Made by a program: the position numbers and the translations under genes. Below are positions 1 to 41,972 of a stretch of 41,972 nt of DNA, one piece after another. The notes under the pieces were generated by a model that ran no database searches, was not told the DNA's origin, and worked only from the letters and a program-made list of their open reading frames with translations. This DNA is from Bdellovibrionales bacterium. Lineage in GTDB: Bacteria > Bdellovibrionota > UBA1018 > CAIMNF01. The stretch spans positions 1 to 41,972 of the forward strand of contig JBEIJY010000020.1 in NCBI GenBank assembly GCA_040380025.1, written 5' to 3'. Numbering within the stretch: the stretch's first letter is position 1; each line of letters begins with the position of its first letter.

Positions 1-60
1 CGGCTCATGAATCACCTGGCTCTATACGTCCGGTATCACAACACGGTGCTTCTCGGGTGA
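1..60 (+). CDS. 3' end of a gene truncated by the window edge; putative IS1-like transposase C-terminus
   Basis: Frame 1 reads RLMNHLALYVRYHNTVLLG*. The HL..Y..YHN tail resembles the end of IS1-related DDE transposases, and a PAL-type terminus follows. Only 19 codons are visible. Confidence 0.4.
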   Translation, partial: RLMNHLALYVRYHNTVLLG

Positions 61-97
61 GGTAAGCTCGATCTGAGCCCCTCACCCCCCTTGTTTA

Positions 98-119
98 GGA
101 ACAGCGAAAGGGGGCAGTT
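98..119 (-). mobile_element. Orphan PAL-type terminal repeat (candidate right end of an autonomous element)
   Basis: Reverse complement is AACTGCCCCCTTTCGCTGTTCC; its first 13 nt are identical to the termini at 976, 5506 and 41484. Confidence 0.6.
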
Positions 120-131
120 GGTTTGAACCAC

Positions 132-428
132 TCATGCTGCTTTCGGAGGAGCCATTTCCAATCCTGTTGCCGCGATGATTTTCACCAGAAGATCGCAAGA
201 AACGCTGACAGTTGCGCCATTCTTCACTGCTGAGACTTTGCTTCTGGCGACTCCGGAGCGTTTTACGATTTCATTCACAGTCAATTTGGATTTCTCCATC
301 GCCTTCACGGCAAGTGCGCTTAAATGAGCCTTGTATTTCATGAGAGCTGTATCGCTTTTTGAAAGACCGAGAATGTCTCCGATTTCATCTGCATTTTTTG
401 CGACAATATGGTTTTTATTCTTTTTCAT
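132..428 (-). CDS. XRE-family HTH antitoxin (HigA-like)
   Basis: 98 aa with HTH segment LTVNEIVKRSGVARSKVSAVKNG; lies downstream of and overlaps a RelE-like toxin. Confidence 0.85.
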   Translation of the reverse strand: MKKNKNHIVAKNADEIGDILGLSKSDTALMKYKAHLSALAVKAMEKSKLTVNEIVKRSGVARSKVSAVKNGATVSVSCDLLVKIIAATGLEMAPPKAA

Positions 429-771
429 TCTTCAATTCCTCCAAAAATATTTTCAATCTCTTTTTCCCGGTTTCGATTTCACTTTGGGGTGTTGCTCGGG
501 TTTTCTTTTTGAATCCATGAAATACCAGAATTCCGAGTTCAGTCTCAATCATGAAAAAAGCCCTGTAAATTCCATTTTGATCCTTGAGCCGGATTTCAGC
601 CGCTCCTTTTGCCAGTGAAGGCATGGGCCGTACATCAGGCATGCCAATCAGTTCACCCGATTGAAGCCGGGTGAGAACGGATCCCAAATCTTTTTTTGCT
701 TCCAAAGGCCAATCCCGCATTTCTTTCCGGGCCGGATCGTAGATGAAAACAAGATGCCTGAAACCCTTCAT
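415..771 (-). CDS. Type II toxin, RelE/HigB (Gp49/DUF891-like)
   Basis: 118 aa with EIRL...IYRAF...VFHGFKKKTRATP typical of Gp49/HigB toxins; toxin-first order. Confidence 0.85.
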   Translation of the reverse strand: MKGFRHLVFIYDPARKEMRDWPLEAKKDLGSVLTRLQSGELIGMPDVRPMPSLAKGAAEIRLKDQNGIYRAFFMIETELGILVFHGFKKKTRATPQSEIETGKKRLKIFLEELKNEKE

Positions 772-776
772 TTTTC

Positions 777-806
777 AAGTGTCCCATAAAAGGGACACTT
801 GGTCAA
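777..806 (-). promoter_or_regulatory. TA operon promoter with overlapping palindromic operator
   Basis: Perfect 9-bp inverted repeat AAGTGTCCC-N6-GGGACACTT (777-800). Minus strand reads TTGACC-17 nt-GACACT, ending 6 nt before the toxin ATG. Confidence 0.65.
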
Positions 807-975
807 TTGTTTCTTTACACGCAATCCATCCAGACGTTTCCATCCTGTGGCCCCCCATTTCCCGAAGGGGATCGCGGCTGCGATGGCCGAGCGGCCCAAG
901 CAGCCTTCAAGAGCAAAGACAAAATCTTGGCATACTCGTCAGGTGGACTATGCCCCGAAGAAAATAGGATGTTCA

Positions 976-1172
976 AACTGCCCCCTTTGAGTGTGCTTTT
1001 GCGCCAAGCGGTTGCGCGCCAAGGGGAGGGAATGACCTAATTATTGCCGACTCTCGCGTGCCAGGATGGCGAAAGCGAGGCGGGAGGACCCGGCTCGGAG
1101 GCAATAATTAAGTCATTCCCTCCCCTTGGCGCGCAACCGCTTGGCGCAAAAGCACACTCAAAGGGGACAGTT
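976..1172 (+). repeat. PAL-1: ~200-bp palindromic element
   Basis: 73-bp arms 976-1048 and 1100-1172 (2 mismatches) around the 51-nt core GACTCTCGCGTGCCAGGATGGCGAAAGCGAGGCGGGAGGACCCGGCTCGGA. Confidence 0.95.
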
Positions 1173-1217
1173 GGTTTGCTCTGGACAACCCCGCAACCCC
1201 CTTTTTATCCTGTATCC

Positions 1218-1673
1218 ATGTCTCTCACCGCGCGCCACAAGAAGCCAGGAGCCTTCCGGAAACTCGTGAACTCGCTCGAGATCACCCCGCAGGATCGTCG
1301 TGCAAAGATCTTGAATGCGATGCGGGTGGAAGATCCGGATTTCGTGACCGCGGTCGAGAAATGCCTCTTTGAGTTCGCCGAATTCAAGAACCTGAACGAG
1401 ATGATCCTTGCCGATGTCGTGTACGCCATGAAGGACGACATGCGCTCGGTCGCGATTGCCCTCTACAAATGCAAGGACGAGGAGCTCCTGGGCAAATTCG
1501 TGAAGAGCATGCTTCCTGCACAAGGCTCGGCATTCAAAGAGGAACTCAGCATGCTGACCGCGATCACCGTGGGCCAGCAAAAGGGCGCGCAATTCAAGGT
1601 GATCGAAAAGGCGCGGGAGCTGCAGGAGAATGGCGTTGTTACCATTAAGGAATATGCGCCGCAGTATACCTAG
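1218..1673 (+). CDS. FliG C-terminal domain-containing protein (stand-alone paralogue)
   Basis: 151 aa from ATG 1218. EDPDFVTAVEKCLFEFAEF and QKGAQFKVIEKARELQENGVV resemble FliG_C. The upstream ORF extension lies in PAL-1. Confidence 0.75.
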   Translation: MSLTARHKKPGAFRKLVNSLEITPQDRRAKILNAMRVEDPDFVTAVEKCLFEFAEFKNLNEMILADVVYAMKDDMRSVAIALYKCKDEELLGKFVKSMLPAQGSAFKEELSMLTAITVGQQKGAQFKVIEKARELQENGVVTIKEYAPQYT

Positions 1674-1677
1674 CCTT

Positions 1678-1884
1678 AACTGCACCTTTTCGTTGTTCCC
1701 GCGGGGAGGGGGAGGCTGAAGAATGTATACGGAATCATTCAATTTTTTTGGGTTCGTCGGATCGGTTGATTTGGAGCGCTCCGGGAGCAAAGCCAAGCAA
1801 TCCCGCCAGAGAAGGAAAACAAAGGGGTTCGAGAGCGATCTTGAATTCGCCCAAGGGAGAAAAGAACAATGAAGTGGATCAGTT
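1678..1884. repeat. PAL-d: heavily eroded copy of the palindromic element
   Basis: Left end AACTGCACCTTTTCGTTGTTC pairs 16/21 with right end GAACAATGAAGTGGATCAGTT 207 bp away. Inner GTATACGGAATCATTCAATTTTT resembles PAL-2 GTCTACGGGATCATTCGGTTTTT. Core not recognisable. Confidence 0.5.
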
Positions 1885-2948
1885 TGGCCGGGATGACAAT
1901 CCTCGCCGCAACCCTATGGTGGAAATCCTCACACGTTGAAAAACCTCATTCCTTTCTCGAAAGAAAGGCCGCTTCTGTTTCGGAGGACGAATCCAGTCTT
2001 GTCGATTCCGGATTTCTTGAATCAATCGAGGAATTTCAGGGTGCCGGTGAACTCGGGGCTCTCGGCAATCACGAGTGCGAAAGGTATCTTTTGAGTCTTG
2101 ATCTGGGTACCTCGACCGATCAGGGAGGCCGAATGGTGGATTGGCTCGTTTCTCAAAACGTGCCCGTTCTCTTGTTCATGGTGGGGAGGAATCTCAAAAC
2201 CGGACCGTATCAGGAAATTCTTGAAAAAATCCGGGATCCCAAGTCCTCGTATTCCCGATTGATCATGATCGGCAATCACACCCAAACTCATCGTGGGTTC
2301 GCGAATTTGCCCGGGACGGAAATACGAGATGAAATCACGGGTGCTGAGACTTCGTTCAAGGAAGCAGGAATTCCTGAAAAAAACTTCGCCCGGGTATTCC
2401 GGTTTCCAAAGGCGGAAATCACGCCGGATGCACTGAAGATCGTGGGGAATTCCGGTTATGAGGTATTGGGTTGGAGTGTCGAAACCGCCGATTGGATTCC
2501 GCCCTATGACCCAAACCATAAAGATGCAAAAACCGTTCGGTACTACAAGCGAGTCACCTCTCCGTGGGGGCTTGCCTCGTTCGTGAAGAAGCAGCTTTCA
2601 ATCGAGACTCCAGTGGGAGGATTCACCGATGCCCAGATCGAGTCCGCAATCAACAAGGCAGGGTTGTGGGGGAAGCCAATCCCGGGAATCACTGGTCCTT
2701 CGGCCGAGCGGATCAAGAATTCTGTCTTGAGCAATCACTGCAATGACAGCGGCCTCAGTATCCCACTGCTTCATTTTTCGGGAGAAAACACATTCGAAGC
2801 GATTCAATCGATCATTCCGGCATTGCGAGAGTCGCGCAAAAAGTTGGTATCGATTTCGAGTTTGACGATTCATGATGCAGTCGAGTCTTCATTTAAGGGG
2901 GGCGCGCCCGAAACGGCCGGTACCGCACGATTCGTGACCGGTTACTAA
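1869..2948 (+). CDS. Exported polysaccharide/peptidoglycan deacetylase (CE4, NodB homology)
   Basis: N-terminal hydrophobic segment; motifs GNHTQTH, FRFP, ETADW, LLH; motif 1 is SLDLG rather than TFDDG. Confidence 0.8.
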   Translation: MKWISLAGMTILAATLWWKSSHVEKPHSFLERKAASVSEDESSLVDSGFLESIEEFQGAGELGALGNHECERYLLSLDLGTSTDQGGRMVDWLVSQNVPVLLFMVGRNLKTGPYQEILEKIRDPKSSYSRLIMIGNHTQTHRGFANLPGTEIRDEITGAETSFKEAGIPEKNFARVFRFPKAEITPDALKIVGNSGYEVLGWSVETADWIPPYDPNHKDAKTVRYYKRVTSPWGLASFVKKQLSIETPVGGFTDAQIESAINKAGLWGKPIPGITGPSAERIKNSVLSNHCNDSGLSIPLLHFSGENTFEAIQSIIPALRESRKKLVSISSLTIHDAVESSFKGGAPETAGTARFVTGY

Positions 2949-2996
2949 GCGAATGGGATGGAACGATGATGCAAAACCCAGTACACTCAGGCCCCG

Positions 2997-4061
2997 ATGA
3001 AGCCGCCCGCTTGGTCCGACGAGCACGTGTATTTCGATCCGGGGCCGTATTTTCAGGATCTCTTCCGGGCGATCGACCAAGCGCGCGTCACGATCGATCT
3101 TGAGAGCTACATCTTCGAGCTTGATCCGGTGGGATATGAAATGATCGAGCGGCTGAAGGGGGCCTCCGGGCGCGGAGTCAAGGTCCGCGTGATCCTGGAT
3201 GGAGTAGGATCGTGGCTCACCCACGAGGCGATCGCAGAAGCCTGGAAGAACACCCGCATCGAGCTCAAGATCTACCATCCGTTCTCTTTCTTGGGCCTCG
3301 CGTTCTCGCAAGTGAACAAGCGCCTTCATCGCAAGGTCATTCAAATCGACCGTAAGATCGTCTTCACCGGAAGCTTCAATATCACCGCAAAACCCAATCG
3401 CGACACCGGCGTCCGCCTTGCCGGAGGCGATCAGGAAAGTTTTGCTCAGGCGTTCGAGAGGATCTGGAGCACGCGTTTCAAGACATTCGGTCGGGCAGGG
3501 CGCACAAGGCGTTCCCGACGCGTTCCTCTTCGGGTGCGGTTGAACGAGACCAAGCGCCTGCGCCGCATTTGCAACCATGACCTTTCGCGCCGGATTCTCT
3601 CGGCAAAAAAACGGGTTTGGGTGACGAATGCTTATTTTGTTCCGCCTTTTTTTCTTCTTCGTGCCCTTTGCCATGCAGGCTTATCGGGTGTCGACGTGCG
3701 GCTCATTCTTCCCGAGCGCTCCGATCATTTGTTCATGAAGTGGGTCGCGCTCGCGTTCTACCGCACGCTTTTACTGAGCGGAGTCAGGATTCTGGAATTC
3801 CAGAAGACGTTTCTTCATGCCAAGACCTGGATCATCGACGATTGGGTCATGGTCGGATCGACAAACCTGAACTACCGGAGCCTTGTCCATGATCTCGAGG
3901 TCGATGTCGTGCTCGGTTCAGAGCATTCCAGAATCGCCCTGGAGGAGCAGTTCGAAACCGATTCTTTTGACGCGGTCGAGCTTGATCCGATGACGTTTCG
4001 ACTCGGGTGGTTTTCCCGGTTTTTGCAGTGGGTCGTTCTGCGTTTCCGGTTTTTCATGTAG
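2997..4061 (+). CDS. clsB: Cardiolipin synthase B-like phospholipase D
   Basis: Two HKD motifs (HRKVIQID, HAKTWIID) and NAYFVP; adjacent to a ybhP-like gene. Confidence 0.85.
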   Translation: MKPPAWSDEHVYFDPGPYFQDLFRAIDQARVTIDLESYIFELDPVGYEMIERLKGASGRGVKVRVILDGVGSWLTHEAIAEAWKNTRIELKIYHPFSFLGLAFSQVNKRLHRKVIQIDRKIVFTGSFNITAKPNRDTGVRLAGGDQESFAQAFERIWSTRFKTFGRAGRTRRSRRVPLRVRLNETKRLRRICNHDLSRRILSAKKRVWVTNAYFVPPFFLLRALCHAGLSGVDVRLILPERSDHLFMKWVALAFYRTLLLSGVRILEFQKTFLHAKTWIIDDWVMVGSTNLNYRSLVHDLEVDVVLGSEHSRIALEEQFETDSFDAVELDPMTFRLGWFSRFLQWVVLRFRFFM

Positions 4062-4062
4062 A

Positions 4063-4821
4063 ATGAACTCCGTGCGAGTGATGACCTTGAACATCCACAA
4101 GGGGTTTTCGTTTTTCAACCGCCGGTCCGTTTTGGAAGAGCTGAAGTCGGGAATCCGCGGCCTTCAGGCCGATCTCGTCTGCCTGCAGGAAGTGCTGGGC
4201 GGGCATGAGGAGCACGCGAAACGCCCGCAATTCGAACACCTTGCGGACTCGATTTGGAGCCACTACGCCTATGGCCGGAACGCCGTGTACACGAAGGGGC
4301 ATCACGGAAACGCCATCTTGAGCCAGTTCCCGATCGAGAGTTTCGAGAATTTTGATATCTCAAACCACCGTCTCGAGCGCCGCGGGGTCTTGCATGCGAC
4401 CATCCTTCTGCCGGGAGAGTCGTCGCCCGGGCGATCGGAGACGCGAAAAAAACTCCATGTCATGACGGTGCATTTGGATTTGCTTTCGATCGGGCGAAAA
4501 CGCCAGCTTGCGCGGCTCACCGACCTGATCCGGAAGCGCGTGCTGCCGGGCGAGCCCCTTATTGTGGCGGGGGATTTCAATGACTGGGCCGAAGAGGCAA
4601 CCGATGCCCTGTTGGGAGGCTCGGGGCTCAACGAGGCGTTCTTGCAGGTCACAGGCGACCACGCGCGAACGTATCCGGCACAGTGGCCGCTTTTGAAGCT
4701 CGATCGGATTTATGTGCGGGATCTGAAAGTCGAGTCGGCGGCCAGGATCGAGGGTGGCGCGTGGAGCTCGCTTTCGGATCATCTCGGGCTTGTGGCCGAT
4801 GTGCGGATTCCGGTAGAGTAG
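4063..4821 (+). CDS. Endonuclease/exonuclease/phosphatase family protein (YbhP-like)
   Basis: TLNIHKG, LQEV, AGDFNDW, LDRIY and SDH motifs. Confidence 0.9.
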   Translation: MNSVRVMTLNIHKGFSFFNRRSVLEELKSGIRGLQADLVCLQEVLGGHEEHAKRPQFEHLADSIWSHYAYGRNAVYTKGHHGNAILSQFPIESFENFDISNHRLERRGVLHATILLPGESSPGRSETRKKLHVMTVHLDLLSIGRKRQLARLTDLIRKRVLPGEPLIVAGDFNDWAEEATDALLGGSGLNEAFLQVTGDHARTYPAQWPLLKLDRIYVRDLKVESAARIEGGAWSSLSDHLGLVADVRIPVE

Positions 4822-4840
4822 GGGCAGGAGATCCCCGATC

Positions 4841-5533
4841 TTGAGCCTTGATGCGCGAATCCGACACGCCTTTGGCACCCAATCTGAGCCCAAGGGACAT
4901 CTTCATCCCGAAGAGTGGGAGCGCCTTCGCCCGCGCTGGAAGCAAGTGCACGGCATCGCGGTCGCACGCGTGACCGCTCCCGAAGAGGAATGCGGAGAGG
5001 TCGACGCGCTCTGGACGAGCGAGCGGTCACTGCCGATTGCCGTCGTGACCGCCGATTGTGTTCCCATTTTACTTGAGCGGCATGACCGGTCTGCCGTGGC
5101 GGCGATCCATGCCGGGTGGCGGGGGACCCATGCGGGCATCATCGAAGCGTTTTTTCAGGCTCTTCCGAAGGAGTTCGCCGACCCCGCGCTCTGGAGCGCA
5201 CGAATCGGTCCTTGCATTCAGGCCTGCTGTTATGAGGTGAGCGAGGATCTGATGGATTCGTTTGTTGGCCGGTTTTCTGGCCGGTTTTTTGGGCTGGATC
5301 GTCGGCAAATCGAGCCCGCGTGGCGCAAGCTCGATCTGGTTGCCGTGAATCATGCCGTGCTTTCGGGCCTCGGGGTGAATGTGCGCGAGATCCACCCCGA
5401 TTGCACTCATTGTACGAAACAGGGGGAGGGCTTCCGGTACTTCAGCTATCGGCGCGGGGACCGGAACTCGCGGCAGTTTTCTGTGATCTCGATCGAACAA
5501 TTGCCAACTGCCCCCTTTGATTGTGCTTTGTGA
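4841..5533 (+). CDS. pgeF: Peptidoglycan editing factor PgeF/YfiH (laccase-domain protein)
   Basis: QVHG, TADCVPILL, HAGWRG, GPCI..CCYEV, FSYRR motifs. TTG start uncertain; the last codons lie in PAL-2. Confidence 0.9.
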   Translation: MSLDARIRHAFGTQSEPKGHLHPEEWERLRPRWKQVHGIAVARVTAPEEECGEVDALWTSERSLPIAVVTADCVPILLERHDRSAVAAIHAGWRGTHAGIIEAFFQALPKEFADPALWSARIGPCIQACCYEVSEDLMDSFVGRFSGRFFGLDRRQIEPAWRKLDLVAVNHAVLSGLGVNVREIHPDCTHCTKQGEGFRYFSYRRGDRNSRQFSVISIEQLPTAPFDCAL

Positions 5534-5709
5534 ATGAGGGAGCGCCGGGAAAGGTCTACGGGATCATTCGGTTTTTGCCGACTCTCGCGAGCGCGTGACG
5601 CGCGAAAGCGAGGCCGCACGACGCGGCTCGGAGGCAAAAACCGAATGATCCCGTAGACTTTTCCCGTGCTCCCTCGTTTTGTAAGAACAATCAAAGGGGG
5701 CAGTTGGCA
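5502..5709 (+). repeat. PAL-2: ~200-bp palindromic element
   Basis: Arms 5502-5579 and 5633-5709 around the 53-nt core GACTCTCGCGAGCGCGTGACGCGCGAAAGCGAGGCCGCACGACGCGGCTCGGA. Confidence 0.95.
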
Positions 5710-5744
5710 GGATGTATGATACCCTGACAAAAGGAACACCCACT

Positions 5745-7535
5745 ATGGACCAATACAAAAACCGCGAAGACATCCCCGAGTCGTATTGCTGGAACCTGAA
5801 TCTGATCTACCCATCCCAAAAAGACTGGGAAGCGGATTTCTTGAAAATCGAGCCCGCACTTCGCGCGGTCGAGAGCCACAAGGGGCTTCTCGCCCGAAGC
5901 GCCGAGAGTCTTTTTCAGGCGTTCGAGGATCAGGTGAAGCTCGATCTTCTGATCGAGAAGCTCTACTCGTATGCGCATCACCTTTCGGATCAGGACACTC
6001 GAGATTCTGAGAACCTCGGGCGCGTGGACCGGATCCGCTCGAAGGCCGCCGAAGCGGGCGCCCGTCTGGCGTGGATGGATCCCGAACTTCTTGAGACCCC
6101 GATCGAGCGTTTGCAGGAGTTCAGCCGGAATCCCCTGCTCAAGAACTACTCGCGGAAGCTCGAGCTCCTGATCCGCTCGAAACCCCATCAGCGGAGCGCC
6201 GAGGTCGAAGAGGTGCTCTCGCTTGCGGCCGAGCCTCTGGGCGGATCGTACAAGGCGTTCAGCCTTCTCGAAAACGCCGACATGAAGGTCCCGAACGCAA
6301 AAGATGCGGCCGGAAAAGAACATGAGCTCAATCACGCCACCTACAGCGCCTGCCTCGAGTCGGATGACCGGGTGCTTCGAAAGAACGCGTTTGAGACCTA
6401 TCTCGGCGCGTATTCGCAGTATCAGAACACCTTTGCCGCCACCCTCGATTCGCACGTGAAGAAGCAGATTTTCTACGCGAAGACGCGGCGGTTTCCGAGT
6501 GCGATCGAGGCGAGTCTGTTCTCGGATGCGATTCCGGCGCAGGTTTATCACGGGCTCATCGATACCGTGCACCGGTTCTTGCCGCTTCTTCATCGCTGGG
6601 TGGCGCTCAAAAAACGCGTGCTCGGACTCCCCGAGATGAATCTGTATGATTTGTTTCTTCCAATGGTGAAGCCCGCGAAGGTCGAGATTCCCTACGACGA
6701 GGGATTCAACCTCGTGGTCGATGCGGTGAAGCCCTTGGGCGCGGAATACCAGAAGATTCTTGCCTCTTCGCGCGAAGAGCGATGGATCGACGTGTATTAC
6801 ACCGCGGGCAAGCGGGGAGGCGCGTATTCGGGCGGAATGTATCTCACGAAGCCCTACATTCTTCTGAATCACAAGAACAACCTGAACAGCACTTTCACCC
6901 TCGCGCATGAGCTCGGGCATTCCGTGCATACCCATTACTCGAATCGTCACCAGCATTATGCGACGGCGAATTACCCGATTTTCTTGGCCGAAGTGGCCTC
7001 GACCACGAACGAGATGCTCCTGCATTTTCATTTGTACGAGAAGGCGACCGATCGCGAGATGAAGCTGTATCTTCTTGATCATCTCTTCACGCAGTTCCGC
7101 GGGACGCTGTACCGTCAGGTGCAGTTCGCGGAATTCGAGCGCGACATCCATGCCATGGCCGAGCGCGGGGAGCCCCTGACGGCCCAGACGCTCTCGGAGG
7201 TGTACGCCGCGCTGAACGCGAAATACTACGGTCCCGACATGGTCCAGCACGAGAAGATCCGCTACGAGTGGACGAGGATTCCGCATTTTTACTATAACTT
7301 TTATGTGTACAAGTACTCGACGAGCTTTGCGGCCGCGCAGTACTTTGCGCGGAAGATCTTCGAGGGCGATACCGCCGTGCGCGACCGGTATTTGCGGTTT
7401 TTGGCCTCGGGCTCGTCAAAAGACCCGCTCGATACGCTGATCGAGGCCGGCGTCGACTTGCGCAACTCAAAACCGATCGAGGCGGCGTTTCAGGTGTTTG
7501 AGGACGCCCTCGGCGAGTTCGAGCGGATTCTCTGA
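5745..7535 (+). CDS. pepF: Oligoendopeptidase F (M3B)
   Basis: HELGH zinc motif, GKRGGAYS, AEVAST, RIPHFY; start taken at MDQYKN after AAAGGA. Confidence 0.95.
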   Translation: MDQYKNREDIPESYCWNLNLIYPSQKDWEADFLKIEPALRAVESHKGLLARSAESLFQAFEDQVKLDLLIEKLYSYAHHLSDQDTRDSENLGRVDRIRSKAAEAGARLAWMDPELLETPIERLQEFSRNPLLKNYSRKLELLIRSKPHQRSAEVEEVLSLAAEPLGGSYKAFSLLENADMKVPNAKDAAGKEHELNHATYSACLESDDRVLRKNAFETYLGAYSQYQNTFAATLDSHVKKQIFYAKTRRFPSAIEASLFSDAIPAQVYHGLIDTVHRFLPLLHRWVALKKRVLGLPEMNLYDLFLPMVKPAKVEIPYDEGFNLVVDAVKPLGAEYQKILASSREERWIDVYYTAGKRGGAYSGGMYLTKPYILLNHKNNLNSTFTLAHELGHSVHTHYSNRHQHYATANYPIFLAEVASTTNEMLLHFHLYEKATDREMKLYLLDHLFTQFRGTLYRQVQFAEFERDIHAMAERGEPLTAQTLSEVYAALNAKYYGPDMVQHEKIRYEWTRIPHFYYNFYVYKYSTSFAAAQYFARKIFEGDTAVRDRYLRFLASGSSKDPLDTLIEAGVDLRNSKPIEAAFQVFEDALGEFERIL

Positions 7536-7618
7536 TCCTGTCCGTCGCATCAGCATCAGAACAAATACCAACCCCGACGCGGCCGGCATGAAGTATCATT
7601 CCGGCCCGGAGGTGGGGT

Positions 7619-7813
7619 ATGTTCCAGATGTCTCTGTTCTCATTCCTCGCGGGTTTCGGGGTGATCCTTGCGGATGCCCTCAAACGGATCGATTACTCGT
7701 TGTCCTTGGCGGTGTTCGGAGCGGTGTTGATCGCACTCGCGATGATCTTCTTCATCGCAGGAATGCTGAAAAAGAATCGGCTTTCAACCGATTCCCATGA
7801 CTCGCTTCCTTAG
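7619..7813 (+). CDS. Small membrane protein, hypothetical
   Basis: 64 aa with two hydrophobic segments; GGAGG upstream. Confidence 0.5.
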   Translation: MFQMSLFSFLAGFGVILADALKRIDYSLSLAVFGAVLIALAMIFFIAGMLKKNRLSTDSHDSLP

Positions 7814-8643
7814 TGAAGCACGCCCGGATGGGGTGCCGAAGCCTCAGGAGCCGAGAGCGAGAACGAGAGCATCGAGAGAGTCTCGTACTCGACTCCGCGA
7901 TGGATCACCTCGACCTCGTCGCCCGGAAGGGCCGCCCCGATCGTGAAGAGCATCGGCAAGAAGTGCTCGTCCGAAGGATGCGCACGCAGGTAGAGCGGAT
8001 GGTCTTCGATGTTGACGATCGCCTCGACGTTTTTGGCCTTCAGGGCTTGGATGAGCCACGATTCGAACTCGACCGCCCACGGGGCGCCGGGGGAGTTCTT
8101 TTGCGACCAATTCAGCTCGCGAAGGTTGTGAACGGCTCCGCCGCTTGCGATCAGGAGCACGTTTTCTTTTCTCAGGGCCGAGAGCGTGTGGCCCAGCTTC
8201 AGGATCTGCGCAGGCATGAGTCCCAAGGGAAGACTCACCCGGACCACCGGCACATCGCCCTCGGGGTAGAGGTGCAGGAGCGGCATCCAGATTCCGTGGT
8301 CGAGCGGGGCATCGGGCTCGGATTTTACGGTGAATCCGGCCTGAATCAGCGATTCCGAAACCCGGTCGGCAATTTCGGGAGATCCCGGGCAGGTGTATTC
8401 GATTTCGTACAGCTCGCGGGGGAAACCCGAAAAATCATGTTGGATGCGGTTCTGCTCGCATCGGAGCACATGGACCGCTTCGCCCGAGATCGAATGCGCC
8501 GATACGATCACGATGGCGCGGGGTTTCGGAATCGAAAGGGCGAACCGCTCGAGCGCTTTTTGATAGGCGTCTTCTCCGAAGGCGAGCATGGGAGTGCCGT
8601 GGCTGAAAAAAACAGAGGGGAGGGATGCGGAATCGGGTTTCAA
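7810..8643 (-). CDS. DODA-type extradiol dioxygenase (LigB/YgiD family)
   Basis: SHGTP, SAH, HDFSGFP, LDHG, SGGAVHNL and AHPSDEHFLP motifs. Confidence 0.9.
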   Translation of the reverse strand: MKPDSASLPSVFFSHGTPMLAFGEDAYQKALERFALSIPKPRAIVIVSAHSISGEAVHVLRCEQNRIQHDFSGFPRELYEIEYTCPGSPEIADRVSESLIQAGFTVKSEPDAPLDHGIWMPLLHLYPEGDVPVVRVSLPLGLMPAQILKLGHTLSALRKENVLLIASGGAVHNLRELNWSQKNSPGAPWAVEFESWLIQALKAKNVEAIVNIEDHPLYLRAHPSDEHFLPMLFTIGAALPGDEVEVIHRGVEYETLSMLSFSLSAPEASAPHPGVLH

Positions 8644-8692
8644 AACAAGCCCTTTCTGGTTCTGCGGTTTGTGACCACAGGATCAAGTGCGC

Positions 8693-10378
8693 TCAGCGCG
8701 CATCGGTCGACAGGTACAAATGGATCCGCCCGTGCTTCGATGTCTCATGCCAGGAACGGTCCAGCCCCACGCCCTTCAGGACGGGGATTTCCATTTCTAC
8801 CACATTTCGGGCTTCCAGGGTGCTCGCGGTTTTCAGGATCATTTTTGCGATCTTCTTCTTGAAGAGGGGGGCCATCTGGCTCGGCAGATCGTATTCGGGA
8901 ATTCCGCGGAGGATCTCCTCGACCGTGCTGTTCACCTTCGTGACCTGAATGACGAGGGTCGGGTGTTCGTTGCGGTTTTCGAACGAGACCTTCGTGCCGA
9001 TCCGGAGGGGGAACCGGAGGACGCGCTTTCGTCCGATGATGGCGCGCTGGAGGCAGGTCACCGGCCGGAACAAGACATCGAGATACAGCTCGGGTCCGTT
9101 CTTCGGGTCACGGAGCACGACAAACGCGCCCTTCGGGCCCAAGGACAACTTTTGCTCGGCCAGCAAGGATTCCCAGAGTTTCGCATCGATCGAGGTCCTG
9201 AGAAACTGGTTCAGGTGCTCCTCTGAAACGCTCAGGGCAAGATCAGCCTTCCCCGAGGCGATCGTCGAGCGAAGCTCCTCGCGGGCCCAGCCCTGATCGG
9301 CATCGGGGATGATCCGTGCAGGCTTCACCGGGGGCGCCTGATCGACACAGGCCTCGCCGAGCTCGCGGTAGCGCGCATCGGTGCAGGAGCCTCCGGCAAC
9401 GAGGAGCGCAAGCTGGGAGGCATCGGGCTGGTCGAACGAGGCCAGCGCATAGCGCACAAACAGGGCCTCCGAGCTAAGCGAGATCGCACTCGGTGTCGTG
9501 CTCTGGAGCACGCGATTCAGGATCTGCGGTCCGATCGAGTCTTTCAGCGATTTTCCGACTTCCTTCAAAATCGTGCTCACGATGAGCTCGAGGTTCTTTT
9601 CGATCACGGGGCGGAAGAGATCGAACGAAAGGGTGCGCGTCAGGCGGTTCAGACGGATCACGACCGGATCGACCGAGACATTCGCAGTCGAGATCGGTCT
9701 TCCGGTTGCGGCATCGAGAGTCCGGATGGCACCGATGTGGGTGTTCACATAGCGGGGAATCGGGTCGAGATTGTAACCCTTCAGCTCGAAGGTGATCTTG
9801 TCCGAGCGCCGGGCTGCAAGATCGACCTCGAACTCGGCCGGAGGAAGTGTTTCGGGGATCTCGATCCGGATCGGGTCCAGGGAAGCCGTCAGAAGCGGCT
9901 CTTTTTGCTTGGTGCGCGGGTTCGAGACCATGAAGTCGATCTTGATCCCGTCGACGAGCCCCACGTCGACTCCCTGCAGGCTCGCGGCGGTCGAAATCTG
10001 AAGAAGCGGATCGGCCGAGGTGATGGTCTTCGGCTTCACCCGGAGCGAGTGGATGCTGTAATACACTCGCGGAATCCGGAGTCTGAGGTAGGATTCCTCG
10101 GCGTTGATCGAAAACACGCGCGAGATCGTTTCTTTCAGGCGCTCATAGGCGGGGTCGCGCACCAGGTCCTCGAGCGGAATCGGAGTATCGTCCTCGAGCG
10201 GCAGGGTGTTCGTCAGGCCGTCGGCAAGATTCGAATTTGCGAGTACGAGGCGTAGTTTTTCGATGAGCCACGAGACTGTTTTGGCGTCAAAACGGGTTTG
10301 CAGGATCAGATCGTCTTTTGCGGCAAAGGTCTGCGTGCTGAAAAAAAGAAAAATCAAACCAAACACGAACGGTTTCAT
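8693..10378 (-). CDS. Secreted hypothetical protein
   Basis: 561 aa with signal peptide MKPFVFGLIFLFFSTQTFA; overlaps the upstream gene by 4 nt. Confidence 0.8.
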   Translation of the reverse strand: MKPFVFGLIFLFFSTQTFAAKDDLILQTRFDAKTVSWLIEKLRLVLANSNLADGLTNTLPLEDDTPIPLEDLVRDPAYERLKETISRVFSINAEESYLRLRIPRVYYSIHSLRVKPKTITSADPLLQISTAASLQGVDVGLVDGIKIDFMVSNPRTKQKEPLLTASLDPIRIEIPETLPPAEFEVDLAARRSDKITFELKGYNLDPIPRYVNTHIGAIRTLDAATGRPISTANVSVDPVVIRLNRLTRTLSFDLFRPVIEKNLELIVSTILKEVGKSLKDSIGPQILNRVLQSTTPSAISLSSEALFVRYALASFDQPDASQLALLVAGGSCTDARYRELGEACVDQAPPVKPARIIPDADQGWAREELRSTIASGKADLALSVSEEHLNQFLRTSIDAKLWESLLAEQKLSLGPKGAFVVLRDPKNGPELYLDVLFRPVTCLQRAIIGRKRVLRFPLRIGTKVSFENRNEHPTLVIQVTKVNSTVEEILRGIPEYDLPSQMAPLFKKKIAKMILKTASTLEARNVVEMEIPVLKGVGLDRSWHETSKHGRIHLYLSTDAR

Positions 10379-12123
10379 TGGTACTCCTCACCGACATCGC
10401 GAAGCGTTCCCGAGATCAATAGCCCGTGATTCTGCGAAACCCGGACATTCCGCACCCGCAAGGTCAGATCCCGAAGCGAAATGTCCTGGTTCGTCGGAAT
10501 CGTGATCCTTTTCGGAAGGAGCGTCTCGAATTCCTTCCGCACGGACTTCATGAAGCTCTTCTTCACGACCGCGGTCATCGACGGGACGTTGCTCGGGCAC
10601 CAGCCCGGAGGGCAGTTCTCGGGCGGAAGGTACTCCCCCGATGCGGTGAAGGGAAGCACGGGTCGGAGCGTGAGAATCGACCCGCCATTGGCATCGCGCG
10701 TGATCGCCTCGATGAAGAACTTCACCTCGACGGGAATCTTCACCGATTTGCCCGATCCGAAAATCCGCTCGATCAGGTCGCCAAGCTCGCGTGAGATCCG
10801 CTCCCCGAACGAGGAGTTCGAGCGCACTGTTTTGATGATGTCGATGTCGAGGTTCAGAATCGCAGAAATCGCATTCTGTGCGGGATTGAGCCTGACTTTG
10901 ACTCCCGTGGGGGAGAGGCTCACGCCGGGCGAGGTGCCCGATTCATTGTACCAGCGGCGGATCCGCGTCTGCACCGCTTCGGAATGAACGAGATCCTGTA
11001 CCACGGACTCATAGAACACGACCCCCGCATGATCCTCGGAATCCATCGAGAGCAGGTCTTCGACGCCCACGGGACTGGTGGGACTCGCCGAGGTGAGGCA
11101 GGAGCCGTCAAAGCAAAAGCGCGCCGCGATCCGCGCCGAAAACAAGCGCGATTGCTCGAAGAACTGAAGCGAGTTGATCATGAGGTCGGTCTGGATGCCG
11201 GTCAGGTAGGATTTGATCTTCGGGTCGAGCGTGGAAGTGCGGAGCAGATCGTCCGAAACAAGCGTGAGCCGGAAGGGCGGCTGGGCCTCGATGGTTCCGG
11301 CAAGCTGGATCATGTTCTCGTGAATCGCTTTCACCAAGCGCTCGCGGAGTGTTTTCATGATCATGGGCTCCATCTCCTGGAACTCGCGCCGGATGACCTC
11401 TTCGCGCGCGATGAGCGATCCGCCGTTCGAGCGGATCTCGAGTTCGAGCGGTTCGCGGTCGACGGTGAGGCGGCCGAGCTTCAAGAAGAACTCCGGTGCG
11501 ATCCGGTCCTTCAGGTTGGTGCGGTAGCCGGTGATCTTGATCCGTGTTCCCTCGTTCGTCAGGTCGAGGAGGATCTTCAGCTCGAGCCGGATCGGCTGCG
11601 AATCGGCTTTCAGGCCGATCACGATCGGGGAGGAGTTGATCAGGAACGCACGCGGAAAAATCCCCTCGGGCACGCGGATCGAGAGGTTCTCGGTGCGCGC
11701 GCTCAGCTCGGTGATCTTCCAGCCCGCGATCACCTCGAAGCGGTTCTCGGCTTTTTTGACCACCTTGATTTTGAGCGCGGAAGCCGGCAGAAGGAGCCGC
11801 GCCTGCACGGGATGGATGGCGATGTCAAGCCGGTCGCGAATTCCGAGAATGTCGAGAATCTCTTTCAATCCCGGTTTCGGATCGGGGAGATCGATGGTTT
11901 GCTGATAGGCCGAGGTCTCGATCGAGAGGGCGCTTCCCTCGGTGTCGCCGTTCAGGGCGCGTGCGATCATTCCGCGCACCACGTTCTCGATGCTGTCATT
12001 CCGGATCAGGGTGTTTCCGATCGGGCGGACCCCTGGGAGCGATTCGAAATCGACTTCCTGGGAAAGGGCGAAAGGACAAAAAACCAGATTCAAAAGCAGA
12101 AGCGCGGTCGATGGTGTCCTCAT
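10375..12123 (-). CDS. Secreted hypothetical protein
   Basis: 582 aa with signal peptide; translationally coupled to 8693..10378. Confidence 0.8.
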   Translation of the reverse strand: MRTPSTALLLLNLVFCPFALSQEVDFESLPGVRPIGNTLIRNDSIENVVRGMIARALNGDTEGSALSIETSAYQQTIDLPDPKPGLKEILDILGIRDRLDIAIHPVQARLLLPASALKIKVVKKAENRFEVIAGWKITELSARTENLSIRVPEGIFPRAFLINSSPIVIGLKADSQPIRLELKILLDLTNEGTRIKITGYRTNLKDRIAPEFFLKLGRLTVDREPLELEIRSNGGSLIAREEVIRREFQEMEPMIMKTLRERLVKAIHENMIQLAGTIEAQPPFRLTLVSDDLLRTSTLDPKIKSYLTGIQTDLMINSLQFFEQSRLFSARIAARFCFDGSCLTSASPTSPVGVEDLLSMDSEDHAGVVFYESVVQDLVHSEAVQTRIRRWYNESGTSPGVSLSPTGVKVRLNPAQNAISAILNLDIDIIKTVRSNSSFGERISRELGDLIERIFGSGKSVKIPVEVKFFIEAITRDANGGSILTLRPVLPFTASGEYLPPENCPPGWCPSNVPSMTAVVKKSFMKSVRKEFETLLPKRITIPTNQDISLRDLTLRVRNVRVSQNHGLLISGTLRDVGEEYQ

Positions 12124-12288
12124 GCGGATCCTCGTAAAATCACAGGTAGCAAGGAATGAAAGTTTTGTAAATTAACAAAGTTTATCGGTTTTTCAGGGGG
12201 TGTTCACAAATTCGACACCTGAACCGGGTTTGACGACGGACAAGACTCGGGTAAAAGGAAAGCATCTGTTTTCATGCGGAAATCCCAG

Positions 12289-12304
12289 TGGCACGGCTCG
12301 TGCT
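12289..12304 (+). promoter_or_regulatory. Sigma-54 (-24/-12) promoter
   Basis: TGGCACGGCTCGTGCT fits TGGCAC-N5-(T/G)TGC with GG-N10-GC spacing; AAGGAGG and ATG 12343 follow. Confidence 0.7.
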
Positions 12305-12342
12305 TTTCAGAGGGGTAAGCCTGAAAAAGAAAGGAGGATGGC

Positions 12343-13575
12343 ATGTCGATCGCAACCCTGAATGCGCGCCCGTCGTGGAAACTGTTGTTGCCGAAGCTTG
12401 GTCTCGGTCTGGCTGTGCTGTCCCTGGTTTGGGCGTTGGTCTCCGTCCCGCCCGTCCTGAGCAATCCCCCGATCGATTCGGCGACCAACAAGTGGTCGGG
12501 ATATTTTCTTCCGATTCCCTCTCTCTCCTCGCTCCCATCGAGGCCATCGAATCCGTCCTCCAACCCATCCTCAAACCTGTCGGTGGTCCCATCTTTCGTA
12601 CCCGGCTCACCCGATGCCGGCAATCCCGTGCTTTCGCCGCCTGAGGTTTTGGCCGCGGATCCCTCGGCGACTCCGGGCGAGATTCCCGCCGAGGCCGCGC
12701 CCGAGACCGAGATGGCCCCCGGTTCTGAAGATCCGTCGCAGATCGCCGAAGCGTACAATCCCCTTGTTCCTATGATTTCTGCACCATCCTCTGCTTCTGC
12801 AGGCGATGCCTCTTCGAGCTCAGGAAGCACTCCGAGCCCGTCCGCCACGCCCGATTCCAACGTTCCCGTGATTCCTCCGGTGAATCTCGCCCTTTTGGCG
12901 GGGCAAACGCTCGGTGGTTCTCCCGGCGCGCAGGCCGCGCCCGCGAATCCCGCATCGCAGTTCACGGCACAGGATCTTTCGCTCCTTGAGACCGGCATCA
13001 AGGCCGTGATGGCAACGCAGAACATTCAGGTCGCAGGAACCGTGTACGGAAGTGGCACCGGCCCGAACGCCCAGTCCACGGGGTATTCCACATCGACCAC
13101 GGTTTCGACCTCGCGGTGGACCTGGACCGAAGGACTCGAATCCGAGGCGGGAATCACGATCCAAGCCCCGAGCGCAACGAGCATCAGCCTGCAGCTCCGG
13201 CTCCGGATCATCGGCGCAAACGCCGCAAGTCAGGAGTTCACTGCGAACGCAAGCGCGGTTTCTCCGCAAGTTCGCTCGGAAGTCCGGAACGCCCGTCAGT
13301 ATCGTGTGTTCACGCTGAACTTCGGGAATGTCACGCTCCCGGGCCGCGACGCCGAGGGCGAGAGTGCGATTCTTCGCTCGCTCCGTGTGGTTCTTTCGTT
13401 CGATGTCACCGATCCGGCCCAGCCCGGCGTCGGGAACGATGCGCAGGTCACGTTCGGCCGGACGCGCGCCCAGATGGCATCGATCGCCTGGGCCGGAGCC
13501 CCTCTTGCTCCGACCGATCCCGGCATCCTCGCCGATCAGGCGAATTACTCGATGATCATCGAAAAACTTCCGTAA
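12343..13575 (+). CDS. Membrane-anchored or exported Pro/Ser-rich hypothetical protein
   Basis: 410 aa: N-terminal hydrophobic helix, long P/S/A low-complexity linker, beta-rich C-terminal region; strong SD. Confidence 0.8.
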   Translation: MSIATLNARPSWKLLLPKLGLGLAVLSLVWALVSVPPVLSNPPIDSATNKWSGYFLPIPSLSSLPSRPSNPSSNPSSNLSVVPSFVPGSPDAGNPVLSPPEVLAADPSATPGEIPAEAAPETEMAPGSEDPSQIAEAYNPLVPMISAPSSASAGDASSSSGSTPSPSATPDSNVPVIPPVNLALLAGQTLGGSPGAQAAPANPASQFTAQDLSLLETGIKAVMATQNIQVAGTVYGSGTGPNAQSTGYSTSTTVSTSRWTWTEGLESEAGITIQAPSATSISLQLRLRIIGANAASQEFTANASAVSPQVRSEVRNARQYRVFTLNFGNVTLPGRDAEGESAILRSLRVVLSFDVTDPAQPGVGNDAQVTFGRTRAQMASIAWAGAPLAPTDPGILADQANYSMIIEKLP

Positions 13576-14219
13576 CCGACGGGAGGCTTCTTCAGAAACG
13601 GTCCCGGGCTTCGGGTGTCGAGGCCGGAACGGCGGAGTTCCTGAAGCCTCCTCTGGAATTCCTCACGCGGAATCTCCCGCGCCCCGAAGGCCTCCATGTG
13701 GGGCGAGATCACCTGGATGTCCATCCATTCCCGTCCCGCCTGCTTTTGCAGGGCGATCGCATACAAGAGCGCCGCCTTCGATGCGTTCGCCGTGCGGTGG
13801 AACATGCTCTCGCCCGCGAAATAGCCCGCAAGATCGACGCCGTAAACTCCCCCGATCAGGGAGGAGCCGTTCCAGACCTCGATGCTGTGGGCATGGCCGA
13901 GTTCATGAAGTCTTGTGTACGCGGTTTTCATCTCGGGGATGATCCACGTCCCCGAGGCTCCCCGGTGCGAGCAGGCTTCGATCACTTCGGGAAAAGCATG
14001 ATCGACCGTGAAGGTCCAGGGACAAGACTTCAAGAACGAGCGGAGTCGCCGCGGAAGATGAAGATCCGCAAAGTCGAGCACGGCGCGTTTTTTCGGAAAA
14101 TGCCACAGGAGCGGCACGCCCTCCATCGGCCAGGGAAAGATTCCCTGCGAATACGCCTGAATCAAAGTCCCGGGCTCGAGATCAAGCCCCACGGCGACAA
14201 TGTCGTCCAGGTCTGACAT
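13545..14219 (-). CDS. aat: Leucyl/phenylalanyl-tRNA--protein transferase
   Basis: AYSQGIFPW, GHAHSIEVW, GESMFH, NASK motifs. Confidence 0.95.
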   Translation of the reverse strand: MSDLDDIVAVGLDLEPGTLIQAYSQGIFPWPMEGVPLLWHFPKKRAVLDFADLHLPRRLRSFLKSCPWTFTVDHAFPEVIEACSHRGASGTWIIPEMKTAYTRLHELGHAHSIEVWNGSSLIGGVYGVDLAGYFAGESMFHRTANASKAALLYAIALQKQAGREWMDIQVISPHMEAFGAREIPREEFQRRLQELRRSGLDTRSPGPFLKKPPVGYGSFSMIIE

Positions 14220-15499
14220 CAGTTCGATTCGACGACCATCACGTTTCCGAGGCCGCCTGCCGCGCAGACCGAGATGAGTCCGTATTGCTTTCCGCTCTGC
14301 CGAAGCTGGTGCAGGCTCTGAAGGATGAGCCGGCCGCCGGTGGCGCCGAAGGGGTGTCCGATCGCCACACTCCCGCCGTTCGGGTTGAGCTTCGCGGGAT
14401 CAACACGGCCGATGGCCGAGCCGCGTCCGAGTTTTTCTTTTGCGAACTCGGCCGACTCGATCGCGCGCAAGGTGGCGAGCACCTGCCCTGCGAAGGCCTC
14501 GTGGATCTCGTACAGATCGAGCTGATCCCAGGTGATTCCCCCCATTTTAAGTGCTTTCGGAATCGCATACACCGGACCGATCAGAAGCGGCTCGGTCTGG
14601 ATGTCGATCGCCGCGGCGGCAACGCTCTTGATGAATCCGAGCGGCTTCATGCCGAGCTCGAGCGCCCGGGATTCCTTCATGAGGAGCACGGACGAGGCAC
14701 CGTCGGTGAGCGGGCTTGCGTTTCCGGCCGTGATCGTTCCGTCCGGATAAAACACGGGACGCAGACTTCCGAGTTTTTCGAGGGTCGAATCCGCGCGCAC
14801 ATCGGTGTCGCGCTCGATGACTTTTCCGTCCGGAGTGGCGACCTTGCACACGTGCGAATCAAAGAATTTCCGCTCCCATGCGGCATGCGCTTTTTGATGG
14901 CTCTCGAGCGCGAAGCGATCTTGCTCGTCCCGCGGCACCCGGAAGTGCCTTGCCATCAGATCGGCCGATTGGCCCATGGTGAGTCCCGTCGTGGGCTCCT
15001 TGATTCCCGGGGCGTTCGGGGCGAGGAACGCGCCTTTGAATTTCCCGAGGAGTGCGAGCCTCTGCCCCATCGTTTTCGCCTTGGCGATGTCCTGAAAAAA
15101 ATTCGTGGCCTCGAGGCTGAAGAGCGCGCGCACGGAGCTGATCGATTCGACCCCGCCCGCGATGCCGATTTCGATCTGCCCTGCGAGGATCTTCGCTGCG
15201 ATTCCGCCTGCGGCTTCCATGCTCGAAGCACAGTAGCGGTTCATGCCGGTGGCGGGAATCGAGGTCGGAAGCCCCGAATCGAAGAGCGCTTCGCGGGCGA
15301 TGTTCGGCCCTTCGGCGGGTGCGCTCACGATTCCGAAATAAATCTCGTCGACGAGCTTCGGATCGATGCCGGTTCTGCTCACCGTCTCGCGAAGGGTGAT
15401 GCCGCCGAGCTGTGCGGGCGACATTTTTGCGTATGCGGATCGGGCTCGGGCAAAGGGAGTGCGGGCACCCCCGACGACTGCGATTCGTTCTTGGGTCAT
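14219..15499 (-). CDS. fadI: Acetyl-CoA C-acyltransferase (thiolase, FadI-type)
   Basis: NRYCASS, HEAFA, GHPFGATG, CAAGG motifs. Confidence 0.9.
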   Translation of the reverse strand: MTQERIAVVGGARTPFARARSAYAKMSPAQLGGITLRETVSRTGIDPKLVDEIYFGIVSAPAEGPNIAREALFDSGLPTSIPATGMNRYCASSMEAAGGIAAKILAGQIEIGIAGGVESISSVRALFSLEATNFFQDIAKAKTMGQRLALLGKFKGAFLAPNAPGIKEPTTGLTMGQSADLMARHFRVPRDEQDRFALESHQKAHAAWERKFFDSHVCKVATPDGKVIERDTDVRADSTLEKLGSLRPVFYPDGTITAGNASPLTDGASSVLLMKESRALELGMKPLGFIKSVAAAAIDIQTEPLLIGPVYAIPKALKMGGITWDQLDLYEIHEAFAGQVLATLRAIESAEFAKEKLGRGSAIGRVDPAKLNPNGGSVAIGHPFGATGGRLILQSLHQLRQSGKQYGLISVCAAGGLGNVMVVESN

Positions 15500-15518
15500 A
15501 GTGCCAACAGTGTAGAGC

Positions 15519-15830
15519 TTAAAGCCCTTGCTGTTCCACTAAAAAGCGGTCGAGGGTGCGGAAGAGCGATTCCATCGCGACCTTCGCTTCGGTGTTGATC
15601 CGCGTGCGCGAGAGGCGATTGGATTCGAGGGTTTGAATCGCCTTCTGGACCTCTTCGGAGATCGAGACGAAGCCGAAGTTCTGCGCTCCCTCGGCGAGGT
15701 GGGAGGCCTCTTGTTTCAGGGCGTCCCAGTCGCGGTCGATCAGTTGTTTGCGCATTTTCTTCAGGCGCGAACCGACCCGCTCGATATAACCGGCCTTGAC
15801 TCGATCCTGGATTTCACGCGTCGAAAACAT
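15519..15830 (-). CDS. Small helical Hpt-like protein
   Basis: 103 aa; ASHLAEGAQNFGF aligns with the Hpt (A)HxLKGxxxxxG region but is degenerate. Confidence 0.55.
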   Translation of the reverse strand: MFSTREIQDRVKAGYIERVGSRLKKMRKQLIDRDWDALKQEASHLAEGAQNFGFVSISEEVQKAIQTLESNRLSRTRINTEAKVAMESLFRTLDRFLVEQQGL

Positions 15831-15909
15831 CGGGCTGAACCCTACCTCAAGCAGGTCCCGGATTCAAGGATGGACGCTCGGAGGGGCCGGTATGGTGCGG
15901 TTTGCCCGT

Positions 15910-17157
15910 CTAGCGCAGGTAGGGGCTCCACTTCGGGCTGACGCAGTTCCCCATCCCGAAGGTCAGGCGGCGGACGTTCCCGCCATTTGCATCCATGACG
16001 AAAATGTTCTTGCCTCCCGAACGCGAGGAAGAAAACGCGAGGAAGTTCCCGTCCGGGCTGAAGGTGGGGTCTTCGTTGTTGCCCTCGTTCTTGGTCAGAC
16101 GTTCGATTTTCGCGCCGTCGGTGGTGATCGTGAACAGGTCGAATCTTCCGTCGATCCATCCGGCGAAGGCGATTTTCTTTCCGTCCGGATGCCATGCGGG
16201 GGTCGCGTTGTAGGCGCCTGCATAGGTGAGGCGTTTCGGTTCGGCAGGACGGGCGAGCTCCATGAGGTAAACCATGGGCTTGCCCGGACGGGACGAGACA
16301 AAGGCGAGGGACTGGCCGTCCGGGCTGAAGGCCGGATCGACATCAAAGCCGATCGAGCGGGTGAGCTGGGTCGCCGTGCGGCTTGCGGGATCGAGCAGGT
16401 GGATCTCCGGGTTCCCGGTGAAGCTCAGGGTGAGGGCGATTTTTTTTCCGTCCGGAGAAAAGGAGGCGCCGGAGTTGATGCCGGTTTTGTTGCTCAGGAG
16501 CCGGAGTTTTCCCGAAGAGAAATCGATTTCAAACAGATCGATGTTCTTCGTGTTGTCGGAGTGCCGGTTGTAGACCGAGAACGCAAGGCGTGTTCCGTCG
16601 GGACTCCAGGCGGGGGAGAGGGCGAGAGAGCGGATGTGCGTGACTTGCTTCATTTCGCTCCCGTCAAACGAGGCGGTGAAGATCTCTTTTTTTCCGGAGC
16701 GGTCGCAGATGAACGCGATCCGGGTGTTGAAGATCCCTTTTTTTCCGGTGATGGCTTGCACGATGTCGCTTGCGATCGAATGGCCGAGGAGTTTCAGATC
16801 CGGCGCATCGGCCATGTAGCGTTTTGCGAGCAGCTCCTTCGAGCCGCTTCCGTCCACGAGCCGGAGCTCGTACACAAAGCGCCCGGATTCGCTCGAAAAA
16901 CCTCCTGACGCCGAATAATCCGCCCCGGTTTTCTCGGTCTCCGGCAAAACCCGGAACTGCTCGGCGAAGCCAAGGTCCGCACGGATCGTCTGTTGCACGA
17001 TTCCGAGCGAGGCCGCCGCATTCGCAGAAGAGGCGGCAGGGGGGAGCAGGGCGATTGCAGGTTTTTTTGGTTTCGCCTCTCCCACCGGAAGAACCACCCC
17101 TTGGGCCAGTGCTGTTCCGCCGGTCAAAAATGCAAGGCAAAGAAGAAGGATTCGCAT
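15910..17157 (-). CDS. tolB: Tol-Pal beta-propeller protein TolB
   Basis: Signal peptide, FNTRIAF and repeated PD40 (P.WSPDG) motifs. Confidence 0.95.
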   Translation of the reverse strand: MRILLLCLAFLTGGTALAQGVVLPVGEAKPKKPAIALLPPAASSANAAASLGIVQQTIRADLGFAEQFRVLPETEKTGADYSASGGFSSESGRFVYELRLVDGSGSKELLAKRYMADAPDLKLLGHSIASDIVQAITGKKGIFNTRIAFICDRSGKKEIFTASFDGSEMKQVTHIRSLALSPAWSPDGTRLAFSVYNRHSDNTKNIDLFEIDFSSGKLRLLSNKTGINSGASFSPDGKKIALTLSFTGNPEIHLLDPASRTATQLTRSIGFDVDPAFSPDGQSLAFVSSRPGKPMVYLMELARPAEPKRLTYAGAYNATPAWHPDGKKIAFAGWIDGRFDLFTITTDGAKIERLTKNEGNNEDPTFSPDGNFLAFSSSRSGGKNIFVMDANGGNVRRLTFGMGNCVSPKWSPYLR

Positions 17158-17175
17158 ACCGGAACTATAAAATCA

Positions 17176-17922
17176 TCATAGCGGAAACCCAAGAACAATT
17201 CCCTCGCGGAAGAGGTCCGAGGAGATGCCCTCGGGCGGAACGGGGAACGGGGCGGCCGACTGGAGAGCACGACGGACCTCGGCATCGAAGGGCTCGCTCC
17301 CGGAGGGCTGGACGAACTCGAAGTTCCGGATCCGGCCCTGGGCATCGAGACGGATCATCACCCGGGCCGAGCGATTCTGCTCGAGGAGCCACTTCGGAAG
17401 CTCCCAGTACGTGCGCACCCGCTCCAGAACCACCTCGAAGTAGGTTGCCTCCAAAGAGCGCTTCGCCTCGCCCGTGAGTGAGGATCCTTTCGAGATGCGG
17501 TTTCCTTTCGCTTTCGAATTCCCCGCGAGCGCCTTGATTCGTTCGAGAGCCCGAATCCGGGCCAGGGCCTTCTTCAGTTTTTTTTGCGCGGATTTTTCTT
17601 TTTTCGAAGCTTCCTTTTTTTTCTTTTTGGTTGGTTCTTTTGCGGGCTTCTTGATTCCGGCCATTTCGTCGGGGGCGGGCTCCACTGCTGGCTCCACTGT
17701 CGGTTCGGACTTTGCTGCCTCTTCTGGTTCGGACGGCGGGGCCTCCTCGGCGGGCTTCTGATCGGGGAGTCCGACCAGATCCACCCGGAGCGAGGGAGGG
17801 ATGACGAGGGTTTTTTCGGGAATCAGAATGCTTTTGGCCCAAAGAAACAAAAAGGCCGCACCGTGGAGTGCGAACGAGATTGCGATCGCGGTTTTCAGCC
17901 GATCCCCGCTCCGCTCGCTCAT
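17176..17922 (-). CDS. tolA: TolA/TonB C-terminal domain protein
   Basis: TM helix with SxxLH, charged linker, C-terminal SG...FD....RA...AAPFP.PP; lies between tolR and tolB. Confidence 0.85.
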   Translation of the reverse strand: MSERSGDRLKTAIAISFALHGAAFLFLWAKSILIPEKTLVIPPSLRVDLVGLPDQKPAEEAPPSEPEEAAKSEPTVEPAVEPAPDEMAGIKKPAKEPTKKKKKEASKKEKSAQKKLKKALARIRALERIKALAGNSKAKGNRISKGSSLTGEAKRSLEATYFEVVLERVRTYWELPKWLLEQNRSARVMIRLDAQGRIRNFEFVQPSGSEPFDAEVRRALQSAAPFPVPPEGISSDLFREGIVLGFPL

Positions 17923-18350
17923 TTTTGACCCGGGGACTCGGGCGCGGTCACGAGGCCCACGCGATGGATGTTCGCCTTCTTGAGTGCGGCCATGACCCGC
18001 GCGACTTCGCCGTACGGGATGGATTGGTCGGCCTGCACGAGAATCTGCAAATCAGGACGAGCACGCGAAAGCGAGGCCAGACGATCGGGGAGGGATGCGA
18101 ACGAAATCGGTTTCTGGTCGAGGTCCAGACTCGAGTCGCGCCGGATCGTGAGCATCACGGGTTCCTCGGATCGCGCAAGATTGCCCGCATCGGCCTTGGG
18201 AAGATTGACCTCCACTCCTTGCTGAAGGAGGGGTGCGGACACCATGAACACGATGAGAAGCACGAGCATCACGTCGACAAGCGGTGTGACGTTGATCTCG
18301 GAGAGCGAGACGCGCCCGCCCCTAGACGATGGGTTGGGACCCGTTGCCAT
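17919..18350 (-). CDS. tolR: TolR/ExbD
   Basis: EINVTPLVDVMLVLLIVFMV and ADQSIPYGEV; start taken at MATG. Confidence 0.93.
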   Translation of the reverse strand: MATGPNPSSRGGRVSLSEINVTPLVDVMLVLLIVFMVSAPLLQQGVEVNLPKADAGNLARSEEPVMLTIRRDSSLDLDQKPISFASLPDRLASLSRARPDLQILVQADQSIPYGEVARVMAALKKANIHRVGLVTAPESPGQK

Positions 18351-19065
18351 GGAGGGTTCCTCCCTTTTTTGCACTCAACAGGCTTCGCTGAATCATGTTG
18401 ATGAATTCCTGCGAGAAGTTCTCGATGTCGAGGCTGATCCGTTTGGTGCGTCCGACCAGGGCATTGTAGGCGATCGCGGCCGGAATGGCGGCGGCAAGGC
18501 CCACTGCGGTCGAAACCAGCGCTTCTGAGATCCCGGGAGCGACCACGGCAAGCGAGGCCGAGCCCATCGCACCGATGCTCTGAAAGGACGTCATGATCCC
18601 CCATACGGTGCCGAAGAGTCCGACAAACGGGGCGGCACTCGCGGTCGAGGCGAGCCAGTCCACATACCGTTCGAGCTCGTCGATTTCGATTCCGTGGGCG
18701 CGGTTCAGCGCCCGGCTCACGTTCGCGATCTCGATCGATCCGTCCGGCGAACCGTCCTTGATCGGAAGCTTGCGGAGTTCGAGGTATCCGGCATTGAACA
18801 CCGTTGCGACCGGAGACTCCGGGAATTGATCGAGTTTTTGATGGACCTCATCGAGCGAGGGGGAGTTCCAGAAGAGCTCAGTGAATTCCGCATTCTGAAT
18901 GCGTGCGTTCCGGAGCATCCGGGCCTTCAGGAAAATGATCGCCCAGGTGACCACCGAGGACGCGATGAGCAGGAGGAGGACGAGTTTCACGAGCAGTCCG
19001 GCCTGGGCGATCAGCTCCCAGGTTCCGGGGATGGCCGGTGCGGAAGAGAGGGAATTCGGGTTCAT
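18322..19065 (-). CDS. tolQ: TolQ/ExbB
   Basis: APFVGLFGTVWGIM and VAPGISEALVSTAVGL. Confidence 0.95.
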   Translation of the reverse strand: MNPNSLSSAPAIPGTWELIAQAGLLVKLVLLLLIASSVVTWAIIFLKARMLRNARIQNAEFTELFWNSPSLDEVHQKLDQFPESPVATVFNAGYLELRKLPIKDGSPDGSIEIANVSRALNRAHGIEIDELERYVDWLASTASAAPFVGLFGTVWGIMTSFQSIGAMGSASLAVVAPGISEALVSTAVGLAAAIPAAIAYNALVGRTKRISLDIENFSQEFINMIQRSLLSAKKGGTLHGNGSQPIV

Positions 19066-19910
19066 GGCGTCGTCGATTCCTTTCGAAGTCTCATCTTAGC
19101 ATATTGGATCATCGCCAGCAAAATCGCGAGCATGGTCTGAAGATGTCCGTTCTGGAGCAGGTTCTCGTCGCTCCGTCCCGGTTCGAGCTGAAGAAGGCCC
19201 GCGGTCTGGTTCTCGAAAAAATCAAGGCCGAGCACGGCGTGCATCATCACGAAAAACGCGGCGAGAAACCCCGTCGACGACCAGAAGGAACCGAAGATCG
19301 AAAACAAAAGGAAGAGGGTCAGAAGCTCGGCGGGCTTCGGCGAAAACCACACCTCGTACAAAACGAGGAGCATGAGGTTCTCGAGCACGGTCCGGGGGAC
19401 GCCGGGCTCGAGTTCGCGGTGGACGATCAGGCGCACGAGGAATTCGGTCGAGAACACGAATACGAAAATCAGGACAGAACGGAGGATCCACGCATAATCG
19501 GCAAGGAAGTTCAGCTTCACCTGCGAAGAGAGACCCAGGAACTCGTAATCCCCGTTCAAGATGAGGGCGGTGATCATCACCGCGCCGAAGCCGAGCCCGC
19601 GAAGCGCCGACCGGGCGAGCAAGGGGAATCCCGCCCGACGATCCCGCCAGAGGGCGATCAGGGGATCCTTGAAGAACGGAAGCGCGGAGCCGGCGCCCAG
19701 GGCCGCGAAGAGAATCTGAGTCTCGCTCAGAAACTGGTTCAGGGTCGTCATGCGATGCGGATCGGGCACGCGGTTCGATGTGAGCGACCAGAGCAGAAGG
19801 ATCGCCAGAGTGAACGCATGGAACAAACCACTCCAAAGGATCAGGAATGCTGCGATCCGGAAGGCGGGGAGGAGTTTCGCAAAATGTCGATTGAGGTTCG
19901 CCTTCCACAT
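19062..19910 (-). CDS. Multi-pass membrane protein (possibly degenerate CPBP/Abi-like)
   Basis: 282 aa with many hydrophobic helices; TEFLVR weakly resembles the CPBP EExxxR motif; coupled to tolQ. Confidence 0.65.
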   Translation of the reverse strand: MWKANLNRHFAKLLPAFRIAAFLILWSGLFHAFTLAILLLWSLTSNRVPDPHRMTTLNQFLSETQILFAALGAGSALPFFKDPLIALWRDRRAGFPLLARSALRGLGFGAVMITALILNGDYEFLGLSSQVKLNFLADYAWILRSVLIFVFVFSTEFLVRLIVHRELEPGVPRTVLENLMLLVLYEVWFSPKPAELLTLFLLFSIFGSFWSSTGFLAAFFVMMHAVLGLDFFENQTAGLLQLEPGRSDENLLQNGHLQTMLAILLAMIQYAKMRLRKESTTP

Positions 19911-19933
19911 GGATTAGACTGGCAAAGTACATC

Positions 19934-20611
19934 ATGAAATCCGCACTCCTGAAAGTTGAAAATTTGTCGAAGTCCTATGTCGAGGGCGAGCTGGTCTGGC
20001 GGAATGTGAGCTTTGAGCTCGCCCGCGGAGACTTTCTCTACATCCTGGGAGGGTCGGGCGCCGGAAAAAGCTCGCTTCTTCGCACGATCGCGGGTTTCGA
20101 GAGCCCGACCGCGGGAAGGGTGGTGTGCCAGGGCGTCGACCTGCAGTCGGCCGGAAGCTCCGATCTCGAACGGCTTCGGCGCAAAATCTCGTTCATCCCG
20201 CAGAATCTCGGACTGATCCAGGACCTCACGGTCGAGGATCACCTTGCGATGAGCTGTCTGGGTGTCCAGATGCGCGAGCGTGCCGAGGACTCGGTGCTGA
20301 AAAACGTGATTCTCCTGACCGGACTCGGAGACAAGCTCCGGAAGCGCGTTTCGACCCTCTCGGGAGGCGAGCGCCAACGGGTTGCGATTCTGCGCGCGCT
20401 TTCGAGAAAAGCCGATTTGCTGATCGCCGATGAGCCCACCGGGGCGCAGGATTTCGAGATGACATGGAAACTCATGGACATGTTCGTGAAGCTGAATCTT
20501 TCGGGCACGGCTCTGGTCCTGGCCACCCATGACCTCGAGATGGTGCGGCGGCTTCGCAAACGCTGTGCGATCCTGAAGGACGGCCAGTTCAAAGTGGAGG
20601 AGCGCGCATGA
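19934..20611 (+). CDS. ftsE: Cell division ABC ATPase FtsE
   Basis: Walker A GGSGAGKS, LSGGERQR, ADEPTG, ATHD; ftsX-envC context. Confidence 0.85.
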   Translation: MKSALLKVENLSKSYVEGELVWRNVSFELARGDFLYILGGSGAGKSSLLRTIAGFESPTAGRVVCQGVDLQSAGSSDLERLRRKISFIPQNLGLIQDLTVEDHLAMSCLGVQMRERAEDSVLKNVILLTGLGDKLRKRVSTLSGGERQRVAILRALSRKADLLIADEPTGAQDFEMTWKLMDMFVKLNLSGTALVLATHDLEMVRRLRKRCAILKDGQFKVEERA

Positions 20612-21465
20612 GCGCCGCAGGATTGATGCTCAGGCTTTCCCTTCTTCCGTTCCGCCGCTCGCGCGTGGTGATCGGGCTCATGGTGATCTCGCTCGCCCAG
20701 CTGATGCTCGGACTCTGGTTTTGCGGCTCTCTTCTGGGCGAGATTTCCGAGACCCGCGAGTACGCCCGCGATGCCCGACTGGTCACGATCCAGATGAAAG
20801 ACGCCGAAAGCCCGGTCGATGCCGTGCGTGCGGCGATCGGGAACGGGACGGTCTCGGTCGAAGAATGGAAGACCGAAGAGGTGCTCGCCAAGATGGAGGG
20901 CGAAGAACCCGAGCTCGTCCAGACCGTGCGCTCGATCGGGAACGAGGGCTTGCAGTTGATTCCGCGCCTTCTGGTCGCACGCGGAGTGATTTCGGAAGAG
21001 GCGGTGAATCAGATTAGGCTTCTGACCGAGGTGGCGCGGGTCGATGCGGGGCCCTCGCACCACTCGCGACTTCTCGGGTTTTACCAGCATCTCGGGCTGG
21101 AGATCCGGATCGCCGTGGCGCTTTTGCTTTTGCTCGTGCTCGTGCAGATGGTGGTGTTCGAGCGGATCCAGGCGCGCGATGCGCGCGAGGTGACCGCGAA
21201 CCTCTCGGCCTGGGGCGTCCCCGCGTGGAAGGCGCGGTTCCCGGCCCTGGTCTCGATGCTCGTGTTGAGTCTGGCTTCGGCCGGAATCTCGACCGGCGAG
21301 TGGTTGTTTTTTCGCAAGTGGATCTGGCGGAACAATGCGTTCTTGGGCGAGCTCAGCATCGACCGCGTGCTCTCGTTCCCGTGGCTCATGGTGGGGGTGA
21401 CCTTCGCCGTTGTCGCGGTTCTCAGCGTGATTCTCGTGTTCTCGGGGAGAGCGGTGGAGGAATGA
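20608..21465 (+). CDS. ftsX: FtsX-like permease
   Basis: Four TM segments with a large loop after TM1; coupled to ftsE and envC; divergent sequence. Confidence 0.75.
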   Translation: MSAAGLMLRLSLLPFRRSRVVIGLMVISLAQLMLGLWFCGSLLGEISETREYARDARLVTIQMKDAESPVDAVRAAIGNGTVSVEEWKTEEVLAKMEGEEPELVQTVRSIGNEGLQLIPRLLVARGVISEEAVNQIRLLTEVARVDAGPSHHSRLLGFYQHLGLEIRIAVALLLLLVLVQMVVFERIQARDAREVTANLSAWGVPAWKARFPALVSMLVLSLASAGISTGEWLFFRKWIWRNNAFLGELSIDRVLSFPWLMVGVTFAVVAVLSVILVFSGRAVEE

Positions 21466-22610
21466 GGACTCCTCCCGCGAGCGCTCTTTTTGCGATTTTG
21501 ATCGCCTCGACCGCGGGTGCCGGCATCAATCCGGTTCCGGCCGAGGTCAGCCAGAAGCTCGGAGAAATCCGCGCCCAACGGATTTCGGCCGAGAAAGCGC
21601 TGGTCGAAGCCGAGCAGGCCAAGAAGTCGACCGAAGACCAGCTCCGTCGCCTAAAGGCGCTTCAAAAACTCCAGACCCGCGAAAAGGCACTGACCGAGAA
21701 GCGACTGAAGAAGCTCGAGGGGTATCTTGCCGAGCTCGAGGATCGAAAAAAAGCCGTCGAAAAGCGCGTCGAGGAATCAAAGCTCGCCGTCCGGAAGGCG
21801 CTCGCGAAACTGATTCCCCCCGTGGTCGCCCGGAGTGAAGAGCTGATTCGCGGCGGTGAGGGCTCGGGCGCGCTGGTTCTCCGGGGAAAAATCGTTTCGA
21901 GCGTCGCGGCGCAGGACCTGAAGGAGCTCGAGAGTCTTCGGGTCGATCTCGAGGACGCGGCGGAGATCGCAAGCCGGATCGAGCAGGAAAAGCAACAAAT
22001 CGCCTCGCTCTTGCAGGATGTGTCCGAACAGGAGTCGCTCATCTTGTTTCATCGCAAGATCCGCGAGGATTTGAGCGCCGAGCGGCAGGATGAGCTCCTT
22101 CGCGAACTCGACCGCTACCGGAGCCTCAAGACCTCCGAGGTCGAGATCGAACGGAGGATCTCGGATTTCGAGGGCCGGCAAAAGATCGAAGCCGAAAAAG
22201 ACCAGCTCCGGAAAGGCTCCCGCATGGTGCTTCGTCCGAAGAGCCTTCCCTGGCCCCTTCGCGGCAAGGTGGTGGGAACCTATGGCCAACGCCGCGACCC
22301 GAAAACCGGCTTGAACATCTTCAGCAAGGGAATCGAGATCGCAACGGTGCAGGACAACGCCGGCGTGCAGAGCGTGATGGAGGGCCGGGTGCAGTATTCG
22401 GGCGAGATTCCCGGCAAGGGCAAGGTGTTGATCCTCGAGCATTCCGATTCGATCTACAGCATTTACGGGGGGCTCCGGGAGCTGGTGCGGGGCAAGGGGG
22501 ACGAGGTCAGGGCGGCCGAGAACCTCGGGTTTCTGGAGTCGGAGCAACCGCTCTATTTCGAGATCCGCTCCGGAAACATCGCCATCGACCCGGTCAAATG
22601 GTTACAATGA
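21462..22610 (+). CDS. envC: Murein hydrolase activator EnvC-like (coiled coil plus degenerate M23)
   Basis: Start at MRTPP after GGAGG; coiled coil, LPWPLRGKV, LYFEIR...IDPVKWL; M23 His ligands absent. Confidence 0.85.
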   Translation: MRTPPASALFAILIASTAGAGINPVPAEVSQKLGEIRAQRISAEKALVEAEQAKKSTEDQLRRLKALQKLQTREKALTEKRLKKLEGYLAELEDRKKAVEKRVEESKLAVRKALAKLIPPVVARSEELIRGGEGSGALVLRGKIVSSVAAQDLKELESLRVDLEDAAEIASRIEQEKQQIASLLQDVSEQESLILFHRKIREDLSAERQDELLRELDRYRSLKTSEVEIERRISDFEGRQKIEAEKDQLRKGSRMVLRPKSLPWPLRGKVVGTYGQRRDPKTGLNIFSKGIEIATVQDNAGVQSVMEGRVQYSGEIPGKGKVLILEHSDSIYSIYGGLRELVRGKGDEVRAAENLGFLESEQPLYFEIRSGNIAIDPVKWLQ

Positions 22611-22627
22611 TCCGTGAGGGAGTGTTC

Positions 22628-23980
22628 ATGAGAATTCCATTTCTGGCCCTGGTTCTTCTTGGTTCGTCCGTGTGTCGAGCGGGGGAGTCCCCCGGCCCGG
22701 TCTTGAACCAGAACGATCGCTACAAGAACATCGAGTTGTTCCAGAAGGTGCTCCAGTTCGTCGAGAAGAATTACGTCGATTCCGTCCGGAACGATGCGCT
22801 CGTCCACGGCGCCATCAAGGGCATGCTCGAGACGCTCGATCCCCATTCGAACTTTCTGACCGCCGAAGTGTACCGCGACATGAAGATCGACACGAGCGGC
22901 AAGTTCAACGGGGTCGGAATCGAGGTCGCGATCAAGGACGAGGTCCTGACCGTGCTCGCCCCGATCGAGGACAGTCCGGCGTGGAGCGCAGGAATCCTTC
23001 CGGGCGACAAGATCGTGAAAATCGACGGCGAAAGCACGAAGGGGTACTCGCTCGCCGAGGCGATCGCGAAGATGCGCGGAAAAAACGGCTCTTCCGTGAC
23101 CGTCACCATTTATCGCAAAGGCTGGAGCCGGTTCAAGGATCTCGTCCTGAAGCGCCGGGAGATCCGCATCCGTTCAGTGCAGTCGGAGCTCATGGAGCCC
23201 GGGTTCGGGTACGTGCGCCTCTCGTCGTTCAACGAGAGCGCGGCCAAGGACGTGCGGGCCGCGATCGCAAAGCTCGAGCAGAAAGAAAAACTCCGCGGCC
23301 TGGTGTTCGATTTGCGCATGAATCCGGGCGGGCTCCTCGACCAGGCGGTCGAGGTTGCCTCGCTGTTCCTCGATGAGGGTGTGATTGTGACCACGATGGG
23401 CCGCGATCCGGCACAAAAAGAAGTGCGGACCGCAAAAAAAGGAATGGCCCGCAAGGACATTCCGCTCATCGTGCTCGTGAACAGCGGCACCGCCTCGGCG
23501 GCCGAGATCGTGTCGGCGGCCCTGCAAGACCACCGCCGCGCGATGATCGTCGGCGACACCACTTTCGGAAAGGGCTCGGTGCAAACCATCATCGATCTCG
23601 GTGCCGAAATGGGGCTCAAGCTCACGATCGCGCGGTATTTCTCGCCGAACGGGACCAGCATCCAAGAAAAGGGCGTCGTACCCGACATCGCGCTCGACGA
23701 GTATGATCCGAAGCTTCTGGCCCGCGCGCGGATCAACAAGGATTCGACCCGCGAGAAGGACCTGCGCGGACATCTTGTGAATCCGGCCGCCGCCGCGACG
23801 AAGAACGGGGACGAGTTCACCATCCGGGAGTTCAAGGAAAGAACCGGAGACCATGCCGAGGACTCGGGCGACGGCGAGCTTCAGCCGGTTCGATTCCAGC
23901 CCCGCGACGATTACCAGACCCAAGCCGCCCTCCGGTACCTGAAGTCCTACGAGGTGTTCAGGAAGATCAAAAATGAGTGA
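22628..23980 (+). CDS. ctpA: S41 carboxyl-terminal processing protease
   Basis: LDPHS, PDZ region, DLRMNPGGLL, TASAAEI, TFGKGSVQ. Confidence 0.93.
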   Translation: MRIPFLALVLLGSSVCRAGESPGPVLNQNDRYKNIELFQKVLQFVEKNYVDSVRNDALVHGAIKGMLETLDPHSNFLTAEVYRDMKIDTSGKFNGVGIEVAIKDEVLTVLAPIEDSPAWSAGILPGDKIVKIDGESTKGYSLAEAIAKMRGKNGSSVTVTIYRKGWSRFKDLVLKRREIRIRSVQSELMEPGFGYVRLSSFNESAAKDVRAAIAKLEQKEKLRGLVFDLRMNPGGLLDQAVEVASLFLDEGVIVTTMGRDPAQKEVRTAKKGMARKDIPLIVLVNSGTASAAEIVSAALQDHRRAMIVGDTTFGKGSVQTIIDLGAEMGLKLTIARYFSPNGTSIQEKGVVPDIALDEYDPKLLARARINKDSTREKDLRGHLVNPAAAATKNGDEFTIREFKERTGDHAEDSGDGELQPVRFQPRDDYQTQAALRYLKSYEVFRKIKNE

Positions 23981-25196
23981 TTCGGATCTGCCTCTGTTTC
24001 AGCCCGGCGCCGCTTCCGCCCGCCATCCTGCGATGAGCGTGAGCGAACTCACCCATAAAATCAAAGGGACTCTCGAGTCGGGGTTTCCCGGGGTCTGGGT
24101 GCGCGGAGAAATCAGCAATTTCAAGCCCGCCCCGAGCGGGCATCTGTATTTTTCGCTGAAGGACGAGTACGCCACGATTCCCGTCGCGGCCTTCGGCTGG
24201 GGGAGAAAAAAAATCCCCTTCCAGCTCCGGGACGGCATGGAGATCCTCTGCCGCGGGAACCTCTCGGTGTATCCGCAAAGGGGCGCCTACCAGCTCATCG
24301 TCGACGCGATCGAGCCCGTGGGCGCGGGTTCGCTCCAGCTCGCGTTCGAGCAGCTCAAAGAAAAGCTCGCCAAAGAGGGGCTGTTCGACCCGGCCAGAAA
24401 ACGCCCCATTCCCCGCTTTCCGAAAAAAATCGTCGTTATCACCGCGCCTCAGAGCGCCGCGGTCCGCGATGTGCTCACGGTCCTGAGACGTCGCGCACCC
24501 TTTGTCGAGGTGCTCGTGATCCCTTCGCTCGTGCAGGGCGATGAGGCCGCCGCGAAGCTCGTTCAGGCGCTCAGAGTGGCGAATCATCATCGGTTGGGCG
24601 AGGTGATTCTTCTGACCCGGGGCGGGGGAAGCATCGAAGACCTCTGGGCCTTCAATCACGAGGCGCTCGCGCGCGCCATTGCCGGAAGTGCGATCCCGGT
24701 GATTTCGGCGGTAGGGCACGAGATCGACTTCACGATCGCCGATTTTGTCGCCGATCTGCGCGCGCCCACTCCATCGGCCGGTGCCGAAATCCTGACCGGG
24801 GCCTGGGTGGAGCTTCGCGAACGGACCCGACAGCTCGATCAGCGCCTTACGTTGTCGCTCCGGCGCGATCTTCAGCTCCGGAAGCGAACTCTCGAGGCCT
24901 TCGCGGCCCGCCTGAAAAGCCCGAAGGATCGTCTGCGCGAGCAGATCCAGCGCATCGACGAGATCGAGGCCGCGCTCGAGAGGTCGATCCGCCTTTTGAT
25001 CGAGCGCAGACGGACGGGGCTCGATCGCTTGGTGACGAAGCTCGATGCGCTCTCGCCGCTCCAGGTGCTCTCGCGCGGCTACGCGCTCGTCCGGCAGAAG
25101 TCGGGAAGAGTCGTCCGGAGTGCAAAAGAGGTGTCGCCGAATGATCCGCTCCTGTTGCGGTTTGGCGACGGCGAGGTGGGAGTGAGGGTCGAATGA
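23973..25196 (+). CDS. xseA: Exodeoxyribonuclease VII large subunit
   Basis: GEISNF, SGHLYFSLKD, RGGGSIEDLWAFN, VGHEIDFTIAD, APTPS. Confidence 0.97.
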   Translation: MSDSDLPLFQPGAASARHPAMSVSELTHKIKGTLESGFPGVWVRGEISNFKPAPSGHLYFSLKDEYATIPVAAFGWGRKKIPFQLRDGMEILCRGNLSVYPQRGAYQLIVDAIEPVGAGSLQLAFEQLKEKLAKEGLFDPARKRPIPRFPKKIVVITAPQSAAVRDVLTVLRRRAPFVEVLVIPSLVQGDEAAAKLVQALRVANHHRLGEVILLTRGGGSIEDLWAFNHEALARAIAGSAIPVISAVGHEIDFTIADFVADLRAPTPSAGAEILTGAWVELRERTRQLDQRLTLSLRRDLQLRKRTLEAFAARLKSPKDRLREQIQRIDEIEAALERSIRLLIERRRTGLDRLVTKLDALSPLQVLSRGYALVRQKSGRVVRSAKEVSPNDPLLLRFGDGEVGVRVE

Positions 25197-26092
25197 AAGG
25201 GGTTTTGGCGCTTTTTGCGATTCTGATCGGTGTCGATGCGCTCGCCGCACGGACGAGCACCGTCGTGGTGGATGAGGCGTCGATTTTTGAATTCCCGCGA
25301 AAAAATTCGCGTCAGATCGGAAGCGCGAAAAAAGACGAAAAGCTCATGGTCGGGAATCAGCCCATCGAGGGGTTCTACAAGCTGAAGATCAAAACCGGAG
25401 AATTCGGCTGGGTTTCGGGAAATGACATTCTGGTCGAAGCCCCGCAGGAAGGTGCCGGGGGAGTGCCCGAAGCAACCGAAACGTCCGAGGCGTCCGCCGA
25501 AGAGAAATTCCATGGCGACCGCTTTCGCATCCAGCTCGGATACGGAATCCAGAATCTGGCCTATGGCGGGCTCTCGACCCATTACGCGGGAACAGGCTCG
25601 CTCAATTTCGGAACCCATTATCGTCTCGAGATCCAGCGAAAGATTTACTACCTTCTGTACTGGGGGCTTCGCGGAGCGCTCACGAGTGCCGACACGGGAA
25701 TTCGCGACAAGCCCGACGGAACCCGGCAACGGATCAAGCAAGCGGCGATTCCGGTCGAGATCGGAGTGATTTTTCATCCGCTCCACTGGCGGAGGTTCCG
25801 GGTGGGGCTTGCGGGCTATGTGGGCGCCTCGTTCGGGACTTATTCTTCGGTGCAGACCATCGGCACCGAGGATCTGACCGTGAAGTACGCCTCGGTTGAT
25901 CCGATCGGGACCGCGTCGGTGCAGGCGACCTACGGGTTCACGAGGGCGTTCGGGGTTTTCGGCGAGCTCGCATACCGGTACCATCGCACGGGCACGCATG
26001 CGGCGACCTCGGCCGCGCTCGGATCGGTTCCCGCATTCCAGATCGATTATTCGGGCTATTACATGAGCGGCGGCCTCGAGATCCGATTCTGA
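25193..26092 (+). CDS. SH3-like domain plus outer-membrane beta-barrel protein
   Basis: Signal peptide, SH3b-like FYKLKIKTGEFGWVS, amphipathic strands ending in the BAM-type GLEIRF. Confidence 0.7.
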   Translation: MKGVLALFAILIGVDALAARTSTVVVDEASIFEFPRKNSRQIGSAKKDEKLMVGNQPIEGFYKLKIKTGEFGWVSGNDILVEAPQEGAGGVPEATETSEASAEEKFHGDRFRIQLGYGIQNLAYGGLSTHYAGTGSLNFGTHYRLEIQRKIYYLLYWGLRGALTSADTGIRDKPDGTRQRIKQAAIPVEIGVIFHPLHWRRFRVGLAGYVGASFGTYSSVQTIGTEDLTVKYASVDPIGTASVQATYGFTRAFGVFGELAYRYHRTGTHAATSAALGSVPAFQIDYSGYYMSGGLEIRF

Positions 26093-26100
26093 TTTTTTCA

Positions 26101-26301
26101 CACCGCTCTGTTTGTGTGCGCATTTCTTGAATCTCCCATCAGGATCGGGCTCAACCAGAAAAGAAGTTTGACCTCCGAGCCGCGTCGTGCGGCCTCGCTT
26201 TCGCGCGTCACGCGCTCGCGAGAGTCGGCCAAATTTCTTTTCTGGTTGAGCCCGCTCCTGATGGGAGATTTCCGAATCGGGCGCACACATACGGTGCGGT
26301 G
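26101..26301 (-). repeat. PAL-3: ~200-bp palindromic element (core on minus strand)
   Basis: Core 26174-26226 is the exact reverse complement of the PAL-2 core. Arms 26101-26173 and 26227-26301 are self-complementary but of different sequence. Confidence 0.93.
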
Positions 26302-26321
26302 ACTAAAGGAGAGTCTGTCTT

Positions 26322-26387
26322 TTTTTCGAATCCACTGGTTTCCAGTCAGACCCCGGGTTGCTCACTCAATCGGGTGGATTCGAAAAA
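26322..26387. repeat. Inverted repeat with 14-bp perfect arms
   Basis: TTTTTCGAATCCAC (26322-26335) and GTGGATTCGAAAAA (26374-26387), between convergent genes. Confidence 0.75.
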
Positions 26388-26395
26388 GAAAAGAA

Positions 26396-27922
26396 TCACG
26401 CTGAATCCGACCCCGCGAGCCGGTTCAGGATGGCGGGAATCAGCGGTTCGTCGGGCCTCAGGATCGGTTGCATCTCGAAGATCATCCGCGCAAGCTCTGT
26501 CCGCGGAACCGCGGGCAGGCCGCGCCGGTCGATCAGCTTTTCGAGATACCGGAGCGTGCGATCGACGAGCTTCCCGTTGCTCGCCCGCACCCAGGTCATG
26601 ACATTTCCCTCGTAGCGATCCAGCCTGCCCATGACGAGCAGGGAATGGGTGTTCAAAAGAATCTTCACCAGAATTTGCTCTCCGATCGGATCGAGAATCA
26701 GATCGGACTGCAGTCGCAGATCGAAGTCATCGGTTTTGACCTCGAGTTCGCCCAGCCGATGGTGTCCGTCCATGCGCAAAATCTTTTGGGTACGCGGATG
26801 CACCCGCTCCTTGCGTCGCTGGGTCGCCTCGCGTCCAAAATCAAACTCCAGAATCGACGAAACCCCGAGCGGTGCGGGAAGCCCCGGCCATTCGAGGCCG
26901 ATCGGATCGCGTCCCAGAATCCGTCGCCAGGAGTCCCGGGGGGTATGGGCGTCGGGGATCGAAAGGTAACAGAGCGAGCAAAGACCCGCGTGGTCGTTTG
27001 ATTTTTCGAACGGAGTCAGGCTGAAGGTGGGTGAGCGCTCGGTGGTGTCGGTCAAGACGGCGATCGGGTAGGTGGAGGTCTGGTACAACACTGTGGCATC
27101 GTGCCGGTAGGCGTCCGATTCCCACTCGATCATGGGCACCAAAAAAGAGGCGAGATCGAGCTTCGGGTATTCATCTAAAAACTGGTCGGCAAGAAAGAAG
27201 TTTTTGCTGATCGCCATCCCGACCGCGAGCATTTGCGCGGTGGCGGCCTGAAGCCGGGTGCTTCCCGAAAGCGCCATGTGCCCGACCGGAAGACAGAGCG
27301 AGTTCACGCGCGGGTTTTCGATGGCATTTCTGCTGCGCTCGATGGTCTGGCAGAGAATCTCGCGCGGGTTGCAATACACGAACCAGGGCTTGCGGCGGGA
27401 GCGCGCGAGCGCGCCTTCGAGCGTGCCGAGCACATACGGGGTCTCGCCGCCCTCGGTGATCGCGATCAGAAGATCCTGCTCCCCGAATCCGAGATCCTGC
27501 AGGTGGCGTTTGCCGTATTCGGGAAAATCCTCGAAGTTCTCGACCGACTTCACGAGCGCGAAATCTCCGCCCGCCATCAGCGCCTGAACGCGATGCTCAT
27601 AGATCGTTCCCGCATGGATGGCGCGGAACACCGATTCCAGGGCGAGTGCCAGGCGCCCGGTGGCGCCACACCCCGAGAGGAACACGCGGTGTCCCGAGTC
27701 GAGGGTTTCGTGGATTTCGGCCGAGAGAATGCGAATCAGCGGCAAAGCCTCTTTCACGCAGTCAAAAACGCGAAGATCGATGGTGCGCAGGATCTCCACC
27801 GCGCTTTCGGGGTCGGTTTTCGCCAAATCAGAAAGCGATTCCGTTGCGGGATGAAATCCCTCCGTAGGAAGATGTCCGAGCGAGAAATACTCCGCAGATC
27901 GAAGAAAGTCTTCAAGTTGCAT
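26396..27922 (-). CDS. SIS-domain protein, MurQ/glucokinase-regulator-like
   Basis: GCGATGRLA, MAGGDFAL..SVENFED, GSTRLQAATAQ, GNVMTWVRASNGKLVDR; start taken at MQLEDF. Confidence 0.8.
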   Translation of the reverse strand: MQLEDFLRSAEYFSLGHLPTEGFHPATESLSDLAKTDPESAVEILRTIDLRVFDCVKEALPLIRILSAEIHETLDSGHRVFLSGCGATGRLALALESVFRAIHAGTIYEHRVQALMAGGDFALVKSVENFEDFPEYGKRHLQDLGFGEQDLLIAITEGGETPYVLGTLEGALARSRRKPWFVYCNPREILCQTIERSRNAIENPRVNSLCLPVGHMALSGSTRLQAATAQMLAVGMAISKNFFLADQFLDEYPKLDLASFLVPMIEWESDAYRHDATVLYQTSTYPIAVLTDTTERSPTFSLTPFEKSNDHAGLCSLCYLSIPDAHTPRDSWRRILGRDPIGLEWPGLPAPLGVSSILEFDFGREATQRRKERVHPRTQKILRMDGHHRLGELEVKTDDFDLRLQSDLILDPIGEQILVKILLNTHSLLVMGRLDRYEGNVMTWVRASNGKLVDRTLRYLEKLIDRRGLPAVPRTELARMIFEMQPILRPDEPLIPAILNRLAGSDSA

Positions 27923-27951
27923 GCAGGGCGGGTCCAGTGTACACCGATTCC

Positions 27952-29265
27952 ATGTCAAAAACCAAGCTCGCCCTGCTTGTTTTCATTCTGGCTTTCGGGG
28001 TGAACGGCCTAGCATTTTTATTCTCGAAGAAGTCCTTCACGATCGATGAGGTCAAAAGCGTCTGGATCTACGAACTGCCGCTGACCCCGTCGCCGCTCGA
28101 CGCGTATGCCGCGCTCGATCTGGGCCCGCACCAGGGCGTCGTGGGAACCCTCTTCGCCCCGAATCACATGGGCTCGGGTGAGCCGCTGTCGCTTCTGCTG
28201 GCCGAGGAGTGGGGGTGGAACGCAAAGGAGCGGTTGCTCCGGGTGCGTCTGAAGCCTGATCTTCGGTATCAGAATGGAGATTCGGTGCGGGCCGGGGATT
28301 TTGTCGGGCTTAGGGAATACCTGAAGCAAAAAGGATTCGGATTCGGAAAGTCCCCTCTTTGGACGGCGTGGTTGAATTCCACGCTCGAAACGGCCTCTGA
28401 TGCCGAGCTTCAATACCGGTTTGATGCCTCCGCGGGTGCAGAATTCGACCTCGAGGCGTTTTTGTCAGAAGTTCTGACCCATCCGCTGGCGGGTGCGATT
28501 CACCCCTCGAACCTCGATGCGATCCGGAATGGCACAAGTTCCGGCAAAACCTGGATCTCCTCCGGGCCCTACAAGATCCGCAAATGGAACCCGAAAGAAA
28601 TCGTGATCGTGAGCCGCGATGATTTTCCGGTGCGGTTGCCCTCGCCGTTCTTCCGCACGCTCAAATACCAAAGCGCTCCCGTGAAGAATCCGGCATGTGA
28701 CTTCTTGCTCGGGCAGGAGGGCGAGGAGGATGTGCTCCGTGAGCACTCCTCGCAGTCGACCACGCTTGAGCTCTCGGTATTCTGGATTTGCCGCTCCTTT
28801 CGTGGCGAGGGCATTTGTGCCGACCCGGTGGCCCGGGCCGGCATCGAAAAGGCGCTCTCGGCGGAACCTGCTCCCGACACCTCGCTTTCAGGCAAACTTG
28901 TTCGCTTCCGGATTCCGGTCGGATCCGAGACGTTCCGGAACGGCATTCGCGATCAGATCCGCGAAAAGCTGACGAAGGCCGGAGCAAAAGTCGAAGAGAC
29001 CTCGTATTTCTTCAAGAACTCGAAGGATACCGATCTGGAGCTCCAGTTCGTGGTGACCCCGGCGGGATCTCCCGACCGGAAGGCCCTCGCGATGGAACTC
29101 GGCGCGATTTCGACCCGACTCGGCCCGGAAGCGCTCGGGCAGCCCTCGCTCATGGGAGAAGTGACGAGTTTTCCGCTTCGAGTGTTCATGAAGAAAATGA
29201 AGGGCGGCATGTTCGGGAAGGTTTTCCTTGAGCCCGACCTTGAGCAAAAGACCCTTCGATTGTAG
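27952..29265 (+). CDS. ABC substrate-binding family 5-like protein (divergent)
   Basis: LLAEEW...RLKPDLRYQNGDSVRAGD and SSGPYKI match SBP_bac_5 motifs; no permease nearby. Confidence 0.65.
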   Translation: MSKTKLALLVFILAFGVNGLAFLFSKKSFTIDEVKSVWIYELPLTPSPLDAYAALDLGPHQGVVGTLFAPNHMGSGEPLSLLLAEEWGWNAKERLLRVRLKPDLRYQNGDSVRAGDFVGLREYLKQKGFGFGKSPLWTAWLNSTLETASDAELQYRFDASAGAEFDLEAFLSEVLTHPLAGAIHPSNLDAIRNGTSSGKTWISSGPYKIRKWNPKEIVIVSRDDFPVRLPSPFFRTLKYQSAPVKNPACDFLLGQEGEEDVLREHSSQSTTLELSVFWICRSFRGEGICADPVARAGIEKALSAEPAPDTSLSGKLVRFRIPVGSETFRNGIRDQIREKLTKAGAKVEETSYFFKNSKDTDLELQFVVTPAGSPDRKALAMELGAISTRLGPEALGQPSLMGEVTSFPLRVFMKKMKGGMFGKVFLEPDLEQKTLRL

Positions 29266-29276
29266 GATCAGGGGCG

Positions 29277-30155
29277 ATGAGACTCCTTCTACTGCTGAGC
29301 CTGATCCTTGTTTGGTGTCCTGCAATTTTCGCGGCCGAAAAAAGCGAGAAGAAAGAAGCAGAGCCGGTCGATCTTGAAATCGTCGGCAGGATTTATCCGA
29401 TCGACGGTGCTCCGGCGAGATGCCGCGGGATTCTGAAGGGGGATGCGTGTGCCGAGGCGCCCTTCGGCACCTTTCATGTGGTTTCCCGCAAAGAAGGGGA
29501 TGCGCACACCTCGGTCACCACCTTCACCGGGCCTGACGGAGTCCAGGTGACGGAAACCTCGACCGAAAAAAACGGACGCGTCCAGAAGGCCGTGGCCGAA
29601 AATCTCGCGCTCCAAAAGCGATTCGAACTCGAGGTCCGCGACGGGAAAGTCCGCTACCGCATGACCGATCTGGTCGACGGATCAGTCAAGACCGCGGTGG
29701 ACGAGGCCGAAGAGAACCTCGTCGTCCCCTCGACCGTGATGTCGTATGTTTCACCGCGCTTCGCGGAGCTCGAGGCGGGGAAGGAAGTTCCTCTTAAAAT
29801 TGCCGTGTTCGAGCGTTTGGATTCCTACGGGTTTGTCATGCGAAAACTCAAGATGGAAACCGCCTCGGACGGGTCTCCGATCATGGTGCTCGAGATGAAG
29901 CCCACGAGTTTTCTTGTGCGCGCGCTCGTGGACCCGATGTATTTTCATGTGAAAACCAAAACCGGAGAGCTCACCGCGTATGAGGGGCGTTCGGCCCTGC
30001 GCCGCAAAGAAGCCGGAAAATTCCGCGAGATCAACGTGCGAACCGCTTACGAATACAAGGTGAACCGATTTTCGGGCGCGAATGTCAGCCAGAATTGTAC
30101 GATCAATGAACCGGTGCCCGGAATGGGCGGGAAGTGCGAGGTAAAGGCCCAATGA
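29277..30155 (+). CDS. Secreted hypothetical protein
   Basis: 292 aa with signal peptide, beta-rich; coupled to tal. Confidence 0.75.
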   Translation: MRLLLLLSLILVWCPAIFAAEKSEKKEAEPVDLEIVGRIYPIDGAPARCRGILKGDACAEAPFGTFHVVSRKEGDAHTSVTTFTGPDGVQVTETSTEKNGRVQKAVAENLALQKRFELEVRDGKVRYRMTDLVDGSVKTAVDEAEENLVVPSTVMSYVSPRFAELEAGKEVPLKIAVFERLDSYGFVMRKLKMETASDGSPIMVLEMKPTSFLVRALVDPMYFHVKTKTGELTAYEGRSALRRKEAGKFREINVRTAYEYKVNRFSGANVSQNCTINEPVPGMGGKCEVKAQ

Positions 30156-30871
30156 AAACGAAACGACACTACAGCATCAAGATTTTCTCGGACGGAGCGG
30201 AAAAAGACCAGTTGCTCAAGATGAACCGGAATCCCTTGGTGAGCGGGATGACGACCAACCCCTCGCTCATGAAAAAAGCCGGGGTCTCGGATTACCGCGC
30301 GTTTTGCAAGGAAGTGCTCTCGGAGATCACCCAAAAGCCCCTTTCGTTCGAAGTGTTTGCCGATGATTTCGCGACCATGGAGCGCCAGGCTCGCGAGATC
30401 GCGACCTGGGGCCGGAATGTGTACGTGAAGATCCCGATCCAGAACAGCAAGGGCGAGTCCGCGATTCCCCTCGTCCGGACGCTGACCCGCGCCGGGATCA
30501 AGCTGAACGTGACGGCGATTTACACCGTCAAGCAAACCATCGAGGCCTGTCAGGCGCTCGAAGGCGGTGCGCCCTCGATCGTCTCGATTTTTGCCGGTCG
30601 CGCGGCCGATCTCGGCCATGATCCGGTCCCGACCCTGACCGCGGCGGCCGAGGTGTGCGCGGCCTACGGCGGCGAGATCGAGAGCCTCTGGGCCTCGACC
30701 CGCGAGGTGTACAACATCCTTCAGGCCGAGCAGTGCGGGATCAAGATCATCACGGTTCCGTTCGACGTGCTCGCGAAACTCGACTCGGGGTTCAAGACCC
30801 TCGAAGAGCTGAGCCTCGACACCGTGCTGACCTTCAAAAAAGACTCCGAGTCGGCCGGATTTCAGCTCTGA
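30152..30871 (+). CDS. tal: Transaldolase (short type)
   Basis: IFSDGA, TTNPSL, VYVKIP, NVTA, SIFAGR, WASTRE. Confidence 0.92.
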   Translation: MKTKRHYSIKIFSDGAEKDQLLKMNRNPLVSGMTTNPSLMKKAGVSDYRAFCKEVLSEITQKPLSFEVFADDFATMERQAREIATWGRNVYVKIPIQNSKGESAIPLVRTLTRAGIKLNVTAIYTVKQTIEACQALEGGAPSIVSIFAGRAADLGHDPVPTLTAAAEVCAAYGGEIESLWASTREVYNILQAEQCGIKIITVPFDVLAKLDSGFKTLEELSLDTVLTFKKDSESAGFQL

Positions 30872-30946
30872 ATCGCCTCAATCCCGAGCATTGAAACTTC
30901 GGCCCGTTCGCTAGGAAAACCCCGAAGCCTGTGCTAGCGTTCGGGC

Positions 30947-32494
30947 ATGAGTCAAGATTCTTCCCGTTTGTCCGAGCAGGAGCTCGTCCGTCGCGAAAAA
31001 CTCGAAAAACTGAAAACCGCCGGGATCCATCCGTATCCTGAGCGCTTTGCGCTGACCCATGAGCTCGAAGTCGCGCGAACCCTGCCCGATGGCACGATCG
31101 GCGTGCGCGTGGCCGGACGGATCACCGCGATTCGCCGGATGGGCAAGCTCAGCTTCATCACGATCCAGGACCTGAAGGGCAAGCTCCAGCTCTGCATGAA
31201 GATCGACGACGTGGGCGAGGCGAAGTACCAGCAGTATGTTGATTTTGTCGACATCGGCGATTTTTTCGGTGCCGAGGGCGAGATGTTCACCACCCGCGTG
31301 GGCGAGAAGACGCTTCAGGTGAAGGAGTACGCGTTTCTCGGAAAATGCCTGCGGCCTCTTCCAGAAAAATTCCACGGACTCCAGGACGTGGAAATCAAGT
31401 ACCGCCAGCGCTATCTCGATTTGATCACCTCCGAAGAAACCAGGAAGCGCTTTTTGCTTCGTTCGTCGATCGTGCGCGAGATGCGGAATTTCTTCGAGTC
31501 CGAGGGATTCATCGAGGTCGAGACGGCGAGCCTTCAGCCCAATGCCTCGGGCGCGCTCGCCCGGCCCTTCCAGACCCATCACAACGCGCTCGATATCGAT
31601 CTTTACCTTCGGATCGCACCCGAGACCTACCTGAAGCGCCTGATCGTGGGCGGGTTCCATCATGTGTTCGAGTTCGCCCGTTGCTACCGGAACGAGGGCA
31701 TCAGCCCGAATCATCTGCAGGAATTCACGATGGTCGAGGGGTACTCGGCCTATTGGAATTACAAAGACAACATGAATTTCATGAGGCGCCTGTTCCAAGC
31801 GGTGTTTCAGAAGACTCTGGGCACCCTCAAGGTGACCGTGGGCGGAGTCGAGGTCGATTTCGGCGGAGAATGGAGCACCGTGACTTTCCGTGATTTGATT
31901 TTGAAGGACTCCGGCATCGACATCGAGTCGTTCCGCACGGCGCCCGAGCTCCTTTCGGCCATCAAGGACAAACGCATTGATCTTGAGGAGGAGCATCCCG
32001 AGAAGCTCGGCCGCGGGAACCTGATCGACATTCTTTACAAAAAAGTGAGCCGTCCGAAGATGATCGGGCCGACCTTCCTGACCGAGCACCCGATCGATCT
32101 TTCGCCGCTCGCCCGCGCGAACGACAAGAGGCCCGATCTGACCGATCGCTTTCAGCTCGTCGTGAACGGAGTCGAGATCGTGAATGCGTACTCGGAGCTC
32201 GTGGACCCGATCGAGCAGATGAAGCGTCTCGAAGAGCAGGCAAAGCTCAATGCCGGCGGTGACGAAGACGCGATGGTGATGGACGAAGACTACGTGCAGT
32301 CGATGGAATACGGCATGCCGCCGATTTCGGGCTGGGGGATCGGAATCGATCGCCTGGTGCAGTTCGTGACCGACTCCGAGAACATCAAGGACTGCGTGCT
32401 CTTCCCGCTCACACGCAAGGCGCAAGGAGCAAAGAACGAGCAATCGCCCGAAGAAGCGGGCGCCGAGCAGGATGATTTTCAGCCCAAAATTTAA
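30947..32494 (+). CDS. lysS: Lysine--tRNA ligase (class II)
   Basis: RQRYLDL, YLRIAPETYLKRL, YRNEG, YGMPP..GWGIGIDRL. Confidence 0.98.
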   Translation: MSQDSSRLSEQELVRREKLEKLKTAGIHPYPERFALTHELEVARTLPDGTIGVRVAGRITAIRRMGKLSFITIQDLKGKLQLCMKIDDVGEAKYQQYVDFVDIGDFFGAEGEMFTTRVGEKTLQVKEYAFLGKCLRPLPEKFHGLQDVEIKYRQRYLDLITSEETRKRFLLRSSIVREMRNFFESEGFIEVETASLQPNASGALARPFQTHHNALDIDLYLRIAPETYLKRLIVGGFHHVFEFARCYRNEGISPNHLQEFTMVEGYSAYWNYKDNMNFMRRLFQAVFQKTLGTLKVTVGGVEVDFGGEWSTVTFRDLILKDSGIDIESFRTAPELLSAIKDKRIDLEEEHPEKLGRGNLIDILYKKVSRPKMIGPTFLTEHPIDLSPLARANDKRPDLTDRFQLVVNGVEIVNAYSELVDPIEQMKRLEEQAKLNAGGDEDAMVMDEDYVQSMEYGMPPISGWGIGIDRLVQFVTDSENIKDCVLFPLTRKAQGAKNEQSPEEAGAEQDDFQPKI

Positions 32495-32511
32495 AGATCA
32501 AGGAATCCACC

Positions 32512-33882
32512 ATGAAAACAGCAATCATCGGAACCGGGTATGTGGGACTCACGACAGGAGTGGCTTTGGCCTATCTTGGCCACGAGGTGACCTGCCTTGA
32601 TGTCGATCCTGCCAAGATCGAGGGGCTCCGGAAGGGCAAATCCCCGATCTATGAACCGCACCTCGATGAGCTGATGGGGCTTGCCGCAAAGAACCTGAAG
32701 TTCACGCTCGATGCCCAAGAGGCGCTTCGCGATGCCGAAGTCGTGTTCATCGCGGTCGGAACGCCTTCGCTTCCGGACGGAAATCCCGATCTCCGATTTT
32801 TGAAATCCGCGGCCGAAGCGATCGGGCACGGAATTTCGGCCCCCTACGTGGTGATCGTGAACAAGTCGACCGTGCCGATCGGAAGCGGAAACTGGGTCGA
32901 GAGCCTGGTGCGCGATGCGTATCGCGAACGGAATCCGGCCTCGAAATCCTCGTTCGTCGTGGCCTCGAACCCCGAATTCCTGCGCGAGGGCTCGGCCCTC
33001 TCGGACATGCTGTACGCCGATCGCGTCGTTGTAGGAGCAGATGATTCGCGCGCCCTCGAGGTGCTTCGCAGGTTGTATCAGCCGCTCCTCGAGCAGACCT
33101 TCGAGGCGCCTTCGTTTTTGCCGAGGCCCGAGGGCTTCCGCGCGGTTCACTTTCTTTCGAGCGATCTGCAGTCGGCCGAGCTGATCAAATACGCCGCAAA
33201 TGCCTTCCTCGCGCTCAAGGTCTCGTTCATCAACGAGATCTCGGAGCTTTCTGAAAAAGTCGGCGCCGACATTCATCATGTCGCTCGCGGAATCGGGCTC
33301 GATTCGCGGATCGGGAACCGCTTCTTGCAACCCGGGATCGGGTGGGGCGGATCGTGCTTCGGGAAGGATACGGCGGCCTTGATTTCGACCGGCCGCGAGT
33401 ACGGCCTTTCGATGCCGATCACGCAGGCCGCGCGCGAGGTGAACTTCCGCCAGCGTGCGCGCGTGGTGGAGATTCTCATGAACGAGCTCAAGATCTTGAA
33501 GGGCCGGAAGATCGGGATATTGGGGCTTTCGTTCAAGCCCTTCACCGATGATCTTCGCGATGCGCCCGCGCTCGAGATCGCAAACCGCCTGATCGAGCGC
33601 GGTGCCAAGGTGGTCGGATATGATCCGATCTCGATGGAGCGGGCGAAACGCGAATGGTCCGGTTCGGGCATGGTGTTCGCGGCCGATGCCGAGTCGGTGT
33701 TCAGCGAATCGGACGCGGTCGTGCTCGTCACCGAGTGGCCGGAGTTCAAGGCGCTTCCATTCGAGTCCTGCATTTCGGCGATGCGCACGAAGCTCGTTCT
33801 GGACGGTCGCGGTCATTTCGATGGAGCCCGGATTCAATCCGCCGGTGCGCGCTTCATCGCACTCGGGAAGTCCTCACGATGA
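32512..33882 (+). CDS. ugd: UDP-glucose 6-dehydrogenase
   Basis: GTGYVG, KSTVP, NPEFLREG, GGSCFGKD, FKPFTDD. Confidence 0.95.
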   Translation: MKTAIIGTGYVGLTTGVALAYLGHEVTCLDVDPAKIEGLRKGKSPIYEPHLDELMGLAAKNLKFTLDAQEALRDAEVVFIAVGTPSLPDGNPDLRFLKSAAEAIGHGISAPYVVIVNKSTVPIGSGNWVESLVRDAYRERNPASKSSFVVASNPEFLREGSALSDMLYADRVVVGADDSRALEVLRRLYQPLLEQTFEAPSFLPRPEGFRAVHFLSSDLQSAELIKYAANAFLALKVSFINEISELSEKVGADIHHVARGIGLDSRIGNRFLQPGIGWGGSCFGKDTAALISTGREYGLSMPITQAAREVNFRQRARVVEILMNELKILKGRKIGILGLSFKPFTDDLRDAPALEIANRLIERGAKVVGYDPISMERAKREWSGSGMVFAADAESVFSESDAVVLVTEWPEFKALPFESCISAMRTKLVLDGRGHFDGARIQSAGARFIALGKSSR

Positions 33883-34823
33883 AAAAAAAGGTTCTGCTGA
33901 CCGGGGCCGCGGGATTTGTCGGAAGCCATCTGGCCGAGCGGCTTTTGGCCGAAGGCTTTGCGGTGACCGGGGTCGATAATCTGTGCACCGGCCGCAAAAA
34001 GAATCTCGAGACCTTCCGGGATCATCCGGATTTTTCGTTCCTCGAGGCCGATGTGATCGAGGATCTGCCCGCTGAGGTCTGCAACACCCGCTGGGACTGG
34101 GTGATGCACTTCGCGTCTCCGGCTTCTCCGCCGAAGTATTTCGCCCTGCCGCTCGAGACCATGCGGGTGAACAGCGAGGCGACCCGGAAGCTATTGGAGA
34201 TTTGCCGCCGCCAGGGCGCACGCTTTTTTTATGCCTCGACCTCGGAGGTGTATGGCGATCCGCTGGTCCATCCCCAGCCGGAGTCGTATTGGGGGAATGT
34301 GAACCCGATCGGCGTGCGTTCGATTTACGACGAGGCCAAGCGCTACGGCGAGGCAATGACGTATTCGTATCAACGCACGCACGGGGTCGATGTGCGGGTG
34401 ATCCGCATCTTCAACACCTATGGCCCGCGGATGGACCCCGAAGACGGACGCGTGGTCACGAATTTGATGTTCCAGGCCCTGCGCGGCGAGCCCATGACGA
34501 TTTACGGCGACGGGCTCCAGACCCGGAGCTTTCAGTATGTTTCGGATCTGGTCGAGGGAGTCGTGCGGCTCATGGCCTCGAACCACACCGGACCGGTGAA
34601 CCTCGGAAACCCGGGCGAGTTCACGATTCTCGCCTTTGCCGATGTGGTGAAGCGCCTCGTTCGGACGAAAAGCGAGCTTCGGTTCGAGCCGCTTCCGTCG
34701 GATGATCCGAAGCAGAGAAAGCCCGAGATCTCGCTCGCCCGAAGCCTCCTGCAGTGGGAACCCCGGGTGGATCTCGAGGCGGGGCTAGCGCTCACGCTCG
34801 GGTTCTTCCGCGATCACGAGTAA
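33879..34823 (+). CDS. uxs: UDP-glucuronate decarboxylase (UDP-xylose synthase)
   Basis: GAAGFVG, ASPASP, STSEVYGDP, YDEAKR, RIFNTYGPRM; start at MKKKV overlapping the ugd stop. Confidence 0.93.
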   Translation: MKKKVLLTGAAGFVGSHLAERLLAEGFAVTGVDNLCTGRKKNLETFRDHPDFSFLEADVIEDLPAEVCNTRWDWVMHFASPASPPKYFALPLETMRVNSEATRKLLEICRRQGARFFYASTSEVYGDPLVHPQPESYWGNVNPIGVRSIYDEAKRYGEAMTYSYQRTHGVDVRVIRIFNTYGPRMDPEDGRVVTNLMFQALRGEPMTIYGDGLQTRSFQYVSDLVEGVVRLMASNHTGPVNLGNPGEFTILAFADVVKRLVRTKSELRFEPLPSDDPKQRKPEISLARSLLQWEPRVDLEAGLALTLGFFRDHE

Positions 34824-35018
34824 GCTGCCCCCTTTGATTGTGCTTTTGCGCCATGCGCGCACGCCCAAGGGGTGGGAATGATTTAGTTTTTGCCTCCGAG
34901 CCGGGTCCTCCGGCCTCGCTTTCGCCATCCTGGCTCGCGAGAGTCGGCAAGAACTAAATCATTCCCACCCCTTGGGCGTGCGCGCATGGCGCAAAAGCAC
35001 AATCAAAGGGGGCAGTTT
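34822..35018 (-). repeat. PAL-4: ~200-bp palindromic element (core on minus strand)
   Basis: Arms 34822-34894 and 34946-35018 (2 mismatches); core 34895-34945 is 49/51 identical to the PAL-1 core. Confidence 0.95.
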
Positions 35019-35022
35019 GATC

Positions 35023-36399
35023 TCATTTACGCTGGTAATCGTCCTGATACCGGACAATGTCGTCTTCGCCGAAATACGTCCCGACTTGCACCTCGACGAA
35101 TTCCACCACCTCGGTGCCCGGATTCCGGATCCGGTGCTTCGCGCCGACCGGGATGTAAATCGATTCCCCGGGCTTCAGCCGGTGGATCACATCGTTCAGC
35201 ACCACCTCGGGCGTACCCCGGATGATCACCCAGTGCTCGGCGCGCTTGGCGTGACTTTGGTACGAGAGTTGCTGCCCGGGATTCACGTGGATGACCTTCG
35301 ATTTGAAGGCATCGGTGTCGCGCAACACCTCGAATTTTCCCCACGGACGGAACTCGAACGGATGCTCGTTCGCGCGCACGTCTTTGGTTTCGTTCAGGCG
35401 ATCGACGACTTGCTTCACTTTTTGGGTCGAATCCTTGCGCGCAACCAGAATGGCATCGGCCGTGTCGACGACCACAAGATCATGGGCATCGACAAAGGCC
35501 ACCATGCGTCCTTGGGTCGAGAAGGCGAAGTTGTCTTTCGAGTCCACGCTGATGTGCCCGGTGCTCTCGCGGAGCTTTGCGATCTCGCCCCAGGATCCGA
35601 CATCGCTCCAACCGAGATCGCAGGGAATGCACACCTGATCGCGGAGTTTTTCCATCACACCGTAGTCGATGCTCTGCGAGGGGCAGCGCGCGTAGATTTC
35701 GTCGAGATTCGAGAGATCAGGGCGAAGGGCGTCGATGGCGCCCCAGATCTCGGGAAGAAATGCCTGCAGATGCCGGATCATCGTTGCGACCTCGAACAGG
35801 AACATGCCGCCGTTCCAGTAAAAGTTGCCCGAGGCGATGAATTCCTCGGCCGTTTGCTCGCTCGGTTTCTCGCGGAACCCGAGGGTCTTTTGCGCGCGAA
35901 GCCCCGAGGCTTCGGCGAAGGTCTCGCCCGAGACCTCGATGTAGCCGAATCCGGTGGCGGGGTAGGCGGGTTTGATGCCGATCGTGACGACCTGGCCCTG
36001 TCGGGCACACTGCACCCCGAGGGCGATCGCGCTCTGAAACGCGCTCTCGTTTTGAATAAGATGGTCGCTCGGAAAAATCCCGACCACATCGGATGCCCGG
36101 CCCTTCTGTTCGAGCACCTTGCAAAGGAGCGCGATCGCGGGAGCGGTGTTGTTCGCCTTCGGCTCGTAGAGCGCTTGGGTGACGGGGACTCCGGCGGTCC
36201 GCATGGCGGACTCGGTCAGGACCTTGAGGGCGGAGTTCGTGACCACCCAGGGGGAGCCGGTCGGCTTCAGCCGGTTCAGGGTCTTGGTAAAGAGAGATTC
36301 GTCGAAGATCTCGCAGAATTGTTTGGGGAAGCGGGTGCGCGAGACGGGCCAGAGGCGGGTGCCGCTGCCGCCCGAGAGGATGACGGGGGTGAAGTTCAT
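35023..36399 (-). CDS. manC: Mannose-1-phosphate guanylyltransferase / mannose-6-phosphate isomerase
   Basis: ILSGGSGTRLWPVSR..PKQF, SIDYGVME, WSDVGSW and C-terminal cupin RPWG...GEDDIVR; start at MNFTPV. Confidence 0.96.
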   Translation of the reverse strand: MNFTPVILSGGSGTRLWPVSRTRFPKQFCEIFDESLFTKTLNRLKPTGSPWVVTNSALKVLTESAMRTAGVPVTQALYEPKANNTAPAIALLCKVLEQKGRASDVVGIFPSDHLIQNESAFQSAIALGVQCARQGQVVTIGIKPAYPATGFGYIEVSGETFAEASGLRAQKTLGFREKPSEQTAEEFIASGNFYWNGGMFLFEVATMIRHLQAFLPEIWGAIDALRPDLSNLDEIYARCPSQSIDYGVMEKLRDQVCIPCDLGWSDVGSWGEIAKLRESTGHISVDSKDNFAFSTQGRMVAFVDAHDLVVVDTADAILVARKDSTQKVKQVVDRLNETKDVRANEHPFEFRPWGKFEVLRDTDAFKSKVIHVNPGQQLSYQSHAKRAEHWVIIRGTPEVVLNDVIHRLKPGESIYIPVGAKHRIRNPGTEVVEFVEVQVGTYFGEDDIVRYQDDYQRK

Positions 36400-36443
36400 G
36401 ATGCGGGGAGTTTCGCAAAAACGGGGCTGATTTGCAAACCCCC

Positions 36444-36643
36444 CAAACTGGCCTCCTTGACTGCGCCTAATTTCAAAGCTCGAACGGCGAACTGCCCGAA
36501 ATAAAAATGGTTTTGCCTCCAAGCCGGGTCGTCCGGCCTCGCTTCCGCCATCCTGGCTCGCGAGAGTCGGCCAAACCATTTTTATTACGGGTACTTCGCT
36601 GTTCAAGCCTCCGTAATTAAGCGCAGTCAAGGAGGCCAGTTTG
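36444..36643 (-). repeat. PAL-5: ~200-bp palindromic element (core on minus strand)
   Basis: Arms 36444-36517 and 36569-36643 with terminus variant CAAACTGGCCTCCTTGACTGCGC on both arms; 51-nt core 36518-36568. Confidence 0.93.
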
Positions 36644-36644
36644 C

Positions 36645-36673
36645 TTGAAAAACCATACTCTTTCGTATAGATT
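36645..36673 (+). promoter_or_regulatory. Putative sigma-70 promoter of nfuA
   Basis: TTGAAA-17 nt-TAGATT immediately outside PAL-5. Confidence 0.5.
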
Positions 36674-36683
36674 CATCCAACCT

Positions 36684-37247
36684 ATGGAACATTCTGCCGT
36701 TTACGTCTCGCTCGAGTTCACCCCGAACCCCAACACCCTGAAGTATTCCGTGAACCGGAAGCTCCTCGACAAGGGCGCCGCAAATTTCACCAAAAAAGAG
36801 GACGCCGAGCAGCGCTCGCCCCTCGCATTCAAGCTCCTGCTCGTCGAGGGCATTGCCGGGGTCATGATCGGAAAAGACTTCGTGACCATCACCAAGACCG
36901 AAGACGGCGACTGGGACCACGTGCACAAGACGGCATCGGACACGATCGAGAAGCACCTGACGGCGGGTGAGGTAGTCGTGATCGAAGAGATTCTGAATCA
37001 GCTCACGAACCAGAACGCGAGCGAGATCGAGAAGCGGATCCAGAAGGTCCTGGACGACGAGATCCGTCCGGCGGTGGCGATGGACGGCGGAGACGTGACC
37101 CTGGACCGGTTCGAGGACGGGATCGCGTACCTGTATATGCAGGGATCATGCGCCGGGTGCCCGAGTGCGACGATGACCCTCAAGATGGGAATCGAGACGA
37201 AGCTGAAGGCGCAAGTGCCGGAAGTGATTGAAGTAGTTCAGATCTAG
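36684..37247 (+). CDS. nfuA: NifU/Nfu Fe-S cluster carrier
   Basis: Nfu_N (EFTPNPNTLKY) plus NifU-C (IRPAVAMDGGD, GSCAGCPS). Confidence 0.92.
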   Translation: MEHSAVYVSLEFTPNPNTLKYSVNRKLLDKGAANFTKKEDAEQRSPLAFKLLLVEGIAGVMIGKDFVTITKTEDGDWDHVHKTASDTIEKHLTAGEVVVIEEILNQLTNQNASEIEKRIQKVLDDEIRPAVAMDGGDVTLDRFEDGIAYLYMQGSCAGCPSATMTLKMGIETKLKAQVPEVIEVVQI

Positions 37248-37250
37248 CGC

Positions 37251-37446
37251 AAACTGCCTTACTTGATTGTGCAGAATTAAAAGAAGCACTTCGGCAAGTC
37301 CCTGAAAGTAGAATCATTCTTCTGGATCGGGAGCATGGCGAAAGATCGGCTGGGTCCGAATGTCGGACTTGATGGCAAAATCTTCCGTCCTTTTGCATGG
37401 TTCTCGCGTGCGATTTTTAACTCTGCACAATTGATTCAGGCAGTTT
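37251..37446 (+). repeat. PAL-6: degenerate palindromic element
   Basis: Termini AAACTGCCTTACTTGATTGTGCAGAATTAAAA and TTTTAACTCTGCACAATTGATTCAGGCAGTTT 196 bp apart; core relic ATGGCGAAAG...TCGGA. Confidence 0.8.
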
Positions 37447-38023
37447 AGAAGTCGAACCGGTTCAGCGACCCCTCGCCCACCGCCGGAGCTTTCCGCTCCT
37501 CCTCCGACGCGGGCCTTCTGTCCTTCATCTTGGGCTGCTTGGATTCACCCAAAACCGGAGCCGCGCTCTCGTTTCTCTCGTCGCCGTCCGGGTACCACTG
37601 GGTCGGAGCCGGGTCGAGCGTGAAGGGCTTCCAGTTTCCGCCGAGGAGCTGGTTCGAGAGGGCAATCTTGTCGAAGTCTTTTTCTTTCGGGTCCTGAAAC
37701 GCCTGGAGCGCCGGTTGGAACGGCACCCCGAGGATCGCGCGTCGGATCAGCGGCCTGGTTTTTTCGCCCAACCGGTAGCCGATCACCATGACCTTCTTGC
37801 CCTCGACGCGGTCATCGAGCTTGGCCGAGAGCCCCTTCAGCGACCCCTTCGGGTAAACGTGAATCTCGAGGTTCCCCTCCCATTCAATCACATCGACACG
37901 CTTGCCGGACGGGCCTTTTCCGTCGAGGCGGTCAAAAACCTCTTCTGCGAACACCGCAACCGAGGCCAGGATGCCGCTTGCGATTGCCGACAGGACGAGG
38001 AGCGTACGAAACGAGGGAATCAT
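37445..38023 (-). CDS. Secreted hypothetical protein
   Basis: Signal peptide ending AVFA; start uncertain (38023 or 38038); stop overlaps the PAL-6 end. Confidence 0.75.
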   Translation of the reverse strand: MIPSFRTLLVLSAIASGILASVAVFAEEVFDRLDGKGPSGKRVDVIEWEGNLEIHVYPKGSLKGLSAKLDDRVEGKKVMVIGYRLGEKTRPLIRRAILGVPFQPALQAFQDPKEKDFDKIALSNQLLGGNWKPFTLDPAPTQWYPDGDERNESAAPVLGESKQPKMKDRRPASEEERKAPAVGEGSLNRFDF

Positions 38024-38082
38024 GACGGAGGGTCTCATTACTGACACTATCGTCAAGGTTCCGGCGGAACTTGAGCCATTTT

Positions 38083-38284
38083 CAAACTGCCTCATTTGAT
38101 TGTGCATAGTAAGGGAGCGGGACTGGCAGAGGGCGTTGGAATGATTTCGTTTTTCTGTACGGGCCGGGTCGTCCCAGTTTCGCTCAGATCATCGTGGCGC
38201 ACGGAGGTCGGTAAAAACCAAATCATTCCAGTATCTTAATTTTCGCCGCTCGCATAATTATGCACAACCAAATCAGGCAGTTTG
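38083..38284 (-). repeat. PAL-7: partly degenerate palindromic element (core on minus strand)
   Basis: Termini CAAACTGCCTCATTTGATTGTGCATA and TATGCACAACCAAATCAGGCAGTTTG; inner GGAATGATTT/AAATCATTCC; core relic GCCGGGTCGTCC...GTCGG. Confidence 0.88.
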
Positions 38285-38320
38285 CGGGCATCCCCCCCTT
38301 CTGGTACCGTCCCCTCATCT

Positions 38321-40012
38321 ATGGCCAAACCAAAGTTCGCGTTTTCGATGACCCGCGTGTCTAAAATTTACCCCCCGAGCAAGACCGTGCTTCGGGACAT
38401 CTCGCTCTCGTTCTTTTACGGCGCGAAGATCGGCGTCCTCGGGCTGAACGGCGCCGGGAAGTCCACCCTCATGAAGGTCATCGCCGGCGAAGAAAAGAAC
38501 GTGAACGGCGAGGTTCTCCCCTCGGACGGAATCACCTTCGGCTACCTGAAGCAGGAGCCCGAGCTCGACAACACGAAGACTGTAAAAGAGATCGTGATGG
38601 AGGGAACCGGAGAACTCGGTCGCGATCTGAAGCGCTTTGAAGAGATCGGAATGAAGTTTGCCGATCCCGATCTCGATGCCGACGAGATGACAAAGCTCCT
38701 CGAGGAGCAGGCGGTGATTCAAGAACGGATCGAGGCGAAAGACGGCTGGGACATCGACCGCAAGCTCGAGGTCTCGATGGAGGCGCTTCGCTGTCCTTCC
38801 GGCGATACGCCGGTCAAGAACCTCTCGGGCGGGGAGCGGCGTCGGGTCGCCCTGTGCCGGCTTTTGATTCAGCGGCCGGATGTCTTGTTGCTCGACGAGC
38901 CCACCAACCATCTCGATGCCGAGTCGGTCGCATGGCTCGAGCAGTTTTTGCAAAAGTACGAAGGCACCGTGATCGCCGTGACCCACGATCGGTACTTTCT
39001 GGACAACGTCGCGGGCTGGATCCTCGAGCTCGACCGCGGTCACGGAATCCCCTGGGAAGGCAATTACTCGAGCTGGCTTGAGCAAAAGCAATCCCGCCTG
39101 ATCCAAGAAGAAAAAACCGAGTCCAAGCGCCAAAAGACCCTGGAGCGCGAGCTCGAGTGGATTCGCATGAGTCCGAAAGCGCGTCAGGCCAAGAGCAAGG
39201 CCCGCGTGAGCGCGTACGAGGCCCTGTTGAACGAGAGCCAGGGCGGCCGCCGAGAAGAAGAGATGGAGATCTTCATTCCCGCAGGACCGCGTCTTGGCTC
39301 GGTGGTGATCGAGGCCGAGAACCTCTCGAAGCGGTTTGGCGGAAAAGTCTTGTTCGAGAACCTGAACTTCAAGATCCCGCCCGGAAGCATCGTGGGCGTG
39401 ATCGGCGGGAACGGGGCCGGAAAATCGACCCTCTTCAAAATGCTGACCGGCAAAGAGACGCCCGATTCGGGCGCGATCCGTCTCGGCGACACGGTGAAGC
39501 TCGGGTATGTCGATCAGTCGCGCGACAGCCTGAACCCCGAGAACACTGTGTGGGAAGAGATCTCGGACGGAAAGAACGAGATGGTCCTACTTGGAAACCG
39601 CGAGGTTCCCTCGCGCTCGTACTGCTCGCGCTTTAACTTCACGGGATCGGATCAGCAAAAAAAGGTGGGGATTCTCTCGGGCGGGGAGCGGAACCGCGTG
39701 CATCTGGCGAAGATGCTGAAGTCGGGCGCGAACGTGCTCTTGCTCGATGAGCCGACCAATGACCTCGATGTGAACACCCTGCGCGCGCTCGAAGAGGCGC
39801 TTTCGAATTTTGCCGGAACCGCCATGGTGATCTCGCACGATCGCTGGTTCTTGAACCGGATCGCGACGCACATTCTGGCCTTCGAGGGAGACTCGAAGGT
39901 GGAGTTCTTCGAGGGGAATTTTGATGACTACGAGGAAGACAAGAAGCGTCGCCTCGGGGCTGAGGCCTTGATGCCGAAGCGAGTCCGGTACCGCGCGCTC
40001 GAGATGATTTGA
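38321..40012 (+). CDS. ettA: Energy-dependent translational throttle ABC-F ATPase
   Basis: ISLSFFYGAKIGVLGLNGAGKST, two ABC domains, linker ELEWIRMSPKARQAKSKAR. Confidence 0.96.
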   Translation: MAKPKFAFSMTRVSKIYPPSKTVLRDISLSFFYGAKIGVLGLNGAGKSTLMKVIAGEEKNVNGEVLPSDGITFGYLKQEPELDNTKTVKEIVMEGTGELGRDLKRFEEIGMKFADPDLDADEMTKLLEEQAVIQERIEAKDGWDIDRKLEVSMEALRCPSGDTPVKNLSGGERRRVALCRLLIQRPDVLLLDEPTNHLDAESVAWLEQFLQKYEGTVIAVTHDRYFLDNVAGWILELDRGHGIPWEGNYSSWLEQKQSRLIQEEKTESKRQKTLERELEWIRMSPKARQAKSKARVSAYEALLNESQGGRREEEMEIFIPAGPRLGSVVIEAENLSKRFGGKVLFENLNFKIPPGSIVGVIGGNGAGKSTLFKMLTGKETPDSGAIRLGDTVKLGYVDQSRDSLNPENTVWEEISDGKNEMVLLGNREVPSRSYCSRFNFTGSDQQKKVGILSGGERNRVHLAKMLKSGANVLLLDEPTNDLDVNTLRALEEALSNFAGTAMVISHDRWFLNRIATHILAFEGDSKVEFFEGNFDDYEEDKKRRLGAEALMPKRVRYRALEMI

Positions 40013-40058
40013 TTTCAGTGATGCTCATTTAGGTTTATAAATTCCAGCGATTCCCGTC

Positions 40059-40093
40059 ACGGCGGTTCGGAGGTTCTCCGGGCCGCCGTTTTT
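40059..40093 (+). terminator. Intrinsic terminator after ettA
   Basis: ACGGCGGTTCGGAG-GTT-CTCCGGGCCGCCGT stem with G-U pairs, followed by a T run. Confidence 0.75.
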
Positions 40094-40111
40094 GTTCGCG
40101 GTAACTGAAGG

Positions 40112-40140
40112 TTGACAAAACGTGTCAAAATCCTTATTTT
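40112..40140 (+). promoter_or_regulatory. Sigma-70 promoter with palindromic operator
   Basis: TTGACA-17 nt-TATTTT; the -35 is one arm of TTGACA-N5-TGTCAA. Confidence 0.55.
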
Positions 40141-40175
40141 CTCGCCCTGCCTGGAATTCCAGCGAAAGACTCTGT

Positions 40176-41468
40176 ATGAAACAAATTCAATTGACCTTGC
40201 TTTGTGTGATGCTCGCGCTCGTCGCCTGCTCGAAAGAAACCCGCGTTAAAAAGACCCAACAGGGTCAGACCGCCCCGGGGACCACAACCCCGCCGACGGG
40301 CCAAATCGATAAGCCCACTCCAAAACCCGGAGACGAAAACACGGATGGCTCCAATGGGTCTCCGACCGAAGGCGGCCCGATCAGCGCCACCATAATGAAA
40401 GAAATCGAACCGATTTCGGTGACCGATTCGAAAGAGCTTCCCTCCAAGATTATGGGGATCTCCCCCCCAAGGACTGAATTCAATGTGCCCTTTCGGACGA
40501 TGTATTCTCCGTCGGTTTCGGAAATCCAAAACGATGGGAGCAGTCTCGAATATGTCGTCGGAAACGCCGTTGCGGTTCGGGTGCGGATGCAAGTTCCGAA
40601 GGAAGAAGAACTCGCTTCGATCGGTTCGATGGTTTTGAAACTGAGCAACGTGACTCTGGTGACAAAAACTGGTCAAACTCAGGTTTCGGGTTTGCAAAAG
40701 ATTTGCGTCGTAGGAACGTCGCTCGAGTGCAAGGATCTCGACACCTCGAAATTCACACCGCTGAATTTGCCGCCGACGGCCCCGCACCAGGTCTCAAAAC
40801 AGGAGCAAGTCGAGGTAGACCTCCTGAAGGTATTCGACATCGATGCTAGCCCGAAAGGCGTGGCAACCTGGCTTCAGGAGCACTCAACCGAGTATCATTC
40901 CGACGGCTCCCGAAAAATGATCTTTGTGTTGAATGATCACTTGTACCCCGAAAGTGGAACATTCGAATTCGCGCACGGTTTACAACCGGGCGTGATGAGC
41001 GGGGAGATTGCAGAACCTGAAGGCGATGATGCGAACGGTTTTTTTGTTGAGCTGTTGTCGACGAACGCTCCTGCAATAGACCCCCCTAGTGGCGGCGACC
41101 CGGTTGCCGCCGCCCCGGCACCTCTCTCTGTGACCGTAAAGACAGCGCAAACGAAGAGGGGAAGCTTAATTCAAAGTTATAAGACCCAGGTCGAAAATGC
41201 AGCAAAGGCAATTTTCGACAAGATCAATGAAATCAGTAAAATCACCATCGACTGCAACTGTGCTCATTCAATGATCGGGATCGAGCCCGAGGTATCCGGG
41301 ATTTTGAAAGAGAAGGGCATCCCCACGGATAAGATCGTCTCGGGGAACACGACGCTTTCATGCGGGAGTGGTAAAGGGAACCTCACCCTTTCGATTGAAT
41401 TTGCTCCAGGGGCGACGGAGCAAACGAGGACGGATCTTGAGGCGGCACTACAATCAGCGCAACAGTAA
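40176..41468 (+). CDS. Lipoprotein, hypothetical
   Basis: MKQIQLTLLCVMLALVAC lipobox and T/P/G-rich linker; visibly more AT-rich than the flanking genes. Confidence 0.8.
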   Translation: MKQIQLTLLCVMLALVACSKETRVKKTQQGQTAPGTTTPPTGQIDKPTPKPGDENTDGSNGSPTEGGPISATIMKEIEPISVTDSKELPSKIMGISPPRTEFNVPFRTMYSPSVSEIQNDGSSLEYVVGNAVAVRVRMQVPKEEELASIGSMVLKLSNVTLVTKTGQTQVSGLQKICVVGTSLECKDLDTSKFTPLNLPPTAPHQVSKQEQVEVDLLKVFDIDASPKGVATWLQEHSTEYHSDGSRKMIFVLNDHLYPESGTFEFAHGLQPGVMSGEIAEPEGDDANGFFVELLSTNAPAIDPPSGGDPVAAAPAPLSVTVKTAQTKRGSLIQSYKTQVENAAKAIFDKINEISKITIDCNCAHSMIGIEPEVSGILKEKGIPTDKIVSGNTTLSCGSGKGNLTLSIEFAPGATEQTRTDLEAALQSAQQ

Positions 41469-41481
41469 GGCGCGGTTTTCT

Positions 41482-41683
41482 CAAACTGCCCCCTTTCATT
41501 GTGCTTGATGGGGCAGTGGGATGAGGAGAAGGGATTGGGATGATTCGGTTTTCCCCGACTCTCGCGAGGCAGGATTGCCGACAGCGAGGCCGCAGGACGC
41601 GGTTCGGAGGAGAAAATCGAATTATTCCAATCCCTTATCTTCATCCCTCGGCACAAAAAAGCACAGGCAAAGGGGGCAGTTTG
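41482..41683 (+). repeat. PAL-8: ~200-bp palindromic element
   Basis: Arms 41482-41556 and 41609-41683 around the 52-nt core GACTCTCGCGAGGCAGGATTGCCGACAGCGAGGCCGCAGGACGCGGTTCGGA. Confidence 0.93.
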
Positions 41684-41843
41684 TGCCCCGCAGGCAAGGG
41701 GGGCCAGGAGAACTGAAAATATTGTTGACTTGTTGCGTCAGGCTTGGTGCTATCCACCGAAGTTTTGATTTCGGGAATTCATGCGGCGCGTAGGTATTCA
41801 GGGTACGTGAAACCAAACCCCCGAAGTTCGGAGTAGCAGAAGT

Positions 41844-41972
41844 ATGAAGTACAATTGGATTGTTGTGTGTGGGGCTTGCCCTTGGTGCTTGCGGAAAAAG
41901 TATTCGGGCGAATCAGAATGCCCAAGGATTGTCTCGGGGTACCGATGCCCCTGCGGATCAGAAACCCGGCGA
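41844..41972 (+). pseudogene. 5' end of a probable lipoprotein gene with an apparent 1-nt frameshift (runs off the window)
   Basis: The ATG frame gives MKYNWIVVCG; the lipobox LALGAC-GKS continues in the +1 frame after a G4 run. Confidence 0.4.

Follow-up and report, generated by a model that had tools for sequence, protein, structure and literature searches.

The DNA analyzed here, referred to as the window, is a stretch of 41,972 nt taken from contig C20 of genome G000 (C20:1-41972), so that its base 1 is the first base of the contig. Its left edge is occupied by the right-hand end of an insertion sequence (IS), and short repeats termed PALs lie further in. The features were placed as follows, in window coordinates.

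1-119, plus strand: final 119 nt, on the right side, of an insertion sequence of 1,060 bp with about three copies (word depth; ends lying at contig ends)
1-60, plus strand: 3' end of the transposase gene, last 19 codons and stop (from the sequence; the C terminus of protein P0006, described below, has the same 19 residues)
61-97, plus strand: non-coding spacer of 37 nt from the stop codon to the right terminal inverted repeat (from the sequence)
98-119, plus strand: right terminal inverted repeat, IRR (identity with the copy on contig C46 stops at 119)
976-1172, no strand: PAL copy of 197 nt, presumed non-autonomous partner (MITE)
5506-5705, no strand: PAL copy of 200 nt
34823-35017, no strand: PAL copy of 195 nt with a degenerate left end (AGCTG)
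36446-36641, no strand: PAL-type element with variant ends (AACTGGCCTCC…)
37252-37445, no strand: element of ∼194 nt (I20) whose ends are of the same type (AACTGCCTTACTTGATTGTGCA) and whose interior is not palindromic
38085-38284, no strand: PAL-type element of 200 nt
41484-41681, no strand: PAL copy of 198 nt

Positions 1-57 were translated in frame 1 to RLMNHLALYVRYHNTVLLG, followed by a stop codon at 58-60, which agrees with the ORF ending at 60 that had been reported in the initial annotation. The transposase ORF is cut at base 1 of the window because the assembly breaks there and not for a biological reason. The 22-mer GGAACAGCGAAAGGGGGCAGTT was located at 98-119, which places its start 38 nt past the ORF end as first described (98 - 60 = 38), with 37 nt between the two. 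Within this IRR, GGGGGCAGTT is the terminal box and GGAACAGCG the inner one. The last 13 nt of the 22-mer read AACTGCCCCCTTT when reverse-complemented, and the proposed identity with PAL termini at 13 of 13 positions was reproduced: the same 13-mer forms the ends of the PALs at 976-1172, 5506-5705 and 41484-41681 and the right end of the PAL at 34823-35017. It occurs 50 times in the 2.35-Mb genome versus 0.07 occurrences expected from base composition, and the shorter 10-mer AACTGCCCCC occurs 60 times versus 7.5 expected. This 10-mer terminus motif lies within 260 nt of 20 of the 106 contig ends. Positions 1-97 had been described as free of a PAL core or second arm, and in a BLAST search of 1-130 against the genome the PALs matched 104-128 only. 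An Rfam search of positions 1-1400 gave no match at E ≤ 1.

The same BLAST search returned two further copies of the right end. The copy at C46:214-332 is 100% identical to window 1-119, and the copy at C38:18961-18841 is 97.5% identical over window 1-121. The spacer at 61-97 is identical in the C46 copy and has one difference, at window position 75, in the C38 copy. Each of these right ends is 213 nt away from a contig end, and identity stops at CAGTT in both. The right boundary of the element may be 2 nt further out, at 121, where identity with the C38 copy stops. In the last 270 nt of C38 (locus L005) the otherwise invariant motif LNHTCAM reads LNHPCEM, and given these substitutions that transposase copy may be inactive.

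The IS end is adjoined on the minus strand, at 132-771, by a toxin-antitoxin-like gene pair. One member is a 118-aa Gp49/HigB-like protein (PF05973, E 2.3e-17) and the other an overlapping 98-aa HTH_37 protein (E 1.2e-7), whose stop codon is 12 nt from the IS terminus. Just past the first PAL, at 1200-1673, a FliG C-terminal domain (PF01706, E 1.3e-10) was identified in an ORF of only ∼157-209 aa.

Three left ends of the element were located in the genome, at the end of C40 and at the starts of C5 and C23. They begin CA-AACTGCCCCCCGAGCC… (in a longer reading CA-AACTGCCCCCCGAGCCTGCGCTTTCC…), and the right end of the element reads …GCGAAAGGGGGCAGTT. The flanks of the three left ends diverge immediately outside CA-AACTG, and 89 nt into the element an ATG opens the codons MKRCCPNPNC…. 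A left end matching the PAL terminus had been anticipated; one was found at each of these contig ends, although its sequence, AACTGCCCCC-CGAGCC…, has 10 nt rather than 13 in common with the PAL end. The left (IRL) and right inverted repeats are imperfect. Common to both are AACTGCCCCC, which forms a 10-nt terminal box, and the inner box CGCT(G)TTCCT, whose spacing differs between the two ends. On C40 (L003, 1726-1807) ARAGORN predicted a tRNA-Met gene, and one IS left end follows 4 nt downstream of it.

Contigs of four public sequencing runs (X1-X4) were aligned to window 1-1300. Run X1, which is possibly from the same sample or source as this assembly and is thus not counted as independent, contains a contig of 1,060 nt whose positions 942-1060 equal window 1-119 with zero differences and which ends exactly at 119. 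The left end of the element was placed at the start of this contig by arithmetic alone, the 89 nt before the ORF, the 912-nt ORF with its stop codon and the remaining 59 nt summing to 1,060. P0006 is a 303-aa protein from a 1,060-nt Logan contig, encoded by an uninterrupted ORF; its N-terminal 35 residues are identical to the end of C40, and its C-terminal 90 and 19 to the C46 fragment and the window, respectively. This assembly lacks the central part of the IS, which was obtained solely from P0006 and the X1 contig. In run X1 the word depth was 66.8 on the 1,060-nt IS contig versus 21.5 on unique flank, and therefore about three copies of the IS are present. The IS whose right end occupies window 1-119 is multi-copy and breaks the assembly.

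Neither an empty site nor a contig bridging the IS was found among runs X1-X4 over window 1-1300. A single joint, from 119 to 975, was rejected as a real junction and attributed to a repeat artefact, having only 24 nt on one side and lying between two similar termini. Among the three left and three right IS flanks no 9-bp duplication could be paired, with or without a 2-nt offset, a comparison limited by broken contigs in which the true left-right partners are uncertain.

The full ORF encodes a transposase consisting of a zinc ribbon, a helix-turn-helix (HTH) and an RNase-H-fold core, in line with what had been proposed from its C-terminal tail. The zinc ribbon follows the pattern CxxxxC…CxxC, with conserved residues C5, C10, C50 and C53, and together with the HTH is homologous to IS1 InsAB'. 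Comparison with an InsAB' alignment in hhalign gave E 6.5e-6 and a probability of 85% over residues 1-109 (zinc ribbon and HTH), using an IS1 profile that is shallow because the best 120 of 1,099 homologue matches were nearly all enterobacterial IS1. The structure was predicted with AlphaFold2 from a 52-sequence alignment (mean pLDDT 90.4), and in the model helices at 73-122 precede the beta core. A Foldseek search of the PDB produced 13 matches at E ≤ 0.001. The best 13 ranked chains listed were all transposases or integrases, namely the ISCth4 transposase (E 1.2e-5), the RSV, MMTV, Visna and HIV-2 integrases and Mu transposase; TnsB was also among the best matches. A profile search of the PDB by sequence returned zinc-finger/HTH noise only.

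An IS1-like C terminus had also been suggested, and this was borne out by a weak hhalign alignment with E. coli InsB (E 0.014), in which SDxxPxY is paired with TDGWPLY and LRANxxRLxRRTWCTTK with LRQHLARLGRKSLSFSK. With a threshold of E ≤ 0.01, 50 of the 52 family members matched the NCBIfam IS1 model NF033558, the best at E 3.5e-15. The curated cut-off of this model is 100 bits, and the two full-length copies in the present genome scored 37.5 and 41.7. Other NCBIfam models touched by the 52 members were ISL3 (32 members), IS1595 NF033547 (2) and IS256 (4-6). Pfam gave no catalytic-domain match, including PF03400, for the copies of this genome or for the 52 family members, and PF12762 or PF12760 was touched by one of the 52. 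In the ESM Atlas, the nearest clusters carrying any Pfam family all carry PF03400 (DDE_Tnp_IS1).

Three positions, D134, D213 and R266, are conserved in all 52 members, followed by N259 (51/52), D253 (50/52) and E246 (45/52). N259 is predicted to be the third catalytic position because it lies on the helix after strand 5 with the basic R266 seven residues on; D253 and E246 are the candidate alternatives. Two of the three acids of a D, D, E/D set (D134 and D213) are invariant, and the predicted third residue is an asparagine instead of an acid, which makes the catalytic competence of the protein putative. IS1 has a glutamate at its third catalytic position, where a hand alignment puts N259 (51/52 members), a pairing made by hand in columns that hhalign left unpaired.

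Homologues of the transposase were collected from sequence databases, and 4,030 of 4,232 candidates belonged to the family at E ≤ 0.001, with 1,304 cluster representatives at 50% identity under the same threshold. In species-representative genomes, 538 of 556 candidate stretches were confirmed by a search with a 12-sequence alignment. By record titles, the 80 loci kept are mostly from Bdellovibrionota, with a few from Fibrobacteria. Public names for members are 'hypothetical protein' or 'transposase-like protein' at JGI, and two NCBI members that were checked are both named 'hypothetical protein'. Full-text literature searches gave, among the matches listed, no description of this transposase family or of MITEs in Bdellovibrio-like bacteria.

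Inverted repeats were sought at the 69 loci from other genomes with enough flanking sequence. NN-AACTG inverted ends were scored at 60 of these, so the expectation that homologues carry the terminus was upheld; the other nine were left unscored, and three of them also have a pair. The 60 elements are 963-1137 bp long (median 1009). A 9-bp direct repeat matching at ≥ 7 of 9 positions flanks 11 of the 60 copies, six of them perfectly, versus 0.3% in a shuffled-pair control; the repeats begin 2 nt outside AACTG, and many copies carry no recognizable repeat. The idea that IS copies insert between mutually inverted-repeat flanks was dropped, the excess over the 60 copies being weak (6 versus 1.7 expected at ≥ 10/18 and 1 versus 0.4 at ≥ 11). 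Among the closest database homologues, about 20 of 120 (in P0034-P0123) have a C terminus reading …KGGS, …LGAS or similar. Such tails are the one-frame translation of GGGGGCAGT, which suggests, as read from protein C termini rather than from DNA, that the ORF may run through the right terminal repeat in many family members.

Two full-length, diverged transposase copies that lack their own IS ends were located in this genome, on C5 (L001, 903-2243) and C12 (L002, 1258-2570). Their ORFs are single and uninterrupted, fall in the range of 303-307 aa and encode proteins 63.6% identical over 302 aa. Each gene has a complete PAL/MITE of ∼185-200 bp on either side, and in both copies the right-hand MITE begins at an identical point within the final codons (…HNTVLL|PNCP…). 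No 9-bp duplication was seen at the inner or outer MITE junctions of L001 and L002. L026 is a further locus with a MITE, there immediately upstream of the gene. The MITE-transposase-MITE arrangement could be a MITE-capped composite element or an insertion hotspot. A similar layout, with another gene in the middle, was observed within the window at 37252-38284, where a 220-aa minus-strand ORF (37445-38107) sits between the elements at 37252-37445 and 38085-38284 and has its listed start codon inside the right-hand one.

The PALs are ∼197 bp long and lack an ORF. Many are long, near-perfect palindromes with a conserved central core, and their arms vary between copies with complementarity kept (I2 and I3 are 97% complementary). 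About 30 complete PALs are present in the genome versus about three copies of the IS. A 9-bp repeat at ≥ 7 of 9 positions, in the register of the IS copies, flanks 8 of the 32 PAL-type elements of this genome (three perfect; control 0.6%), and the small number keeping a recognizable duplication indicates that many insertions are old. The target duplication is thus alike in IS copies and PALs in its length of 9 bp and in its start 2 nt outside AACTG. PAL ends have 13 of 13 nt in common with the IRR and 10 nt in common with the IRL of the window IS. One PAL subfamily (…TTTGAGTGTTCCTGA) additionally has the inner TGTTCCT box in common with the IRR, and 21 of 25 positions, counted by eye, agree between the end of this subfamily, AACTGCCCCCTTTGAGTGTTCCTGA, and the IRR.

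Matched pairs of full-length and miniature elements were also found in a relative, G002, which contains two IS subfamilies, each with cognate ∼197-bp elements whose ends match over 18-22 nt. Ends of the AACTGCCCTCGAAGATTG subfamily bracket the transposase genes at C1:527685-528693 and C3:507477-508485, and 13 pairs of the same 18-mer, with C at the N position, delimit elements of ∼175-200 bp. Those of the AACTGGCCTCTTTGAATGGGCA subfamily bracket genes at C1:476013-477037 and C4:88352-89376, with 12 pairs of the same ends at ∼176-220 bp. The termini of the miniature elements therefore follow those of the resident IS. Three G002 MITEs with the different termini AACTGGCCTCTTTGAATGGGCA (C1:484365-484562, C4:173525-173722 and C5:155098-155295) carry the central motifs of the PALs, …GCCGACTCTC… and, on the other strand, …GCCTCCGAGC…, ∼70-80 nt from each end, which implies that the PAL core is conserved across species and terminus subfamilies. 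A second MITE type in G002 is without the PAL core.

Co-occurrence was surveyed among 41 relatives, 15 of which contain the transposase. At least two length-restricted matches to a terminus pair were obtained in five genomes, all five of them transposase-positive; the genomes surveyed are kin and not independent observations. Seven of the 15 transposase-positive genomes gave no match to the pattern at MITE length, and five of the 26 transposase-negative genomes gave one match each, a chance-like level. In G013 the reversed-pattern control was as high as the pattern itself (3 versus 3).

These comparisons support the proposal of the initial annotation that an element with PAL ends encodes the enzyme that mobilizes the PALs, and the transposase of the window IS likely acts on these ∼197-bp repeats in trans. 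The N-terminal zinc ribbon and HTH would recognize the terminal repeat, and the core would cleave at the ends and join them to target DNA cut with a 9-bp stagger. Any segment of DNA between two such ends could then be moved by transposase that the IS supplies. PALs, at ∼197 bp, without an ORF and with two such ends, would on this basis be candidates for mobilization in trans. We assign a probability of about 0.8 to the reading in which window 1-119 ends a 1,060-bp IS whose transposase is predicted to bind AACTGCCCCC termini and likely moves the PALs in trans.

The competing account closest to this one is that PALs and the window IS have only the ancestry of their termini in common and that the PALs are or were moved by another member of the same transposase family, either a C5- or C12-type copy or a lost IS matching PAL ends over ∼22 nt. 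It draws on the length of the matches, the window IS agreeing with PAL ends over 13 nt at the IRR and 10 nt at the IRL where cognate pairs in G002 agree over 18-22 nt, and on the elements flanking the C12 copy, which have AACTGCCCGCTTTGATTGTGCA ends and are closer to the main PAL type. The age of many PAL insertions, read from the few duplications still recognizable, points the same way. However, within this genome only the window-type IS, of all elements of the family, occurs in several near-identical copies, and tblastn of this assembly revealed no other intact element with closer ends. Its protein is moreover identical to the C5 copy at 250 of 303 residues, and the inner TGTTCCT box of the IRR recurs in one PAL subfamily. 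A different driver from the same family is accordingly considered unlikely.

An origin of the PALs as hairpin elements that multiply through replication slippage or through a REP/IS200-IS605-type process acting on single strands, with the shared 13-mer a convergent or secondary feature, would fit their near-perfect palindromes and arms that differ between copies yet remain complementary. IS200/IS605-type elements are not known to make either terminal inverted repeats or target duplications, whereas the PALs have terminal inverted repeats and 9-bp direct duplications in the register of the IS copies; MITE termini also co-vary with IS termini in G002. This origin is regarded as very improbable. 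The chance that the likeness between the 22-mer and the PAL terminus is fortuitous and the ORF an ordinary cellular gene is negligible, as a coincidence is refuted by the 50 occurrences of the 13-mer against 0.07 expected and a cellular gene by an ORF that is multi-copy, bounded by inverted repeats and of transposase fold.

In comparison with known systems, IS1 appears from profile searches to be the closest family, as a distant relative whose scores fall below curated thresholds. The order of domains is the same (zinc ribbon, HTH, DDE-type core), the N-terminal regions are homologous, and the motif around the second aspartate and the C-terminal R/K-rich helix align. The target duplication of IS1 is 9 bp (8-9 bp in the family), as for the elements described here. 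In contrast, the scores here are ∼40 bits against a cut-off of 100 with no match to PF03400, and the transposase is encoded by a single ORF of 303-307 aa, unlike the classical IS1 transposase, in which insA and insB' are joined by a -1 frameshift. The elements here are also longer, at ∼1.0-1.06 kb versus 768 bp for IS1A, and their termini start NN-AACTG.

The IS1595 family comprises distant relatives of IS1, some with N or H replacing the catalytic E, and resembles the present transposase in having one ORF of ∼300 aa, an N-terminal zinc ribbon and a third position of the D-D-N type followed by a basic residue, and for an asparagine at that position it is the nearest analogue. It differs in that its models were touched by few members (NF033547 by 2/52, PF12762 or PF12760 by 1/52) and in that most IS1595 groups make an 8-bp target duplication, whereas that found here is 9 bp. 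The best Foldseek match, ISCth4 of the IS256 family (PDB 6xg8), has an RNase-H-fold DDE core in common with the model, but at ∼10% sequence identity and a TM-score of 0.38, and the IS256 NCBIfam models were touched by 4-6 of the 52 members.

As in other prokaryotic MITE/IS pairs, the ORF-less PALs have the termini and duplication length of the IS, occur alongside it in this genome and outnumber it. They depart from such pairs in that many are long, near-perfect palindromes with a conserved central core and in that their length of ∼197 bp is kept across terminus subfamilies and genomes. The system is most likely a conventional DDE insertion sequence with its MITEs, from an IS1-like family whose annotation is poor. 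A broader formulation can be made, in which the window IS belongs to a founding, as yet uncurated Bdellovibrionota IS family, IS1-related and of 'D-D-N' type, with NN-AACTG ends and genus-wide ∼197-bp MITEs carrying a conserved two-hairpin core that is portable between terminus subfamilies. Complete MITEs could in addition take the place of lost IS ends, as at the C5 and C12 copies, and thereby restore mobile carriers of the transposase; we consider this formulation doubtful.

The biology is that of an ordinary IS with MITEs and introduces no new principle; the value of the result lies in annotation and in explaining the PALs. A likely engine has been identified for these repeats, which break this assembly, and they are given a testable mechanism, DDE transposition with 9-bp duplications. 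A large transposase family that has no Pfam model is also flagged, and a curated model would make it easier to annotate both IS elements and assembly gaps in genomes of Bdellovibrionota.

Follow-up and report, generated by a model that had tools for sequence, protein, structure and literature searches.

The eight palindromic elements (PAL) in the window, meaning the whole stretch of 41,972 nucleotides that was analysed, belong to a dispersed repeat family with IS1-like terminal repeats. We consider it likely that PAL is a MITE moved in trans, with inner arms that have probably been homogenised by template switching round a two-hairpin core. PAL and an IS share ends and both carry 9-bp duplications, empty sites occur, and the two arms of a copy change symmetrically; from these observations we infer that PAL transposes and that arm-to-arm copying takes place within it.

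PAL copies in the window

All eight copies described in the sequence-only reading of this DNA were recovered, and its size range of 196-208 bp was about right, refined ends giving 198-205 bp. PAL-1 (974..1174, minus strand, strand denoting core orientation throughout; core 1049-1099) has termini matching the consensus at 20/21 and 19/21 positions, and flanks that agree at 4/9. PAL-2 (5504..5707, minus; core 5580-5632) has a pgeF-like gene on one side and pepF on the other. Both termini of PAL-3 (26099..26303, plus; core 26174-26226) are worn, each matching the consensus at 13/21, in keeping with the divergence already remarked on, and this is the sole syntenic site occupied in the related genome G002 too. 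PAL-4 (34821..35019, plus; core 34895-34945) lies in the convergent gap between a NAD-dependent epimerase/dehydratase gene and manC, and PAL-5 (36444..36643, plus; core 36518-36568) in the divergent gap between manC and nfuA. The cores of PAL-6 (37250..37447, minus; 3' of nfuA) and PAL-7 (38083..38284, plus; upstream of ettA) are degenerate. PAL-8 (41482..41683, minus; core 41557-41608) is nearly a twin of another copy in the source genome (G000:C7:3612).

The contig start cuts a multi-copy IS1-like element, leaving its right end at 1..121 (plus strand). This fragment holds the transposase gene's final 19 codons with its stop (1-60) and a right terminal repeat (97-121), an end related to the PAL termini. 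A solo sequence resembling a terminal repeat, for which no partner end was found, lies at 1862..1886 (minus strand; matrix score 28.8), the same cut-off giving one match in the reversed genome.

The family across the source genome

In the source genome (G000; Bdellovibrionota-like, 58% GC) a PAL profile search returned 113 matches, and none in the reversed genome. These merge into 110 loci, 37 of them at contig ends; PALs occupy 40/106 contig ends and make up 0.7% of the sequence. The density of about one copy per 5 kb noted earlier is true of the window, but the genome-wide figure is about one per 21 kb, the window being richer. PAL is short, non-coding, multi-copy and mostly intergenic, with outer boundaries 2 nt beyond AACTG, so that its ends read NN-AACTG. 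The fold of a single copy has a z of -22 as DNA and -21 as RNA against 200 shuffles.

Much of the architecture first described extends to the family. The conserved terminus and variable arms were both borne out, the core occurs in either orientation, and its length is 51 nt in 27, 52 nt in five and 53 nt in 15 of the 47 anchored copies. The three gene contexts also recur, with 21 tandem, 16 convergent and seven divergent among 44 full copies (from crude gene calls).

Across the phylum, model R1 found matches in 6/151 genomes, with only 31 candidates scored per genome. The core pattern had no match in viral contigs, where the Desulfotalea-1-like pattern (see below) had one. Plasmids gave two matches, both at chance level. 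No paper on the element was found in the open literature, subscription papers and ISfinder being outside the scope of the search.

Target-site duplication and probable mobility

Genome-wide, a 9-bp duplication abuts the PAL ends (z 4.3, n=41 copies), and of 14 registers tested only register 13 from AACTG was above chance. The earlier statement that PAL has no target-site duplication therefore describes the window's eight copies (best 4/9) but fails as a property of the family. The duplication is perfect in 4/41 copies, 8/9 in two and 7/9 in two; the other 33 reach at most 6/9, so most copies are without one. Among 21 copies in relatives the signal is only z 1.6.

Comparison of orthologous loci, proposed as a check for empty sites, revealed them. 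Of 13 syntenic sites that carry PAL in G002, 12 are empty in G000, at a resolution that does not extend to the exact empty-site sequence. PAL-5 is missing from two orthologous loci (L111 and L112), in which the manC/nfuA spacer is 101 and 87 nt vs 284, and no counterpart of PAL-6 was seen 3' of nfuA in either. Copy numbers are lineage-specific among the genomes compared, and high copy number accompanies the termini. The proposal of a non-autonomous mobile element is supported by the empty sites, the lineage-specific copy numbers, the 9-bp duplications and the ends common to a co-resident IS1-like element. Given the duplications, the IS1-like terminal repeats and the empty sites in relatives, PAL is most likely a MITE. 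To call it a new system is too strong, since it fits this known class, with unusual core and arm behaviour.

A probable IS1-like partner

In relatives, 41/45 full-length transposase loci are flanked by a terminal-repeat pair, giving elements of 968-1136 bp with NN-AACTG ends. A duplication length of 9 scores z 4.1 over 41 loci (next best length 6, z 2.4). The PAL terminus of G002/G013 matches the IS ends of G010/G013 at 23/24 positions, and the G000 PAL consensus matches IS ends at 19/24 at best. When G002 PAL ends are compared with IS ends, their best identities average 0.84-0.85 for G002/G010/G013 and 0.46-0.77 for others. PAL ends of G000 are no closer to the multi-copy IS ends of that genome (0.73) than to IS ends from elsewhere (up to 0.75). 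Two transposase genes in G000 are flanked on both sides by PAL or PAL-like elements whose junctions are the same, a PAL-transposase-PAL composite seen in that genome only. A collapsed IS with three left and three right ends has flanks that do not pair as duplications. Transposase matches are commonest in PAL-rich genomes (6, 12, 11 and 11), and they also occur where core matches number 0-2 (G001, G006, G007, G011, G016).

The transposase is a single 300-aa frame. It matches NF033558 over residues 42-166 (E 2e-9; 37.5 and 41.6 bits, below the cut-off of 100) and HTH_50 with E 0.11, and its neighbours in the Atlas are IS1-family. C50 and C53 of an N-terminal zinc finger are invariant, with C5 and C10 nearly so. 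D134 and D213 are invariant, as is Asn259, which would occupy the position of Glu as third catalytic residue of a DDE triad. No solved structure related by sequence was found. The orphan palindromic repeat gains a concrete candidate mobiliser, an unnamed IS1-like family with >4,000 homologues, whose zinc-finger/HTH transposase would bind the 23-25-bp ends and insert PAL with a 9-bp stagger.

Other enzymes were considered as partners. Four tyrosine recombinases are present in G000, one beside a half-PAL, with no core match, and the IS110, reverse transcriptase, IS4/IS5 and IS256 families have no match in that genome. Stand-alone GIY-YIG genes are reportedly associated with such repeats. One has a PAL upstream, and was rejected after a core match was found at 0/11 orthologous loci; the accessible part of a REPIN/TIRtron paper does not mention GIY-YIG (PMC3733652).

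Arms and core

Over the first 40 nt, arm identity is 0.85-0.94 within a copy vs 0.49-0.79 between copies. The arms change in step: 24 neighbour pairs (775 sites) hold 50 symmetric vs 35 single-arm changes, with 2.0 symmetric changes expected, which probably reflects copying between the two arms. Template switching has been reported to homogenise arms and invert spacers (PMC8604942). During replication, fold-back copying may rewrite about 40 bp either side of the PAL core and sometimes flip it; there is one clear flip only (C42:4406 vs four siblings). Within one genome, the family would provide about 50 natural replicates of copying between arms.

The core is also found without transposon ends, and may have originated earlier as an independent element whose high mobility, in a single clade, followed its acquisition of IS ends. 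It is unlikely, in our view, that mobility resides in the core, as a unit inserted by an enzyme of its own that also builds an inverted copy of adjacent DNA, with once-acquired IS ends carried as passengers that are only sometimes used. Seven low-copy genomes hold cores that such a unit would fit, lacking a recognisable terminus and having short, nearly perfect arms whose sequences are unrelated; among these genomes are G003, G004 and G005, where no transposase was found with the query used. Such a unit would also fit the 14/35 G002 copies without a recognisable terminus, and a tRNA-like gene whose end, in both G002 and G016, recurs as an inverted copy within the far arm. However, high copy number tracks the termini, the duplications abut the termini and not the core, and there is no candidate enzyme, the IS110 and reverse transcriptase families being among those unmatched in G000.

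Resemblance of the core to structured-RNA motifs

That PAL is unrecognised holds in so far as no Rfam family matches at gathering score, E-value scans giving generic hairpin (microRNA) matches only; its core module does, however, resemble Desulfotalea-1, an orphan motif (Weinberg et al., 2010; PMC2864571). As described in the accessible part of that paper, Desulfotalea-1 and Bacillaceae-1 (RF01690) share with PAL a stem, a 4-nt pyrimidine-rich internal loop, a short stem with (R)TCC loop, a 2-nt YC bulge, a second RTCC hairpin and many copies per genome. The hairpin order of Desulfotalea-1 is reversed relative to PAL, and ten Desulfotalea-1-like pattern matches are without long enclosing arms, unlike PAL. 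A descriptor of the bulged hairpin with (R)TCC loop, written knowing both, gave 44 matches in PAL, none outside or in reversed sequence, and 10/10 Desulfotalea-1-like loci. RF01690 searched on the genome had a best E of 1.7, far under gathering score, and 6/7 of its weak matches fall on PALs. The covariance models showed no cross-detection: the best overlapping match of R1 had E 3.5, and six matches of R2 at E up to 10 included no PAL. Likeness to integron attC sites and hammerhead/HDV ribozymes was dropped after inspection by eye.

Our best guess is that the core is conserved through a protein that binds both single-strand hairpins. More speculatively, and rather doubtfully, the RTCC-loop core could be a widespread undescribed DNA element, related to Desulfotalea-1/Bacillaceae-1, that actively makes its flanks into inverted repeats. 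Duplication of one IS end would then have made a MITE at one stroke, and the PAL-transposase-PAL composite would be a new REPtron-like unit with an IS1-type D-D-N enzyme. Through this resemblance, a class of predicted 'structured RNAs' that has long lacked an explanation is linked with dispersed DNA repeats.

Other explanations

We regard it as very unlikely that PAL belongs to the REPIN/TIRtron type of repeat and is mobilised by the genome's Y1 (RAYT-like) HUH proteins. Some PAL termini do fit the TIRtron motif GGGG[AT][CG]A[CG], as given in the accessible parts of two papers (PMC3733652, PMC6006769). Both Y1 genes of G000 stand directly 5' of a PAL or a PAL deletion derivative, and a core-type palindrome lies upstream of two Y1 genes in other families (L039, L040), but in both G000 proteins the catalytic Tyr is missing, as is the first HUH His, and 0/6 Y1 loci in PAL-rich relatives have a core match nearby. 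The PAL behind the Y1 gene on contig C25 looks like an ordinary insertion, since it has a perfect 9-bp duplication, and 9-bp duplications are not known from HUH transposition.

It is barely credible that recombination has spread PALs as structured RNAs under host selection, whether as terminators, stabilisers or CsrA-binding decoys: although the helices of the core show covariation (pairing in 91% of cells; 0/500 shuffles), convergent gaps are enriched (16/44 copies vs 105/1023 gaps of at least 30 nt), and CsrA is encoded in a genome where many core loops read AGGA on one strand, covariation can arise via DNA-level copying, the commonest core (8/47) has GGA in neither loop, sites are mostly not common to different species, and core orientation in tandem gaps shows no bias with respect to the neighbouring genes (same in 10, opposite in 11), for which reason the 'repeated structured RNA' of the sequence-only reading is not favoured. 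A secondary RNA role is compatible with PAL being a MITE.

Comparison with known systems

Among REPIN/RAYT and TIRtron/TIRYT systems, as in PAL, intergenic palindromes, enrichment in convergent gaps and repeats flanking a transposase gene are found (PMC3733652, PMC6006769). PAL differs in a terminal matrix without the GTAG/CGTC tag that marks 20-40-bp palindromic units in those systems, in its 9-bp duplications, and in flanking an enzyme that is IS1-like and not Y1, the local Y1 proteins looking inactive from their sequences.

The IS1 family shares with the partner element a zinc finger, HTH, putative acidic catalytic motifs and an 8-9-bp duplication (PMC12428005). The partner departs from it in having a single 300-aa frame, a length of about 1.0 kb, NN-AACTG ends with two variable terminal bases, an invariant Asn where Glu would be expected, scores under every curated cut-off, and numerous divergent copies in each genome, some of which occupy orthologous sites.

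MITEAba12, with its parent ISAba12, resembles PAL in being short and non-coding, in having terminal repeats common with a co-resident IS, in carrying 9-bp duplications in a minority of copies, and in IS identity restricted to the ends (PMC6382973). PAL, unlike MITEAba12, has palindromic arms of about 75 bp each and resides in DNA of a 58%-GC genome. Its copies are far more diverse (mean arm identity 0.62), with arms that change in step, and it has a conserved structured core that exists without the ends too.

Copy number and arm structure

The eight palindromic elements (PAL-1 to PAL-8) proposed for the window by the sequence-only reading proved to lie where that reading had placed them, with some refinement of their ends. 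A profile made from these eight gave 113 matches in the 2.35-Mb genome (G000) and 0 in the reversed genome; merging left 110 PAL loci, of which 49 are internal and at least 170 nt long. Proteins encoded in this genome have homologues that carry Bdellovibrionales or Oligoflexia labels. Each copy consists of a terminus (~23 nt), outer arm, inner arm, core and mirror arm, and the Rfam comparison that had been suggested returned no family at gathering score. A long open frame called by our own gene caller across two copies (at 40881 and 41568; G000:C12:40661-42994, L384) possibly reflects in-frame insertions or a false gene call. Elsewhere in the window, the long ORFs at 7813-12123, 37445-38023 and 40122-41468 have no NCBIfam or Pfam match.

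The two arms of a copy change in step. In the 40 nt next to the core, same-copy arms have an identity of 0.85-0.94 (42 copies with both arms); this drops to 0.56-0.66 at 41-50 nt and rises again at the terminus, whilst identity between different copies is 0.44-0.79. Against nearest siblings (24 pairs, 775 sites) there were 50 symmetric and 35 single-arm changes, where independent arms would be expected to give 2.0 symmetric changes. One copy has its core inverted relative to four siblings. Template switching is reported, in one account, as a cause of both arm homogenisation and spacer inversion (PMC8604942).

Target duplication and empty sites

When 14 registers were scanned over 41 PAL copies, one alone stood out (z 4.3): a 9-bp duplication abutting ends set 2 nt outside AACTG. 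Flanks are identical at 9/9 positions in four copies, 8/9 in two, 7/9 in two and at most 6/9 in 33, and the signal in relatives' PALs is z 1.6 (21 copies). The earlier remark that there is no obvious target-site duplication therefore holds for the eight window copies (at most 4/9), but not genome-wide.

The proposed covariance-model search, using the core, gave 83 matches in G000 and others concentrated in the relatives G002 (43), G013 (24) and G010 (18), with 0-5 in each of the other 13 congeners; these counts are lower bounds, since no more than 117 candidates were scored in any genome, and within the same limit no match was seen in 24 other genomes. Empty orthologous sites, which had been put forward as a check on mobility, were found in two comparisons. 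For 13 of 35 G002 copies, the best G000 matches of the two flanking genes are neighbours, and 12 of these G000 gaps are empty, two of them resting on matches more than 400 nt away; the occupied gap holds PAL-3. The remaining G002 copies have non-adjacent gene matches (11) or no pair (11). PAL-5 is absent from two metagenome contigs (NfuA 92% and 77% identical; spacers of 101 and 87 nt against 284), in which no PAL-6 was seen either; both have diverged too far for the precise empty-site sequence to be read.

A probable IS1-like partner

Searching for lone termini and repeated genes pointed to a probable partner element. One gene for a 307-aa transposase-like protein (G000:C5:100091-101011) is flanked on both sides by full PALs; a second gene, on contig C12, encodes a protein 63% identical to it and has a worn PAL-like element on either side. 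G000 also has six fragments of a collapsed multi-copy element at contig ends, one of them being window 1-121. The AT-rich stretch between that IS end and PAL-1 (window 132-771) has two short minus-strand ORFs without a family match. At the C5 and C12 genes the upstream PAL element stops ~35 nt short of the gene start, and the reading frame extends into the downstream terminus; among 28 IS loci checked, no others have a core directly beside the gene. Features of the protein include a Cys4 motif and an HTH-like stretch, and its residues D134, D213 and N259 are invariant; it matches IS1 weakly, below cut-off, and its Atlas neighbours are IS1-family. Traits described for IS1 include a zinc finger, HTH, DDE and an 8-9-bp duplication (PMC12428005).

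The transposase was found in 16/41 genomes, with a terminal-repeat pair at 41/45 full-length loci. These 41 open with two variable bases then AACTG, as PAL does, and a duplication length of 9 gives z 4.1, the sole 9/9 case being a tandem copy that lies at the end of a contig. In G002 and G013, PAL ends match their own group's IS ends at up to 23/24. Those of G000 match its multi-copy IS at only 0.73, no better than the IS of other genomes, and the PAL-flanked transposase genes would be the likelier partners there. The same criteria were used where MITEAba12 is assigned ISAba12 as parent (PMC6382973). Intact-frame IS1-like elements in G001, G007, G011 and G016 (L395, L409, L430, L432) have a common left flank, which suggests long vertical persistence of a transposase.

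Mobilisation by Y1/RAYT proteins would fit the two Y1 genes of G000, both of which adjoin a PAL, but both proteins have lost catalytic residues, and in PAL-rich relatives none of six Y1 loci has a PAL-core match nearby. RayT-like Y1 genes occur in 27/41 relatives (G000:C13:34583-35182, L016; G000:C25:18392-18895, L017; L018-L045); many copies, including both in G000, no longer have the HUH histidine or the catalytic tyrosine, although their frames are still full. They have a common upstream motif, CATTGCCCC, a possible promoter element. Within the same order, the genome G030 has 21 matches to the Y1 protein, an IS-like expansion.

The conserved core

The core forms two hairpins, each with an RTCNY loop and one of them on a bulged stem. 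The paired fraction of cells is 91% over 30 cores (eight genomes), against 75% when shuffled and 30-47% in slid controls; as the sequences are related, this difference is not a probability. That PAL is a functional RNA, the earlier alternative of a repeated structured RNA, is weighed down by core orientation without strand bias and by the absence of GGA from the commonest core.

Seven low-copy genomes have terminus-free cores whose short arms match each other, and in three of these genomes the transposase was not found by the query used; in G002, 14/35 copies have no recognisable termini; the core therefore has its own history, distinct from that of the IS. Some low-copy cores sit directly behind tRNA-like gene ends, as read by eye (L217, L086, L096, L088, L351), with an inverted repeat of the tRNA 3' end in the far arm of L217 and L086. 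Multi-copy repeats in bins of Planctomycetota, Bacteriovoracaceae, Oligoflexia and others (L231-L326) likewise contain the core 20-mer; by our own score 14/96 stretches have an enclosing inverted repeat, and many of the rest are chance matches in coding sequence or lie at the end of a contig.

Comparison with known systems

A lead for comparing the core was the Bacillaceae-1 RNA motif (RF01690), which has RUCCU loops; of seven weak RF01690 matches, six fell on PALs. In the supplementary alignment of the Desulfotalea-1 motif there is a bulged hairpin as in the PAL core, in many copies per genome (PMC2864571, supplement file 5). A bulged-hairpin descriptor, composed with both in view, matched 44 times within PALs, 0 times outside them and 0 times in the reversed genome, as well as 10/10 fetched Desulfotalea-1-like loci. 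Counting against homology, the two types of model do not detect each other, the hairpin order differs, and the Desulfotalea-1-like loci are without long arms.

PAL most likely works like a MITE and, by the criteria that can be tested, is one, as the earlier reading of a non-autonomous mobile element had anticipated. Searches of the openly accessible literature turned up no publication about it. Three features set PAL apart from the MITEs described so far: long arms that evolve together, a conserved core that is independent, and an IS1-like partner that has no name.

Follow-up and report, generated by a model that had tools for sequence, protein, structure and literature searches.

A conserved branched core caps palindromic elements with IS1-like ends in a Bdellovibrionales genome

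The origin and the palindromic upkeep of hairpin-shaped MITEs are poorly explained. Among the closest described systems, Chunjie of Geobacter uraniireducens measures 178-235 bp and carries 21-bp terminal repeats and 9-bp direct repeats (PMC3184786). Here, we analysed a window of 41,972 nucleotides on a contig of a Bdellovibrionales bacterium, in which a palindromic element, PAL, is repeated. As far as PMC3184786 describes Chunjie and Nezha, PAL resembles these MITEs in size, IS-shared terminal repeats and 9-bp duplications, as well as in its very stable hairpin, its filled and empty sites and its overlap with gene ends; in size, end length and duplication it is close to Chunjie. It differs from both, as they are presented there, in that each copy has arms of its own that nonetheless match each other as complements over about 70 nt, and in that its centre is a conserved covarying junction, found also outside any MITE. 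The element bcr1 of the Bacillus cereus group, likened here by its description, is also dispersed, with a long stem and two stem-loops kept by compensatory changes, but it has 5-bp direct repeats and was shown to be transcribed (PMC3184786), whereas PAL has a cognate IS at hand and a core common to non-MITE contexts. As in the REPIN/RAYT systems outlined in PMC3337134, PAL is a non-autonomous palindromic repeat, full copies of which flank one transposase gene (on contig C5 of the same genome, G000), but its partner is of the DDE fold and not HUH, duplications are present, and a conserved structure sits at the hairpin tip. No published description of the element or of the core was found in the literature searched, a scope that left ISfinder, subscription journals and supplements outside; the main text of PMC11602168 does not contain 'Bdellovibri', and its supplementary MITE lists may hold these elements.

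Table 1. Features of the window, with PAL-2 resolved into its parts
Feature	Position	Strand	Description
Right end of cognate IS	1..119	+	transposase C-terminus, short hairpin, terminal inverted repeat
PAL-1	976..1172	+	full element, core on +
Laccase-like gene (PF02578)	4841..5533	+	stop codon within PAL-2 left arm
PAL-2 left arm	5506..5579	+	IS-type terminal inverted repeat at start, about 5506-5526
Branched core of PAL-2	5578..5634	+	tandem GA/GA, one C-G pair, three-way junction; comparative support
P2 of PAL-2 core	5584-5588 (CTCGC) / 5608-5612 (GCGAG)	+	
Internal loop of PAL-2 core	5589-5590 / 5604-5607	+	GA opposite GAAA (GA/GNNA loop)
Hairpin A of PAL-2 core	5591-5603	+	
Hairpin B of PAL-2 core	5613-5627	+	
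PAL-2 right arm	5633..5705	+	second terminal inverted repeat at its end
Oligoendopeptidase F, pepF (PF01432/PF08439)	5745..7535	+	ORF listed from 5712; start likely 5745
PAL-3	26085..26315	-	core identical to PAL-2; arms unrelated, ends decayed
PAL-4	34823..35017	-	full element
PAL-5	36446..36641	-	full element
PAL-6	37251..37446	.	ends retained; core too decayed to detect; no complementarity between inner arms
PAL-7	38085..38282	-	degenerate core
PAL-8	41484..41681	+	full element

PAL is a non-coding palindromic element of about 197 bp with the core at its centre, present in about 90 copies in G000. The core gave 93 profile matches, some of them cut by contig ends, and 89 covariance-model matches in this 2.35-Mb genome. 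Pairing of end motifs yielded 43 elements, 34 of them with a core, and 31 of those 34 are 195-202 bp long. There are 67 long inverted repeats in G000, of which 59 hold the core, five contain related hairpins at tRNA ends and three are coreless PAL ends. Complementarity between the two arms of PAL-2 is 97% over the inner 34 nt of the left one, two more variable terminal bases at each end would extend this copy to 5504-5707, and neither a promoter-like nor a terminator-like site was found in its interior. By the gene calls made here, 53 of the 93 cores have a gene to either side (19 lie between convergent and 6 between divergent genes, 15 are sense and 13 antisense), and convergent gaps are over-represented against a background of 82/772. 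A small Gp49-like (DUF891) gene lies between the IS end and PAL-1 (window 415-771, minus strand); its Pfam family is phage-derived, and the DUF891 family is related to toxin-antitoxin modules.

The ends of PAL match the terminal inverted repeats of a resident IS1-like transposase of the DDE fold, and the same end motif closes the transposase gene at window positions 1-119 and at two other contig ends. A full gene for the 307-aa transposase lies between two complete PALs (C5:99903-101243, locus L012), and a 63%-identical gene lies between two coreless modules of about 190 bp (C12:43758-45070, L013). At these loci, the two modules of about 190-200 bp flank the gene in direct orientation, and the right one supplies the stop codon. 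If such modules recombined with each other, a solo PAL could remain, in the manner of a solo LTR. In relatives, the gene belongs to an ordinary IS of about 1.05 kb with the same end motif; a clear 9-bp duplication flanks two of these IS copies, and most are without one. The consensus of 38 MITE ends from the relatives G002 and G013 fits the IS ends of their own genomes, unlike those of G000. On another contig of G000 (C40:14143-14340), an IS left end is inserted immediately after a tRNA-Met gene.

The transposase is present in 16 of the 41 relatives searched, the named records carrying it are mostly Bdellovibrionota MAGs, which would put the host in that phylum, and its family comprises 746 clusters at E ≤ 1e-10. 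Residues C5, C50, C53, D134 and D213 are invariant. The protein has a zinc ribbon, a helix-turn-helix with only a weak Pfam match, and a DDE/RNase H-type fold. Zinc finger, helix-turn-helix, RNase H-type domain and 8-9-bp duplications are shared with IS1/IS1595, but the PAL transposase is a single 307-aa frame, while IS1 is described with frameshifted insA/insB (PMC12428005, PMC8101967). It further differs from IS1 in its scores, 37.5 and 41.7 bits against the cut-off of 100 of the IS1 model, which 34 of 35 family members match below that cut-off, and in its third catalytic position, N259, which is Asn and not Glu in at least 90% of 35 sequences. No match to DDE_Tnp_IS1595 was reported, and a PDB sequence search returned no relative; the structure model (pLDDT 88.6) has the ISCth4 transposase and retroviral integrases as its top fold matches. 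Judged from sequence and modelled fold, the family is IS1-like only and apparently unclassified.

A 9-bp target duplication (at least 7 of 9 positions matching) was found at 10 of the 43 G000 elements, compared with 11 of 1806 mismatched flank pairings, and the duplications sit two bases outside the conserved end. The duplication is absent from the other 33, and PAL-2 is without one (3/9 match). In G002 and G013, both ends were recognisable in 19 of 41 elements, and a duplication was present in one of the 19. The PAL-2 site, the gap between the laccase-like gene and pepF, is empty in all five relatives compared, which stand at species-level distance, so that the exact insertion ends are unreadable. 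When contigs of four DNA sequencing runs were compared with window 22500-41972, no empty-site joint was found among the joints listed; one run, possibly the one from which this DNA came, matches the flanks and breaks at the elements, and the other three barely cover this region. Together, the IS-matched ends, the duplications and the empty site indicate that PAL is a MITE, and by the criteria set out in PMC3184786 it classes, on its sequence features, as a non-autonomous one. The IS1-like transposase would act on PAL in trans. The many PAL and IS copies that have no duplication, and the Asn at the third catalytic position, count against this reading.

The complete 213-nt element folds far more stably than its shuffles (z = -17.5 as RNA, -16.5 as DNA). 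The isolated core of 57-61 nt has unremarkable stability (z of -0.1 to -2.1), so the support for its fold is comparative. The first-pass annotation had proposed a branched fold for this segment of PAL-2, and P2, the GA/GAAA loop and hairpins A and B stand; its hairpin variants for PAL-1, PAL-2, PAL-3, PAL-4, PAL-5 and PAL-8 are present as listed, with PAL-1 also carrying a G·G mismatch in hairpin B and GT in place of the inner GA. The basal pairing of CCGA with TCGG does not stand. Energy minimisation does select this register when the isolated core is folded as DNA, and in some copies when it is folded as RNA, but none of its four pairs has a two-sided change in an alignment of 35 sequences, and its A-T pair is broken in 8 of the 35. 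One of the two G-T pairs claimed for the core strand rests on this unsupported register. Of 68 distinct cores, 67 retain one GA dinucleotide, 66 the other and 67 GNNA, whose middle varies freely, while 50 retain TCGG. When the arms are included, CC 5578-5579 pairs with GG 5633-5634 in the RNA fold, GA faces GA, and C5582 pairs with G5630. We favour a model in which the arm stem would run on through CC/GG into GA opposite GA, presumably joined by sheared G·A pairs, and one C-G pair.

Known RNA families were compared with this corrected fold. Its three-way junction with GA and GAAA linkers superficially recalls the hammerhead, whose core consensus includes CUGANGA; this motif is absent from the core, the middle of GNNA is free to vary, and no Rfam family was found at gathering score, the best relaxed matches being a miRNA hairpin and RtT (E = 4). 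A small self-cleaving ribozyme is thus an extremely improbable identity. Compared with the consensus motifs of the K-turn and the hammerhead, the core fits neither. RtT (RF00391) is likewise a small multi-hairpin junction in a stem, and related modules lie at tRNA 3' ends here; however, the core scores 14 bits against a gathering score of 45, has two hairpins in place of the RtT layout, and occurs mostly away from tRNAs.

Within G000, the covariation of the core is mainly two subfamily-level swaps (16 and 6 sequences) in the 35-sequence alignment, which was built mostly from copies of this genome, and the earlier statement that most changes are compensatory was overstated to that extent. Across relatives covariation is broad: two-sided changes at the three outer pairs of P2 number 5, 4 and 9 in an alignment of 38 sequences and 11, 9 and 21 in one of 52, counts that come from sequences related to each other and are flattered because both alignments were fitted to the model. 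The fold covaries across the order in these larger alignments. Template switching yields multi-base compensatory changes as well as loop inversions, as reported in PMC8794818, and since compensatory changes may arise by this route alone, stem covariation is weakened as proof of selection. Better evidence is provided by the conserved unpaired purines, which are always on one strand: the GA/GA, GA/GNNA and NNGAN loop motifs keep their strand, and no inverted (NTCNN) loop occurs among the 85 G000 and 52 distant cores counted. Comparative evidence thus supports a core fold conserved as a single-stranded, strand-specific structure, in agreement with the earlier proposal of selection in single-stranded form. 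The selected form may be either RNA or single-stranded DNA, the G·T bias being weak and a sense bias absent: G·T outnumbers A·C in the core by 23:12 in favour of the core-forward strand (p = 0.09), and in the arms by 73:56 by site (p = 0.16) and 28:12 by copy, with 15 ties.

We considered whether the fold has no function and simply arises from the recent amplification of the element, from gene conversion between its copies and from template switching within the palindrome. The thin covariation within G000, the ordinary stability of the isolated core and the origin of compensatory changes by template switching, as put forward in PMC8794818, would agree with this. It is nevertheless improbable, given that the unpaired motifs are the most conserved part of the core, that the architecture persists across families though stems and arms turn over, and that NTCNN loops are absent from both sets of cores.

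The identity of the loops suggests a second reading, in which the core would work as an RNA: once transcribed, it would offer its two A(N)GGAN loops to a CsrA dimer and serve as a CsrA sponge or an mRNA-stability module. The prevalence of this loop type makes CsrA the obvious candidate for a protein that binds the core. Most loops are AGGAN, and the six-base loops of distant copies are ANGGAT, the high-affinity form for CsrA according to PMC4005645. At least one GGA loop is found in 47 of the 52 distant cores; in G000, both loops carry GGA in 43 of 85 cores and neither does in 15. As in CsrB/RsmZ-type RNAs, to the extent that PMC4005645 covers them, A(N)GGAN is displayed on short stems, but each unit here has two loops, the first G of GGA is often changed and no strand bias is seen, with 15 sense and 13 antisense cores between co-directional genes. 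A csrA gene is present in G000 and in all five other core-bearing genomes tested, but this co-occurrence says nothing, since csrA is found in 129 of 141 genomes of the phylum. The first G is the varying position of the motif, and GGA-to-AGA changes serve, in the account of PMC4005645, to abolish CsrA binding. The 15 GGA-free cores, PAL-2 included, belong to an amplified subfamily. It is this varying G and the amplification of a GGA-free subfamily that make CsrA binding unlikely in our estimate.

Over their inner 40 nt, the two arms of a copy are 90% complementary, and arms of different copies are 60% alike, as measured on the 55 of 93 copies for which both flanks are present and the anchors can be recognised. 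Similarity to the nearest other copy is 87.5%, which shows that there are sister subfamilies, and in 11 disjoint sister pairs of G000 we counted 32 concerted two-arm changes against about 3.9 expected; nine pairs from G002 and G013 gave 7 against about 1. The core can also be turned around. In the copy C42 of G000 it is inverted relative to four sisters, and swapped cores are seen in 5 of 26 pairs with longer arms (four of them involving one copy) and in 0 of 8 with clipped arms. In another genome, G050, a 1,056-bp duplication (L255/L257) aligns one way while its central 296 bp align better the other way. At three further G000 loci (C22:16885, C15:53641 and C4:74272), the two arms of a core are mismatched, through recombination between copies at the core or through mis-assembly. 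The flips and the mismatched arms could partly be short-read assembly errors, because many contigs end in cores. From these comparisons, the concerted arm changes and core flips fit template switching.

A long hairpin with a branched tip whose core occurs in flip and flop orientations recalls the Y/T-shaped hairpin that the first-pass annotation likened to parvoviral termini or HUH-enzyme substrates. Under this proposal, the core would be a single-stranded DNA substrate for an HUH nuclease, either REPIN/RAYT-like or rolling-hairpin as at parvovirus termini. Y1 genes exist in the lineage, and a coreless 80-bp PAL follows the Y1 gene of G000. Despite this, the proposal failed the tests applied to it, and we hold it to be very improbable. 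REPIN/RAYT or HUH insertion proceeds without target duplication, whereas the duplications and IS-type terminal repeats of PAL fit a DDE enzyme, a partner of the DDE/RNase H type. Twenty-two loci (20 Y1/HUH loci of relatives, the G000 Y1 locus and the G000 csrA locus) contain no core, leaving none in the 21 Y1 loci, and the only Y1 match in G002, a genome of 42-44 copies, falls below the cut-off. The single G000 Y1 protein is eroded: judged by the HUH/Y1 motifs, it reads R-I-H at the HUH position and apparently is without the first His and the Tyr. This RAYT-like gene, its catalytic residues apparently lost, lies at C13:34584-35186 (L009:1336-1938), directly before the coreless PAL. The one parvovirus-like trait, a core flipped between its arms, is explained by recombination or template switching without a nickase.

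The core is found far outside PAL. Model R2 detected it in 26 of 86 genomes of the order (best 56 candidates per genome scored) and in 9 of 141 genomes across the phylum (best 34 candidates per genome scored). Among the loci listed, it tops a near-perfect inner stem of 25-45 bp whose sequence is unrelated from locus to locus. The arm at three loci (L152, L073 and L074) consists of the 3' end of a tRNA-Ser together with the DNA that follows it. G050 has 33 core copies; 10 of the 13 loci examined are palindromes of 275-340 bp, and IS ends are absent from the vicinity of the palindrome at all 13. Two further genomes, G003 and G005, have 10 and 8 cores and no transposase match, which together with the G050 copies means that the IS cannot explain all of the spread. 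A metagenome scan gave one full-architecture match, L166, where a long perfect stem carries the core and a ParA-like ORF begins just downstream. In viral contigs, two core patterns had no matches, and none of the 4 matches to a half pattern folds into the core-on-long-stem form. Housekeeping or unassigned genes are the neighbours of the core in the 52 ORFs scanned. By its sequence distribution, the core appears as a separate module, more widely distributed than the MITE.

Several variants of this module were recorded. In many G050 palindromes (L172, L188-L204, L255-L266), a second module, an asymmetric internal loop, is conserved halfway along the arms; GGA is unpaired on each of its strands, and the stems that flank it vary in sequence but stay complementary. 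These palindromes yielded neither a terminal motif nor a mobiliser. An extra branched insert of about 55-60 nt occupies the hairpin A loop at L016:212-348, L017:257-389, L144 and L165, in three genomes, and itself bears similar loops. Multi-hairpin modules with the same loop type stand behind G000 genes for tRNA-Gln (C1), tRNA-Ser (C1), tRNA-Leu (C5), tRNA-Glu (C9), tRNA-Arg (C26) and tRNA-Pro (C29), and some of these tRNA-adjacent modules are wrapped in copies of the tRNA tail.

The relation between cores and unrelated arms also admits an active role, in which a trans factor would recognise the core, copy 70-120 nt of neighbouring DNA in inverted form and keep the arm matched. On an IS end this would produce a MITE, and on a tRNA tail (antisense copies) or plain intergenic DNA, other forms. 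The unrelated near-perfect stems below the cores examined are what such copying would leave, and arms derived from a tRNA tail or an IS end are alike in length, about 70-80 nt. The arms around identical cores have a median similarity of only 57.5% (39 pairs), core and arm similarity hardly correlate (rho 0.12), and arm complementarity peaks next to the core. However, generic template switching with core-to-core gene conversion predicts the same patterns, and no enzyme could be linked to the cores: nothing was found in the 52 neighbouring ORFs, there was no RVT_1 match, and no core lies near Y1 genes. We give this palindrome-making role the same low likelihood as the CsrA role. A retron or retro-element was rejected on the lack of a PF00078 (reverse transcriptase) match in G000, which is 98% complete.

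Probably, the MITE owes its spread to the IS, selection maintains the core as a single-strand cap to which a host factor binds, and template switching matches the arms. The IS1-like transposase (D134/D213/N259) would bind both terminal repeats and insert the unit of about 197 bp into intergenic DNA with a 9-bp duplication, a movement that would not need the core. When the element becomes single-stranded, at a replication fork or as a transcript, its arms would pair and the core would fold. Template switching or conversion across the core, the presumed copying mechanism, would then copy one inner arm onto the other and sometimes invert the core. Selection would keep the unpaired purines of the core, most likely as a putative host protein binds them, and this may let the long palindrome persist.

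This analysis newly describes the corrected junction, IS ends that match genome by genome, cores that have no IS ends, and the concerted changes and flips. One conserved 57-nt module is joined to IS ends, to tRNA tails and to arms that have no IS ends, and transposase, MITE and core make a compact testable system. A core that binds a host protein or drives inverted duplication would represent a new class of cis-element; otherwise an apparently unclassified IS1-like family and its MITE would still have been described, along with a warning that covariation in palindromic repeats need not signify a functional RNA. Should the palindrome-making role hold, the core would produce both MITEs, from single IS ends, and antisense copies of tRNA tails across an order of predatory bacteria.

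Two minor observations concern the G000 elements themselves. A small GIY-YIG nuclease gene (C12:31562-31777, L010) lies directly downstream of a PAL in the same orientation, one juxtaposition among about 90. The 5' arm on either strand is G-rich, with a G skew of 0.46 (0.23 in G002 and G013), and a T-tract ends the 5' arm before the core, which is the reverse of a terminator layout and may permit read-through both ways.
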